Below the pieces are notes generated by a model. That model ran no database searches. It was not told where the DNA came from and was given only the letters and a program-made list of their open reading frames with translations. Positions 1-53,854 of a stretch of 53,854 bases of DNA are shown here, in pieces (position 1 is the stretch's first letter; each line of letters begins with the position of its first letter). Source of the stretch: Bacilli bacterium (GTDB taxonomy: Bacteria > Bacillota_I > Bacilli_A > ML615J-28 > CAG-313); assembly GCA_900770645.1 (NCBI GenBank), contig CAAGKY010000044.1, positions 1-53,854 of the forward strand, written 5' to 3'. The position numbers were made by a program, and so were the translations under genes.

Positions 1-407
1 AATAAGTTTAAATTAGTTAAATAAGACGATACGTATAAAACTAGTTTTGTATTATTTTCTTCTATTTCGTATATTAATTTTTGGCTTATTCCATTCGCAT
101 TAAGTATAGCTTGTGCAGCAATTAATACAGATTTTAAACTGCCTTTATATTTTAAAACTTTAGGTAAAACTGAGCAAACTGCTACTAATTGTTTACTGTC
201 ATAATTACGACGCATTTTAAAACCTAATGTTGTTGCTAATAAACTTAATGTTTGTTCATTAGTATTATCAGATAGTGGCAAATTATATAAGTTATCTGAA
301 TTAGTTTTTAAATAATTTAGAACTAAATCGTAGAGACGTCCAATAAATTGGAAGTCTCTAGATTGAGTATAATAAACTTGTGGAGTTAAATCTTGTAATT
401 TAATCAT
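1..407 (-). CDS. Baseplate protein, P2 gpI / XkdU-like (N-terminal part; gene runs off the window start)
   Basis: ATG 407-405 lies 2 nt after the TAA (412-410) of the J-like gene and the frame is open to nt 1. MIKLQDLTPQVYYTQSRDFQFIGRLYDLVLNYL...NEQTLSLLATTLGF resembles the gpI/DUF2313 family that follows baseplate J in P2/PBSX-type baseplates (by eye). Confidence 0.45.
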   Translation of the reverse strand, partial: MIKLQDLTPQVYYTQSRDFQFIGRLYDLVLNYLKTNSDNLYNLPLSDNTNEQTLSLLATTLGFKMRRNYDSKQLVAVCSVLPKVLKYKGSLKSVLIAAQAILNANGISQKLIYEIEENNTKLVLYVSSYLTNLNL

Positions 408-409
408 TT

Positions 410-3400
410 TTATACCCTCGAAGTTCTAGCTATTGTTATACCAGTTTTTAAATAATCTGTATCGATTTCTGAAATAACGAACTTATTATTAATATTATTG
501 CTATCATACCAAGTTAATGGATTTTTTAATAGTGTATCAGTAGATACAAGTGGATTTAGTTCAATTGCAGTACTAGCTAAAAGTGGAGCAGAGTAATAGA
601 AGTCTCTAGCTACTTCTCCATAATTTTTTATATCAAACATTAATTGTTCTAATTCATTTTCACATTCAGATTCTTCTCATAATTGATAGTCTAAAAGTGG
701 ATTAATATCTTTTACAATTCTTAAGTTATCAAATATAATATTTCCGCATGTTCCACATATTTCTAATCGTTGAACATTTGGATGTATTTTAATCATATTA
801 AATCCTCTTTGAAGATTAATATGATTTTGATTAGAAATTTCAGTTTCAGAATTTAATTTTTGTAAACCATCGAATCTAGAGTTCGAGTTATATGCTACAA
901 TTCTAGCTTGAGCTTTAATCTTATTAGTATCATCTGTTGTACTATAGACTTTATCATCAAAAGTTCAATAGAACATAGCTAGTCCAAATGTGTTATCTAA
1001 TAAACTTATAGATAAGTCAAAATCTTTTGTTGCTACGTTAAAACTTCCAAAACCTCCAAAATCTTCAATTAAGCTATCAAGATCTTCTTCTGAAAGTTGT
1101 CCTTCTAGTCTATCAATAAGATTTATACTATTTTTTAAGTTCTTTTTAGCAATAATAAATTCGTCATTTCCAACAAGACTTAGCTCAATAAATAAATTGC
1201 TAGAGTCAATAGCTTTGAATCTAAATAATTCATTATTTGCTCAGTTATTAAAGTTTCCAAATAAGTAGTATGGAGATTGTATTTTTATACTTGTATCCTC
1301 TCTAGGTAAGTCAACAGTTTGGTTACTTAGAACTCGATTTGAGTATAATGTTTTACCTGTATATTTTAGTTCTCCAGATGTTTCATCTTTTTTACCAATA
1401 AATACACCTTCATCACTAGTACCAAAACCAATAATCTTTATTAGATATCTATTAGATTCAGAAATAGAAAATTTCATTTGTTTGTTTTCGTCTGATTCGT
1501 CTATATTAGGTTCACCAATAAATGTATATTTAGTAAATAAACAGTCATTATTAGTATAATTATTAAGTGATAAAGTCGAACCGTCTTTAGTAACAATCTC
1601 ATTTCTTTTAGTAATTTTTAGTCTAAAATCTTTATTAGTTGTCTCGGTAAGCTCTCCATCCACAATTGCACTACTTTGTGTAACGTCTATTTCACTAACT
1701 GCTCCTAAACAAAGAGAATTAGGCTGAATAGTTAAAGGAATGATTCTATTTTCAGCATCTCTAGTAGGTTTTAATTCTATATAGCTATCTTCAAGTCTTC
1801 CAGTAGAAGCGTTAGTATAGAAGACTTTAATTTCATCACCTTCATGTAAAGTTTGAGGATTACCAGAAGACATATTAAAATCTAATCTGCTCTTAACCTT
1901 TCAGCTTAATCCAGGTATATTGATTGTTGGAAGAGTTTTACTACCTCCTTCAGCTAATGTATACTTAGCTGAGGCCACTGGAATTCATTCTGTACTGTCA
2001 ATATCTTTTTCTAAAGATACTACATCTTGATCTGCAGCTCTAGTTTCAATTATATTTCTAGACGCAAAATTCAGAGTGTCACCGCTAGTTAAAGATAAAT
2101 ATTGATTTTCAATTACATAAATAGCTTTATCATCAGAATTTAATACAAAAGTATTTCATGGAATATCAGTTTCTACTCAATTCTGTTCAACAACTTCTAT
2201 AGAAATTTTATCAGATCCAGATGAATTTCTCTTTAGTTGATTAATACCATTTTTTACTATAATCGATCCAGCGCCATAGTACGCAAAATCAGTCTTATTT
2301 TGGTCTGTATAGAATAAGTATTCTCCTTCTTTTAACGTATAAGCATTATTTCCACTTTCTGGAGCGCTTATTTCATTGTCACTATAAACTTCTTCAAATT
2401 TAAATTCTTGAGTATATGCATTTGGGTCATCACTGTTTAACATTCAATATAAATTAATAATTCCGTCAAGTTTTACTTTTGCAACTTCTCTAATTTCTAT
2501 TTGTTCATTTGTTCCTAAAGTAAACATTCCATCTGGGTTTGAAACTTCAGTAAAATTAAAACCATCTTTTTTAGATCATGAGTGCCCAGTTGTATTGTAA
2601 GTTCTACTATTAGTAAGTTCGAAATTTGGACGAATAATTGTTCCTTGACCATAATATTTATTTATAACAGTCTTTGTTTCAACATTATTTTCATCTGTAC
2701 TAGAATCTGTATAATTTATTAATAAATACTCGTTTTCACCTAGTTGATACTCTGAGTTGACCGCAATATGAGAGTTTTTACCATCTCTTCCTAATCCGTC
2801 TCTAGTATATTCTTTTTCTACGTCGCTATCATGAGTGACTGGAATATAGAAATTTTGTAAAGTAGTTGAATTATGTTGAGTATTAACTGTAGTTATTTTA
2901 GTATATCCTTGTCTTAAATTATCTCTTAGTTTTCCTGGAACACTATTTAAGTCAACACCATTATTTTTATAAATTCCACTTAGATTTAAATCATATTCAT
3001 TATTTCTTTTTCCTGTAACCCAATTATCTCAGATTCCTAAAGTAGAGCTATCAAATGGAAGAACATAGAATTCATATGTACCATTTTCGACAGAATCGAC
3101 AGAAGTAGCTTTACTATATCCGTGTTCACCTTGAGTGTCAGCAACTAAAATTTCTCCGTATTCTAATCGTTTGCTAGTAACTCAAGAATTATATATCTCT
3201 TTTCTTTTTATTGCTTCTTCTGCATTTACTATTAGAGATAGTTTTACTAAGCTACTTGAATTATTAATCATAAGCTTATAAAATTTTTCAGATGTATCTA
3301 TTTGAATAAATTTTAAGATTGTTTGCATTGTAGCCGGATAATATGGTTGCTCTTGACTTAATTGATCATTTAGATTAAAATAGTAATTTACATATGCCGG

Positions 3401-5371
3401 ATAAGTAATTGCTGTTCTTAAATTAGGCATTCTAAATTGGATTACTTGATTATCTTTTAGTTTAATTCCATCGTCTTTTTCTGTATATAGACTTTGTGAG
3501 ACTTTAAAATTTGAAACTAATTTTGAAATATATTTCGAATCATCTGGCCCATATTCAACAGAATACTCTGAAGAGTATCTAGTATCTCGATAATCATGTG
3601 CAAAACTATTATCGTAACTAAACGCTGCGATACGACCAGCTAAAATATTTCTTAATACTAATTTATTATACAGTTGTTTAGTTAAAATAGCTTCGTCTGA
3701 ATTAGAATCTTCCATACTAGCTAAAAGATACTCTGAATTATCTTTAGTACAGATCTTAGTTACTAATACTGGGTCATCTAAATTAATATCCTTAATTCTA
3801 GAGTCCGCATTTATGATTTCGTCAACTAGAAGATTATAAGGGATTTCTTCACCAAAATCGATATGTCTAGCATTAAATTTATCAAATATTCTTGTACGAA
3901 TATTTTTTAAGATTTCTCTACCTTCTTCAGAAGTAACTTTTTTATGAGTATAAACTTGTGCTTTTAGTTGTAAATAATTTTTAATGCATGTGATATCATC
4001 ATGACTAGGTGATTTTAATTTATGCGAAATAGTTTTTACTTCATTTATTTCTTTTTCAATTAAAGTATTATTAGATGCATCGTATTTAAATGAGTTATTG
4101 TATTCTCTTTCATCATTTACTCCATAAATAGTTTTAAATGGATATAAAATTAAATCACAGTGATCAATTTTATCTTTTCTTTCAGCATCTTGCAATGATT
4201 TATTTGAATAACTAATTCCATAGTCATTAAAAGAACATAAAGTAATTGCATTATTAATATCATCTCTAATATCTGAGACTATAATGTTTGAAACTAGTGG
4301 AGTAGCACTATTTTCATTCATAGTTAATTGATATATTTTATTCATATAGTCTCTACAAGTGACTAGAGTCTCAAAAGTACCAATAGTTTTTTTATAATTA
4401 TTATAAGCATCATTTAAACTCTCTGGGTCTGAACCGTTTAGCGCAGAAGTAATTTGTTTGACTCTAAAGTTTTCTTCGGACAATTTTTTAATTGGATCGT
4501 CTTCTGCAACAATATTAGTTCATTCTGCTGGAATAGTTAATTTTGATAGATTACCAGCTGATTTATTTCCGTTTACGCCAGATGTTCTAATATATTGAAT
4601 CTTTAAACCTCTTTTAATTAAATGACTAATATCTTCTGGAAATTGAACATAAGGAAGTTTACTCGTAGAATCAATACCAAATTTAAATACTCTAGACCCA
4701 GCAAAGTTAATATTTAAATTATCAACTTTTTCTCAAAGTTCTTCTTCAATATTATCACTAATATTACTAATAAAAATACCATTTTCTGCAATACCAATTT
4801 CAGGTAAAAAATATCTATTATTATCATCTAATTGTCTTAATGAAATTACATTATCTGAATCGCTTTCACATGTAACTAATTCACCTTCGATTGCATAAAC
4901 AGTTCTATAAGGTTCGTTTTTATAGATTTTAAATGATTCTAACGTAACATAGTTTATATCTTCATCTTCGTTAGTTAAATTAACAAATTTAGGAAAATAG
5001 ATACCAGTTGGAAAATCGTTTCAAGATAAGCTCTCTTGCTCTTTAAACTCAATGCGTACCTTACATGTAGCTGATTGATAGTATTTCATACTATAACCCA
5101 TCATTTCAGTTAACTTTCTCATAGATTCTTCTTGCGTGGCTGATGGCATAAATGCTTCTAAAGTATTTTTATCGATATTATAGTTTATTTTATCTGCAAT
5201 CGCTGTCAATGCTTTTAATAATACTATACCTGGGTCTGACTCATTAGTTGCATTAGGAGTCCATCTATCAGAAATCTTACTAGCTAAATCTAAAAGTTCA
5301 GCTCATATTTGATAGTAATCTTTTTTTGTAGGTGAAAGTACAACATTGTTTAATTCTTTATTTGTAATCAT
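410..5371 (-). CDS. Giant baseplate J (gp6)-like protein fused to a long C-terminal extension (1653 aa), candidate fiber/receptor-binding region
   Basis: One table-4 ORF joins track ORFs 5021-5209, 3182-4483, 2177-2443, 1241-1873 and 410-640 (same frame). I walked every codon between them: 15 in-frame TGA, no TAA/TAG. ATG 5371-5369 with GGAGAG upstream; TAA 412-410. The N-terminus ...NESDPGIVLLKALTAIADKINYNIDKNTLEAFMPSATQEESMRKL... is baseplate-J-like. I do not recognise the distal ~900 aa. Confidence 0.8.
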
Positions 5372-5382
5372 TTCTACTCTCC

Positions 5383-5781
5383 TTATTTAATTGTTTCTTT
5401 TTCGTCAAATAATACTAATTGATATGTATTTAATGTAAAATCACTTTGATTAATACCACTAAACTCACAATATAGTTTTCCAGTTTCTCTATCTTGGAAT
5501 ACTAAAATATCTTTTCTTTTTACTTTTATTTGAGGAATAAAAGTAGCTAATTGTGTATAGATCATGTCGATTATTTGATCTTTTAAAACATAATTATTTT
5601 GATTGAATAAGTAATGGCGTAATAATAGCCCAAAATATGGGTCACCAATTAATTCTCCTCGTTCTGATTTTAACAATAGTTTTATATTTTGTTTTGTTGC
5701 TTGATCAGTTTCTGTACTTTTTCATACTTGAGTTGTACTAGATTTTGAACAGAACATTTTAGGAAATTTTATACTTCGCAT
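5383..5781 (-). CDS. Baseplate wedge protein, GPW/gp25-like (132 aa)
   Basis: ATG 5781-5779 after GGAGG; TAA 5385-5383; one in-frame TGA (5724-5722). SERGELIGDPYFGLLLRHYLFNQ matches the gp25/GPW signature. Sits directly upstream of the J-like gene. Confidence 0.75.
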
Positions 5782-5813
5782 TAAGCTATTACCTCCCTAA
5801 TAATTTTTCAATG

Positions 5814-5827
5814 TCATATAATTTAGC
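5814..5827 (-). promoter_or_regulatory. Conserved intergenic motif copy 1 (minus strand GCTAAATTATATGA), promoter candidate for the gp25/J/gpI unit
   Basis: Lies between terminator 5867-5901 and the GGAGG/ATG of 5383-5781. The 23-nt block 5813-5835 is identical to 13404-13426. Confidence 0.5.
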
Positions 5828-5866
5828 TTATTATTCAGATATATTTAATAAATTTATTTTAACAAT

Positions 5867-5901
5867 AAAAAAATACTTGTTAAAAGAAACAAGTATTTTT
5901 T
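5867..5901 (-). terminator. Rho-independent terminator after the hub gene
   Basis: Stem ATACTTGTT/AACAAGTAT (5873-5881/5888-5896) with a 6-nt loop. A-run on plus equals a T-run on the minus transcript. Abuts the TAA at 5902-5900. Confidence 0.75.
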
Positions 5902-7186
5902 AAATCGTATTAGAGTCATCACCAATTATTCTTACTAAACTGAGAGTTGTCTTATAACCTTGTTCATTAATTGAGTCAATTTGTTGAGTAATTAAGTATG
6001 TTCCAGACGCATTATGTTTACGTCCACCAGGAAAAATTACATTCAACTTTAAATAGCTCATAAGTAATGCAGGACGTAATAATCCTTGAACGGTGATAGT
6101 CGCTTTAATTGGATACTTAGTCATTTTTGTTCATCAAACAAGATCTTCTGGTAATGTAGTAGAGAAATCATTTTTTGAAGTAACTGATGGAGATCAGATT
6201 GTTTGTCATTTACCATTATTATCTAGTCTTTGTACATAGTTTTTAGTATTTAGTTCACTAGTATAGTCGTATAACATTGAATAGTTTTCATCTTGGTCAA
6301 TCGAAAAGTTAGTTACAATGGTTCCAGAGTTTCCAAAGCCTAAGTCTATTGTGAAAGCATCATTTCGATTAATTTTATGAGAAATTCTTGAAACTTTGAA
6401 GTACGGTCCTTTTATATTTAGTCCTAAACTTTCATTTATTTTTTCATAAGTTGAATCGTCATGAATTGTAAGTACATAGATGTCTGAATCCACATTAGTA
6501 TTATTTCTAGAGCTCTTCGGAATCATGCAGTTAACTAAATACATAACATAATCTAATGCAGAAATATTTTTTTTAGTTGAAATTTCAACTAATTTATCAT
6601 CTCCAGCAATTAACTTATCAATATTATTTCTATTCATTCCTGTAAATAGTTGAGTTAATCCATATTTACTTGATGATAATAATCGCTTTATCTCTACACT
6701 AGGTTGTTTTAATCCACCAGGAAAAGTTCAGTTACTAGACTTATTTAGAATTGAACTAGATGTAGCATTAATAACATATGTAATAACACTTCCAGTCATT
6801 GAAAATTGTTGAGTAACCTTTGTTATGATTGCTTCTTCGTCTTTAAACGCAAATGAAGGAGTACTCATATCTCCATAGCTAAAAATTATTTTTCTTGTCT
6901 TACTAACCGAAGAAAGAACTTTATCGAAAAAATTAGGATCATCGTTTGAGGTAACTGGATAGCTTACATTTAAAGTATATTGATTTATTTGTCCATTTAT
7001 TTTGGTTACAGTTAAACTTTTCACGAAATTAGGATATTGAACATTATAAATAGCCCCATAATTAAGATCACTTGACAATTTATTATTAGTTGTCTTGGTA
7101 AATACTCCAAAAGTGTAGTTGCCGATTGTCACCTTAATTCAAGGTACTTGAATTCTTGCTGGAGAAGATAATAAATTTCTATACAT
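5900..7186 (-). CDS. Baseplate hub protein, gpD/XkdQ/VgrG-like (428 aa)
   Basis: Joins track ORFs 6728-7132, 6206-6637 and 5900-6124 (one frame, 6 TGA including tandem TGA-TGA at 6136-6131, no TAA/TAG). ATG 7186-7184 after GGAGAA. C-terminus ...SGTYLITQQIDSINEQGYKTTLSLVRI resembles late-control-D/XkdQ hub proteins. Confidence 0.55.
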
Positions 7187-7512
7187 TATCGTAATTCTCC
7201 AAATACTATACTATTGATTTGTGGTATTTTTAGTGCTTCATAGTTATCTTTTAGTCGAATAAAGGCATCTTGAATATCATTGAAATAAGCTATTATTCAT
7301 CAATAAGTAGGATTATTATAATATTTCAATGCTATTTTATCTAGAGTATCTGCGTCAACGACTTTGTGAATAGCATATGGTACATTTTTTAATACATTAA
7401 GTCCAACTCCAGCAAATTCTCTATCATCAAGCTTGTGATAGTAATTTGGTACAGCAGAATATCTAGAGATATAGTCATATGAGATATAATTTTTATTTGT
7501 TACACTATCCAT
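7186..7512 (-). CDS. LysM-domain tail/baseplate protein (108 aa)
   Basis: ATG 7512-7510. Track ORF 7300-7512 continues through two consecutive TGA (7302-7297) to TAA 7188-7186, which overlaps the next ATG (TAATG). YAIHKVVDADTLDKIALKYYNNPTYWWIIAYFNDI is LysM-like. Confidence 0.65.
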
Positions 7513-7515
7513 ATA

Positions 7516-8130
7516 TTATTCCTCACTAAATCCCATATTACTACGTAAGCTTTGTACTACACCCCTAAATCCACCATTTTTAAATACTGTATCTGAGTCG
7601 TATGGATCTACTTCAGCTATTTGTAAAGATAAGTCTGCTTTTGCATATTTGCCATTTGACAAAATAGGCTTTCCATAAGTAATATTTATTCCACTTAGTA
7701 GCACACCTTTCACAAAGATTTCATTTCCTAATCTTAGTGCAATTAGTGGTGGTTCAACTGCTTTGGTTTCTCAGCTATATTTTGGTAAAGCTATTGCTTG
7801 TAATGCATTTAGCATATTGTCTAGATAATCTTCACCGTCTTTTAACTTAACATTACTTCCAGATAAGTTAATATCGTCCATTAAATCTCTGTGAAGTTTT
7901 ATATTTATTTGAACAGTTCTAGGTCCAGCACTACTAAAAGTATAAACTGGAGCTGTTCTTCCTAAAGCTTGAGTATCAGCAAAAGTTGATTGCATACTAT
8001 CAGATACTTCATCTGGCCAAAAGTATAGTTTTCAATATTGTAAACCTTCATCTAAATGTGAAATATATAAATATGAATCATCTAATAATCCATTTAATTT
8101 TCTACTATTTTTACTAATGTCTCTATTCAT
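7516..8130 (-). CDS. Hypothetical baseplate protein, possible tail-tube initiator (204 aa)
   Basis: Joins track ORFs 7771-7995 and 7516-7713 (same frame, TGA at 7773-7771 and 8034-8032). ATG 8130-8128. Lies between the tape-measure-distal gene and the LysM gene. Function inferred from position only. Confidence 0.3.
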
Positions 8131-9841
8131 AAGTTTCTACCACCTTAACTAATGACGGCTCCTCATAAATGTCAGTTTGAGCAAGTGTCATATTCTTATT
8201 ATCTACTTTGAATGTAAATAAATTTTCAACATCTTTATCTACGTATCCTAGAATATCATGATTAACTAAAACATTATTATGTTTTTTATTTATAAAATTG
8301 TAGAATAACACTTGAGCTGTAGGATTTCAGAAAGAGTCTGCAGGAACATCTGTTATAGCTAAAGATGCCATTCTACACGCTACATTCGCTCGTAGAGTAT
8401 TATCTGCAATGTCGTCTATGTGTGTTATATTATTTCCAATCAAATATTCAATAAGTCGATCTGCAAAAGGATAGCTAATTCCAGTATTTGCTTGTAATAA
8501 TTGTAACGGAGTAATTAATTTTTTTGAAATTTTTTCTAAGTCTCCATCTAAGTTTATTACTGTATGATTTGTTTTACGAATATTTTGTTTTTGGCATGTA
8601 CAGTTTATATTACCACAAGTACATTTATTTTTATAGATTATTTCTTTATTTAGAACATTATTTCTTATTTCTGTATTACTTTTTGAATCAAAGCTAGTAG
8701 ATAAGAATGAGTTTAAATAATTTGTATGATTACCTTCAAGAATAGTAATCGTTGATGTATTTTTAATTGGAACTTTAATGAATAATTTTAGAGTGTCTTC
8801 AAAAAGACTTAATCTAGATACTTCATCTTCAGTTAAAGTTTTTATAAAATCGTTTAACTTAGTATAGACCTCTGGTCTACTAAATTGTATAGAATTAAAG
8901 CAGTGATAAGTATTCCTAATAAGTCTTTCTAATAGTTCTTCTTCTAAGTCTTCTTGCTTTCCATCATTTAGATAATGACCGAATGATCCACAAAACATTT
9001 CAATAGCATGTTCGCTAGATAGAGCAATTGTATAATTTTGAAAAAATTTAACTGGAACCATATAAATCTTGTAACGATCATCTAAAGTATTAAATTCAGC
9101 AGTATACCCACTAAATTGAATTTTTGTATTTAGTGTAGAACATACTCGATTACTAAAACAATTATACAATGGCATTAAATTTAAGTTATTATAATCTCTT
9201 TGAAATCGTAAGTAGTCTCCAAGATACTCATGAGTATATGAGTCATATATGTTATTCTTTATAACTAAGTTTTTAGTTCAATTAGTATATTTTTTATTAT
9301 AGACATATGGTGTTCTATACATACTAGTTTTATTTTTTTTGTGAATATTTTCAAAATGAGTTAAATTATTACTTAAACCTATATGACTATCGTGCCAAGT
9401 GCCATCTAAATAGTATTGAATTGCATTATCTTTAATGTATGGAGTATAATTTAATACTTGTGGATACTTATTTAATTCTCAACTCTCTTCAATCGATGGT
9501 ACTTTATTATGAATTTTAGTACTGACAATTAAGTTTAACTCTTGCTTGCTTTTTTGTTCAGCTTCAAGAATGCACTCTCTTCAATTTTGTTTCACTGCCT
9601 TTAATAACTCGTTATATTCTTGTCTAGTTAGTAAATTACTAGACAGTTGAGTGTCTAATTCTTTTTTAACTGACTCGTAGGCATCGTCAATATTTTTTTT
9701 ACTTTCTTCTAGTCTCTTAGACGCATTTTTTGCAAATTCTTGTTGCTCTTTTGTATATACTCTAAATTTAGGTAAATTAAATGTGGCTAATAGTTGCTTC
9801 AAGTATCCAGTAAATATATTATCATTATTAAATTTTAACAT
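8123..9841 (-). CDS. Hypothetical tail/baseplate protein (572 aa)
   Basis: Joins track ORFs 9581-9841, 8327-9175 and 8123-8311 (one frame, 4 TGA, checked codon by codon). ATG 9841-9839 after AGGAGG; TAG 8125-8123. Contains the Cys cluster CTCGNINCTCQ. No family recognised. Confidence 0.6.
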
Positions 9842-9856
9842 ATTTTAATTTACCTC

Positions 9857-12160
9857 CTATATAATTCCATTTCCTTGTGTTGTAGACACAGTTTCATAGA
9901 TCTTAACTCGTAATGATGAAGTACCGTCTACGACATCATTCAATAGTTTATAAATACTAATTATATTATCATTTACTTCACTAAGTTTTACTTCTTCTGA
10001 TTCATCTGAAGCTGTTGCTAATTGACTCTTATTATCGTCATTAGCGTCAGACATTGTTTTTTCTTTCACGTCATTTCCGTCACTATTTCCAACTGTCATA
10101 CTTCCAGACTCAGACACACTTGCTCCACCGGCAGTACTTAATCTTGATCCATCACCACGAGTAACAGTCTTAATCTGATCAGTATTGTAGATTCCCATTG
10201 CTCCTAGTAATGGATGCATACCACTACCTAAGCCAATAGCCCCTTTTACTAGACCTGCAAGTATTTTACCCATTCCAGATAGTATGCCACCACCAACAGA
10301 CGCAACTTTCATTAGATCAGCTACAGTAGTATGTAAGTCAACAGTATTACCCATAACACTAATCATTGGAATAGGTATACCACCTACAAGCTCGTCTAAC
10401 ATATTAGAAACTCTTCATGTTGCATATAGTACTGGATTATTTGCGATTCCAGCTGCCGTAGTGTAATTGAGGTTTTCCCATAAGTTTGTCATCATTTCTC
10501 CAACACTCGTACGACCAATAGCAGTCCAAGTCATACTATTCAAATTTTTCATAGCTGAATTATAAGTTATTCCGTTTGAATTGATCGAAGAGATAGATGG
10601 AGCTAGATTTGCTACAGCTTTTAGATCTGACGCAGTTAATCCAAAGACGTTTGCGAATTGTTGTTGTACAACTTTACTTCCTTTAGATTCATTGTATATT
10701 TTTGCTAAATATTCTACCATAGCATTTAATAGTTCGTTAGTTGTATTAGCATTAAGTCCTTCACTCATTATTGATGAAATTGGTATATTAGCGCTATTCG
10801 CAGCCATGATTAATAGATTACTTGCTCCACCACTAGTTAATCCTTCTAGTTGCCCAGCTGCGATCTGTCCTAAAGTATTTCCGATGTTACTTACTGCAGT
10901 ATCAGACATACCTACAGAATAAAGTGAACCTAATCATTTTTGAACTTGATATTCAAAAGAAACAGCAGCTTCACCTGTCATCATAGACATAGCTTCTTCA
11001 ATATTAGACTTAATACCATTAGCTATTTGGCCCATATACTCAGTCGTTTCATACATATTATTTAAAAATTCATTTAATGCTGCTTCCATACCTAAACGCC
11101 CTGCAGTCGTATCTTGTTGTTGAATACGAACTAATCTCAATAACGTTCCATTAGTTGCATCAAATGTTGTAGCGATTTTGCTAGCTAATTCTTGTAAACC
11201 TGCACGTTGTTCTACGTTAAACGCAATACCTTGTTCTACCATGCTTGCGACACGCTCTGTAATTTTGCTTTGTTTAACTAGAACTGATGCTCCAGAAAAT
11301 GATGTAATATTAGCACTCATTAATTCTCAATAAGAACCAAAGAGATTTTTTTGTTTAGACCCATGCAATCTAGTATCTATTACAGACTTATACCCAGCTA
11401 CTGTTTCAATAGTGGAATTTAATTGCTTTACAAGACCCATTACAGTATCTTGTAAAGCTCGTCTTTCTTGTTTTTCAGCTTCAGCTTCAGCTTTTGCGAT
11501 TGTTTCTTCTGCTCTAGCTGTTGCCTCAGCATCAGTTTCATATCGCTCAATTCCTTCAGCGTCTACAATCTTACGTTTCTCATAGAGTTCTTTTCTAGTT
11601 TCTTCTAACTCTTCTAATTCTTCTATAGATCTTGGTCTGTCGAATGTTTTATATAACTTTGCGATACTTTTAGCATCACTCTCAAGAGTTTTTTCTCGAT
11701 CTTTTGCTTCTTTTTTTCGTCTTTTTTCTTCATCAATCGCGATTGCACGATTAGCTTCTCGTTCTTTTTTTATTCTTCAAGTAGCTAACTCTTCGAGATT
11801 TCTTTTCTCTTCTTCGAAACGTTTATCCGCTTCTTCTCTAGAAATTTCGCCTATTTCTCATAAAGCATTTATTTCTTCTTCTTTTTTCTTTTTGGCGTCT
11901 TCTAATTGTTTTGCTAATAATTGCTCATATTGATTCATATAAGCATTAGTTAGCTCATTAATCTGATCAAGCTGCATACGTTCTAAGAACTCTGCATTTT
12001 TAACCTTTAGACGATTTAATTCTTCTTCGAAACCTCTTTCATTAGCTCGTAAACGATTCAGAGCATCTATTTGAGCAGTTAAAGATGATGTTGTACCAAA
12101 ATTATCAGTACTATTTTGTTTATTAGGATTTCCTATTACATTTACACCTTGATTAATCAT
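9857..12160 (-). CDS. Tail tape measure protein (767 aa)
   Basis: Joins track ORFs 11858-12160, 10934-11320, 10415-10909 and 9857-10402 (one frame, 5 TGA, no TAA/TAG). ATG 12160-12158 after GGGAGA. Has an E/K/R-rich coiled-coil N-terminal third, then Gly/Ala/Ser-rich hydrophobic segments. Lies between the chaperone candidate and baseplate genes. Confidence 0.75.
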
Positions 12161-12192
12161 TATAATTCTCCCGTGTACTATTTATTTACTAT

Positions 12193-12459
12193 CTACTTCT
12201 TTTGTTGATTTTTCATTTGATCGATGGCTCTTTGTGTAGCTTTTTGTTTTTCATCAATACATTCTATTAAGTAAATTCTATCTTGACAACTTAAATCTAG
12301 CACGTCTGTATAACTAGTATTAAGCTCACTACTAATAAATCAACATTCTTTGACTAATTCTTTATATCTTTTTGGCCCGTAGGCTTTTCCATCTTTAGAT
12401 ATTAGTGGGTCTAAAAAACTCTGATCCGAAGCGAAAAAACGTATGTACCTCTCCTCCAC
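12193..12459 (-). CDS. Small ORF in the +1 frame overlapping the 3' end of 12395-13165 (possible frameshift extension or GTG-initiated 88-aa protein)
   Basis: Open from 12471 to TAG 12195-12193 with one TGA. There is no ATG in the overlap; the only start candidate is GTG 12459-12457. A T6 run (plus 12434-12439) lies inside the overlap. Confidence 0.3.
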
Positions 12460-13165
12460 ATTTTGGACAATCTATTTCGATGCTAGAATCTATTCCAATA
12501 CAATCGTTTAACGCATCTAAGTTATTTATAATTTTAAGAGTGTCTCTTGCAGGTAATTTATTAATATAACTCTCAAGTCTAGTTGGTTCCATTTTTGCTC
12601 CATTTACTTCGTCAATTACTTGTTGAAGTAATACTAATAAATTAAAATCAATTTCTGCATCTTTGTATCTACGTTTCATCTCTTTCGTTTTAGATTCAAT
12701 TTCATCTAACATTCTAGGAGTTTGAAACTTAATTGAAATAGTATCGCCTGAACTAGGTAATGTAAAAGTTTTTAGACTTTCAAATTTTTCAAGATCAAAT
12801 TCTTTTACTTTTAATTGCTCTAAATCTGCTTCACCTTCGAAAATTTCACCACAATAATGACAAGGTACTGACATCTTATAATTTGGACCATAAGAAACAA
12901 TTCTTAATTTGTGTAATAAGAATTCATAATCACCTAATGCCATATCATATACGTGCATTTTTGGTTTTTCAATCATGCATCCTTCGATTAAGTCAGCTAT
13001 TTTTTTAAACTGAGTATTTGAAGGCGATAATCTTTTCATCTCGTCTCTTGTAGTCATACATCTAAGCTCTACATTTGGATTAACTGCTCCTTGTTTGTAG
13101 ATTTTTCCCTTAGATGGTAATTCACACCCTTCTGCAATTGTATAATTTGTTAATCTTTCTTCCAT
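12395..13165 (-). CDS. Zinc-ribbon protein, tail assembly chaperone / hub assembly candidate (256 aa)
   Basis: Intact in both codes. ATG 13165-13163 after AGGAGAA; TAA 12397-12395. Cys pairs CHYCGE...CPKCGG. Sits immediately upstream of the tape measure gene. Function inferred from position. Confidence 0.4.
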   Translation of the reverse strand: MEERLTNYTIAEGCELPSKGKIYKQGAVNPNVELRCMTTRDEMKRLSPSNTQFKKIADLIEGCMIEKPKMHVYDMALGDYEFLLHKLRIVSYGPNYKMSVPCHYCGEIFEGEADLEQLKVKEFDLEKFESLKTFTLPSSGDTISIKFQTPRMLDEIESKTKEMKRRYKDAEIDFNLLVLLQQVIDEVNGAKMEPTRLESYINKLPARDTLKIINNLDALNDCIGIDSSIEIDCPKCGGEVHTFFRFGSEFFRPTNI

Positions 13166-13198
13166 AAATTTTAATATTCTCCTTTACTTTATTTGTTT

Positions 13199-13363
13199 TT
13201 AAAATCTACGTTCTTCAAAGAATTTTTCTAAAATTTCTCTAATAAGAGCAGACACAGTGATTTTACGATCTTTTGCTGTTTCCTTTAAACGTATTTTTAG
13301 TGGTCTAGTAGTTTCAAATGTCTGCATAATTTTATCGCTTCTATCAACTTTTTTTCTACCCAT
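13199..13363 (-). CDS. Ribbon-helix-helix (CopG/Arc-like) DNA-binding protein (54 aa)
   Basis: Below the ORF-track size cut-off. ATG 13363-13361, TAA 13201-13199. MGRKKVDRSDKIMQTFETTRPLKIRLKETAKDRKITVSALIREILEKFFEERRF has the beta-strand/helix/helix RHH pattern. It is the first gene after motif copy 2. Confidence 0.55.
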   Translation of the reverse strand: MGRKKVDRSDKIMQTFETTRPLKIRLKETAKDRKITVSALIREILEKFFEERRF

Positions 13364-13404
13364 AAACTAAGATTTCCTTTCATTTTTGTCGAACAGATTG
13401 TTCG

Positions 13405-13418
13405 TCATATAATTTAGC
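13405..13418 (-). promoter_or_regulatory. Conserved intergenic motif copy 2 (GCTAAATTATATGA)
   Basis: Lies between terminator 13457-13495 and the RHH gene. The flanks are identical to copy 1 over 23 nt. Confidence 0.5.
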
Positions 13419-13456
13419 TTATTATTTAAAATAAATTTATTAAATCTATTTTAAAT

Positions 13457-13495
13457 AAAAAAAATATCTTATCAAAAGATAAGATATTTTTTTTT
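13457..13495 (-). terminator. Rho-independent terminator after the tube gene
   Basis: Stem AATATCTTATC/GATAAGATATT (13463-13473/13478-13488) with loop AAAA, flanked by A8 and T9 runs. Begins at the tube stop codon. Confidence 0.8.
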
Positions 13496-14108
13496 ATTGA
13501 TTTTGAATTGCTGGTAAATCCATTTCAGCTCTATCGTATGCAATAGAAACTGTTAATTGACGTTTTCCATCACTTTCTCTATCGAATTCACCTTCATCGA
13601 TTCCAGTAACGAAGCATCCTTCTAGATTTCAAGTTCTAATTAATTCATAATCTTGTGTATATTCCATTAATGTACAAGTTTTCTTGTAATCTTTCATACG
13701 ACCACCTTTTCTTGTGCTTGGATTATATGCAAGATATTGTCAAGCATAAAGAATATTTTTTGTTTCCATACCAACAACGTCATCAACCACGATTGAACCA
13801 TCTTTAAATGTTGGAACACCTGCAAATTTAACAACGTCATTACCACGTCTATATTCTAAAACTTCTACTGTAAAGTTTGGTACACTTGATTTTACTACAT
13901 TTAATCTAATAGCTTCTGCAGCTTTAGCTCCATCATATAATGTTCCTTCATCAATAGTAGCTTCACCAGTATCTGGGTTAAAGTCAGGTCTATATAAATT
14001 AGTTAATTGGTTTGAATCGATTTCAAAAACGAAAAACGAATTTCTAGCAGCTTCGTAATCACGTAAGTTTGTACTAATATGAGTTGTATTTAAACTTTTA
14101 TCCATCAT
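13494..14108 (-). CDS. Tail tube protein (204 aa)
   Basis: Track ORF 13740-14108 continues through TGA 13742-13740 and 13631-13629 for 81 more codons to TAA 13496-13494. ATGATG 14108-14103 after AGGAGA. Sits directly downstream of the sheath gene. Confidence 0.7.
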
Positions 14109-14125
14109 AATTTATATCTCCTTTA

Positions 14126-15781
14126 CTATTCAACTACGTTTGCTGTTATACCAGCTAAATCTTCTTCTAGGTTAATTGTAAGATCGAAATCTTCAACTGC
14201 TTCGATTGGGATAATTCTAATTACTGCTTTTAATACAGCTTTTGTATTATCAACTTTTTGAACAATTTTATAACCTTTAATTCCATAGTCAGCACGCATA
14301 GCTTCTAAAGTTGGTTTTATCGCATTTACAAAGTTAATTCATAATAAATCTGAATTTGGATCGAAAGTAAATTTACGACATGCTGTATATAATTGTTTTT
14401 TAATTGTTGTACATAGTTGTCTAATATTTAAGAAATGACTATATACTAATCCTTTGTCATCTAATGCATGAGCAGTTCTATTTCCTCATAAGTAGTAACT
14501 TCCACGTTCTTTTAATACTAGGTTAACAGCTTTATTGATATTGTATTTTTCATTGATAACTCTTGGAGCTAAAGTATTGATAACTCTTTCTCCTAAGACA
14601 AATGATGTACTATCTACAGTTCTAGCAGCTTGACCTCTAGAGTACCCTGCAACTGCGTATCATTCAGAGAAACGTTTGAATGCACTTGCAGCACAAGCTA
14701 GATAATGGAAAGATGCTGGGAAAGTTTTATTTCCACCAAAAGCTCTAACTTCTTCTTCAGACATATTATAAGTTACTTGAGGACCAAATATTGCTGTATA
14801 TTTGTCAGCTGAGCTTAATTTTCCAACACTAGTACTAATTCCGTTAACAATTTCTTCATCTGTAGTACAATTAATTAAATCACGTTCGTCTATATCGCAT
14901 AAGGCAATACAATCTCCACGACCATGATTTGCATCAATGACATCAGAATTATTTAATACATTTTGCATTTCTGCATCTTTTGCGATATCTTGGTTAAATG
15001 TAGCAATTGAGCTAATTTGTCTCATTACTGATGCATCTGCATATTCTCCACGAAGTCCAGATAAAATGTATCTAAAATTATAAATAGATCTATCTTTTAA
15101 TTGTTCTCAGAAACTAGCTGAACTTAATTCGCTAATTGCATCATAGCTATTGATTTTTTTGAATAATACTGTATATCCTAAATTTAATAGTTCATATGCA
15201 ATTTGGTTTCCAATTTGATAAGGTGATTTTGCAGCTTGACCAAGTTTGTCGTTATACACTTTAAGATAATCTGCTAATTCAGTTTCTTCTGAGCGGAATT
15301 TTTCTGTTACTCCATCTCCATCTGGATCACTATCAATTTCTTTAAATAGATTGTCATTGTACTCAACTTTTGTAAGAATATAAGTAATTTCACCTAATTG
15401 GAAAATACCAGGACCGTAACTACCAATTCGCGTATCTTTAGGAGCAGCTGGTGTAGCAGTATAGACACCATATTCTTCACTTTCAAAATCTTCTTTTTTT
15501 ACTTTACCTTGATATTTTGCTATTCCTGTAACTTCGGCATTAGCGATTTCAGGTTCAGCATTTTTAGCAGGTATTGCTTGACCTGGAGTTTTTCCAATAT
15601 ACTTCTCAAAGTCACTAACACTATTAAGTTCGTACACATCTTTACCAATTTCAATATTTTTGGCAATTTCATAGTCAAAAGTATCTTCGTCCACATATCC
15701 TGGAACAACAACAGAAAAATTGTTTTCACCATATGCATTAGCTTTAGATGTGTCTTTTTCTCTAATTAAAATTTTTGGCAT
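14126..15781 (-). CDS. Contractile tail sheath protein (551 aa)
   Basis: Joins track ORFs 15107-15781 and 14660-15025 and extends to TAG 14128-14126 (4 TGA, no TAA/TAG; checked codon by codon). C-terminal ...YLWGNRTAHALDDKGLVYSHFLNIRQL...FTFDPNSDLLWINFVNAIKPTLEAMRADYGIKGYKI is sheath-C-domain-like. Confidence 0.85.
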
Positions 15782-15902
15782 ATAATTTTTCTCCTTATAT
15801 ATAAATTAAGAATTTAACTTATTATATTTTCTATATTAAAAGTGTCATTTATAGACTCAACTTTTATATTTCTTAATTCAGCAATATTAACACTCTTCAA
15901 TA

Positions 15903-15916
15903 TCAATTAATTTAGC
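15903..15916 (-). promoter_or_regulatory. Conserved intergenic motif copy 3 (GCTAAATTAATTGA)
   Basis: In the 155-nt spacer upstream of the sheath gene. Confidence 0.5.
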
Positions 15917-15936
15917 AAATAGTTTTTATAATTAAA

Positions 15937-16635
15937 TTATTTTTTTCACTTAAGTGGTAAATATTCTATTTCTGCGTCTTTTTTGTTTGTATTTTCTACT
16001 AGATGTAGTTCACTAACTTCGTCTACACGAACTCATTCGCAGAATTCATCGTCTGACTCTGGTACAAGAAGTTGCCAATTCTTTTTATACGGTGCATCGT
16101 ATAAGAATGCATCAAGTATTTCGAACTGAATTGTTCATCTAGTAAATTGTCCAGGAAAAAGTCTTTCTGAAATAGCACTAGTATCAGTCACAGAGTTTAA
16201 AACTCTAATATTCGCAATCTGTTCGACATTTATTCCATTATATGGAATTATAATCTTTATTGATGGATTATTGATTAATTTAAATAAAAACTGTCTTAGA
16301 TACTCGTCACCAGCTTCAGCTGTCTTTGTATAAATATCTAATTGATATTGCAGCTTAATTGGAATAGCATTCAATAAAAGAGATTGCTCTTTTGTTTGAG
16401 ATAGTTTTTTACCTGCATACGATTTAGGTGACTTAACATTTAATATTAATTCAATATCATTATTTCTTGATATTGATATTAATGGTAATTGTAGAGGTTT
16501 ATCGTCACTATCATTTGCTTGCAGCTCAAAAAATCGTCTTGTCTCATCTGGTTTTAGAATTCTAACATTTGAGTTAGACGGAAGTCAACGACTAATTTTT
16601 GCAGCAATTACATCATCATAATACTCTAATGCCAT
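15937..16635 (-). CDS. Hypothetical virion protein, tail terminator/completion candidate (232 aa)
   Basis: Track ORF 16135-16374 extended in both directions through 4 TGA. ATG 16635-16633 after AAGGAA; TAA 15939-15937. Lies just upstream of the sheath gene. Function inferred from position only. Confidence 0.35.
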
Positions 16636-16652
16636 ATACTCTGATTCCTTTC

Positions 16653-16985
16653 TTATTTTAGTGTTTGCATAAAAGCTTCTTTTAAGATCTTACTACCATG
16701 AACTTCTATATTGCCATAAGTAATCAATGTAGCAAGCTTATCTAGATTTTTATTTTCAAATAAAACTATTATATTATCGTCTTTATCTTGCTGTATTTTA
16801 CAATGAGAAAGTAAATACATACATGCACTAATTAGCGTTAAATTATACTCTTTTTTTAATAATTCATTTAGCTTAACTTCGCTAACTTTTAGAGTATGAT
16901 TTAATATAATAGTCTTAGCATCAAGCAGGACTTTTGCCTTTATGAAAGGCTCATCAGCTATTTTACTCTTTATTGTAAAAAACAT
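16653..16985 (-). CDS. Hypothetical protein (110 aa)
   Basis: Intact ORF. ATG 16985-16983 lies 2 nt after the upstream TAA; TAA 16655-16653. Confidence 0.55.
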   Translation of the reverse strand: MFFTIKSKIADEPFIKAKVLLDAKTIILNHTLKVSEVKLNELLKKEYNLTLISACMYLLSHCKIQQDKDDNIIVLFENKNLDKLATLITYGNIEVHGSKILKEAFMQTLK

Positions 16986-16987
16986 TT

Positions 16988-18526
16988 TTACTCTGCCTTA
17001 AGCTCTATGCCAGCTTTTCTACAAATACTTTTGATTATTTCAAATAATTTACTCAATTCTAGAGTACTAATATCAGCTAATAATGTATTAAATGCGAAGA
17101 ATTTTGTAGCATTATCTTCTACTTTAAGTAGATCAGCTATATTATGATCTGAAATAATAGATGGGTCTTTAAATAGTTTATAAATTTTAGTCTTAGAACT
17201 TTTTGATGCAAACTTAGTAATTAGAGCTGCAATAGCTATTTTAGCATCGTTTATAGTATATATATTACTATTTAGTTTATTTGCAATTGCTTCACTATCA
17301 GCTGAAAACTTACTAAGAAGATTATTTTGTACAAAATTAGTCGCACCAATTTGTTGTAATTTGACTTCAATGGATTCATGAGTGTCTAGTTTACTATTTT
17401 CTAAATCTATTGTAGATGTAGTATGATCAACATCGAACATTACTAAAAAGTTTAATTTTTCAATAGAATCTTCTGCTGCAGATAGTATATTACTTCCATC
17501 AGTATCATCAGATTTTAATTTGCTAATCTCAATATTAATAAGTCCTTTTTGTAGTTCTAAATATTCTACAATTTTTTCATAAGACTTATTATATAAATCT
17601 TTACTAAAAATAATATTATTAGTCTTTAATTTACCTAATCCTTTAACATCTTTTTTATTAATATAATTTCTTGCTAATCCATCATGAATAGCAACATAAT
17701 TATCATGAGTAAATCTTTGTCAATATTTTTCTACAAACTCAATCATCGGATTAATTTCTTTTTTAAATCCAAAAGCTTCTAGTTCTTGTTTAAAAGCTTC
17801 GCTTATTTCTAAAACTTTATTATATAATTGTTCACTTTTATTTCAAACTTTTTTAAAGTACACATCTCAGAAAGCTGTTTTGTTCTTAGATGATCTATAT
17901 CGTTCTCCTCAATCTATTGTGTCACCTTCTTTAGCAGCTTCTTCTCATTTTGCAGTTAATGTAAGGTCACTATTTACTATAGTATCGAAGTCGTATTTTT
18001 CTTCTCCATTGAACCAATCAACGAAAGTAAATCCATCTTTTTTTGGGTCTGCTGGTCTTGCAACTTTTTCGCCTTCTTTTACTTTTTGTTGAGCAACTCC
18101 GTCACTAAAAGTAATTGTATATCATTTTTCATCAGAGTCTTCAGTTTTTATTGTTATTGTTTTTGCCTTATCGTCTACAATAAGCTTATTTTCGGCTTTT
18201 AATCTTTTAGCAGTTAATTCAGCTCAATATTCTAGATTATTATCATCTGCTTTTATCCATCCATCTTTATCATTATTTAATAGATGCTTTAAATCTGGTT
18301 TTAAATCTTTATCTTCTAGCGTTGGAACGCCAGCTGCATCTGGATTAACTACTTTATAATTGCTACCATGTCCAAAAACTCTACAAATATATTTAGAAAG
18401 ATATGCCTGTAGTAATTTTTGTCCTTGTTCAAGTGGACGTGCTTCTGTTCGTCTATTTTTTTCTAGTAGAATGTATTTTTCAACTAGATTTAACGTATAT
18501 TTATGTTCTTCTAATATAAATTTCAT
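16988..18526 (-). CDS. Hypothetical virion-module protein with a Listeria-Bacteroides (Flg_new) repeat (512 aa)
   Basis: Joins track ORFs 18224-18526 and 16988-17440 across a stretch with 7 TGA and no TAA/TAG. ATG 18526-18524 overlaps the upstream TAA (TAATG). KVARPADPKKDGFTFVDWFNGEEKYDFDTIVNSDLTLTAKW fits the Flg_new repeat. Confidence 0.6.
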
Positions 18527-19035
18527 TAATCTTCCTCCTCATAATCTACTAGTAACGGAGTGGTTTCTGTACTGTAATCATTAAATAGATGATTTTCATC
18601 TACTGTATAATATTCAGGAGCAATTTCACAAGCGATAGAAGCAGGATAAATCATAATATTTTGCATACTAATTACTCGAAAGACTCTTCCTTGAGCTTGG
18701 TCTATTCCACTAGGAATGATAAACTGCGCTCCAACCTGTAAATCTTTTAAATCGTACGGCACATGAATTATAGAAGAGCCTTCTTGCAATTCGGCTACTC
18801 ATCCCATTTTCTTAAGAGTTTTTTGATCTGGATGATCTTGAAAAATACATCCAACCAAAACTCCAGGTTGGTAGCCTGTTTGCAAATCACCTTTTTTATC
18901 AAAAGTTTTAGTTTTTGTAGGTGCTTTATATATACAATTTATTCCAAGAAGCTTAGTCATTTGCTTAAATCATGTTCGATGAAGCTTTATGTCTTGATTT
19001 ATCAACATTCCATAGTCATTAAATTTATCAGACAT
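18526..19035 (-). CDS. Hypothetical neck/head-completion candidate (169 aa)
   Basis: Track ORF 18526-18789 extended upstream through TGA 18801-18799 and 18972-18970 to ATG 19035-19033 (AAAGGAG upstream). Confidence 0.4.
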
Positions 19036-19085
19036 TTTTTACTCCTTTCATCCAACTAAGAATTAATTATTGTACTTAGTTCTTT

Positions 19086-21236
19086 TTATTTTCTAATAAT
19101 ACCTTCAACTAAATTTTTACCAATAGTATATTTATATTTAAAACTTTCTGTAACAATAGTTTTATTTTTATTAATATAATTTAATGTAAAGTTTAAACCT
19201 TCACATAAATCTTTATTTTCACCAACAAAAGTATTACTTTCTTTTATGAATTCGAATTTTGTTTTATTAATTGATCCAGAGTTAAAATTAATATTTCCTT
19301 CAATCATTAATTTATTATTTTCATAAGAGCAATTAGTTGCTTCAAATGATTTTACGTTTTCATAGACATTTGTCAAATATCCAGAAATATGCTCATTTAA
19401 AGAACATTCATCTAATTCTTCAAAATCGTCTTTTTCTTCTTCAAAAGATTCATAATAAATTGGATCATTTAACATTGCTTTAAATTCTTCTCTAGATACG
19501 TCATCTACAAAGTTATCTTGTGCACCAGTAGACTCTTCTAAGCTTTTTTCGAATTCATCTAGTTTTTCTTCTGTTTCTGCGTCTTCTTCGATTTTAACTG
19601 TACTTTCTTCTTGTTCTTGAGAGCTACGTTCGGCTTGAACGTCTTCAAAATCACTTGGCATTGCAAGTCTTCCTTCAGTACTTATCTCGTCTGCACGCGT
19701 ATTAGAGTCTAGTTCTACTTCATGAGTATATTCAAAATCATTTTCTTTTGGTGATTCTTTTAACTCTTCTCCAAGAGAATCTGCAAAATCTTGTAATAAT
19801 TCTTTTGCTGATTCTTCTTTAAGATTTTCTGTTAAAGTCTTTTTAACATTATTAAAAGATTCTTTAAATCCATATCATTCATATCCATATTCGAGGGCTA
19901 ATGAATTAATTGCTAAGAATAATAAATGATATCTATCATCATCGTTTTTGCAAGCATTAATATATTTATCCATTTCAGCTTTTTCAGTACTTGAACAACG
20001 ATCAGATCATCAAATTGGTAATGTATCTGTTCCTCATTCTTCTGATTCTTCATGCCAATTACTTGCAACTAATGCATCCCTAATTAGATCGCCCATGATT
20101 GGTTGTTCATATCCTTCTAATGCGTTAGTTCCTCAGTCGTTAACTAATTTTTCAGCGTCATCTGGGTCACCTACAAAATAGTATGTTAAGTCTCTTGCTA
20201 CATAAAGAGCAGTATATGGATTATCGAAAATATCTTCATGATAAAGATCTTGAATATTGATAGACTCTGTTAAAGATTCTTTAACTTCTTCAACCTCATC
20301 AGCATCAGGAAGTTTATTTTGAACTTCATCTTTTAAAACATCTGGTAAAGCTGCTTCTAAATCTGCTTTTAAAGAATCAAGTCTTGCTTCAATTGATTTT
20401 TTAACAAATTCATTTTTAGCATTTTCTAATTCTTTTTCAGCTTTTTCAATTTCGTTTTTTAAATATTCAACATAATCATTGTGAGCTTTTAACTTATCGT
20501 CTAATTCTTTGTCTACTGCTTCTTTTAATGAATCATTTACTTGAGTATTTTCTTCATGTAAATTTAATGATTCTTGTTGAATTTCGTTATCTTCAGATTC
20601 TTCTTCACCAATAGGCTCTATATTTAAACTTTCATCATTTTCATCGTTTACAGGCTCTTCTTCAATGTCGCTAACGTCTGAATCAATCTCATCATTATTT
20701 TCAGTAGTATCTTCTTCTTGATTACTTTCTAGATCTACAGGAACTTCGTCAAGTTGAGGTTCTTCTTCTACATCTTCTATAGCTTCAATTTTACCAATTA
20801 ATGTATACCCAGAATCATTTCCACAATGTTGGCAAACTTCACTGGTATTGCAGATATCTTCATCTTCTTCTGATACTTCTACGTCTGCTTGGTCTTTATA
20901 GAATAGAGTCATACATTGAGGACATTGGATAACAGTTTTACCTACATAAGATGGTAAAATATCTTCTGGTGATTCAGCATTAATGTCTACAATTTTTTCA
21001 ATACGAGCCAATTTAGCTTGTGCGATTTCTTCTTGACGGCTATTTTGTGCTTGCTCTAACTCATTTACATTATTTACGTCATAATAATCTTCCATTAACG
21101 CATTAGTAACATTTGAACGAACAAAGTGTTCAGATAAATTTCTTTGTTTATTAGTTACTTTAGGAATCTCTATTTCTTCTAAAGCTTTAAAAGCATTTTC
21201 AAAATCAAATGCTGTAACAATTTCTCTTTTTTTCAT
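19086..21236 (-). CDS. Hyper-acidic zinc-ribbon protein (716 aa)
   Basis: Joins track ORFs 20133-21236 and 19086-19661 (one frame, 5 TGA including tandem TGA-TGA 20012-20007, no TAA/TAG). ATG 21236-21234 after AAGGAG. Has long D/E runs and CPQC...CQHC. Confidence 0.65.
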
Positions 21237-21253
21237 TTTATTAGTTTCTCCTT

Positions 21254-22003
21254 TTAATCAATTCCAAAAATTAAATTTGAATTAGTTCTAAGAACTTCTC
21301 GTAATTCTTTTAATTCAGTATTTCCTTCATCTAATAGTCTTTCACCGTCTTGTGCTCAGAGCGCATTAGATTGAGTAAATCTTGTTCTAATTCTTCCAAG
21401 AACAATTTTTGTAAGAGCTGTACTTAATCGTATTAATACATCTAATCAGTATTCACTTTTTATTTTTTCAACTGCTTCTTCTAATTCAAATGCAGTTAAG
21501 TTTGGAATATATTCTACGGCAACAGTTGCTGGACGACTTGAGTTTCCATTAATATATAATTTATCATTATGTCTATCTTCTTTAAAAGATAATTCCGTAG
21601 AAATAGTATTTCTGATTCTTTGTAAATGAGTTCAAGCAGAATAGTTTAAAACATAGTCATTTACATTGTACATCGTTCCACCATTACTGAACATTAATCA
21701 TTGTTGCATATATAGTGGGTCTTGATTTTGAATTCCGCCATCTACTGTGCCTTGTCCTTTAGTATGATATACTTTTACGACTGAAACACTTTTTTTACTG
21801 GAAAGCTCTGAACCTTCTAGATTGATACATGAAGCAAAAGGTAATTCAACTAAAGTTGTTTCATCTCAATATCTAGATATTTCACGAATAGCTTTCTTAA
21901 TTACTTGTTTAAGTGTAGCGTCATTTTCGTCATCAATTTCCATTTCTAGGACCGACCCGGTAAGTTCAAGCTTTATTTCGCTAATAATATCTTCTAATTT
22001 CAT
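21254..22003 (-). CDS. Hypothetical head-tail adaptor candidate (249 aa)
   Basis: Invisible in the standard-code track because 5 in-frame TGA split it. ATG 22003-22001 after GGAGGT; TAA 21256-21254. It is the first gene after motif copy 4, downstream of the capsid gene. Confidence 0.45.
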
Positions 22004-22028
22004 AAATTAGTTACCTCCAGGCAATCTA

Positions 22029-22042
22029 TCAATTAATTTAGC
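22029..22042 (-). promoter_or_regulatory. Conserved intergenic motif copy 4 (GCTAAATTAATTGA)
   Basis: Lies between the MCP terminator and the RBS of 21254-22003. Confidence 0.5.
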
Positions 22043-22081
22043 TAATAAAATAATTTAAGTATATAAATAAATTTAAAAAAC

Positions 22082-22110
22082 AAAAAAGAGACCTCCGTAG
22101 AAGTCTCTTT
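22082..22110 (-). terminator. Rho-independent terminator after the major capsid gene
   Basis: Stem AAAGAGAC/GTCTCTTT around loop CTCCGTAGAA. A6 on plus gives a T-tract on the minus transcript. Confidence 0.75.
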
Positions 22111-22130
22111 AAATCATTATTTATTTAAAA

Positions 22131-23453
22131 CTATTTTGCGTATGGATATACGTGAACGTCTTCAGTGATTTCACCAGCAACTAATAAGTTTTTGTTTAAT
22201 AATGCTTTTGCATACCAAGTAGAGAATCCTTGTTGTAAAGCACCATCTGGAGTACCTAATAATTGAGTAGGAACGATAGCCATATATGGAGCATAAACAC
22301 CAGCAGAACTCATCATATCAGAACCGTTTAATCCGAAGAAGAATGAACGACCTTTTAATCTTGGAGATACATAAACGTTCATACCATCGATTTCACCAAC
22401 TTTGTAAGGACCATTCATCTTAGCTACTTTAGCAGCATTGAATCCATTAACGAATTTTAAGATTGGTAATACGTCAGCAGCAATTACCATATAGTTAGGA
22501 TGGAATTTTTGAGTTCTCTTATAGATAATAGCTTTTGCTTCTTCGATAACTTCTAAGAATGCATTGTAGTGTTCAAATTTAGAAACACCAACTGGTAAAG
22601 TTTTAGACCATGTTAATTTATCTTCATGAGCTAAAGCACCTTCGTATAACATATCAACGATTTCAGTATCGATTTCATATGCTAATTCACCACAAGCTTG
22701 TTCAGCGATTTGTTTATCTAAAGAGAAACCATAATCAGTTTTAGCTTGGAATGCAGTAATTTGGTCATATTTAACAGCAATACGTCTTGGTTCAGCAACT
22801 AAAGCGATTCTTTCCATAACTGGTTTAATAGCAGGAATTTCTTCAGCAGGAACTTGTTCCATTTGGAATCTTTCAGCAACATAAGCAACTTTTTTACCCG
22901 CTTTTAATTCATTAGTGTATTCACCATCAATTTTATAAGTATAACGAACAACGTTATTACCTTCAACGTTAGTTAATCCACCTTCACGAGCAGGGAAAGT
23001 AGTAGCAACAGCACCATCTTCACCAGCAGCAACTTCTTCGATTAAGATTTGAGAAGTATAAGCAACACGGTTGTCATCCATTTGACCTAAACCGAATACG
23101 CTATTTAATTCTCTACCTTTCATACCATTCTTATCAGTAGCAGCTTCATATTTTAAGTAAGCAACAGAACCACTGTAAGAAGTCATTGGGTGAACGATAA
23201 CTAAATCATTAGCGATTAAGCTAGGAACAGCGATATTAGTTAAGTTTAAACAGAATTTTTTCCAATCACCTAAATCAGCACGGTTACCACCAGCAACCAT
23301 AGATTCAGTCATCCATCTGTTAGTATTATCTAATAATACAGCAGTAGTTAATTTTGTATTGTTTGATACAGCTTTTCCGTCAAAGTTTTTAGCAACATAA
23401 GCTTCAGCAACTTTTAATTGACGGCCATAAGTTTCTAATAAATTTTGTCTCAT
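22131..23453 (-). CDS. Major capsid protein (440 aa)
   Basis: Intact ORF with no TGA and 4 TGG. Strong RBS and its own terminator. Size and position after the protease/scaffold gene fit a capsid protein. The sequence resembles myovirus HK97-fold capsid proteins by eye. Confidence 0.75.
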   Translation of the reverse strand: MRQNLLETYGRQLKVAEAYVAKNFDGKAVSNNTKLTTAVLLDNTNRWMTESMVAGGNRADLGDWKKFCLNLTNIAVPSLIANDLVIVHPMTSYSGSVAYLKYEAATDKNGMKGRELNSVFGLGQMDDNRVAYTSQILIEEVAAGEDGAVATTFPAREGGLTNVEGNNVVRYTYKIDGEYTNELKAGKKVAYVAERFQMEQVPAEEIPAIKPVMERIALVAEPRRIAVKYDQITAFQAKTDYGFSLDKQIAEQACGELAYEIDTEIVDMLYEGALAHEDKLTWSKTLPVGVSKFEHYNAFLEVIEEAKAIIYKRTQKFHPNYMVIAADVLPILKFVNGFNAAKVAKMNGPYKVGEIDGMNVYVSPRLKGRSFFFGLNGSDMMSSAGVYAPYMAIVPTQLLGTPDGALQQGFSTWYAKALLNKNLLVAGEITEDVHVYPYAK

Positions 23454-23474
23454 TGTTTTTCTCCTTTGTTTTTT

Positions 23475-25352
23475 TTAAAACTTTTCATTTAGACCAGCTA
23501 ATTCATATAAAGAATCCCAGTCATAATCATCGTTTTTACGATTTTCTTTTTGTTCTTTAATAACAACTTTAGAGTTCTTATTAATAGAATAAGGTCTAGT
23601 ATAAGTAACATTTTCAGTTAGAATCTTGTCACAAACTTCGTTAATTTGTTCGAAAGATGTTTTATCTCCTAATCTACTAGAAATATCAGAAGGTCTAACT
23701 CCTAATTGTGACGCTCTAAATGAAATGTATTGTTCAAGCATTTTTGCACATTTAGCTTTATACGCTTTTGCAATCTTAACGCTTTCTGAAAGTTTCTTTT
23801 CATACTCACTAGTTGTGTTTGCTAATTTTTTATTTAGATCATCAACTTTTGTTTGTGCTACTTTCACTTGTTCAGTTAAAGTAACTGTTTTTTCTTTTTC
23901 TGCTTTAATACTTTCATTTAATTTTGAAGCATTTGCAGTCTTTAATGCGTTAATAGCATTATCTTTTTGAACTAATTTTTCGTTCAAATTCTTAATTTGT
24001 GCTTCAGCTACTCTTACTCTTGCTGCAATTTTGCTTGTTCTAGCAAATGCATCTTTATACTTATCAAGCTCTTCTGTCAATTCTTTAACTTTGGAATCTT
24101 CAACTGTTCTAGAACTCTTAAGATCTTTAAGTTCTTGTTCGAGTAAGTCTTTTTGACGAATCATGTCTTTTAAGCTTTCTAAAATTTCTTCATCTTCTTC
24201 TCCGTTATCTTCGGCAGGCTCAGGTTCATTAATTTCTTCTACTTCATCAGATTCACCAGCTTGAGCTTCTTCGTCCTCAAGATTTTCATCTTCAGATACT
24301 ATATTATCTTCTTCCTCATTTTCAGGAAGACTATAACCAATGTTTACAATTACTTTTCCTTCTTCAGAATTATCAAATTCTAAAGTTGTAATTTCGTATT
24401 CTTTATCTTCAATTACAATTGGTTTAAATTCTAAACTTAATTCACCTTCATATTCTTGTAATTGATCAATCATTGTGCTTACAGTATAAGCTTCTGTTTT
24501 TTCAATTTCTTCTTCAGGTTGTTCTTCAATAGGTTCTTCAGTTTCAGCTACTTCTTTATCTTCTACATCTTCGATTTCACTATCTTCATCTTCTAGATTT
24601 TCTGATTCGTCTTCTTCTTTTAAAGTAATTGCTGATTCTTGTTTAATATCGATTGAAGGAACAATTTCAACTTCTATAATTTCATCATCTTCAGTCATAT
24701 TTTCATCTAATGAAATTTCTAATTCTTCTAATGTATTTCTCATAATTTCTTTTTCTTCTTCTGGAGCGTTTTCAATAGATTCTCTTAACGCTTTCTTTAA
24801 TTTTTTATCTTTAACGTTCATTGATTCTGTCATATATTTAAGTCTAGCTGCTTTAACTGCTGGTAAAATAACAGCATCAAAACATTCGAACATATATGTA
24901 TCTGGATCAACAACTTCTTCTCCCATTTCTTCGATGAGATCACCTGATCCACGAGAACTAATTCCAATAGTAGTTCCATAATCACATAGAGTTTTTAAAA
25001 TTTTTCCAGATGGAGTATTTAAAATATCAAAGCAAGCAATTAATTGTCCATTTGCATTCTTAACTGGTTTTTCATTTAATGCAATTGCAATTTTTTCTGG
25101 ATCTACTTCTTCTCTATCAAGTGGATGTCCTAATTCTCCAAATAAGCATTTATTATTGATTTTTTCTAGGACAATTTCATCTTCGAAAACGTTGTTTCAA
25201 AGAGATTCGTTGTATTTTCTACCATTTCTAGTTGGAATCGTAAAATCGGCACATGGACCAACTAAGCGTCCTAAAATCTGTCTACTTTCCATTTCTTCTT
25301 TACTTAATCTTTTATAAGAAAAGGATTCATTTCTCTTTAAAGTTTCAAGCAT
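23475..25352 (-). CDS. Prohead protease fused to an acidic coiled-coil scaffold domain (625 aa)
   Basis: Track ORF 23475-24926 extends upstream in frame through one TGA (25199-25197) to ATG 25352-25350 (AAGGAGG upstream). N-terminal ...CLFGELGHPLDREE...GISSRGSGDL...FECFDAVILPAVKAA is prohead-protease-like (T4 gp21 type, by eye). The remainder is E/D-rich and then a K/E heptad-like coiled coil. Confidence 0.65.
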
Positions 25353-25442
25353 GATTGCTTTACCTCCTTATTATGAATAGTTTCTTCATATTTTTACTAT
25401 AATTATATTTTCATCGAAGTCGAACATAGCTCAACCAATTAA

Positions 25443-25456
25443 TCAATTAATTTAGC
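25443..25456 (-). promoter_or_regulatory. Conserved intergenic motif copy 5 (GCTAAATTAATTGA)
   Basis: Proximal of two tandem copies upstream of the protease-scaffold/MCP unit. Confidence 0.5.
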
Positions 25457-25530
25457 AGTATAAAAAAATATTTTTTTAAAAAATTTAATAATTTGATAAT
25501 TTTTTAAATTATTAAAATATTAAATAAAGA

Positions 25531-25544
25531 TCAAATAATTTAGC
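25531..25544 (-). promoter_or_regulatory. Conserved intergenic motif copy 6 (GCTAAATTATTTGA)
   Basis: Distal tandem copy, immediately after terminator 25549-25583. Confidence 0.45.
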
Positions 25545-25548
25545 AAAT

Positions 25549-25583
25549 AAAAAAACTATTTATATAAAATAAATAGTTTTTTT
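25549..25583 (-). terminator. Rho-independent terminator after 25598-26068
   Basis: Stem AAACTATTTAT/ATAAATAGTTT (25553-25563/25569-25579), loop ATAAA, flanked by A- and T-runs. Confidence 0.7.
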
Positions 25584-25597
25584 ATTATTTTAATTTA

Positions 25598-26068
25598 TTA
25601 TCTAAATTCACGTCTTCCAGCTAAACATTCTAAAACTAATAGATCTGTCTTTATTAGTTTCAATAAATTTAAACAGCTTGAAGAATCTTTAGTTGAATAA
25701 TATTCGTGTAATACTTTTAGTAATTCTTCTGCACGAATTTCTTTTAAGAATAAGTCTTTGTCTTTTTCTAGCTTATTACTATATAGATTAATTTGAACTA
25801 ATAAGCAAACTAAAGTTGTTATACATTGATCTTCATTCTCGATATCTTTTAATATATTTACATATAGAGGAGATTTTTTCTGATTGTGCTTTTTTCTAAG
25901 CATCTCATAAAAATTACCAGCTTCAATTCACTTATTTTTAACAATAAACTCTAAAACTTTTGTTGGAATATCTTTAGATATAAGTAACTCTTTCATATTA
26001 TTTCTAACATCTATTCCTGCATCTTCCATTTTTACCAAAATTGATAAGCAATCACTTTTTGTTAACAT
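25598..26068 (-). CDS. Hypothetical protein (156 aa)
   Basis: Track ORF 25598-25903 extended through TGA 25930-25928 to ATG 26068-26066 (AAAGGAAA upstream); TAA 25600-25598. Confidence 0.5.
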
Positions 26069-26094
26069 TGTTATATTTCCTTTCGTTTTAAAAA

Positions 26095-28038
26095 CTAATT
26101 ATTTTTAGTAAAGTCTTTATTTTCGTCTAGCTCTGTAGGTGAAGGTAGAAAATCACTTTCTTCTAGAAATTCGCTTTCATTAAACACTTCTTGATCTTCA
26201 GTAAGTCTAATTAATCCTGAAGTTTCTTCAATAGATTCCATAGCGATTTCAACATCTCCAGAATTTCCTAATTCTCCTAATTCTTCTGAGCTATCTTCTG
26301 TTTCGTCTGGTACACTATCTAATTCTTCGTTTTCAGTTTCTTCCTCTTCTTTTGCAGCAGCTTCTAGCGCATTAATTTCTTCTTGAATAATTTGAAGAAT
26401 TCCATCACCATAGTTAAGAGTACCAATTAGTTCTTTAAGAATTTCTAAGCGTCTAGCTTTGTCTTCGATATCACTAAATAGAGATTGCATATTACTAATT
26501 GCAGAAATTCTATTAGTTAAATCTGATCTATAATCGATTTCTTCTTGAGTAATAGGCGCTTTCATTTTTAATACGAAGTTATTTAGATAAGCTTTACATC
26601 CTTTGTCGATTAAGAATAAATTAATAGCATCAGTTAAAGCTTGAATAATCGCATTTTGAACTCTTTTTACACTTTTAGCAAATACGCTTGAGATAATCGC
26701 AAGTGATGTACCACCATTAAATCCAGCTCCATCTTCAGTATATCCTAAATAAGCTTTAGGGATACCAAATGCAGCGTAGAACTTAATAATTCATGCGTCT
26801 AAGTCTGCTAAGTTTTTTACATCGATGTCTCCACCAATAGCATTAATAGTTATTGCACCCTGACCATTATGAGTAGCTGTAAAAATATTATTTTCAATTG
26901 GTCCTGGGCTATTGTATTCAGACATAGCTTCACCAACATTTAATGCAGATTTTTGTTCAAATAGCTCTTTTACTCTTCTTAATGTTTGTTGGACTTGTGT
27001 TTTAGGCATATCACCTACTTCAACTTGAATATTTCTAACAATAGAAGATTTTGTAATTCTATTTAATAAGATTGAGTTTTCCAATAATGATTTTTCTCTT
27101 CAAATTTTATATGCATCAATTAGCATAGATTTACCACGTCTAACAGTATAAGCTTGTGAATTAGTATTATTTTTATAATCATCGTCAGTTACGAATAATT
27201 CAACTTTTTCTGGGAATCTTGTAAAATTATCTTCTAAGCAAGCATGAACAAAATCATCAGCTTGATAAATATTTACATCTGTAGACTTCATTCTAAAGTT
27301 TCCAATAGTATTGTTTGAACCAGTAGCACCAAAAGTAGAAGATAAGAAGTCTACTTTATTCTCTTCATTTGGAGTTTCAATATATCCATAAGTTCTTCCG
27401 AATTTTACTAGTTCATAAATTGTTCCTGGATCATTTATCATTTCTACGTAGTGACTATATTTATCACTAGTATTATGAATATTTAAATTAATAGCTTCAT
27501 CTAAAGGCTTATTTGTAGATTCATTTAACGTTGTTCTAGCAGCTAAAGAATTATTTATATTATCTTTCTTAAAGACTTTGTCTTCATAATCAGATTCTCT
27601 AAATAATCGTAAATAGACATCACCGTACTTAATTAGATTATAAACTCATCCATAAATATTTTTATCTGCGTTCATTACGTTTAATAAATAATTTACAAAT
27701 AGGCTTATTTTTGGGTCTTGTGATTCGCATCAAACAATATGACCTTGATCATTCATCTCTGTTGCTTCTTCTGCAATAATTTTTATTACAGAAGCAACAC
27801 TCGAATCAGCAGCCATATTATCTATTACTTGGTATACTTGTTCTCTAGAATTAGATAGAGATGTAAAACTTTCAATCGCACTTGTGTCTAATCCACCATT
27901 GATTCCACCTTCAATTATGTCATCAATTAGTGCTTTAGTTATATCTATATCTATCTTAGTCGTACTATCTAAAGTTGTAGGCTGTGCTTGTGAACCTACA
28001 AGTGGATTTTTAGTTTTTTTAGATTGAGTATTTTCCAT
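26095..28038 (-). CDS. Portal protein (647 aa)
   Basis: Joins track ORFs 27730-28038, 27100-27441, 26791-27084 and 26095-26565 (one frame, 4 TGA, no TAA/TAG; checked). ATG 28038-28036 after AAGGAG. Size, the acidic C-terminal tail and the position after TerL fit a portal. Confidence 0.75.
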
Positions 28039-28048
28039 ATAGTCTCCT

Positions 28049-30073
28049 TTATATTATTATAATACCATCAGTAAGATCTCGATAGTATTTTCATTCTTCT
28101 TGTTCTTTCTTCTTTTCAAACTCATTTGCTGAAGCTTGTTCAGCATAAATTTTAGTTAATTCTTCTTCGAAATTTATTATCAGTTGCTGTTTTTGATAGT
28201 TATCATTTGAAATTGAGTTTACAGATAGTGATGCGTCTAAGCTTTCTCCAAAGTTATACGCAAAATCTGCTGCAAAACTACTTGCTCTAAATGTTGCACC
28301 ACAAACAGCATCGAGAATATCTTTATGAAAGTTTGGCGTATGGTCAACTTTACCAGTATTGATATTTCTTTCTACATCTAAGAATTCGTCAAATAATCTG
28401 CTTGTCTTATACATCAAGAAACGTTTTTCATAGATTACATTTTTTAAGAATTGATAAGGTTTACAGATTCTATCTGAGTCAACTCTATCGACAGATACAA
28501 CTTCACAGTCAAAACCTTCGCTTGAAAGTTGTTGTCTTAAGTCATATGACTGAAATGTATCCGAAGTAATTGACTTAATATTAAATCCGACACTTTTTAG
28601 CCATCTAATAAATATTCTATTTTTTTCAAAAGATATTTGTCGTCCTTTTGGAGCTTTAATTGCAGCTGAAAAAGCCAATCTAAATGATAAGTCCTTAGCT
28701 TCATCTTCACCATTTGCACTAGGCTTCTTACCAGTTATTCATACTCCAGCAATACCCGTCATGTCACCTGAAATAGACATATCCAGATGGATAAATAACG
28801 GTAAAGCTTTTAATTCTTCTGGAATAACCGATAAATCAAAGAAATTAGAATATTGAAGTCTATCTTCTGGTCCATTACCAACTTCTAAAATTTCTTTTGT
28901 AAATGGATTTTTGATATTTTCATTAATAACTTCTTTGACTGCACTTGCTGACATATATTTATTTAATGAACTACTAGAAATACCAGCAAAGTCACAAAGT
29001 GCTCTTTCAATGTCTTCTATAAATTTTGATTTAAAATCGATTGGAACATCAATAACTTTATAGCCACGTTCTTTATAAGAATCTAAATTTTGATATTCAT
29101 TTTCTGGAATAATTATACTTTCTAAGAATTTATTTCCTAGACCGACTTTAAATAATTTATCAGAGTATGTTCCTTTTGGTTTTACTTCTCAAACAGGTTT
29201 ATCAATAACTAAAGTGTTATTTCCATCAGTTTGAGAGAGCATTTTTATATATTCTTCCATGAATGATTGTTCACTTCTTTTTGAAGAAGCTACAACGAGC
29301 ATAGTAGGATTAACTCCACCAAAAACGAAACGTGTCATCATACCACCTATTGCTGTATCAATCATATCTTTTGCTTTTTTCTTTTGTTTATCTATATCTT
29401 GATTTTTAATGAACGAAATTTCGTCGAAGAACGCATAATAGATAGGTTTACCAATTACATCATCAGCTTGTGAACCAATGATTATAGATAAAGGTTCAGG
29501 CGGATTTCAATAATCTTGATTATTACGTCTAGTCATTGTTCCACGACTCATAAATCAAGGAGAAGCTTGGATAGTTTTTTGGAATTTACTTACTGCGATT
29601 TCTTCTGCTAGAGCTAATTTAATATTCATAAAAGCAAAACAGATTTTTTCAGTAGGTTTTAATCTAAAATATTCTAATGGATTTTTTAAGCACATAACTC
29701 TATACATTAGGTATGCACCAACACATCCACAGGCAACTTCTGATTTACCAAGACCTCTGGCACCACTTTCTAATAAACAGTTATACGCGGTAGTTAGATT
29801 ATCTGGAAAAAGCTTTTTTAATTCACCTAATCAAAATGGATATAGTTTAATATTTCCAGCAGCATCTTTTCAAGCTTGACCTAGATAATGATCATTTGTA
29901 ATAAATGTCTCAATATCTACTGGTATCTCTCTATACTCTGCGTATTTTAAGTCTTCTAAGATGTCCGATTTACCTTCTTCTGCATACTGAGCTAGAATTT
30001 GTAGCGCAACTCTTCGTTCTTCTTCAGATAAATTATTAAGAGCTTCTAAATTTATTACATCGTTAGACATCAT
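28049..30073 (-). CDS. terL: Terminase large subunit (674 aa)
   Basis: Joins track ORFs 29870-30073, 28739-28954 and 28091-28678 plus the untracked 28955-29869 (7 TGA, no TAA/TAG; checked codon by codon). Walker A-like ARGLGKSE and acidic ...YYAFFDEISF. The last TGA (28093-28091) is followed by 13 codons to TAA 28051-28049. Confidence 0.8.
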
Positions 30074-30109
30074 CTACTCGTTTCCTTTCTTTTAATAATT
30101 TACTATTAT

Positions 30110-30118
30110 ATTATACAA
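30110..30118 (-). promoter_or_regulatory. TTGTATAAT element (-10-like) upstream of terL
   Basis: Minus strand ATTGTATAATATAATAG, 36 nt upstream of ATG 30073. The same element recurs at 49075-49083 and 50566-50574. Confidence 0.3.
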
Positions 30119-30130
30119 TATTTATAAAAA

Positions 30131-30949
30131 CTATTTGTTTTCATCACTTGAATCAGTAGAATCTGAAGTTTCTTTTTTATTTTTTTCAGCAACTGGATTT
30201 TTATTGCTTCCTTTTTTAATCTTACCTCTATCGCGTCCTCATTGATTTACGATATCGATAATATTTTTATCAGAGTCTAATTTAGTATCTTCTGGAACAA
30301 TATCTTCCTCTATTGCTTCTTCAGCTGTTACACCGTAGAGCTTTGGAAAAATAAATTTTAGAAATAATTTTCTCTTGTTCTCTGCCATGTAGTTAATATA
30401 ATTATTAATTACTGATGCAACTTTCATAGCTCAGTCTAAATTATTTAGCACTAATAAAACGTGTTTACATCCTTTTCCAGTAGAATTAGCCATTCCGGTT
30501 TTTCCAGGACCTGGGTCTTTGTCTGAACCATCTACAGAATCTCCACTAATAATTAGCGCATGAGCATATCGATATTTAAAGTCGTCGCATGAGCATTTTA
30601 CTTTTATTTGGTTCATATTAAATACTTTTGTTACAGCTTGAACAATTGTTCGATATTCGAGTTTATTATTATTACTCTTAATATTTTTAGCAATCTCAGA
30701 TACGACTCCATCTACTTTTAATGTTACGTCATATTCAGAAGTTTCTCCAGTTACTGGAATATTTATTGTAAGTAAATCAGCCTTGAAAAAATCATCCATA
30801 TTAATATTATTATAATTTTTTACTTGTGTAGCAATTTTAGAGAATTTTTTACGCTCAAATCTATTCTTACCACGTATATTATGTTTATAAATATCTACAG
30901 ATTTTGATTTACTAACTAGTTGATTTCTTGTATCTTCTTTTAATTGCAT
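30131..30949 (-). CDS. SWIM zinc-finger protein (272 aa)
   Basis: Joins track ORFs 30431-30949 and 30239-30427 and extends to TAG 30133-30131 (2 TGA). CSCDDFKYRYAHAL...GKGCKHVL is a CxC...CxH SWIM pattern. Has a basic, Ser-rich tail. Confidence 0.55.
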
Positions 30950-30975
30950 AATACTACCTCCTAGTTTTTAACTAT

Positions 30976-30989
30976 CTGTATAATTTAGC
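30976..30989 (-). promoter_or_regulatory. Conserved intergenic motif copy 7 (GCTAAATTATACAG)
   Basis: Lies between terminator 31007-31036 and the GGAGG/ATG of the SWIM gene. Confidence 0.45.
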
Positions 30990-31006
30990 AAATAAATTTA
31001 ATAAAA

Positions 31007-31036
31007 ATAAAAAAGAGACTAATTAAAGTCTCTTTT
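31007..31036 (-). terminator. Rho-independent terminator after the nucleotidyltransferase gene
   Basis: Stem AAAGAGACT/AGTCTCTTT (31012-31020/31027-31035), loop AATTAA. Overlaps the TAA 31037-31035. Confidence 0.75.
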
Positions 31037-32363
31037 ATTGTTCAGTTAAACTTAAATCTGCTGAAACTAACTCATTTTTTAATTCTTTAAGACCGTCTAA
31101 ATATGAATTATTTCTAAGCTCTTTAAAAACAAGATTTCCGATTCCGTATTCTCCGTCATTTGCGATACTTTCTCTTCTCATTTCATAAAGCTCTTCGAAG
31201 AATTTTTCAATTTCTTCTATTTGTTGACTCTCAATAACTTTATTAGCTTTGTCTACTCAATTATTAAATTCTTCTTCAATCTCTTCTTCATTAATATCTG
31301 GAATATCCTCTAAAATAGGCTCCTTAATTCATTTATTGTTCATTACAGAATATATACCATTAGATTTTAATGCAGAAGGTTTTCTTTCTTCTTCTAATTT
31401 TGTATCACTAGTTTCAACATATATTTCTACAGGAATTCCATAAAAATCTATGTCATATTTATCATTAAATAATGATTTATATTTGTCATAAATAATTGGA
31501 TATAAATTAGCTTCACTTCCTAATTTTTCTGTATTTGCAACAATATGAATATCTAAATCACTATCTTTAGTGTAATTATATGAACAATTTGATCCTACAA
31601 GTTTAATATCTTCTACTTCAATTTTAATTTCGTCTTCTTTTAACTGCTCTAAAAATTTGTCAGCTATCTCTAATATTTTTTCTCTAACTTCGTCTCTTAA
31701 AACTTTATCTTCATCCCAAAGTTTTGGATTAAGTTGGTCATGTTTTTCAATATCTTCAGATAGACTTTCTTTTATTACTAATTGATTTGCAATCTTATTT
31801 AATGTTTCAATAATAGTTTTTTTAGATAAAACTTGTTTAATACAGTTTTTAATCTGTGGTTCGTCAACTTTGGCAATTGGTAAATTAATGCATAATTGTA
31901 ATAATTTATTTATTTTACTTTTGTCTACTTTTAGAACAACAGCTCAAATGAGATAAAGAACGTAGTCAACCATTAATTGTGTTTTTTGTTTATCATTTAG
32001 ATTATAAAGATCGATCATTGGATCTTTATTAGCAATAATATTAGTTAAGTCAACAATTAAACTATCTACATCTTCGTAGACTTCTTTTGCAAAATGGTCT
32101 GTAAAATCTGATTCTTCTAAAGTAATGTTATCTAATCTGATTTCCTTAGTTCCCATTAATCCTCTATTGACTAGCTCTTCTATTATTTTGAGTCCAGCAT
32201 TTTTAAAATTATTATCTCTGCAGATTTCCAAATAATCTCTTAGTTTTTGATCACTGCAAGCTTTGACATTTTCACGTCTTTGTCCAATATCAAATAATCT
32301 CATTTTTTCAACTGCTGAAAGATTAGATGATTCAGAAAGACTTTTTACATTTATCTTTTTCAT
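31035..32363 (-). CDS. Nucleotidyltransferase-fold (Pol-beta superfamily) protein (442 aa)
   Basis: Track ORF 31944-32363 continues through 3 TGA for 303 more codons (checked codon by codon) to TAA 31037-31035. KLVGSNCSYNYTKDSDLDIHIV gives the GS...DxD minimal NTase signature. Confidence 0.6.
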
Positions 32364-32386
32364 TATATTATACCTCGTTGGTCTTA

Positions 32387-33226
32387 CTAAAAGGTAATTC
32401 TACAATCTAAGTACGCTTTACCACACATTGTATCTACTAACACGTAGTTTTGCAAGTCTGTACTAGTTATAAAATTTAAATTTTTATGTTTTGTATCAGT
32501 TATTTCAATAATTTTATAGTTAAATGTTTGGAGGTAACTTGGTTCACGCTTAGTTGCGCTCTTACCATCTTTAAAATTATCTAAGAATACTTCAGCTTGT
32601 TGCACACTATCAAAAAGTGGACATGCTCGATACGATCTGAAGTCCATTCCACCCATTTTTACACTATACACATCATTTTTTGTTTTTTTATCTAAATAAA
32701 TAGTTCGTCGTCAATCTTCTGGAGATCTACATCATATTCAATATTTTGGAAGATTTTGTGAACTTGAGCTATTAAATTGATTTTGAGTATTAATTTTAGT
32801 CACTAAAGTTAATTGTGTTTCAAGAACGTCTTTATACTTTTCTCGACGTGTTTCAAATAAATTTGCTTGTTGAGCAATAGTTTTTAGTGCTGATCTTAAT
32901 TCATCTTTAGTAACAAATTTGCAGCATTGCTCCACTAAAACATTTGAAAAATCATTTATCTTTAAAACTATACTAGCCACAAGTCGTCTAAATATTAATT
33001 TTACCTTATCTTCTGGTGATTTAACACGTAGAATCCAACAAGCAGCACTATGATCTAAGAAGTCAAATAGTGTTTTATTTGTAGTTGTTTGAAGATTAAA
33101 TGATTCTAAACTATTTACATATCAAGCTACTACTTGTCCAAAATCTGTCTCTACTGGTATGAAATCATTAATATCTGTACTGATTAAATTGTTAATATCT
33201 ACTGATTCAATTAGTTTTTGACTCAT
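32387..33226 (-). CDS. Hypothetical protein (279 aa)
   Basis: Joins track ORFs 32738-32980 and 32387-32671 (4 TGA). ATG 33226-33224 after GGAGG; TAG 32389-32387. Confidence 0.55.
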
Positions 33227-33241
33227 GAGTAAGCCTCCAAA

Positions 33242-34114
33242 CTATTGAAATTCTTCTAATCTAGCTGGAATAACGAATTTTATATTACATGCATCGCAGC
33301 ATTTTCCTGATTGTTTATAAGGTTCAGGATTATTTCCATATCCATCTAATTCTTCACCACAAATACAGCAAACTTCTTTTTTCGACTCTCTTAATGTTTT
33401 ACCATAGATATCTATATCATCAAAATCTAAATCTAATTCATGAATTGATTCATAAATATTCTTGTGAGAAATAGATTCTTCAAATTCAGCTCCAATTATT
33501 CTATCTGCATAAACACGCTTTAATTCTTTTTCTGAAGCTCTTTCAATGTCTATTTTTTCACGTTCTTCTTCATTTTTTACCGCTAATTCATAGTCCATTA
33601 GTTTCATATGATTTTTGTCAAAAAGCATACCGTCTTCATAGAAATATATAATATCTTTAGAAGTAAGTTTTGACACGTCATCGTTATCAACCAAATTATT
33701 TAATGTGTATATTGTACAATCTTGATCATTATACTCAATTAAATAATTAATAATATCTGTTTTTGTGGAACAGAATTTATTAATTGGTCTAATATAGTAT
33801 CTTCTAACATATCTTTTTGCTTCACTTAAGTTTATATTTTCAGACATAGCTACACCTTCTCCTCCTGAACTTTCTGATCCAACTGAGCTAATATTACTAC
33901 CATCTACTCCTGCAGAAGCAAATGTTCCAATTTCTTGACAAATTTTCTCAGCTTCTCTATTAGCCGCAATTTCTCAACTTCCATTTGGCATTCCATCAAA
34001 ACGTTTATTAAACATATTAATATCATGTGCTGGATAGCCTGTTGAATAAGTTACTTTTGGTTTTCTTTTTCTTTTCTTCTTTTTTGCTTCAGTAAATTCG
34101 TTTATATTTTCCAT
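33242..34114 (-). CDS. Hypothetical protein with basic N-terminus and C-terminal Cys-rich zinc ribbon (290 aa)
   Basis: Joins track ORFs 33974-34183 (from internal ATG 34114-34112 after GAGGAG) and 33242-33847 via TGA 33976-33974. Motifs KKKKRKRKPK and CCICGEELDGYGNNPEPYKQSGKCCDACN. Confidence 0.5.
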
Positions 34115-34193
34115 TATAAGATTCTCCTCATAAGTGTTTATTTTATAATTAAGACAGTTAAGCTCAGTGAAAGGATAAGCCAAAACTCAACTG

Positions 34194-34207
34194 TCATATA
34201 ATTTAGC
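34194..34207 (-). promoter_or_regulatory. Conserved intergenic motif copy 8 (GCTAAATTATATGA)
   Basis: Immediately after terminator 34212-34244, about 80 nt upstream of ATG 34114. Confidence 0.5.
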
Positions 34208-34211
34208 AAAT

Positions 34212-34244
34212 AAAAAGAAAGTTTATCTCTAAACTTTCTTTTTT
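34212..34244 (-). terminator. Rho-independent terminator after 34250-34822
   Basis: Stem AAGAAAGTTT/AAACTTTCTT (34215-34224/34231-34240), loop ATCTCT, with flanking A/T runs. Confidence 0.75.
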
Positions 34245-34249
34245 ACTTT

Positions 34250-34822
34250 TTATTTAAGATTTTGTTGTCTTTGTCATTTTCTAAAATCTGATTCTTCAGA
34301 TTCAGCTTCTGGTTCTTCAAAATCTGAATTAAAAAAATCATCTTTATTGTCATTTTCAGGTTTATCATCGTCAGAGATTAAAATATTAGATAATTCTTCA
34401 ATATGCTCTAATTCTTCATCATTAATGTGCTTTAAAATCTTTTCAGCTTCTGGATAAACTTCATCATCTTTTAATTCATCTAAAGTTTTAGTGTATCCAT
34501 CGATTGCTTCTTTTTCGTCTAAGATTAACTTTGCAATAGCTGTTTCAGCTTTTTCACTTAACTCTTCTTTTAAATTAGAGTCTTTATTTGGAATAACGAT
34601 ATCTTTTTTCTCTAGACTTTGTTGTAATTGTCCTATTGCTATAAGATAAGCATCAAGTAAATCTTCTAAGATTTTTTCAATTTCTTTAGTTCCAGAAAAT
34701 GCTTGTTTTAATCCTGAGATATTAGTCTTTAAGTTGGCTACTTCGTCTCAGCTTTTACTAATAAATCCAGCTACAAAATCAACTGGTAATATTTCTTTTT
34801 TTGCTTCTTTTAAAATTTTCAT
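34250..34822 (-). CDS. Ferritin-like (rubrerythrin / encapsulated-ferritin-type EXXH) protein with acidic tail (190 aa)
   Basis: Not in the track (2 TGA). ATG 34822-34820 after AAGGAAA; TAA 34252-34250. ...LILDEKEAIDGYTKTLDELKDDEVYPEAEKILKHINDEELEHIEELSNIL has the E..AI..Y / EE..H helix pair. Confidence 0.45.
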
Positions 34823-34834
34823 ATTTTTATTTCC

Positions 34835-35794
34835 TTATCTCATTTGGTATTCAAATACAGTTGATCTTAATCTTGTCTTAATATAAGGAACTGCTTTATC
34901 TGCTACTGAACCACACCAAATTCATCAAACACATCCATGAATAGTTATAGGCGAAAGTGTTGAAAAGTCAGTTTGATCATTAAAATCGTCGTCTGTAAAA
35001 ATGATTACGTTATCTGCTCTTGTTTCTTCTATGTGTTTAAGAATTTCTGGAAATGCGCGTGTTCCTCCACCACAAGACTTATCTGCTGCGTCAACTACAC
35101 GGTTAGCAAATCAATAATTTTTAACTTTAAGTTTTTTTCTAGATTGAAGTTGTAATAAATAAGATAGTGCATCAAGTCCTCTTTTTTTATCATTTGAAGT
35201 AAGTGAACCAGATTTATCTCAATACACATTAATTATTGGAACAGCACGTCTTTCAAGATATCCAGAACCAGGCATTAATAAATCTGATTTTGCATAAGTT
35301 GGATTTACTTTAGAGTAAGTATCTTCTGGTTTTGTATTTATAGCAGTTTGTCGTTTCATCGCTTGCTCTAAATCACGAGAAAAGACTGAAAAGTCTTGAA
35401 TTCCTTGCATACTTCTTCCAGAAGCTTCTAGTGCTTTTCTAGCAGCTTCTTGACTAGCTCTAACTCGTTGATTTTCTCTTTCTTCGTTGTCAAATTGAAT
35501 ATTAATTAACTCTTTTTCTATAGCTTTAGGGTCTTTAATTAGATTATTTAATTTATCAATTTTTGCTTGACGAGAAGTTTGATCTTGATTTGGGTCTTGA
35601 GAAGTTGGATCATCAATGTTTGGGTCATTTTTACTTATTATTTCTGAATTTTTTGGTAATTTTAATTGTGGAACGTCTTTAGGTTGATCATCTGGATCTG
35701 AGCTTACTCGAATTTTTCGTTTTCTAGAGTCTAGAATTGTGTTTAGTGCATCTAATGCTCCTTTTTTGCTCATGTCATTTGTTAAATCTAACAT
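34835..35794 (-). CDS. von Willebrand factor A (VWA) domain protein (319 aa)
   Basis: Track ORF 35219-35794 continues through 4 TGA to TAA 34837-34835. A MIDAS-like DKSGS follows directly after TGA 35221-35219 (VY-W-DKSGSL). ...NVIIFTDDDF is a typical VWA strand. Confidence 0.6.
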
Positions 35795-35806
35795 AAATAT
35801 TTTCTC

Positions 35807-37090
35807 CTATATCGTAATAATTTTTCCAGATCGTATAGCTGCGATCAATTGATTCAATTCGTCGTCTGAGAAATTTTCGTTGTCAAATCTATCAATTATT
35901 TCATTTCAAGCATTAGCATAATCTATTTTATCTAGTGTTTTTGGATCTAAATTAGACTTATTTGATTGTCCTTGATCTCCTCCAACTTGTCCGTCTTGAC
36001 CACCTTGATTATCTTGTTGACCTGATTGTCCTTGTTGTCCATTTTGTCCTCCAGACTGTTCTTGATTTCCTGTTGAATCATTTGATTGTCCAGATTGACC
36101 GTCTTGATCTCCTGTACCACCATTTCCACCAGAATTTCCTTGTCCACTTTGGCCTTGTTGTCCACCTTGTCCAGATTGGTCTGATTGACCACCTTGTTCA
36201 GATTGTCCTTGTTGACCTTGTTGGCCAGTTTGCCCAGATTGACCGCTTTGACCTCCTTGTTCACCAGACTGACCACTTTGTCCTGATTGACTGTCTTGTC
36301 CTGGTTGACCATTTTGGCCAGGTTGCCCTTGTTGTCCACCTTGATCAGATTGTCCTTGTTGTCCAGGTTGACCTTGTTGACTAGGTACCCCTTGTTGACC
36401 TAATTGATCTTGTTGACCTCCTTGGTCTTGTTGAACAGATTGATTTTGTTGGTCCATAAGTTGTTGAAGTTGATCGAAAAGTTCTTTAGCTTTCTTTATT
36501 TCTTCAGCTCGTTTTTCAATTAATTTATCTAGTAGTTCTTCATAAGTTAAATTTATTCATTCTGGATGTTGATCACTTAAAATAAGACCTCCAATAACTT
36601 TACCACTTCTAGTCATATTTCTAACAACTTGTTTATCATGATCATCATATCCTGCTTGAGATAAATCATAGTCTGCTGCAATATTACTTATTTCGTAGAT
36701 AGAGTATCCTCTAAAAGTTTGTCTTCAGTTCGGGTCTTTTTTAATTAGATAGTCTTCGAAACGTCTAGAGTGTACAAGTAGAAAGTGTAATAGCTCATGA
36801 CGAACTAATACACTTAATTGTTGCATCATTTTTTCTCTATCTGCTTCACTCGCAAAACTATCTTCCTCGACCATCGCTGGATTTATTACCATTTCTGCGC
36901 GATCTTCAAACATCGCAGCTACTTCGATACGCTCACCACGATATACATCTGCAATAATAAAATCAATATCTTGTAGTCTATCTGCGTATGTTACGTAACC
37001 TTCTTTTCGTAAATATAAGTCAATTTCTCTTTTTCAAGATTCTGCAGAACGCTTTTCTGCTTCAGTTAGTTTTGTTCGTGTTCTTTTCAT
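35807..37090 (-). CDS. HExxH metallopeptidase-like (DUF2201_N-type) protein with a Gln/Gly-rich low-complexity region (427 aa)
   Basis: Joins track ORFs 36725-36913 and 35906-36457 (4 TGA). ATG 37090-37088 after GGAGAG; TAG 35809-35807. VRHELLHFLLVH gives the HExxH. A ~160-aa GQ(Q/S/P) tract follows. Confidence 0.55.
35944..36440 (-). repeat. Degenerate triplet-period (GQX)n coding repeat
   Basis: Plus strand is dominated by CCTTGTTG/CCAGATTG-type 9-nt units. It is stop-free in several frames on both strands, which explains track ORFs 35947-36339(-) and 35962-36384(+). Confidence 0.7.
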
Positions 37091-37108
37091 ATTACTATCT
37101 CTCCAAAA

Positions 37109-38395
37109 CTAATTTCCTCGTAGTTCATCTGCGAACTTGTCTAAAAGAATTTCTGCTTCAAGTGCTGCTTTAACTGTAACATTTGAATGTTGTCCATTTC
37201 CAAAAACTCTATTTCCAACAATAGGTTTATCTACATATGAAGATAAAATACCCTCAAACATAGTTATGTCATCTTTACCTAAACCTGATTCATATCTAAT
37301 TACGTCTAAGAAGTCTGCTTTTGTTCCGTTACATCTATCTAAAAATAAAGTGAATGAACGATAATTTAGATAGTTATATACTTTTCCTTGGTCTGCACCG
37401 TCATTAAATTTCTTTCTAACTGTAGCAGCGTCATTGAATTTAAATCTACTGCTTTTTAAGATTTCAGTCATTAGATTTCTTTGCCCTGCATACACTTTAT
37501 AATCTTCTTCTGATAAAGGTAATTGTAGAATTTTATCATATAAGTTATCTAGCATCATAAAAAATTCTTTTTTATCAGCCTCTTGCTCAACAACAACTCC
37601 ATGTCTAGATACCATTGCTGGGTCAATTAAGTCAGCATCTGGGAAAATATCATCAGCTGGGTTAATTGCGACAACTGAGAAAAGAATATTTTTAAATTGT
37701 TTAGTTGTTTTTGTTTGACCAGTTACTGGGTCTTCGATAAACGCAGGTATTTGATGAGAATTAATTAAGTCTAATAATGATCCACGAATTCGTCCATTTG
37801 CTCTATTGATTTCATCTAAAAATAGTATTGTGTATTCATATCCATTGTCGTCTATACTATCTCAATATGAAGACGCGATTGGAGCTTGAGTATATTCACC
37901 AGTTTTAGGGTTTTGCTTAGGATATGGAATACCACCAACTGTTGCTTGGTCTAAACTCTTAGCATCACATTCAAATAAGTAGATATTATGTTCTCTACAA
38001 AATTCTTTTACAATTGATGTTTTACCAAATCCAGCTAGTCCATAAATAAGGACATTTGGAAAGTTTTTGCTATCGCCAGCATTTTTCTTTCTTAGAGCAG
38101 TATCTAAAGATCTTTGTAAAATTCTCTTTAATTTTTGTGGTTGAGCTGTTCCATATGGATTTCTAATAAGTTTAGTGATTTGCTGAACTTGTGTCGCAGC
38201 TGCAGTAGCTGCAGTTGTATCTATTGCTACTCCGGCATCTTTAGCACCAGTTGCCATATCTGCTACAATATCTACTTTAGTTGAGTCCTCTAAGTCTAAT
38301 TCAGTATTAACGCTTTTTACATTTAGGTCCTTTAAAAGCTCATTTGGATCTTGTACTTCTTCTATTAGAGGTATAGTTTTTTTGATAATTTTCAT
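37109..38395 (-). CDS. MoxR/CobS-like AAA+ ATPase (428 aa)
   Basis: Joins track ORFs 37862-38395 and 37109-37615 via TGA 37864-37862 (checked). Walker A GLAGFGKTS, Walker B ILFLDEINRA. Confidence 0.7.
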
Positions 38396-38414
38396 TTTAA
38401 GTTTTCTCCTTTTA

Positions 38415-39437
38415 TTAATCTAAGAATTCGTAAAATTTTTCAAACATCTTTTTAGCAGCTTCTTCTGGGCTAATTTCTAAGCTTTCTTCTATTACGTTTT
38501 CTACTTCTTCATTTAAATCGAAAGCTCTAATTATACATTTACCTAAATTAGTATTTATAGCAAAATATCCATTTGATTCAGCTTTCTTGCGCACAACATC
38601 TAAAGGTCCAGAATATGCACCTGAATTAACGATTTTTTGCATGAATTCAGTTGCTTCTGCTTGTGTTTCAAAAAAGCAAGTAATATCTCCCCAGTTATTG
38701 CTGTTTCCAACAAATACTTTGTTTGTTCCATTAATCTCTGCATTTGGATTTACAGGTTTTATATACGCTCTTATTGGCTTTTTACTTGGAGTTACTGTAT
38801 CTCTAATAAAGAATACGTCTGTTCCTTTTACTGTAAACTTATCTCCAGGTTTACTAATCATATCTCTTGCTACAGAAGATAATTGTCCACGATTTTGATA
38901 CTTACCAGAACCGCTAGTTGTACTAGTAGAAGGTCTCTTAGGTGTAGTATTAGTTTGTGTAGACGAAGTTGTTGATCCACTAGATGAAGTCTTATATTGA
39001 GTTGCAAAGCATTCAAAGTCCCAAAGTGCTTTTCCTAAATAAGATTTCTTAAAGTAATCTACTCTATAAGATGTAGTTGAAGTGTCATCCCAATAAATTT
39101 CATTTACTTTACACATCCAAGCAAGTGCGTTAGCAACAAACTCTGGAATCATTTGAATTTCAGTACGATCTTTAGTAGTTTGATCTTTATAGTTATACAC
39201 ATATTTCATTATATCTTCAAATTGAACGTTTGAATCATCAAATTTTCGATCTACGATTTGTCTATACAGTGTTTTGCATGCAGCAGCTAATAAGTCAGAA
39301 GATAAGTCACCAGGAGTTACTAATGTTACTAACAAAGGGTCTTCCGCAGCTAAAGATTTACCTTTTGCACATGGAAAGAATACGTCTCTAAGCCATCCTT
39401 TACTTCTTTCTAAAATTTTAGGATCTAAGGTTTTCAT
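38415..39437 (-). CDS. Hypothetical protein with Ser/Thr-rich linker (340 aa)
   Basis: Start moved from the track's TTG (39497) to ATG 39437-39435, which follows AAAGGAGA. No TGA, 5 TGG. Confidence 0.55.
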   Translation of the reverse strand: MKTLDPKILERSKGWLRDVFFPCAKGKSLAAEDPLLVTLVTPGDLSSDLLAAACKTLYRQIVDRKFDDSNVQFEDIMKYVYNYKDQTTKDRTEIQMIPEFVANALAWMCKVNEIYWDDTSTTSYRVDYFKKSYLGKALWDFECFATQYKTSSSGSTTSSTQTNTTPKRPSTSTTSGSGKYQNRGQLSSVARDMISKPGDKFTVKGTDVFFIRDTVTPSKKPIRAYIKPVNPNAEINGTNKVFVGNSNNWGDITCFFETQAEATEFMQKIVNSGAYSGPLDVVRKKAESNGYFAINTNLGKCIIRAFDLNEEVENVIEESLEISPEEAAKKMFEKFYEFLD

Positions 39438-39493
39438 TTTTATGTCTCCTTTATCTATTCGATTAATTATTGGGTTATTTCTACGAGAAATAT

Positions 39494-39507
39494 TCAATTA
39501 ATTTAGC
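39494..39507 (-). promoter_or_regulatory. Conserved intergenic motif copy 9 (GCTAAATTAATTGA)
   Basis: In the 90-nt spacer between the topoisomerase stop (39528) and ATG 39437. Confidence 0.5.
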
Positions 39508-39527
39508 AAATATTCTTCTCATATATA

Positions 39528-41348
39528 TTAATTTATACCGATTATTCCACGACATTCTGGATATTGTGTACAACCGTAGAATAGCTTGCCAAATCTACTT
39601 CTTCGTATTTGCATTTTTGCTCCACAAATTGGGCAAATCTTCTCTTCTTGCTCAACTTCTTCAGTATTTTCCTCTATTGTTTTAGTTAATTCTTTATAGA
39701 AGGTATCTAAAAAATTTGTTTTATTTAATTTATTTTCTGCAATTAAGTCTAATTGCTCTTCCATTGTCTTAGTATAACTTAAATTAATAATATTTGAGAA
39801 TGAACGATCTAAAAATTCTGACAATTGTGTACCTTTAAGAGTTGGAACAATTTTTTTATCAATTATCTCAGCATAACCACGTGTCGGACTTAGAACTGTA
39901 TCAATTATTCCAGCATAAGTTGATGGACGTCCTATCCCAGTATCCTTTAGCTTAGCTACTAATGAAGCTTCAGTAAATCTTGCAGGAGGAGTTGTTTGTT
40001 TTTTAATATCGTCTAATTCACAATCTTGTAAGATTTCATCAATTTCAAAAGTTTCTCTTACTACTTTTTCTTCATGCTCTTCGTTTTTATAGATTTGTCT
40101 ATATCCTTCATAAATAAGTTCATTAGAAGTGAACACAAATTTTTGATCATTATTATAAATATTATAATTTGTCTCAGCTATCTTAGCGTTTGGAAAACAC
40201 GAAGCAATTGTACGTTGCCAAATAATTTTATAAACTTTTTGATTTAAATTATTTTTATCTTTCTTATTAAACTCTTCAGGAGTCAATGAAATATTCGTTA
40301 CACGTAAACACTCATGTCCATCTTGTTCAGTTCCAGATTTTTTTCCTTTTCTCGGTTCAGTAAAAATATCGCCATAATTTGAATTAATGTAAGTTTTTAC
40401 TTCTTCTAAAAAGTCTTTTGACATTTCAGTCGAATCAGTACGCATATAAGTAATTCTTCCAGCTTCAAAAAGTTTTTGTGCAATTGACATAGCATCTTTG
40501 ACCTTTAATCCCATAACGTTTGCAATTTCTTGCTGATAAGATACAGTAGTAAAAGGTGGTTTTGGAGATTCTTGCTTTTCTTTTTTATCTATACTTTTAA
40601 TAATAAAATCAGAACTACACTTATGTTTTACAACTTTAACCTCAGCTAATGATTTTAAATGTTGAATATTTTCTTCGTCTGTTCCAACATATTTAGCTCT
40701 AAAGTCATTTCCATTTTTAATAAAGTTTAAATATAAGTCATAGTATGTTTCTGGAATAAACTCTAATATTTCTCTTTCTCTATCTACAATTAATTTTAGA
40801 GCAGCTGATTGACAACGACCTACTGATTTTGCGCCTACATAATTTCGAGCAACTGGTGAAATAGAGTATCCAACTAATTTATCCAAAGCCATTCTTGCAT
40901 GCGCCGCATCAACTAAGTACTCATTTAGTGAGATTGGATTCTCAATAGCTTTAACTATTGCTTTTGGTGTAATTTCATGAGTAATAGCTCTAAAATATTT
41001 TCCAGGCTTTAGTGTTAAAAATTTAATTAACGATCATGCAATTGCTTCTCCTTCTCTATCAGGGTCGGTCATCACAAATACATAGTCTGAAGCTTTTGCT
41101 AAATCGCTTAATTTTTTTACTATTTCTTTTTTGTCATCTGAAATGGCTATATTCATTCTAAAGTCTTCTTCTGGAAAAATTCCAGTATTCTTAAAACTAG
41201 TCCTATTATCTTTTAGACTACTAATATGTCCAACAGACGCAGATACAATTACTTTGTTATATCCAGCAGCTTTTAAATATTTCGTAACTGATGAAACTTT
41301 GTTTGGTGATTCTACAATAACTAATATATTATTATTCTTTAAGTCCAT
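39528..41348 (-). CDS. topA: DNA topoisomerase, type IA, with C-terminal zinc ribbon (606 aa)
   Basis: Joins track ORFs 41034-41363 and 39528-40892 via a single TGA (41036-41034). Toprim VIVESPNK and DPDREGEAIA-[TGA]. Catalytic-Tyr motif GRITYMRTDS. C-terminal CPICG...CTQYPEC. ATG 41348-41346 preferred over the track's GTG at 41363. Confidence 0.85.
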
Positions 41349-41511
41349 CTTTATTCTTCTCACTTATCTCTTTTATCTCTTCAGCTAATGTTTCTTCTAA
41401 TACTTTTCTAATTCACTTAGAGATAGACAATCTTTCGACGAAAGCTTTTTGTCTGATTGCTTCTTTTAATGTTTCAGATATCTCTAAACTAATCATTGTT
41501 TTTTTATCCAT
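41332..41511 (-). CDS. Ribbon-helix-helix (CopG-like) protein (59 aa)
   Basis: Below the track cut-off. ATG 41511-41509 after AAAGGAGAA; TAA 41334-41332, overlapping the topA start by 17 nt. One TGA. MDKKTMISLEISETLKEAIRQKAFVERLSISKWIRKVLEETL. Confidence 0.5.
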
Positions 41512-41537
41512 TAAAAGATTCTCCTTTCTGTAGACTA

Positions 41538-42263
41538 TTATTTTTTAGCTTTTCTTTCATATTTTTTTAGAGCTCTACGTTGTTTATAATTTAAATGAGG
41601 CTTTTTCTCTTCTTCATATACCGCAACTTTACCATTAATGACCATCTCTGATAATTTTAATTCTTGATAAACACTTTTAGAAATTTCATTTGAGTTAATT
41701 TCTTCTTCTAGTTTACTAAGCTTAATATTGACATATTGTTTCCAGATTTCGCAATATTCTGCCAATTCTTCTTCGGATGCAGTCACTAATGAGCCATCTA
41801 ACTCGACATCTGATTCTAATCCTAAGTCACTTGGTAATACACCATCTAGTAGCTGAATCATTTGATCAAAAATTCTAGCTGCTCCATCCAATAGCTTATT
41901 GTCTTCATAAACAAAATCTTGATTAGTATAAATAAATGTAACTTCTTTCGGTCTACCAATTAAATACTCTTTTCCAGGAATACTCAAGAAAATTTCTGGT
42001 GCGATTACTAGACCTGATTTCTTTGTAATAATTGGATTAATGAAAAATTTAAGTGTCTCATTAAAGCGTATTCCAAAAATTCGTTTGTTAATACCAATTT
42101 GAGGAGCTGCTAATGCAATTACATTAGGATTTTGCTCAAATACGCTGGTCAACTGTGCTAAAATTTCTTTTCCTTCTTCTAAGTGTTGCCCATCTTTATC
42201 AATAAACTTAAGTGGCTCACTAGGCTCACGCAATTTTTCTAAATCTTTTATAATTCTTTCCAT
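41538..42263 (-). CDS. Peptide deformylase homologue lacking the catalytic metal ligands (241 aa)
   Basis: Intact ORF. Motif 1 is conserved (IALAAPQIGI). Motif 2 EGCLS reads EIFLS. Motif 3 QHExDH reads FDQMIQ. A ~90-aa C-terminal extension ends in a basic tail. Confidence 0.65.
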   Translation of the reverse strand: MERIIKDLEKLREPSEPLKFIDKDGQHLEEGKEILAQLTSVFEQNPNVIALAAPQIGINKRIFGIRFNETLKFFINPIITKKSGLVIAPEIFLSIPGKEYLIGRPKEVTFIYTNQDFVYEDNKLLDGAARIFDQMIQLLDGVLPSDLGLESDVELDGSLVTASEEELAEYCEIWKQYVNIKLSKLEEEINSNEISKSVYQELKLSEMVINGKVAVYEEEKKPHLNYKQRRALKKYERKAKK

Positions 42264-42289
42264 TATAATTCTCCTTTATAATATATAAT

Positions 42290-42303
42290 ACATTAAATTT
42301 AGC
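42290..42303 (-). promoter_or_regulatory. Conserved intergenic motif copy 10 (GCTAAATTTAATGT, variant)
   Basis: Lies after terminator 42337-42366. It is followed at once by TGTATTATATATTATAAAGGAG and ATG 42263. Confidence 0.4.
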
Positions 42304-42336
42304 GAAATTAATAATTTAATAATTTATTAATTTATT

Positions 42337-42366
42337 AAAAAAAGTAGGATTTAACCTACTTTTTTA
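42337..42366 (-). terminator. Rho-independent terminator overlapping the end of 42356-42712
   Basis: Stem AAGTAGG/CCTACTT (42342-42348/42355-42361), loop ATTTAA, flanked by A7 and T-runs. Confidence 0.7.
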
Positions 42367-42712
42367 TTTCGACGATTGCATCTTTAAAATGTTTTAAAAC
42401 GTTTGTGTTTTCATCGATAACATTTTTCGAAGTAGCTTTGTTCTCTTCAAAGTAATTCTCAAGCTTTGAGTTTTGACCTCTATATTTGTTATGTTTTGAT
42501 TTACGTTTCGGTAAATTTAGTAAGTGCATTATATAAGATAATCTATCTAAATTTTCTTTAACGATAAAAATATCTTTTTTAACTTCTTCTAATCTATCTT
42601 CAGTAATATATCCATCTTTTAAAGCTTCTTCAAAATCTACAATATCTTCTTTCATTTCAAGATATTGATTTAATACATCATAATAATATTGTTTAACATC
42701 AATTATTGCCAT
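42356..42712 (-). CDS. Hypothetical protein (118 aa)
   Basis: ATG 42712-42710 after GGAGA, preferred over the track start at 42733, which would overlap the upstream gene. TAG 42358-42356. Confidence 0.5.
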   Translation of the reverse strand: MAIIDVKQYYYDVLNQYLEMKEDIVDFEEALKDGYITEDRLEEVKKDIFIVKENLDRLSYIMHLLNLPKRKSKHNKYRGQNSKLENYFEENKATSKNVIDENTNVLKHFKDAIVEIKK

Positions 42713-42722
42713 CTTATTTCTC

Positions 42723-43082
42723 CTATACTTCATTAAATAGTTCTATAATCTCTGGAAACACCTCAAAAGCTTCTTGCTCAGTGATTTCTTCAACTACGTC
42801 TACCTCTTTTTTAAAGTCATTTATAAACTTATCAACTTTACTACAGATTTTTGATTCTTTATAGTCTATTTTTTCATAATCTACTTTAAATCCGTTTATT
42901 AGCATAGGTAAGTCTTGCATGACTGGACCAAAAGTCAAAATTGACGTTTTTCCCATAATGGTTTTTGTTATTAAGTATCAAGATGCACCTTCAACATTTG
43001 TGCAACTTAACGCCATGTTTCCGATATCTACAACGTCAATAGCTCGGTTAAATGTTCTTTGAATCGAATATTCAAAAATCAT
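42723..43082 (-). CDS. Hypothetical protein (119 aa)
   Basis: Track ORF 42723-42956 extended through TGA 42980-42978 to ATG 43082-43080 (GGAGAA upstream; TAATG overlap with the upstream stop). Confidence 0.5.
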
Positions 43083-43375
43083 TAGCGTTCTCCTATTTTA
43101 ACATAGTATTTGTCTTTGTCAAAATCAGCGATTAAAAAGATATTATAAGTAATATTTTTATCTTCAACTTCAAAATAGTTTGTTATTTTAGTTGTATTTT
43201 TTGAGTCATTTGTTCCAAAACTTGGATACTCTGTATTAGTTGATTTTTCACATAATTGTGAATACATGCTTGCATATTCATTACTATCATTTAATTGGAC
43301 AACATAGAAATGATTATCATATTGACCACTATTTTCTATTTCTAGTTTTTTTAGTACACTTTCTATATTACTCAT
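43082..43375 (-). CDS. Hypothetical protein (97 aa)
   Basis: ATG 43375-43373 after AAGGAGAA, preferred over the track start 43417. TAA 43084-43082. Confidence 0.5.
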   Translation of the reverse strand: MSNIESVLKKLEIENSGQYDNHFYVVQLNDSNEYASMYSQLCEKSTNTEYPSFGTNDSKNTTKITNYFEVEDKNITYNIFLIADFDKDKYYVKIGER

Positions 43376-43940
43376 CTTTTTGTTCTCCTTCTGTAGTTTC
43401 TGTAAATGCAGCATCAACGATTTCTGCTTCTACAATTGTCTCATTTTTAACTTTATTATTTTGGTTTGCAATACCAGCTAATATATTAGCTACAGCATTT
43501 TTAACTTTATCTCTAGAGACTCTATCTAGTTCATTTGCTGCACCTATATTAACTTCTTGCTGATTAATTTGAATTAGAGGTGGCTGTTCAGTTTGATCTA
43601 TTAACATCTTTTGGTTCTTTTCAGCTATATCTTGTATTGTTTTTAGACCTTGAAATAGTTCCTGATTAGATAATTCGTCTGGACGCATCGTAAATCGCTC
43701 AATCGCTTGGTCTGTAATTACGTCTAATAAATTATTTAATTTATCTACTCTAACCATAGCTTTCTTTTTTTGAATTGTATTAAACATTGAAGTTAAATCT
43801 TTTGTTTTTGCTACGTCGTTTTCAACAATAGTTTGTTTAATAATTTGCAAAGCTGCATTATCTAATTCGAGTTTTTCTGCTGAAATATCTTTGATTAGAG
43901 TTATTTCATTTTTTTCAATATTATTATCATCTTTATTCAT
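43368..43940 (-). CDS. Hypothetical protein (190 aa)
   Basis: Intact ORF with no Trp codons. Overlaps the downstream start by 8 nt. Confidence 0.55.
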   Translation of the reverse strand: MNKDDNNIEKNEITLIKDISAEKLELDNAALQIIKQTIVENDVAKTKDLTSMFNTIQKKKAMVRVDKLNNLLDVITDQAIERFTMRPDELSNQELFQGLKTIQDIAEKNQKMLIDQTEQPPLIQINQQEVNIGAANELDRVSRDKVKNAVANILAGIANQNNKVKNETIVEAEIVDAAFTETTEGEQKDE

Positions 43941-43942
43941 GC

Positions 43943-44272
43943 TTATAAAACCTCTTCACAAGCAAGTAATAATTTATCGATGATTTCTTTTTCTAAATAC
44001 ATTTCTACTGGGTCTACTTTTTCTTCTAAGCTTCTCTTAATTGTTTGTTTCAATTCTTTACTTGGTAAAAATTTACATTGTCCACTACTAATCTCTATAC
44101 TCAATGTTCCAATACCAATATTTAAAATTGCGATATCTTCTTTCGCTAATACTGCGTCATGGATTGCACTTCCAATACATAATGCTTCTTTTTTATGAAT
44201 TTCAGCTAAAACTTTTAACGGAATTTGAGAGAGTGTAGATAAATCTTTAACGATATTTGATTGTGTAGGCAT
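43943..44272 (-). CDS. Hypothetical small protein, weak HU/IHF-fold resemblance (109 aa)
   Basis: Intact ORF. ...ILNIGIGTLSIEISSGQCKFLPSKELKQTI loosely recalls the GFGxF...P...LK core of HU-type proteins with shortened arms (by eye only). Confidence 0.25.
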   Translation of the reverse strand: MPTQSNIVKDLSTLSQIPLKVLAEIHKKEALCIGSAIHDAVLAKEDIAILNIGIGTLSIEISSGQCKFLPSKELKQTIKRSLEEKVDPVEMYLEKEIIDKLLLACEEVL

Positions 44273-44283
44273 AAACTATCTCC

Positions 44284-44502
44284 TTATCTGATTTTCTTTA
44301 GTATTTCAAGCGGATCTTCTCCAGTTAACTGGTATGCGCATCGGCTTAATTCTTTAGAATATTGTAAAAATGATCAATCTAACTTATGAGCAATACAATG
44401 AGCCATTATATCGATGTTATCAAACTTATTTTCGAATAAGTTTTTTATGAACAATAAGCGGGTCTCAAATGTTCTTAATTCTTCTGGAAATTTATCTGTC
44501 AT
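44284..44502 (-). CDS. Hypothetical small protein (72 aa)
   Basis: Not in the track (one TGA). ATG 44502-44500, TAA 44286-44284. Overlaps the end of 44492-44893 by 11 nt. Confidence 0.4.
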
Positions 44503-44893
44503 ATTTTGAAATTTGACTCCTATCAATATTATATTGCCCGATAAGCGGAATAATTTTTAAATACATTTTAGTGATTTCGTCTTGCTGTTTTAACGTAACA
44601 TCTTTAATTTTACTTTGAGCTTCAGCAAAGCTATTTCCTTCAATGTTTATATATTGATATAATAATAATGCATTTGTTAATATAGCGACTTCTTTGTCTG
44701 TTGGAATTTTAATTGTTCTTCCAGCAAAATACGTTAATAATCTAGTTAGATTACTTCCATCTAAAAGATAGCAAATTTCACTCAATGTAGCATACTCTGG
44801 AATGTCTTGCATCTTATACATTAAAAATAACATTAATGAATAGATGTCTGATAGTTGTAAGTTATTTAAGTTCTTTCTAATATTTGTCTTCAT
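44492..44893 (-). CDS. Hypothetical protein, possible Mor-like transcription activator (133 aa)
   Basis: Intact ORF. ATG after AGGAGAA. LTYFAGRTIKIPTDKEV resembles the fGG..iYIP motif of Mor/C-type activators (weak, by eye). Confidence 0.3.
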   Translation of the reverse strand: MKTNIRKNLNNLQLSDIYSLMLFLMYKMQDIPEYATLSEICYLLDGSNLTRLLTYFAGRTIKIPTDKEVAILTNALLLYQYINIEGNSFAEAQSKIKDVTLKQQDEITKMYLKIIPLIGQYNIDRSQISKYDR

Positions 44894-45704
44894 TGTCGTT
44901 ATATTCTCCTGATGGATTAGAAATTAAGTAATCTAGTATTTTATCTTCTATTTGAAGCTCACTATAAAAGTTTATTATTTGATGTTTTAAGCTAGTTCCT
45001 AATTCTGTGATAAATACTCTAATATAATTATTCATTGATTTTGGCAATTTTCAAATTTTGACTGTGACTGGGTCTGCATTTATCCCATTTTTTTCTTTTA
45101 AATTCTGTAGACAGTTTAAAAGTATAGAAATCTTAATTTTCTTATATTCTGGCGAATCATTTCTAAATGGTGATTTTTTCAAAACACTCTCTAAAGTTTT
45201 ATTAAACTCGTAAAATAGCTCAATAACTGATTCTTTGAATTTTTCAGTATTTCTTTGAGATTCTCAAACTTGATCTCGTAAATTCTGTCTATAGGTAAAC
45301 TTATTAAATTCTTTCGCAGCTTCTGATGCTCTTGTCTTAATATTATATTGTGAATTTAAATATTCTAATTTCATCGGATAAAGTAATGCTTTTGTATAAT
45401 TAAGAATTGATTTAATAGGTTTGATTGTTTTTCCCTTAATTACTTTTCCTTCATTCATATAGCTCTTTTTTAGAGCAAAAAATAATCTATTTGCACTTTG
45501 AAGAGCATAACCATCATAGTCACTAAAATTGTCAAACATTCTTTTTTTAATAGCTAATGCTTTAACTAATAAATAAATATAATTATAGATTAAATTTGGA
45601 ACTTCGTCTTCTGGATCAGCATCTACAATCTCAGCAGAATGCGCATCAATATATATGCACAAGTCTGTGTATTTTAAATTATCCGGCTTACGTCACATTA
45701 TCAT
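44877..45704 (-). CDS. Hypothetical protein, possible phage late sigma factor (gp55-like) (275 aa)
   Basis: Track ORF 45264-45662 extended both ways through 3 TGA. ATG 45704-45702 after AAGGAGAA; TAG 44879-44877. LIYNYIYLLVKALAIKKRMFDNFSDYDGYALQSANRLFFALKK looks like a sigma region-2-type helix pair. Adjacent to the gp46/gp47-like genes, as gene 55 is in T4. Confidence 0.3.
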
Positions 45705-45718
45705 TTTTGTAATTCTCC

Positions 45719-47590
45719 TTATTGTTTAGCAATTAAGCTAATTCCAGTATCATCCTTAACAATATTTATTTCTGAATCTATTGAAATATCTAGACTTTCT
45801 GCATGATGCGAAATAATAAATACAGACTCAACATCTTTTAATTTATCTGAGATTAATAAGAATAATCTCGCTGTTGCAACTTTATCTAAGTTGTCAGTAA
45901 TTTCGTCTAATACTAAAATATTAGAACTATAACTAAAATATGTTTGCAGCATGTCTCTAATTGCAAATTGTGTAATAATATCAACTCTTTGTCTTTCTCC
46001 ACCAGAAAGTGAGTCAATAATTTTACCACAATAAGTAATGTCTAATGCATTACCATCTAAATAAATTTCTAATTCGTCATTGCCAAATACTGTTTTTGAA
46101 TACTCTTTAGCTTTTTTATTTATATATTCTACTATATTATACAATAAAAATCCACGAAAATCTCTTTTTACAAGAGTGTCGATTTTCTTAACAATCGCAA
46201 GTCTTTCAGATAAAACTAATAAACTTTTATCATTCATTTCTAATTGATCTGATAGCTTGCTTTTTTCTGCAGTATTAGCTTCAAGCTCTTGTAAATTATT
46301 TTTATAAATGTTGTCCCAAGTATCTTTATCGTAAATTAATTTGTCTTTTTCTCTAGTTTCTTTTACTATTAATTGAGATAAATTTGTGTGAGATAATTTT
46401 AATTCTTGATTTGCTGATCTAGTTGAAGTTATTTCAGAATTTAGTTGTTTAAGTTTTTCTGCGAATTCTTCTGAAATTTGTGCTTCATAAATAGATTTAT
46501 TAGAATTAGCTTTTTCTAATTCAGTACTAAGCTCAGATAATTGTTTATTTAATTCTTCTAATTTTTTCTCTTGCTCAAAAGTATCAGGCTTAGAAATATT
46601 TGGAAGCTTTTGACCGCATGTTGGACAAGTATCTGTGATATTTTTTAGCTTAATAATTTCATTACGCACAAAAGAAATTTCATATTCTATTTTAGTTTTT
46701 TCACTAATAATAGGATCAACTTTTTTATGGTATGCTTCTAGTAAGCATTTATTTTTTTCAGCTTTTTGGTTGTTGACGTCTAATAACTGATTATTTAATT
46801 GAGTTAAAAGATCTTCATACTTAACCATGTCTTTTTCTGCAGCTGCAAGTTGTTCAGAATAAGTATTAATTCTATTTGATATATCTTCAATTTCTTGTTC
46901 AAAATTTGGTTTTACTGCAGAATTAATTTTTTGCTCTAATGCAGAAATCGCAGAGATAATAGAATTAATTTTAGTCTTGATAATTAATGAAGAATCTTCT
47001 ATAGTTCGTTTTTGACCATTTAGAACAGCTAATCTTTCATTAATTCTATTTTTAATATCTTCAATCATAAAGTCTGATTTAGTTAATTTTTCTAATAGTT
47101 CTTTTCTTCCACTAGGACTAAATGATGAAAACTTATTTGGCATTCCTTGACCGATAATTATTGTAGATGAAATTAAGTTTTTATTTAAATCTGGTAAACA
47201 ATCACATAAGATTTTTTCAGATTCTCTAATTCCTTTTCCTGAAATATTTTCACCATTTTTAAATATCTTTAAATCAGATTTAGGTTTATGATATCTAATA
47301 ATCTTATATTCGTCTTTGTCTGCAAAAAAGTCTAGTTCAACATAACATTCATTGCTATCAACTAATACGTTCTTCAAATTAGTTGATAGTCCATTAATTG
47401 TTTCTCCAGTTAAAGCATAACAAATAGCTGTCCAAATAGTTGATTTACCACATCCATTAGACAATGCTCCATCTTTAATATAATTATTTTTTCCAGTTAC
47501 TGCACAAAAGCCTTTATCACATAAATAGACTTCAGCTTCAGCATAGCTGTTAAAATTAACTAATTTTACTTTTTTAAATTTTAATTTCAT
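45719..47590 (-). CDS. sbcC: SbcC/Rad50-like recombination ATPase (T4 gp46-like, 623 aa)
   Basis: Intact ORF. Walker A NGCGKST, zinc hook CPTCGQ within a long coiled coil, signature LSGGERQR, Walker B ILVLDEITDNLD. No TGA, 2 TGG. Confidence 0.85.
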   Translation of the reverse strand: MKLKFKKVKLVNFNSYAEAEVYLCDKGFCAVTGKNNYIKDGALSNGCGKSTIWTAICYALTGETINGLSTNLKNVLVDSNECYVELDFFADKDEYKIIRYHKPKSDLKIFKNGENISGKGIRESEKILCDCLPDLNKNLISSTIIIGQGMPNKFSSFSPSGRKELLEKLTKSDFMIEDIKNRINERLAVLNGQKRTIEDSSLIIKTKINSIISAISALEQKINSAVKPNFEQEIEDISNRINTYSEQLAAAEKDMVKYEDLLTQLNNQLLDVNNQKAEKNKCLLEAYHKKVDPIISEKTKIEYEISFVRNEIIKLKNITDTCPTCGQKLPNISKPDTFEQEKKLEELNKQLSELSTELEKANSNKSIYEAQISEEFAEKLKQLNSEITSTRSANQELKLSHTNLSQLIVKETREKDKLIYDKDTWDNIYKNNLQELEANTAEKSKLSDQLEMNDKSLLVLSERLAIVKKIDTLVKRDFRGFLLYNIVEYINKKAKEYSKTVFGNDELEIYLDGNALDITYCGKIIDSLSGGERQRVDIITQFAIRDMLQTYFSYSSNILVLDEITDNLDKVATARLFLLISDKLKDVESVFIISHHAESLDISIDSEINIVKDDTGISLIAKQ

Positions 47591-47987
47591 CAGAACTCAA
47601 CCACCCTTCAATATTATCTTTGACTATTAGCCAAAAATTATTTATATGTTTACTCATTTCAGCACGATATTCTTCATCAACCTCAGCTTTAGTTTTTGTC
47701 TTGTCTTTTATCTCAACCATATTTTCAGAAATATTATAATAATTATAAATGCAATTATAGTATGCATCATATTCTTGAACTGCTAAACATAAATAGTATA
47801 TTTTTTGATTTTGTGCAGGATCATACTCATTTTCTGTTAAGATATAGTAGTCACGCATAAATCTAATATACGTGATAAAATAGTCTAAGTTATTATTTAA
47901 ATTTTTAAAATTAAACTTATGACATTTTTTTAATTCTTTATTATAAAACTTGTATAATTCTTTAAACTGTTTTTCGAATGAACTCAT
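47574..47987 (-). CDS. Hypothetical protein (137 aa)
   Basis: Intact ORF between the SbcD and SbcC genes. ATG after GGAGAT. 2 TGG, no TGA. Confidence 0.55.
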   Translation of the reverse strand: MSSFEKQFKELYKFYNKELKKCHKFNFKNLNNNLDYFITYIRFMRDYYILTENEYDPAQNQKIYYLCLAVQEYDAYYNCIYNYYNISENMVEIKDKTKTKAEVDEEYRAEMSKHINNFWLIVKDNIEGWLSSDEIKI

Positions 47988-47996
47988 GTATATCTC

Positions 47997-49034
47997 CTAC
48001 TTACAGATTTCAGCTAATTCTGAATCTAGAAGATCGCTTCCAACGATTTTTTCTTTGCAGAATTGAATTAATCTTTGAATATGATCTGTTCCTTGTAATT
48101 CTTCTATTGCGATATCGTCAGAATCAGCTTCAAAATTTTGCTCAAGCACAACTCTTGATTCTATAATCTTACTACCAAGTTCTTGCAAAAAGTCTTTTAT
48201 TTCGAACAACATTTTTTTATTTGTCTTAATAGATAATACTGCATTTTGTTTGACGTTATTGATTTGCTCTAAATTCTCTGCTGTTTTTATTTCTAACTTA
48301 TAGAAATTTAATGAATATGGATTTTCGAAAAAATCAATCTTTAATGTGTCAGTGTCTAAGATCCAAACTCCATACTTATATCTACTAGAATCGTTTGTAA
48401 AATTGTGACCAGAAAATGAACCAACATTTAGAATTTTATCTGAAACCCATTCAGAGTTATGTAAGTGACCATTAAGAAATAGATCACAATTTTCTTCAAT
48501 TTCTTTAATTGAAAATCCAAGCGTACTTTCAAAACCACCATAGTTGATTCCAGCAATATCATTATGAGAAATAATTATATGCTTAGTACAAGAATTATCT
48601 TTAAATAAATAGCTTTTTAATTCTTGCTTGTCAGTCTCTAATACATATGGTAAAAAATGAATTTGTGTGTCACCAAAACCTTGACTGAAATTTGCTTCAG
48701 AAATAATGTGTCGATTAGGTGATTCAATTGCTTTTATTGAGCTATATCGTAAATCTGCAACACTAGATTCATGATTTCCGCAAAGAAAGTAGCATGGTAG
48801 ATTATTCCATGAGATCTTTTGTAGAGCTGTAATCTCTTCGTCATTTAATGTACTTCTATCCATAAAGTCACCAGCACAAATCATTTCTTCACAATTTTCT
48901 TTTGTTGCTAATTCATTTAACCAATTCATACTATTAATTAAAAAGTCTAATCTAGTACTAAATTTTTGTCCTCTTGATCTAACAATTGATGAATTTGTAC
49001 TCCAATGACAGTCTGAAAAAACTAATATTTTCAT
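47997..49034 (-). CDS. sbcD: SbcD/Mre11-like nuclease (T4 gp47-like, 345 aa)
   Basis: Intact ORF. Calcineurin-like motifs FSDCHW, GDFMDR, GNHE, SHND, GHLH. 5 TGG, no TGA. Confidence 0.85.
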   Translation of the reverse strand: MKILVFSDCHWSTNSSIVRSRGQKFSTRLDFLINSMNWLNELATKENCEEMICAGDFMDRSTLNDEEITALQKISWNNLPCYFLCGNHESSVADLRYSSIKAIESPNRHIISEANFSQGFGDTQIHFLPYVLETDKQELKSYLFKDNSCTKHIIISHNDIAGINYGGFESTLGFSIKEIEENCDLFLNGHLHNSEWVSDKILNVGSFSGHNFTNDSSRYKYGVWILDTDTLKIDFFENPYSLNFYKLEIKTAENLEQINNVKQNAVLSIKTNKKMLFEIKDFLQELGSKIIESRVVLEQNFEADSDDIAIEELQGTDHIQRLIQFCKEKIVGSDLLDSELAEICK

Positions 49035-49074
49035 ATCTTCATACCTCCAATTTATATATTAATTTATATACTAT

Positions 49075-49083
49075 ATTATACAA
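49075..49083 (-). promoter_or_regulatory. TTGTATAAT element (-10-like) upstream of sbcD
   Basis: Minus strand TTATTGTATAATATAGTATA, 40 nt upstream of ATG 49034 and directly after terminator 49094-49125. Confidence 0.3.
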
Positions 49084-49093
49084 TAAATAAATT

Positions 49094-49125
49094 AAAAAGT
49101 AGCTTATTTTAACAAGCTACTTTTA
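49094..49125 (-). terminator. Rho-independent terminator after 49129-49704
   Basis: Stem AGTAGCTT/AAGCTACT (49098-49105/49114-49121), loop ATTTTAAC, with flanking A5/T4 runs. Confidence 0.7.
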
Positions 49126-49128
49126 AAA

Positions 49129-49704
49129 TTAATTCAAATAATCTACTGCTAATTCTGCCATCGTAACTAATGTTACTAATTTATAAGTTTTTCTAATATT
49201 AAAATTTTCAATATTAGAATTAGTACTAGAGTATAAAATAGCTTCAACTAATTCATCATTATTTAGATCAATAAATTTTTTAGCTATCATATATGAACTA
49301 AAACTAATATCACCAAAAATAGGTCTAACATCTTTTGTTCGGTAAGATAATATAGATTCCCATTGATTAGTTACTTCATTTTTTACATTTTTTAAATATG
49401 GCTCATACAATTCTGCTCTATATAAATCCTTGAATAGCGCAACTTTTAAAATATCTTGTAATGAATATCTATCTGGACAATATACATCACATAATTTTTT
49501 TAATTCTTCAAATAATCTAATAGTGTGGTCGCATAAACTTCCCTTATAAGAGTATGTTTGATAATTATTATATGGCTTATTAAAATAATCAACTCTTTCA
49601 CTAATAAGATATTTAGTTAGTGCGGTTAAGTCAATATTTAGATTAACTAATAAAGAAATAAATTTACTCTTATTCTCTAAAATTTGGTCTTCAGTTAACA
49701 TCAT
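49129..49704 (-). CDS. Hypothetical protein, weak HD-superfamily resemblance (191 aa)
   Basis: Intact ORF. ATGATG after AAGGAGG. GSLCDHTIRL and VALFKDLYRAE loosely recall the H...HD motifs, with Lys in place of the second His. Confidence 0.3.
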   Translation of the reverse strand: MMLTEDQILENKSKFISLLVNLNIDLTALTKYLISERVDYFNKPYNNYQTYSYKGSLCDHTIRLFEELKKLCDVYCPDRYSLQDILKVALFKDLYRAELYEPYLKNVKNEVTNQWESILSYRTKDVRPIFGDISFSSYMIAKKFIDLNNDELVEAILYSSTNSNIENFNIRKTYKLVTLVTMAELAVDYLN

Positions 49705-49726
49705 TTTTCCTCCTTATTTTTTTTTA

Positions 49727-49918
49727 TTATTTATTAGTTTTATCCCAAACTTTACTAATAACTTCAGATAATGCAGCTAATAACTTAATATTTTCGTCAG
49801 ATAATTCAGTAATCTCTTCTTCTTCAAATGCTTTATTGATGTCTCCAATTATTTTTCCAGCGCGAGTTAAGCTTGAAACTTCTTCTTCTGATAAATTTGC
49901 AATCTTTCTAATTATCAT
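49727..49918 (-). CDS. Hypothetical small protein (63 aa)
   Basis: Intact ORF. ATG after AAGGAGAA. Confidence 0.45.
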   Translation of the reverse strand: MIIRKIANLSEEEVSSLTRAGKIIGDINKAFEEEEITELSDENIKLLAALSEVISKVWDKTNK

Positions 49919-49933
49919 AATATTCTCCTTTTT

Positions 49934-50542
49934 TTATTTTAAATGTAAGCCAAAAAATTCTTCTAATTCAGTTTGGTTCATATCAAAAAATCTTTCAGGT
50001 AAGCCATATGTTTTTTCAAGTTCTCTAATCGATTTACAGAAATCAAACACGTTTATTTCCTGACTTCCAATTTGTCGAATTAGCGCATTACCTCCAAACT
50101 CATAATTAATTAAATATTTGGCATTATGCGCATGACTAGTGTCAAAACTATTGTGCTTAACGTCATACGTTTCATTATTCTTATCTTTAAAATCTGCGAT
50201 TGGTTTACCTTCTCCAGAATGAAAATATTTACTATTTTCGTCTATTCATTGTAGAGATAAGTCTTTTCCACGAGTAGAATTTTTGATTTCAGTCTCTTCT
50301 AAGAAAGCTCTTCCAAAAAGCTTAAAAATTCTAACTAATCAATTACTATGATCGTCTACTCCGGTCGAATAGTATTCATATGTTGGTATAGATGCTTCAA
50401 TTTTTTTGAGTTCATCTAAATAATTTTTTCAATCAACTCAATTATTCTTCAATATTTCTTCTCTATTTTTATTAAAATATTCAACTGTTAAAAATATTTC
50501 TTTTCAAGAGATTTTATTATTTTCCAAAACTATTTTCTCCAT
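49934..50542 (-). CDS. Hypothetical protein (202 aa)
   Basis: Invisible in the track because of 6 in-frame TGA with no TGG. ATG 50542-50540, TAA 49936-49934, both ends in one frame. No convincing RBS; the TTGTATTAT element lies only 23 nt upstream. Confidence 0.45.
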
Positions 50543-50565
50543 TTTACTATAGAATCTTATATAAT

Positions 50566-50574
50566 ATAATACAA
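50566..50574 (-). promoter_or_regulatory. TTGTATTAT element (-10-like)
   Basis: Directly after terminator 50584-50615 and upstream of 49934-50542. Confidence 0.3.
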
Positions 50575-50583
50575 TAAGTTATT

Positions 50584-50615
50584 AAAAAATAGCACCTAAG
50601 AGGTGCTATTTTTTA
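50584..50615 (-). terminator. Rho-independent terminator after the bS21 gene
   Basis: GC-containing stem ATAGCACCT/AGGTGCTAT (50589-50597/50601-50609), loop AAG, flanked by A6/T6. Overlaps the TAA 50615-50613. Confidence 0.85.
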
Positions 50616-50831
50616 ATATTGTCTTCTGTTTTTGTTCTTTTTACGAAGTCTTTTTTGAGCTTCTTCTGATTTCTCACGTCTTTTTACTGACTTAGATTTA
50701 AAATATTCACGTTTTTTGCATTCTTGAATAATGTTGTCATTAAAAACTTGTTTCTTAAATCGTCTAAGAGCTACGTCTAATGCTTCTCTTTCTCCAGTAT
50801 TTTTATCTACATATAAAACAACTTTAGCCAT
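50613..50831 (-). CDS. rpsU: Ribosomal protein bS21 homologue (72 aa)
   Basis: Intact ORF after AAGGAGGAGG. ...[52 protein letters not shown] aligns by eye with bacterial S21 (E. coli ...[44 protein letters not shown]). Confidence 0.85.
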   Translation of the reverse strand: [72 protein letters not shown]

Positions 50832-51762
50832 TATTTTTCACCTCCTCCTTTATTTTGTTATGATAATCCTCTAAAATTTGCGAATGTTTATCTAATCCTT
50901 CTCAATGATATTCTACTTTTCCAAGATCTGATTTGTTTCTAGTATCTCGTTGCCACTTACAAAAATATGGACATAAATATTTTCCTTCTTTTTTAGCATC
51001 AGGATTTGTTGCGCAGAATTCGCACCAGTTACAAAGTGGACTTGGAGAAGGTTCAAAGTTTTGTTGAGATATTCCATCAAAAATTTTTTCTATTTTATCT
51101 GTACCACGCTTCATATAGCCCTTAGTTCCAGCTGATTGAGTTAAATCACATAACGGTAATTGATACTCACAAGAAATTTGTTCAGGCGAACAATTAAATA
51201 TTTGTTGAACAGCTAGATTATAGATTACGAACTGCAATGGTGTAGTTAACTTATCTTTTTCTAATGGGACAGCGAAAGTTTTTATATCTTGAATTAAATA
51301 TTTATTCTCATTTTTGTCATAAAAGACTCTGTCTATAAATCCATTAAAAAGTTTATTTCAAAATTCGAAATTAAATTTTTGTTCAACTCCAACTAATTCT
51401 AGATTTGGGTTATCTCGCATAAACTGTTCTAGTTTATAGATTCCTTCTTCTAAATAGTAATAAGTTTTATTTTCATATGTTCTATCAGATTTGTCTAATT
51501 CATAAAAATCTTTAGAGTATTTTCTCTGTATCTCACTCAATTTTACGATAATATTATTCTTTAATTTTGTATAGTCGATTGGCTCATTATTAGTAATATT
51601 TTTTGCAATAGTCTCCTCTGTTTCGTGAATTAATGTTCCAAACTCAGTTGCAATAGAGCTATTGAAAATATAATTTCCATCGACATATTTTAATTTATAT
51701 TTGAATGGGCATTGTATATACGTGTCTAATTTAGAATACGAAAATTTTTCAATATTAGCCAT
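50824..51762 (-). CDS. PD-(D/E)XK nuclease, Cas4/RecB-like with Cys cluster (312 aa)
   Basis: Joins track ORFs 51358-51762 and 50902-51237 via TGA 51360-51358, then reads through TGA 50904-50902 for 25 more codons to TAA 50826-50824. N-terminal ...YIQCPFKYKL plus C-terminal CNWCEFC...CPYFC form the four-Cys pattern of Cas4-type nucleases. Confidence 0.6.
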
Positions 51763-51850
51763 TATCTATCACCTCCAAAATGTATTTTGGAACCCATAGG
51801 AGCTCCAGGATGAACTTTCCATACTTAGCTATATAGATTTATTTATTAGA

Positions 51851-52759
51851 TTAAAAATTCAATAGAGAGCAAATTATGAACTCATTTAATTCTTTCTTAT
51901 CAAGGTCTAGTTTTCCTAGTTTTAGTTGTTTATCTAAACTAGTTAAAAATTTTAAAGAATTTATAACAGTTTCTTCAGAAATGTCTCGATAATAATACTT
52001 AATAGCATTAACTTGCTTAGGAGTCATTTTTAATTGCTCTACAGTTAATCCACTATTAAAGTTTATGAACAATATTTTTTTATAATTACTAATTAGTAGT
52101 CCAACTAATGAAAAAGGATCAATATCAACGGTGTTGATATGCTGTAGATAATCTGATATTACTAGTTTGTTTCGTTTTAAAATCGCTTCACTAAGACTAA
52201 AAGAAGAAATTTTGTATAAATCAGTATTTTCGTCATATTTTAACTCATTTAAAACTTCTCGTTGTTTATTCCCAGAATATAATCTAATCTTGTCTAGCTC
52301 ATTTTCAATTCGATAAATATCTCCACCAGTTACTTCATATAACCAATTAATTTCTTCATCTTCTAGATTCTTACATACTACTTTCATAAAATCTTTAATT
52401 TGCCAATCTACTAGTTTTGGAATTTTTACAACATACTCAGACAATTGACTTTCAATTTTCTTATCTACTTTATTGCAAATAATGATATTATTTTTAAACT
52501 GAGAATAGTCATTATAAAAAAGATCAAAGACTTCAGTTTTTAAAATATACAAAGTATTTGAAAAATCAAAAACTAATGAGAGTGCTGAATTATCTTGATT
52601 AATTAATTCTTCAACATACTTTTCTTGACAATGTCTGTTTTGGCAGATTTTAGCGATATATTGATTAGCTATAAAAAAATTGTCTTCGCAAACTAGAACT
52701 AAAAAATCATCAGATAATGAATTATTTAAAATATTTTCCTTTAATTTTTTAATATCCAT
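51851..52759 (-). CDS. Clamp-loader small subunit / delta-like (gp62-like position, 302 aa)
   Basis: Intact ORF. TAATG overlap with the AAA+ clamp-loader gene. Function inferred from position next to the gp44-like gene. 2 TGG, no TGA. Confidence 0.45.
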   Translation of the reverse strand: MDIKKLKENILNNSLSDDFLVLVCEDNFFIANQYIAKICQNRHCQEKYVEELINQDNSALSLVFDFSNTLYILKTEVFDLFYNDYSQFKNNIIICNKVDKKIESQLSEYVVKIPKLVDWQIKDFMKVVCKNLEDEEINWLYEVTGGDIYRIENELDKIRLYSGNKQREVLNELKYDENTDLYKISSFSLSEAILKRNKLVISDYLQHINTVDIDPFSLVGLLISNYKKILFINFNSGLTVEQLKMTPKQVNAIKYYYRDISEETVINSLKFLTSLDKQLKLGKLDLDKKELNEFIICSLLNF

Positions 52760-53556
52760 TATCTAATTGCCTCCTTTAATTCTAGTAAAAAATTAATCAT
52801 AAAATTCTCTTTATTTAAAGACTTAATTTGTAAATCTTTAATATAATTAGATGTAAATAAATAAATTTTTAGTGCTAACTCTGATTGGTCAAATAAATAT
52901 TTTTCAAATGCACAATGAAGCAGCATATTAAAAAACATTTTAAAATCATACTTATCATAATCTTCTTTATAATTAATCTTAGCAGAAATAGATGTAGTAT
53001 TTGCAATAGATGCGTAGGTCAATTTATTAACAATATTTGTGCATAATGAATATAATTCATCAAGTCTATTGGTGTCCAAATCTATAATTGCGCCTGGAGT
53101 TTTTGCAACAGCATAAACTAAATCCGTAATTGGATAATTTGTTTGCCATTCTAGTTCTTGTAATTGCTCCTTAGTATATGGTTCTAATCTATATTTTATA
53201 CATCTATTTAAAATAGTATCTAATATTCCAATTTCAGATTCAGCTATTAAAGTGATATACACATTTAAACTTGGTTCCTCAATTAGTTTTAAAAATTGAT
53301 TTTGCTGTTTTTCAGTAAACTCATTTACGTCAATTAAATAAATTTTTTTACTAATTGATTGTTGGTACTCAATTATTTTTTCTGAGTCTATTTTTTCAGA
53401 TACGTAAACAACTTCTAAATCTAATCTATCTGCTAGATTTTTAATAAGTGTCTTTCTACCACTTCCTGTTGGTCCTAAAAATAGAAGACTTTTAGGTAAA
53501 GTATCTAATGAATAATTGTTTAGTTTTTCAATTAGTTTAGTTTGTCCAATTAACAT
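52759..53556 (-). CDS. AAA+ clamp-loader subunit (gp44 / DnaX-HolB-like, 265 aa)
   Basis: Intact ORF. Walker A GPTGSGRKT, Walker B-like IYLIDVNEF, sensor-1 region ITLIAES, then ILNRC (SRC-type motif). Confidence 0.7.
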   Translation of the reverse strand: MLIGQTKLIEKLNNYSLDTLPKSLLFLGPTGSGRKTLIKNLADRLDLEVVYVSEKIDSEKIIEYQQSISKKIYLIDVNEFTEKQQNQFLKLIEEPSLNVYITLIAESEIGILDTILNRCIKYRLEPYTKEQLQELEWQTNYPITDLVYAVAKTPGAIIDLDTNRLDELYSLCTNIVNKLTYASIANTTSISAKINYKEDYDKYDFKMFFNMLLHCAFEKYLFDQSELALKIYLFTSNYIKDLQIKSLNKENFMINFLLELKEAIR

Positions 53557-53569
53557 TTGATCACCCTAT

Positions 53570-53854
53570 CTAATTTTTAGCTATGTCTAATAACATTACA
53601 ATAATTGTAGTCTTATAATTTAGATCATATCTAATGTTTGATTTTATTTCTAAAATTTTTGAAGCTAGATCAGTAAAATACTCAGTATTAGAAGTATTTA
53701 CAGTAAATTGGACAACAGCATTGTTCTCTGCAGCCAAATAGTTTGGAATGCTTGTTAAATTAATATCTTTAAAAATAGAAAATTTAGCTAGATCTAAAAC
53801 AAACGATAAGTATAAATTTATAAAATTCTTTAAATCTTGTCCTTCGTTGAATAG
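53570..53854 (-). CDS. Sliding-clamp candidate (gp45-like position), C-terminal 94 aa only
   Basis: Frame is open from the window end to TAG 53572-53570. Lies directly upstream of the clamp-loader pair. Assignment is from synteny only. Confidence 0.3.
   Translation of the reverse strand, partial: LFNEGQDLKNFINLYLSFVLDLAKFSIFKDINLTSIPNYLAAENNAVVQFTVNTSNTEYFTDLASKILEIKSNIRYDLNYKTTIIVMLLDIAKN

What the first reader, a model, noticed from the sequence alone, without database searches (positions are those of the whole stretch)
1..53854. In-frame TGA is read as Trp, so the standard-code ORF track fragments most genes
About 35 of ~55 genes carry in-frame TGA. Neighbouring track ORFs share a frame and are separated only by TGA. 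For example, 410-640, 1241-1873, 2177-2443, 3182-4483 and 5021-5209 fuse into one 4962-nt ORF with 15 TGA and no TAA/TAG. Sheath, tube, tape measure, portal and TerL behave the same way, and I walked these junctions codon by codon. Several genes (21254-22003, 34250-34822, 49934-50542) are invisible in the track for this reason. The TGA at 41036-41034 sits in the Toprim motif DPDREGEAIA-[TGA]-SL. Type IA topoisomerases have a conserved Trp there (E. coli DREGEAIAWH), which favours table 4 (Trp) over table 25 (Gly). TAA and TAG both terminate genes.
Basis: partly seen in the sequence, partly recalled or inferred. Interest (0 to 1): 0.8.

Follow-up and report, generated by a model that had tools for sequence, protein, structure and literature searches.

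The report
Phage fragment reads TGA as tryptophan
This 54-kb piece of a large tailed phage uses the stop codon TGA as a tryptophan codon in two thirds of its genes, which is a real but already described kind of phage genetic-code change.

Summary
With TGA as a stop the window gives 79 short ORFs and 70% coding density. With TGA as sense it gives 50 complete genes, all on the minus strand, at 94% density. 33 genes carry 112 in-frame TGA; all genes end in TAA or TAG.

TGA means Trp, not Gly. Standard-code relatives have Trp as the majority residue at 46 of 72 testable TGA columns, against 16 of 26 for the window's own TGG columns. The closest standard-code relative has TGG at 28 of 37. A 90%-identical relative swaps TGA and TGG. 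The TopA TGA aligns with Trp in five solved structures.

The window is part of a rumen/gut-type myovirus clade with contigs up to about 230 kb, in which standard-code and TGA-recoded lineages are interleaved. TGA dominates virion genes (77 TGA:17 TGG). It is avoided in annotated replication genes (4:24) and absent from the capsid gene in all 46 relatives.

This fits the published model of a phage-driven code switch on a standard-code Firmicutes host. No suppressor tRNA lies in the window, but recoded relatives encode tRNA(UCA). This is a new member of a known kind.

In passing, many recoded phages carry UCA tRNAs with an extra arm that copies the Trp anticodon loop.

The parts
1..53854 (-). 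Fragment of a large myovirus genome. It holds 50 complete genes plus 2 cut at the ends, all on the minus strand, GC 29%, with TGA used as a sense codon.
   Evidence: Coding density is 0.698 under table 11 and 0.933-0.943 with TGA as sense. Both ends cut genes. An ENA contig of 67 kb is 100% identical over 42759-53854 and runs 27.5 kb further.
410..5371 (-). Baseplate/tail-fibre protein of 1653 aa, with 15 TGA and 3 TGG. Table 11 fragments it into five ORFs.
   Evidence: Homologues are found in IMG/VR and metagenomes. L202, at 90% identity, keeps TGA at 13 of the 14 aligned positions and has TGG at the other.
9857..12160 (-). Tape-measure-like protein, 5 TGA and 2 TGG.
Evidence: Codon counts.
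13494..14108 (-). Tail tube (T4 gp19-like), 2 TGA. Both align with W in standard-code relatives.
   Evidence: Pfam PF06841; column test.
14126..15781 (-). Tail sheath, 4 TGA and 0 TGG.
   Evidence: Pfam PF17482, a weak hit. All 4 TGA align with W in L252.
21254..22003 (-). Head-tail adaptor, 5 TGA and 0 TGG. It is not visible as an ORF under table 11.
   Evidence: PHROG 211. All 5 TGA align with W in L252.
22131..23453 (-). Major capsid protein, 0 TGA and 4 TGG. It is TGA-free in all 46 relatives, including the recoded ones.
25928..25930 (-). The one clear exception: the TGA at codon 47 of gene 25598-26068 aligns with Gly (GGN) in 33 of 34 relatives.
26095..28038 (-). Portal protein, 4 TGA, all aligned with W in standard-code relatives.
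28049..30073 (-). Large terminase, 7 TGA. Five align with W, one with L and one with Y/Q.
   Evidence: tblastn against GenBank phages finds terminases at no more than 36% identity. Column test.
34250..34822 (-). Hypothetical gene with 2 TGA, not visible as an ORF under table 11.
39528..41363 (-). Type IA topoisomerase (TopA). Its single TGA at 41034-41036 lies in the Toprim motif DPDREGEAIA-X.
   Evidence: PDB search E = 8e-87; W at that column in 5 of 5 alignments. Codon verified.
45719..53556 (-). Replication/repair block: SbcC, SbcD, HD hydrolase, bS21, PD-(D/E)XK nuclease and two clamp-loader subunits. TGA:TGG is only 8:16.
   Evidence: Pfam and PHROG hits; codon counts. The next 9.7 kb of the same genome continues the pattern.
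49934..50542 (-). Hypothetical gene with 5 TGA and 0 TGG inside the replication block, not visible as an ORF under table 11.

Best explanation
The window is about a quarter of the genome of a large contractile-tailed phage in which UGA is translated as tryptophan (genetic code 4). That much is shown directly by the sequence comparisons. My probability for this part alone is about 0.97.

The rest is inferred, with a probability of about 0.75. The host is probably a standard-code Firmicutes bacterium, most likely of the Lachnospiraceae type. The phage itself changes the reading of UGA during infection through a UCA-anticodon suppressor tRNA encoded elsewhere in its genome. That tRNA would be charged with Trp and would compete with host release factor 2.

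Genes that must work before or independently of the switch keep TGG and avoid TGA. These are the core replication genes and the very highly expressed capsid gene. Virion and tail-fibre genes have drifted to the AT-favoured TGA, so they can only be completed once suppression is on. This is the late-gene gating model of Borges et al.
For: Shown:
- Coding density rises from 0.70 to 0.93-0.94 only when TGA is sense.
- Trp content is 0.25% with TGG alone and 0.92% with TGA.
- W is the majority residue at 46 of 72 TGA columns in standard-code homologues, against 16 of 26 for the window's TGG columns.
- L252 has W at 28 of 37 TGA columns.
- A 90%-identical relative swaps TGA and TGG.
- The TopA TGA aligns with W in 5 of 5 PDB structures.

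Supporting the phage-driven switch:
- On the capsid tree, standard-code lineages (GC 34-38%) and TGA-recoded lineages (GC 27-35%) are interleaved. The window's nearest neighbours on that tree and its closest large relative, L252, use the standard code.
- TGA:TGG is 77:17 in the virion block and 4:24 in annotated replication-type genes (Fisher p = 9e-11). Heterogeneity among genes has permutation p of about 5e-5.
- The capsid gene has 0 TGA in all 46 relatives.
- Recoded relatives encode tRNA(UCA): L097/L150, L234, L235 and L104.
- In the 223-kb relative, the locus holding the tRNA (L104) shows almost no coding-density gain when TGA is read as sense (0.80 to 0.83). Its structural region (L078) gains strongly (0.66 to 0.89).
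- Shine-Dalgarno motifs precede 40 of 50 genes.
- Clade contigs are binned with Lachnospiraceae MAGs, including a recoded contig with Waltera intestinalis.
- The published model and clade properties match (preprint 10.1101/2021.08.26.457843).
Against: - No tRNA, release factor or TrpRS lies in the window.
- No tRNA lies in the 9.7 kb beyond its right end in the identical ENA contig, nor in the 10 kb beyond its left end in a 91%-identical relative.
- The host link rests only on metagenomic binning and ribosome-binding-site style, not on CRISPR spacers or culture.
- The partition is not clean. Some genes in the replication region carry TGA: 49934-50542 has 5, the PD-(D/E)XK nuclease 2, and SbcC and TopA 1 each.
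- One TGA sits at an invariant Gly column.
- The capsid gene avoids TGA although it is a late gene. The gating model needs an added assumption to explain this, namely that suppression is too inefficient for a very highly expressed protein.
Confidence: 0.8

Rival explanations
1. The host itself uses code 4, like Mycoplasma or Spiroplasma, and the phage simply matches its host. No phage-borne switch or timing role is involved.
For: - The genome has very low GC (29%) and GC3 of about 15%, as code-4 bacteria do.
- No suppressor tRNA was found in the roughly 74 kb of this or a near-identical genome that could be read.
- Mollicutes belong to the same phylum as the binned hosts.
Against: - TGA use is strongly uneven: 4:24 in replication genes against 77:17 in virion genes, and 0 TGA in the capsid gene across 46 relatives. 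Uniform TGA dominance would be expected on a code-4 host with this base composition.
- Sister lineages at 72-79% capsid identity use the standard code.
- Recoded relatives carry their own tRNA(UCA).
- Clade contigs are binned with Lachnospiraceae, which are taken here to use the standard code.
- The GenBank phage search gave no hit to a Mycoplasma or Spiroplasma phage among the organisms listed.
- From general knowledge, genomes of about 200 kb are far larger than known mollicute phages.
Confidence: 0.12
2. TGA encodes glycine (code 25), as in phages of Absconditabacteria and Gracilibacteria.
For: One TGA (25928-25930) aligns with an invariant Gly in 33 of 34 relatives. A second column also has a Gly majority.
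Against: - Gly is the majority residue at only 2 of 72 TGA columns, against 46 for Trp.
- TGG-only Trp content would be an implausible 0.25%.
- TGA and TGG interchange in a 90%-identical relative.
- The Toprim column is W.
- According to Borges et al., code-25 phages carry TGA in about 90% of genes. Here the figure is 66%, and replication genes avoid it.
Confidence: 0.01
3. The TGAs are true stops or rare special events: a decayed or mis-assembled genome, leaky read-through, or selenocysteine.
For: ARAGORN labels the UCA tRNAs of relatives as 'tRNA-SeC'.
Against: - 112 in-frame TGA lie in 33 genes, with no in-frame TAA or TAG.
- The same positions are conserved as TGA or TGG across dozens of independent assemblies.
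- An independent ENA assembly is 100% identical over 11 kb.
- The UCA tRNAs have a 7/5 cloverleaf with a Trp-like acceptor, not the selC 8/5 form.
- The affected columns are Trp columns, not Cys/Sec columns.
Confidence: 0.01

Closest known systems
Alternatively coded (TGA to Trp, code 4) gut and rumen phages of Borges et al. 2021/2022, especially the large Firmicutes-infecting Jade, Sapphire and Agate clades
   Same: - Coding density is restored under code 4, and TGA aligns with Trp.
- Genomes are large: clade contigs here reach 200-238 kb, against 154-210 kb mean clade sizes in the preprint.
- The host prediction is Firmicutes-type.
- Standard and recoded members are mixed within one clade.
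- Structural genes are recoded and replication genes much less so.
- A suppressor tRNA is detectable in only some genomes (35% in their survey).
- 66% of genes carry in-frame stops, inside their 26-71% range.
   Different: - Membership of a named clade could not be tested, because their sequences are not in the collections searched.
- No RF1/TrpRS 'code-change module' was seen here.
- The major capsid gene is strictly TGA-free across the whole clade. The passages of the preprint that I read do not mention this.
Native code-4 bacteria (Mycoplasma, Spiroplasma) and their phages
   Same: The same codon reassignment (UGA = Trp) and a similarly low GC content.
   Different: In those organisms the host supplies tRNA-Trp(UCA) and lacks RF2, so TGA should be used throughout. 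Here TGA is avoided in replication genes and the capsid gene, and sister phages use the standard code.
TAG to Gln (code 15) recoding in crAss-like and Lak phages
   Same: The logic is the same: a stop codon recoded mainly in late genes, phage-encoded suppressor tRNAs, and a standard-code host.
   Different: The codon and amino acid differ, and so do the hosts (Bacteroidota). Reading TAG as sense gives no real gain here (0.727 against 0.698).
Code-25 (TGA = Gly) phages of Absconditabacteria and Gracilibacteria
   Same: TGA is a sense codon.
   Different: The amino acid is Trp, not Gly, and the share of genes with TGA is lower than the roughly 90% reported for those phages.

Membership tests
Code-4 (TGA = Trp) alternatively coded phage, criteria of Borges et al. 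| Coding density rises by more than 5-10% under code 4 relative to code 11, giving longer genes and less strand switching. | tested here: met
   Density goes from 0.698 to 0.933-0.943 and ORF count from 79 to 47-50. All genes end up on one strand.
Code-4 (TGA = Trp) alternatively coded phage, criteria of Borges et al. | In-frame TGA aligns with tryptophan in homologues. | tested here: met
   W is the majority at 46 of 72 columns, the same rate as at TGG columns. L252 has W at 28 of 37. TopA aligns with W in 5 of 5 PDB structures.
Code-4 (TGA = Trp) alternatively coded phage, criteria of Borges et al. | The sequence is a phage, with virion and packaging genes. | tested here: met
   Baseplate, tube, sheath, adaptor, protease, portal and terminase hits, and IMG/VR relatives.
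Code-4 (TGA = Trp) alternatively coded phage, criteria of Borges et al. | A phage-encoded suppressor tRNA with anticodon UCA. | tested here: inconclusive
   None in the window or in about 20 kb of flanking sequence. Present in recoded clade relatives L097, L104, L234 and L235. The rest of this genome could not be read.
Code-4 (TGA = Trp) alternatively coded phage, criteria of Borges et al. | The host uses the standard code. | not testable with these tools
   Only indirect hints exist: Lachnospiraceae bins, Shine-Dalgarno use, and standard-code sister phages.
Code-4 (TGA = Trp) alternatively coded phage, criteria of Borges et al. | The recoded codon is enriched in late (structural) genes relative to replication genes. 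| tested here: met
   77:17 against 4:24, Fisher p = 9e-11. The exception is the capsid gene, at 0:4.
Phage of a native code-4 host (mollicute phage) | TGA is the dominant Trp codon in essentially all gene classes. | tested here: not met
   Heterogeneity among genes has p of about 5e-5. Replication genes and the capsid gene use TGG.
Code-25 phage (TGA = Gly) | In-frame TGA aligns with glycine. | tested here: not met
   Gly is the majority at 2 of 72 columns.
Selenocysteine recoding | A few TGA at Cys/Sec columns, with a selC-type tRNA. | tested here: not met
   There are 112 TGA, at Trp columns. The UCA tRNAs of relatives have a 7/5 cloverleaf with a Trp-like acceptor.

The most novel reading that the evidence does not exclude
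In this phage lineage TGA-to-Trp decoding may be carried out by an unusual five-arm suppressor tRNA. It has a tRNA-Trp-like body whose anticodon arm appears duplicated. One copy carries UCA, and the other sits in the variable-arm position and keeps the Trp anticodon loop (N-U-CCA-A-A).

The clade relative L097 has such a tRNA about 7 kb past the homologue of gene 410-5371. 52 of the 104 UCA-tRNA loci found in IMG/VR are of this type, and most of those long enough to test are TGA-recoded.

The spare CCA loop could keep the host TrpRS charging a tRNA whose decoding anticodon no longer matches. I found no description of this in the papers I could search. Whether this window's own genome carries one is unknown.
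Probability: 0.3. Interest if true: 0.75.

Novelty: new member of a known kind. Interest (0 to 1): 0.35.

Why it matters
- For annotation: this contig and its relatives must be gene-called with table 4. Under table 11, two thirds of the genes are fragmented or missed.
- For biology: it adds a well-resolved example of a phage clade in which standard-code and TGA-recoded members are interleaved. Recoding tracks low GC. Core replication genes and the capsid gene are kept readable in the host's code.
- That pattern makes testable predictions about the timing and efficiency of stop-codon suppression during infection.
- The suppressor tRNAs with a second Trp-anticodon-like arm, seen in related and unrelated recoded phages, may explain how such tRNAs stay chargeable. 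They could also be useful for genetic-code engineering.

Tried and rejected
- Megablast of 20 kb of the window against GenBank phages found nothing. The best terminase hit is 36% identical, in a Bacillus phage.
- An exact look-up of the capsid protein found no record.
- Rfam searches of the window, at gathering threshold and at E up to 1, found nothing, and ARAGORN found nothing.
- Searching for the suppressor tRNA by walking outwards:
  - The right-end clamp-loader query reached nine relatives at about 42% identity, whose contig names where known are those of standard-code relatives; none has a tRNA.
  - The left-end query found tRNA arrays only in the more distant subclade.
  - A 91%-identical Logan contig and the identical ENA contig added about 20 kb of flanks without tRNAs.
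  - Further walking was blocked.
- The journal version of Borges et al. is not held, so I used the preprint.
- The plus-strand ORFs 43240-44040 and 44370-44771 were rejected as antisense artefacts of five small minus-strand genes.
- TAG or TAA recoding was rejected by the density controls.
Full report
**Observation**

The window is 53,854 bases, 29% GC, with strong strand asymmetry.
- Greedy non-overlapping ORF sets give 79 ORFs under table 11, with median 366 nt and density 0.698.
- Reading TGA as sense gives 47 ORFs, median 828 nt, density 0.933.
- The controls that free TAG or TAA instead give 0.727 and 0.796, with more and shorter ORFs.

Two plus-strand ORFs in that set (43240-44040 and 44370-44771) are hydrophobic antisense artefacts lying over five small minus-strand genes.
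- The curated set is 50 complete genes, all on the minus strand, at density 0.943.
- 33 of them carry in-frame TGA. There are 112 TGA and 43 TGG.
- 36 genes end in TAA, 14 in TAG and none in TGA.
- Further genes are cut at both window ends.

- The five table-11 ORFs between 410 and 5209 exist. They fuse into a 4962-nt ORF with 15 TGA.
- Sheath, tube, tape measure, portal and terminase carry 4, 2, 5, 4 and 7 TGA.
- The three 'invisible' genes exist under code 4.
- The codon at 41036-41034 is TGA within DPDREGEAIA-X-SLI.

**Which amino acid TGA encodes**

With TGG alone, Trp would make up 0.25% of residues. With TGA included it is 0.92%.

A capsid-protein search of IMG/VR found 52 related loci. 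Most share 65-75% capsid identity with the window, and some come from contigs up to 233 kb. Coding-density comparison shows that some of these use the standard code and others are TGA-recoded. This allows a direct test: I aligned window proteins, with X at each TGA, against the translated standard-code loci.
- 72 of the 112 TGA columns are covered by at least two distinct standard-code homologues.
- The majority residue is W in 46, L in 6, Y in 5, F in 4, G in 2 and other residues in 9.
- The window's own TGG columns give W in 16 of 26. TGA is therefore as Trp-like as TGG (first version).

Three further comparisons agree.
- The closest large relative is a 174.6-kb contig binned in a Lachnospiraceae MAG. 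Its capsid is 79% identical and it uses the standard code. It has TGG-encoded W at 28 of 37 window TGA columns.
- A 5.4-kb metagenome contig that is 90% identical in protein shows reciprocal TGA/TGG swaps.
- The single TGA of the type IA topoisomerase aligns with the conserved Trp of the Toprim motif in five of five solved structures.

Glycine (table 25) is rejected. The one clear exception is the TGA at 25928-25930, which aligns with Gly (GGN) in 33 of 34 relatives. I cannot explain it. A GGA-to-TGA change giving Gly-to-Trp is the simplest reading.

**What the sequence is**

Pfam, PHROG and PDB matches identify the following:
- T4-type baseplate proteins, tail tube and sheath;
- head-tail adaptor and head maturation protease;
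- a MoxR-like AAA ATPase with a metallopeptidase-domain protein;
- type IA topoisomerase and peptide deformylase;
- SbcC and SbcD, an HD hydrolase, a PD-(D/E)XK nuclease and clamp-loader subunits;
- ribosomal protein bS21.

The capsid and portal genes gave no family hit. They are named from their place in the head module and from strong conservation in IMG/VR phage contigs. The large terminase is named from GenBank phage terminases at up to 36% identity. Nothing in GenBank phages is close at the DNA level.

Two other assemblies extend the picture.
- An ENA contig of 67 kb is 100% identical to window 42759-53854. It continues 27.5 kb further, of which I could read 9.7 kb. That stretch holds the large clamp-loader subunit, dCMP deaminase, a RecA-like protein, the sliding clamp, a family-A polymerase fragment and a GIY-YIG endonuclease.
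- A Logan contig is 91% identical in DNA over window 1-10406 and continues into large tail-fibre genes. One of them carries 34 TGA and 3 TGG.

The window is therefore a fragment of a much larger myovirus. Relatives reach 200-238 kb.

**How it most likely works**

Four observations point to a phage-driven code switch on a standard-code host rather than to a host that itself uses code 4.

1. On a capsid tree, recoded and standard-code lineages are interleaved. Recoded lineages mostly have lower GC (27-35% against 34-38%). The window's nearest neighbours on that tree and its closest large relative, L252, use the standard code.

2. TGA use is far from uniform, although GC3 is about 15% everywhere.
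   - Heterogeneity among genes has permutation p of about 5e-5.
   - The virion block 410-30073 has 77 TGA to 17 TGG.
   - Annotated replication and early-type genes, including those in the identical ENA extension, have 4 to 24 (Fisher p = 9e-11).
   - The capsid gene has no TGA in the window or in any of 46 relatives, recoded or not.

3. Recoded relatives carry their own UCA tRNAs.
   - L097/L150 (a 230-kb contig), L234 and L235 have one about 7 kb past the homologue of gene 410-5371. It heads a tRNA array next to a ROOL RNA.
   - L104 (a 223-kb contig) has a canonical 75-nt tRNA(UCA) 7.6 kb from its bS21, nuclease and clamp-loader genes.
   - That locus gains almost nothing in coding density when TGA is read as sense (0.80 to 0.83). 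The structural region of the same contig gains strongly (0.66 to 0.89).

4. The host hints point to standard-code Firmicutes.
   - Strong Shine-Dalgarno motifs precede 40 of 50 genes.
   - Of three clade contigs found in GTDB genomes, two are binned with Lachnospiraceae. One of these is a recoded contig in a Waltera intestinalis MAG.

All of this matches the model of Borges et al. (preprint 10.1101/2021.08.26.457843). In that model, early genes are readable in the host code, a suppressor tRNA is then made, and recoded late genes become translatable.

The steps that are shown are the meaning of TGA, the uneven codon use, the mixed-code clade and the tRNAs in relatives. The steps that are inferred are the host's code, the presence of a suppressor tRNA in this particular genome, and any timing role.

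Capsid avoidance of TGA is not predicted by simple late-gene gating. My reading, which is an inference, is that suppression competes with RF2 and is too inefficient for the most abundantly made protein.

**What is missing**

The window holds no tRNA or other known RNA family. No tRNA lies in the roughly 20 kb of flanking sequence I could reach. The remaining 17.8 kb of the ENA contig and 27.6 kb of the Logan contig could not be fetched.

**Comparison with what is known, and novelty**

TGA-to-Trp recoding in large Firmicutes-infecting gut and rumen phages is published. So are mixed codes within clades and preferential recoding of structural genes. The study behind it surveyed human and animal gut microbiomes, cattle included.

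This window meets the published operational criteria. It is a new member of a known kind, not a new phenomenon. I could not test membership of a named clade (Jade, Sapphire or Agate).

**Noticed in passing: five-arm UCA tRNAs**

I searched IMG/VR for UCA tRNAs with a Trp-like anticodon stem and found 104 loci.
- 52 loci carry a 93-100-nt tRNA with a Trp-like acceptor (AGGGGC...GCCCCUG plus CCA, G73) and an extra arm.
- The extra arm has a 4-7-bp stem and a nearly invariant 7-nt loop, N-U-C-C-A-A-A. That loop is the tRNA-Trp anticodon loop.
- RNAalifold on 33 unique sequences predicts this fifth arm, with compensatory changes at three of its four consensus pairs (17, 9 and 9 sequences).
- 27 of the 38 such loci of at least 6 kb are TGA-recoded.
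- The other long-arm hits are mostly ordinary selC-type tRNAs in GC-rich contigs that are not recoded.

The spacing allows two registers. Either UCA is in the anticodon arm and CCA in the variable arm, as Rfam and ARAGORN place them, or the reverse. I therefore cannot say which loop decodes.

Two literature searches and three papers on phage suppressor tRNAs and unusual cloverleaves do not mention it. A plausible role is keeping TrpRS recognition after the decoding anticodon changed.

**Verdict**

The mechanism is most likely a phage-encoded opal suppressor acting on a standard-code host. The finding is sound but of a known kind. The tRNA lead is the part most worth following.

Noticed in passing
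L097:21545-21637, also L150, L234 and L235; 52 of the IMG/VR loci L098-L201; alignment A1: UCA-anticodon tRNAs with a Trp-like acceptor carry an extra arm whose 7-nt loop (N-U-CCA-A-A) copies the tRNA-Trp anticodon loop. The arm is supported by compensatory changes, and the tRNAs occur mostly in low-GC, TGA-recoded phage contigs. ARAGORN calls them tRNA-SeC. I found no description in the papers searched.
   Followed up: partly
window 25928-25930 (codon 47 of gene 25598-26068): This TGA aligns with an invariant Gly (GGN) in 33 of 34 relatives. It is the one clear departure from the Trp pattern and remains unexplained.
   Followed up: partly
window 22131-23453 and capsid genes in L001-L052: The major capsid gene has no TGA and keeps 4 TGG (fewer in a few relatives) in the window and in all 46 relatives, including heavily recoded genomes. 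This suggests selection against TGA in the most highly expressed late gene.
   Followed up: yes
window 50613-50831, 41538-42263, 39528-41363: The phage encodes ribosomal protein bS21, a peptide deformylase and a type IA topoisomerase. The first two are translation-related host-like genes. The bS21 gene has no Trp codon, and the deformylase has one TGG and no TGA.
   Followed up: no
L097:22567-23184: A full-length ROOL RNA (Rfam RF03087, 252 bits) lies between the UCA tRNA and the tRNA array of a recoded 230-kb relative.
   Followed up: no
L261 and L262 (ENA ERZ27229657:k119_24880, 67,058 bp); L255 (Logan SRR32918216_3613, 60,447 bp): An independent assembly is 100% identical to window 42759-53854 and extends 27.5 kb to the right. 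A 91%-identical contig extends 38 kb to the left. Together they could give most of the missing genome.
   Followed up: partly
window 43240-44040 and 44370-44771 (plus strand): Long plus-strand ORFs that appear only under code 4 are antisense artefacts over five small minus-strand genes (43082-44812). This is a caution for automatic table-4 gene calling in AT-rich sequence.
   Followed up: yes
window 35807-37090: A metallopeptidase-domain protein contains a Gly/Gln/Ser-rich low-complexity stretch of about 170 residues (GQQGQ-type repeats, with a weak collagen-repeat hit). It sits next to a MoxR-like AAA ATPase.
   Followed up: no
L120, L155, L198 (IMG/VR): Three contigs with a different long-arm UCA tRNA show very large gains when TGA is read as sense (density about 0.41-0.44 to 0.88-0.90 for the two long enough to judge). 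They may be code-25 or other heavily recoded phages and are unrelated to the window.
   Followed up: no

Follow-up and report, generated by a model that had tools for sequence, protein, structure and literature searches.

The phage studied here encodes tryptophan in two ways. In most of its genes TGA is the ordinary Trp codon and stands at the level set by mutational bias, whereas a defined set of genes, the major capsid protein (MCP) gene among them, excludes TGA, as do its counterparts in close relatives. The window, by which we mean the whole stretch of DNA analysed (53,854 nt; CAAGKY010000044.1, assembly GCA_900770645.1), is probably part of the genome of a large, dual-coded phage with a contractile tail. 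We think it likely that this phage is TGA-to-Trp recoded, infects a standard-code host of the Bacillota and switches code in mid-infection, following the model of stop-codon-recoded phages that change code during infection (Borges et al., bioRxiv 10.1101/2021.08.26.457843). Stop-codon-recoded phages are already known, and this one is a further example of the kind; the capsid-gene exception is the sole part for which we found no earlier report.

Two classes of genes by tryptophan codon

All genes of the window lie on the minus strand, and their ORFs tile it when bounded by TAA and TAG only, that is, when TGA is taken as sense (Table 1). In tblastn alignments to relatives, the partners of the window's TGA codons were W in 540 cases, TGA in 90, Y, F or L in 111 and G in 36, and TGA in the tail, baseplate and neck module faces W. 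At the level of sequence comparison, these alignments establish that TGA means Trp in this phage. Code 25 (TGA as Gly, with an Absconditabacteria or Gracilibacteria host) was rejected because Gly stands opposite one codon only, codon 47 of the gene at 25598-26068, which supplied all 36 Gly partners; the other TGA codons stand opposite W or an aromatic residue. A leaky stop context is not enriched around the TGA codons, TGA followed by C being depleted, and there is no sign of 5' "gating" by TGA, the codons being evenly spread along genes.

Table 1. Features of the window, with in-frame Trp codons as TGA:TGG
Position	Strand	Feature	TGA:TGG	Basis and remarks
410-22003	-	Putatively late genes for tail, baseplate and neck, read in code 4	66:11	Sum of Trp-containing genes; Pfam/PHROG
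410-5371	-	Tail protein, 1653 aa	15:3
13494-14108	-	Tube	2:0
14126-15781	-	Sheath	4:0
21254-22003	-	Head-tail adaptor	5:0
22085-22110	-	Terminator-like hairpin and T-run directly downstream of MCP gene		11-bp stem with 4 G-C pairs, then TTTGTTTTTT
22131-23453	-	MCP	0:4	phrog_138 major head protein, E=3.8e-25; tblastn to annotated MCPs
23475-38395	-	Head-assembly, packaging and unassigned genes, read in code 4	34:5	Sum
23475-25352	-	Head protease	1:1	phrog_207
26095-28038	-	Portal	4:0	PF07230
28049-30073	-	TerL	7:1	tblastn
37109-38395	-	AAA ATPase	1:0
38415-39437	-	TGA-free gene, isolated among TGA-using genes	0:5	L067 orthologue 1:4
39528-45704	-	Short genes and topoisomerase between two TGA-free stretches		Trp codons few, mostly TGA
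39528-41348	-	Topoisomerase	1:1
41538-42263	-	Peptide deformylase	0:1	Pfam PF01327, 4e-17; lone Trp codon TGG
44877-45704	-	Gene	3:0	TGA kept in L066 and L067 orthologues (3:0 each)
45719-53556	-	Tail of standard-code-readable, putatively early (replication) block		Counts, Pfam, pattern in L066-L069
45719-47590	-	SbcC	0:2	From ATG at 47590
47574-47987	-	TGA-free gene	0:2
47997-49034	-	SbcD	0:5
49129-49704	-	HD-like gene, TGA-free	0:1
49727-49918	-	TGA-free gene	0:1
49934-50542	-	Gene without assigned function, TGA-using, interrupts block	5:0
50613-50831	-	bS21		No Trp codon
50824-51762	-	PD-(D/E)XK nuclease, TGA-using, interrupts block	2:2
51851-52759	-	Clamp-loader subunit	0:2
52759-53556	-	Clamp-loader subunit	0:1

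Exact counting gave 114 TGA and 43 TGG as in-frame Trp codons of the whole window, with TGA present in 72% of genes. When heterogeneity among genes was tested by permutation without any gene grouping, the chi-square-like statistic of 84.2 (43 df) was reached by none of 200,000 label permutations (p<5e-6), and the presence of five pure-TGG genes with at least two Trp codons was itself significant (permutation p=1.2e-4). A mixture model was fitted to 53 Trp-containing genes, those of the window and of 9.7 kb of the same phage beyond it (ENA ERZ27229657, contig k119_24880). It placed 73.5% of the genes in a class with p(TGA)=0.846 and the others in a class with p(TGA)=0.00 (likelihood-ratio statistic 45.7; none of 300 parametric bootstraps went higher).

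The bimodal Trp codon usage that a sequence-only reading of this DNA had proposed from tallies by eye is thus real. Its zero-TGA tallies were also borne out for the MCP gene, the gene at 38415-39437, SbcD, the gene at 47574-47987, the clamp-loader pair, the HD-like gene and the peptide deformylase. For SbcC the tally stands when translation starts at the ATG, and fails for a longer ORF with a TTG start, which gains one TGA. The reading had missed the TGA-free gene at 49727-49918, had overlooked one TGG in TerL (given as 7:0) and had counted one TGA too many at 49934-50542 (given as 6:0). Small per-gene Trp counts and post-hoc grouping might create an apparent split, and 6 of the 16 "TGA-free" genes do have a single Trp codon, each with a posterior of about 30% for belonging to the TGA-using class. 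A sampling artefact is nonetheless highly improbable, given the ungrouped permutation test, the bootstrapped mixture and the replication of the pattern in independent sequence that the sequence-only reading did not include.

In the TGA-using class, the share of TGA (123:20, or 86%) equals the A-over-G bias elsewhere, the A-ending fraction being 0.88 at the two-fold pairs of Lys, Glu, Gln, Leu and Arg; TGA is therefore at neutral equilibrium in these genes. The TGA-free class has a total of 0:36, with an A-ending fraction of 0.86 (versus 0.88) and a GC3 of 0.166 (versus 0.157). By codon counts, then, there are two classes, with equilibrium in one, exclusion in the other and conservation of both across relatives. 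The dual coding is unusually clean, one class lying exactly at the neutral equilibrium of TGA and the other at zero, which shows that TGA carries no cost in most late genes and that in a defined group of others it is costly or even lethal. Either table 11 or table 4 alone misdescribes such a genome, and gene callers using table 11 would fragment about 70% of its genes.

The replication block and a proposed switch of code

The window holds just the tail of a larger block that continues upstream, as seen in L055 and in the relatives L068, L074 and L075. Within the block, the per-gene pattern of Trp codons is repeated in the close relatives L066-L069. At 78-93% amino-acid identity the same genes are TGA-free there, and across four close relatives the two classes gave 3:78 versus 40:15 (TGA:TGG; Fisher p=2e-18). 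Upstream, the replication and nucleotide-metabolism module, spanning at least 20 kb in the longer same-phage contig and in close relatives, is essentially TGA-free. The upstream block of relatives carries 1 TGA to 129 TGG. Counts for single relatives are 0:41 in the upstream module of L075, 0:31 in L068 (positions 1669-11209) and 5:53 in L074, where four of the five TGA codons fall inside a DUF7487 insert. On the same-phage contig, PolA, RecA, dCMP deaminase and the AAA clamp loader all use TGG, and TGA appears in a GIY-YIG endonuclease (4:1) and in DUF7487 (3:0). An IMG/VR relative, L076, has 1:36 in its early genes and 19:6 in its late genes, with 8:0 in a GIY-YIG gene lying between gyrB and gyrA. 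Homing endonucleases embedded in the early module are thus TGA-rich, and several of the TGA-bearing genes of the module are homing endonucleases or insertions.

The sequence-only reading had held that the split was not a clean early/late one. With the upstream module nearly all TGA-free and several of its TGA genes attributable to homing endonucleases or insertions, this objection largely falls away, and the MCP gene is left as a real exception. The terms early and late, as used here, are assigned provisionally from gene function and order. The correspondence with function is also imperfect: the topoisomerase, the PD-(D/E)XK nuclease and the AAA ATPase carry TGA, as do some early genes of more distant recoded relatives (SbcD is 3:1 in L057, for example). 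Among the short genes near the topoisomerase, those at 44284, 42723 and 41332 are 1:0 each, and the peptide deformylase is hard to place in either class (posterior of 0.30 for membership of the TGA-using one; orthologues 1:0 in L066 and 0:1 in L067). The protein of the isolated TGA-free gene at 38415-39437 had no match in Pfam, PHROG or a PDB sequence search, and its AF2 model (pLDDT 85.6) had no fold match by Foldseek against PDB or BFVD.

From these patterns we infer which code the host uses, when the genes are expressed and what brings about the switch, as follows. The genes needed first (nucleotide metabolism, helicase/primase, DNA polymerase, clamp and clamp loader, RecA, SbcCD, gyrase) would be translated by unmodified host machinery, so that selection would purge every TGG-to-TGA change in them against a strong AT pressure. 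At a later stage of infection TGA would come to be decoded as Trp, and in genes expressed only after the switch it would be a neutral synonym that has drifted to the mutation-bias level (~86%). Homing endonucleases and some accessory genes of the early block, being TGA-coded, would remain silent up to that point. The switch could be due to a suppressor tRNA or to a loss of RF2 activity accompanied by near-cognate reading by tRNA-Trp. On this model, the TGA-free set would offer a sequence-only read-out of the genes needed before, or independently of, the code switch.

A search for candidate agents, of the kind that the sequence-only reading had recommended, turned up no gene for tRNA(UCA), RF1 or TrpRS, whether in the window, its 9.7 kb extension or the close relatives; for RF1 and TrpRS it covered the genes annotated in window and extension. 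The sequence seen amounts to ~81 kb, and the whole genome may reach ~200 kb. ARAGORN, run with default and relaxed settings and with introns allowed over 1.18 Mb of sequence, gave no credible suppressor tRNA. Everything reported at relaxed settings was a false positive, among it a "tRNA(tca)" in L002 and L041 with a 3-bp D-stem and no T-loop consensus. A regular-expression search of 2.7 Mb retrieved a single tRNA, that of L151, a distant family member with in-frame TGA as Trp, whose tRNA(UCA) passes the Rfam threshold. Scanning IMG/VR for the pattern CTTCAAA…GGTTCGATTCC returned unrelated phages, with no member of this phage's family among the matches listed, and an Rfam search of the window gave no match, either at the gathering threshold or with the limit set to E≤1. 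A sigma-70 promoter scan gave fewer matches than shuffled sequence, and so says nothing on early versus late promoters.

Exclusion of TGA from the capsid gene

The MCP gene is the single clearly TGA-free gene within the late, TGA-using region, where the other structural genes (sheath, tube, portal, TerL, adaptor) carry TGA. The exclusion extends to 20 TGA-recoded relatives, in which MCP genes have 1 TGA to 67 TGG and neighbouring genes 166:299 (Fisher p=7e-11); the head protease of recoded relatives has 2:40. No record of the contig index matched the MCP protein exactly.

One alternative raised by the sequence-only reading was a mosaic origin of the TGA-free genes, which would then have arrived from standard-code relatives too recently for TGA to build up. 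Standard-code relatives do exist, the closest MCP found (79% identity) comes from one of them (L277), and the MCP gene has a GC of 0.347, somewhat above the window mean of 0.29. However, the AT-driven third-position bias of the TGA-free genes matches that of the others, which indicates that their other synonymous sites have equilibrated and that Trp alone has not; no gene surpasses the MCP gene itself in A bias (0.975 at the other two-fold codons). The per-gene pattern is moreover conserved in close relatives, and the MCP gene is TGA-free in about 20 separate recoded ones. MCP identity to relatives is ~72% with no outlier donor, and the ratio of MCP to portal identity for L277 matches that of other relatives. 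On the basis of codon bias and these identities we reject recent transfer of the MCP gene, and a mosaic origin of the class as a whole is very unlikely.

Two readings of the capsid exception seem worth weighing. Decoding of TGA may always fall somewhat short of full efficiency, at a cost that would weigh most on the protein present in most copies in the virion, and we consider this the likelier of the two; that capsid synthesis begins before the switch is less likely. The abundance argument is weakened by the sheath and tube genes, whose products are also abundant and which here use TGA only. More tentatively, the exclusion from MCP, and from the head protease or scaffold in relatives, could mean that the switch is never complete, with RF2 still competing and the cost of a recoded codon scaling with copy number, so that the virion's most abundant protein would be held to the standard code, or alternatively that shell synthesis forms a separate tier of expression before the switch. 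If true, either reading would give a first quantitative handle on the efficiency of recoding during infection. The predicted gradient would run from MCP through scaffold, then sheath and tube, to the rest, and would erode as a lineage recodes more deeply; a comparison of weakly with deeply recoded relatives hints at such erosion. Should the capsid exception prove general, it would bear on how complete such code switches are.

Relation to known recoded phages and the probable host

The sequence-only reading had pointed to stop-codon-recoded phages in which part of the gene set remains readable in the standard code, and this likeness agrees with the published model. With the Jade and Agate clades of Borges et al., TGA-to-Trp recoded phages from gut and rumen whose hosts use the standard code, this phage shares TGA as Trp in structural genes and replication machinery in the standard code, low GC, standard-code relatives in the same clade, large genomes of relatives (contigs of 200-237 kb) and a homing endonuclease preferentially recoded within the early region. 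It differs in having no suppressor tRNA, RF1 or TrpRS in the part of the genome seen, and in its strictly and conservedly TGA-free MCP gene, which we did not find reported. Borges et al. detected a suppressor tRNA in only 35% of TGA-recoded genomes (bioRxiv 10.1101/2021.08.26.457843). Lysis genes are the most recoded in that study; none was identified among the genes of our window. TAG-to-Gln crAss-like and Lak phages likewise have early genes in the standard code and recoded late genes under the same switch model, but with another stop codon and amino acid and with hosts in the Bacteroidota; code-15 predictions were the basis on which capsid proteins of TAG-recoded crAss-like phages were detected (PMC9523058). 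TAG-recoded members are also found in this phage's wider family (L150, L148, L139), and no in-frame TGA occurs near the MCP gene in at least 15 family members, or near the clamp loader in most. The work of Borges et al. reportedly appeared later in Nat Microbiol (2022), and Ivanova et al. (2014) are also said to have dealt with TGA-to-Trp recoded phages.

A host that itself uses code 4, as Mollicutes do, would make the split a product of ordinary codon selection, TGG being better read by tRNA-Trp(CCA) in some highly or early expressed genes. Such a host would fit the full mutational equilibrium of TGA (86%) in most genes, as in code-4 phages, as well as the failure to find a suppressor tRNA in the sequence seen, and TGA in 72% of genes lies at the top of the range of Borges et al. 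for phages of standard-code hosts. The Mycoplasma phages P1, MAV1 and phiMFV1 resemble this one in that TGA makes up ~77-95% of Trp codons, matching AT bias, at a GC of 25-29%. In contrast to our phage with its zero-TGA class, they use TGA uniformly, polymerase and replication genes included (fractions of 0.95, 0.77 and 0.87; heterogeneity absent, p=0.77-0.89), and none has a TGA-free gene with two or more Trp codons. Exclusion here is absolute rather than a preference (0/36, and 1/130 in the upstream block of relatives), the highly expressed sheath and tube genes use TGA only, and many family members, including equally distant relatives, use the standard code. The Mollicutes phages known so far are small, and we know of no precedent for a phage that is large and contractile-tailed and infects a host without a cell wall. 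A code-4 host, which the sequence-only reading had considered, is accordingly unlikely, and the host most likely reads TGA as stop. Strong Shine-Dalgarno usage, with GGAG-type sites at 46 of 52 genes, is a further, indirect hint at a standard-code host.

That host probably belongs to the Bacillota and possibly to the Lachnospiraceae. The nearest cultured relatives in MCP and TerL searches are phages of Bacillus and Listeria, the top GenBank phage match for TerL being Bacillus phage vB_BceM-HSE3 (36% identity, tblastn). Two relatives were binned with Lachnospiraceae, phage contigs in MAG bins being weak evidence of host. An origin in animal gut or rumen is only suggested, by one water-deer caecum MAG and, tentatively, by sample identifiers. 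As a single-sequence query, SbcD retrieved no relatives from IMG/VR, whereas an alignment-based query did.

Two classes of genes by tryptophan codon

The minus strand carries all plausible genes of the window (53,854 bp, GC 29%), which they tile only if TGA is read as a sense codon. Exact counting gave 114 in-frame TGA and 43 TGG codons, and it confirmed the split between genes that a sequence-only reading had described from by-eye tallies: with no grouping of genes, a heterogeneity statistic as large as the one measured came up in 0 of 200,000 permutations. The tallies themselves held up, apart from TerL, scored as 7:0 (TGA:TGG, as throughout) but in fact 7:1, and 49934-50542, where 6:0 becomes 5:0; the list of TGG-only genes had omitted the small gene 49727-49918.

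In tblastn comparisons of the window proteins with ~50 related viral contigs, a TGA codon of the window stood opposite Trp 540 times and opposite another TGA 90 times, and the remaining partners were mostly aromatic or Leu residues. The predominance of Trp and TGA in these alignments shows that TGA is a Trp codon, corresponding to code 4 and not code 25. A reading as Gly (code 25) was rejected because all 36 Gly partners come from codon 47 of 25598-26068, which is Gly in all 36 aligned relatives. No other TGA in the window lacks a Trp or aromatic partner, and this one looks like either a GGA-to-TGA (Gly-to-Trp) change or a sequencing error.

Together with 9.7 kb of the same phage (ENA contig ERZ27229657:k119_24880), the window provides 53 Trp-containing genes. 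A two-class mixture model put TGA at 0.846 in 73.5% of these genes and at 0.00 in the remainder, with a likelihood ratio statistic of 45.7 that was reached by none of 300 bootstraps. The TGA-using genes (123:20, 86% TGA) match the A-over-G preference of 0.88 at Lys, Glu, Gln, Leu(TTR) and Arg(AGR) codons, and TGA in them acts like a neutral synonym that has settled at its mutational equilibrium. The 16 TGA-free genes contain 36 TGG codons; under the bias seen elsewhere, 36 of 36 would have a probability of ~2e-31, a figure for a post hoc grouping although one with a very large margin. A mosaic origin of these genes, previously raised as an alternative, is not supported: their A-over-G bias (0.86) is the same as that of the TGA-using class, as is GC3 (0.166 versus 0.157), and this equal composition argues against foreign origin. 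That TGA sits either at neutral equilibrium or at zero merits follow-up. Over the window and L055 1-9987 (the same phage upstream of the window's right end), C follows TGG in 25% of cases versus 5.7% for TGA (background 11%; chi-square p=0.0016); the shortage after TGA could reflect a context effect on G-to-A mutation or avoidance of a C after TGA.

The early block and its exceptions

The 67-kb contig k119_24880 overlaps the window at 14337-53854, with 100% identity over the 11 kb checked; each runs past the other, and at least 81 kb of genome can be joined. The close relatives are syntenic (identity 78-88% for SbcD, 93% for PolA and 90-98% for DnaB) and keep the codon class gene by gene, with counts of 3:78 for genes that are TGA-free here and 40:15 for genes that use TGA here (Fisher p=2e-18). 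Farther upstream, these relatives encode ThyX, nucleoside deoxyribosyltransferases, an HD hydrolase, a permease, dUTPase, DnaB, primase and PolA-exo, as well as divergently transcribed GyrB/GyrA. The upstream region is 0:41 in L075 and 5:53 in L074, where four of the five TGA codons lie inside a DUF7487 insert, and positions 1669-11209 of L068 are 0:31; with the DUF7487 insert left out, the early block of the close relatives is 1:129. In the IMG/VR relative L076, whose contig is 237 kb long, early genes are 1:36 and the converging late genes 19:6. Thus, although the split had been judged not cleanly early/late, the nearly TGA-free upstream block in the same phage and its relatives brings it much nearer to early/late than the window alone suggests.

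Several TGA-bearing exceptions within the early block are mobile endonucleases (see table), and recoded endonucleases inside the early region have also been noted for Agate phages (bioRxiv 10.1101/2021.08.26.457843). The DUF7487 genes of this module are gained and lost between close relatives and are TGA-rich like the GIY-YIG endonucleases. The family-A DNA polymerase is encoded in two pieces by genes lying several kb from each other, and in some close relatives its C-terminal part has a LAGLIDADG-domain intein. The protein encoded by 38415-39437 has a confident two-domain AlphaFold model (pLDDT 85.6), and searches of Pfam, PHROGs, PDB and BFVD gave it neither a sequence nor a fold match.

Features of the window (unprefixed positions), of the same phage upstream (L055) and of relatives
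Feature	Location	TGA:TGG	Remarks
Flg_new gene	16988-18526 (-)		Listeria-Bacteroides repeat domain, PF09479
Major capsid protein (MCP)	22131-23453 (-)	0:4	phrog_138
Gene with Gly-aligned TGA	25598-26068 (-)		codon 47
HExxH gene	35807-37090 (-)		HELLH close to N-terminus; ~170-residue Gly/Gln-rich stretch, GQ(S/Q)G repeats, matching tail-fibre PHROGs
Unmatched two-domain protein	38415-39437 (-)	0:5	178 homologues in representative library
Peptide deformylase	41538-42263 (-)		PF01327, E=4e-17; phage-encoded; translation-related, like bS21
All-TGA gene	49934-50527	5:0
Strong hairpin terminator	50580-50618		3' of bS21, just ahead of the all-TGA gene
bS21	50613-50831 (-)	no Trp codons	PF01165; phage-encoded; inside TGA-free early block
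AAA clamp loader	same phage, upstream of right end	0:2
dCMP deaminase	same phage, upstream of right end	0:2
RecA	same phage, upstream of right end	0:2
Split PolA, C-terminal part	same phage, upstream of right end	0:3
GIY-YIG homing endonuclease	L055 3352-4479	4:1	among all-TGG genes
DUF7487 gene	L055 6867-7709	3:0	among all-TGG genes
Two small genes	same phage	2:0 each	among upstream all-TGG genes
DUF7487 insert	L074 15163-16776	4:2
GIY-YIG gene	L076 12007-12762	8:0	between gyrB and gyrA
Split PolA genes	L055 818-2104; L068 4962-6722 and 10001-11209; L069 6112-8163; L074 18198-20249
tRNA(UCA)	L151 12075-12173		distant family member

The capsid gene

The MCP gene is the sole late gene that is clearly TGA-free; its A bias (0.975) exceeds that of every other gene, yet all four of its Trp codons are TGG. 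Among 52 IMG/VR loci with an MCP 55-75% identical, in-frame TGA was present in the flanking genes of 19 and clearly absent in 15. Across the 19 recoded loci, MCP is 0:63 and the adjoining head protease/scaffold 1:39, compared with 50:80 for TerL, 23:76 for the portal and 24:37 for the head-tail adaptor. In L278, a deeply recoded relative that was binned with Waltera intestinalis, MCP is 1:4 versus 30:9 elsewhere. Overall, MCP is 1:67 versus 166:299 (p=7e-11, which is not a true probability given that the lineages are related). MCP identity to relatives reveals no outlier pointing to recent import, and a strong terminator-like hairpin lies directly 3' of the gene.

The sheath (4:0) and tube (2:0) genes of the window phage use only TGA but are still mostly TGG in less deeply recoded relatives (2:12 and 1:3), a hint that TGA invades one gene at a time and the capsid gene last. 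Only code-15 predictions revealed capsid proteins in TAG-recoded crAss-like phages (PMC9523058). The literature searched yielded no account of a capsid gene that avoids the recoded codon, although this is not proof of novelty, and the conserved capsid exception is worth pursuing.

Host code and possible agents of a proposed code switch

A table-4 host does not fit these observations, as control phages of code-4 hosts lack the split. The Mycoplasma phages phiMFV1, MAV1 and P1 (25-29% GC) have TGA fractions of 0.87, 0.77 and 0.95, no per-gene heterogeneity (p=0.77-0.89), and TGA in their polymerase and replication genes. The standard code also serves many family members at equal distance, including a contig of 175 kb from a Lachnospiraceae MAG (0:44); the nearest cultured phages have Bacillus and Listeria as hosts, and GGAG-type Shine-Dalgarno sequences occur at 46 of 52 genes (background 7%). 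Taken together, this indirect evidence points to a standard-code Bacillota host. The Flg_new domain may offer a weak hint about the host cell surface.

Instead, the phage fits the stop-codon recoding model raised in the sequence-only reading. Its features agree with the published description of Jade and Agate, TGA-recoded phages of Firmicutes that keep replication genes in the standard code, recode structural and lysis genes, have low GC and close relatives with the standard code, and carry a recoded intron endonuclease (Borges et al., bioRxiv 10.1101/2021.08.26.457843). Dual coding itself is already known.

The proposed switch of code could be made by a suppressor tRNA that the phage encodes in another part of its genome, or by RF2 inactivation combined with near-cognate reading by tRNA-Trp. 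No tRNA was found in the window, the 9.7-kb extension or any close relative (~81 kb covered of a genome of maybe ~200 kb), and no Rfam family matched the window even at E<=1; among TGA-recoded genomes, only 35% had a detected suppressor (Borges et al., bioRxiv 10.1101/2021.08.26.457843). A tRNA(UCA) was found only in L151 (IMGVR_UViG_3300028591_000247; clamp loader 47% identical), whose in-frame TGA codons align with Trp. It is 99 nt long (46 bits against Rfam tRNA), with a long variable arm and G73, and lies within a nine-tRNA array that includes a normal tRNA-Trp(CCA). A type-II shape like this is surprising in a tRNA presumed to be charged with Trp. The same family has TAG-recoded members, namely L150 (IMGVR_UViG_3300028797_000104), whose replication-gene alignments contain 51 in-frame TAG, L139, with five in-frame TAG and a tRNA(CUA), L148 and L134; thus, both stop codons have been recoded within one phage family.
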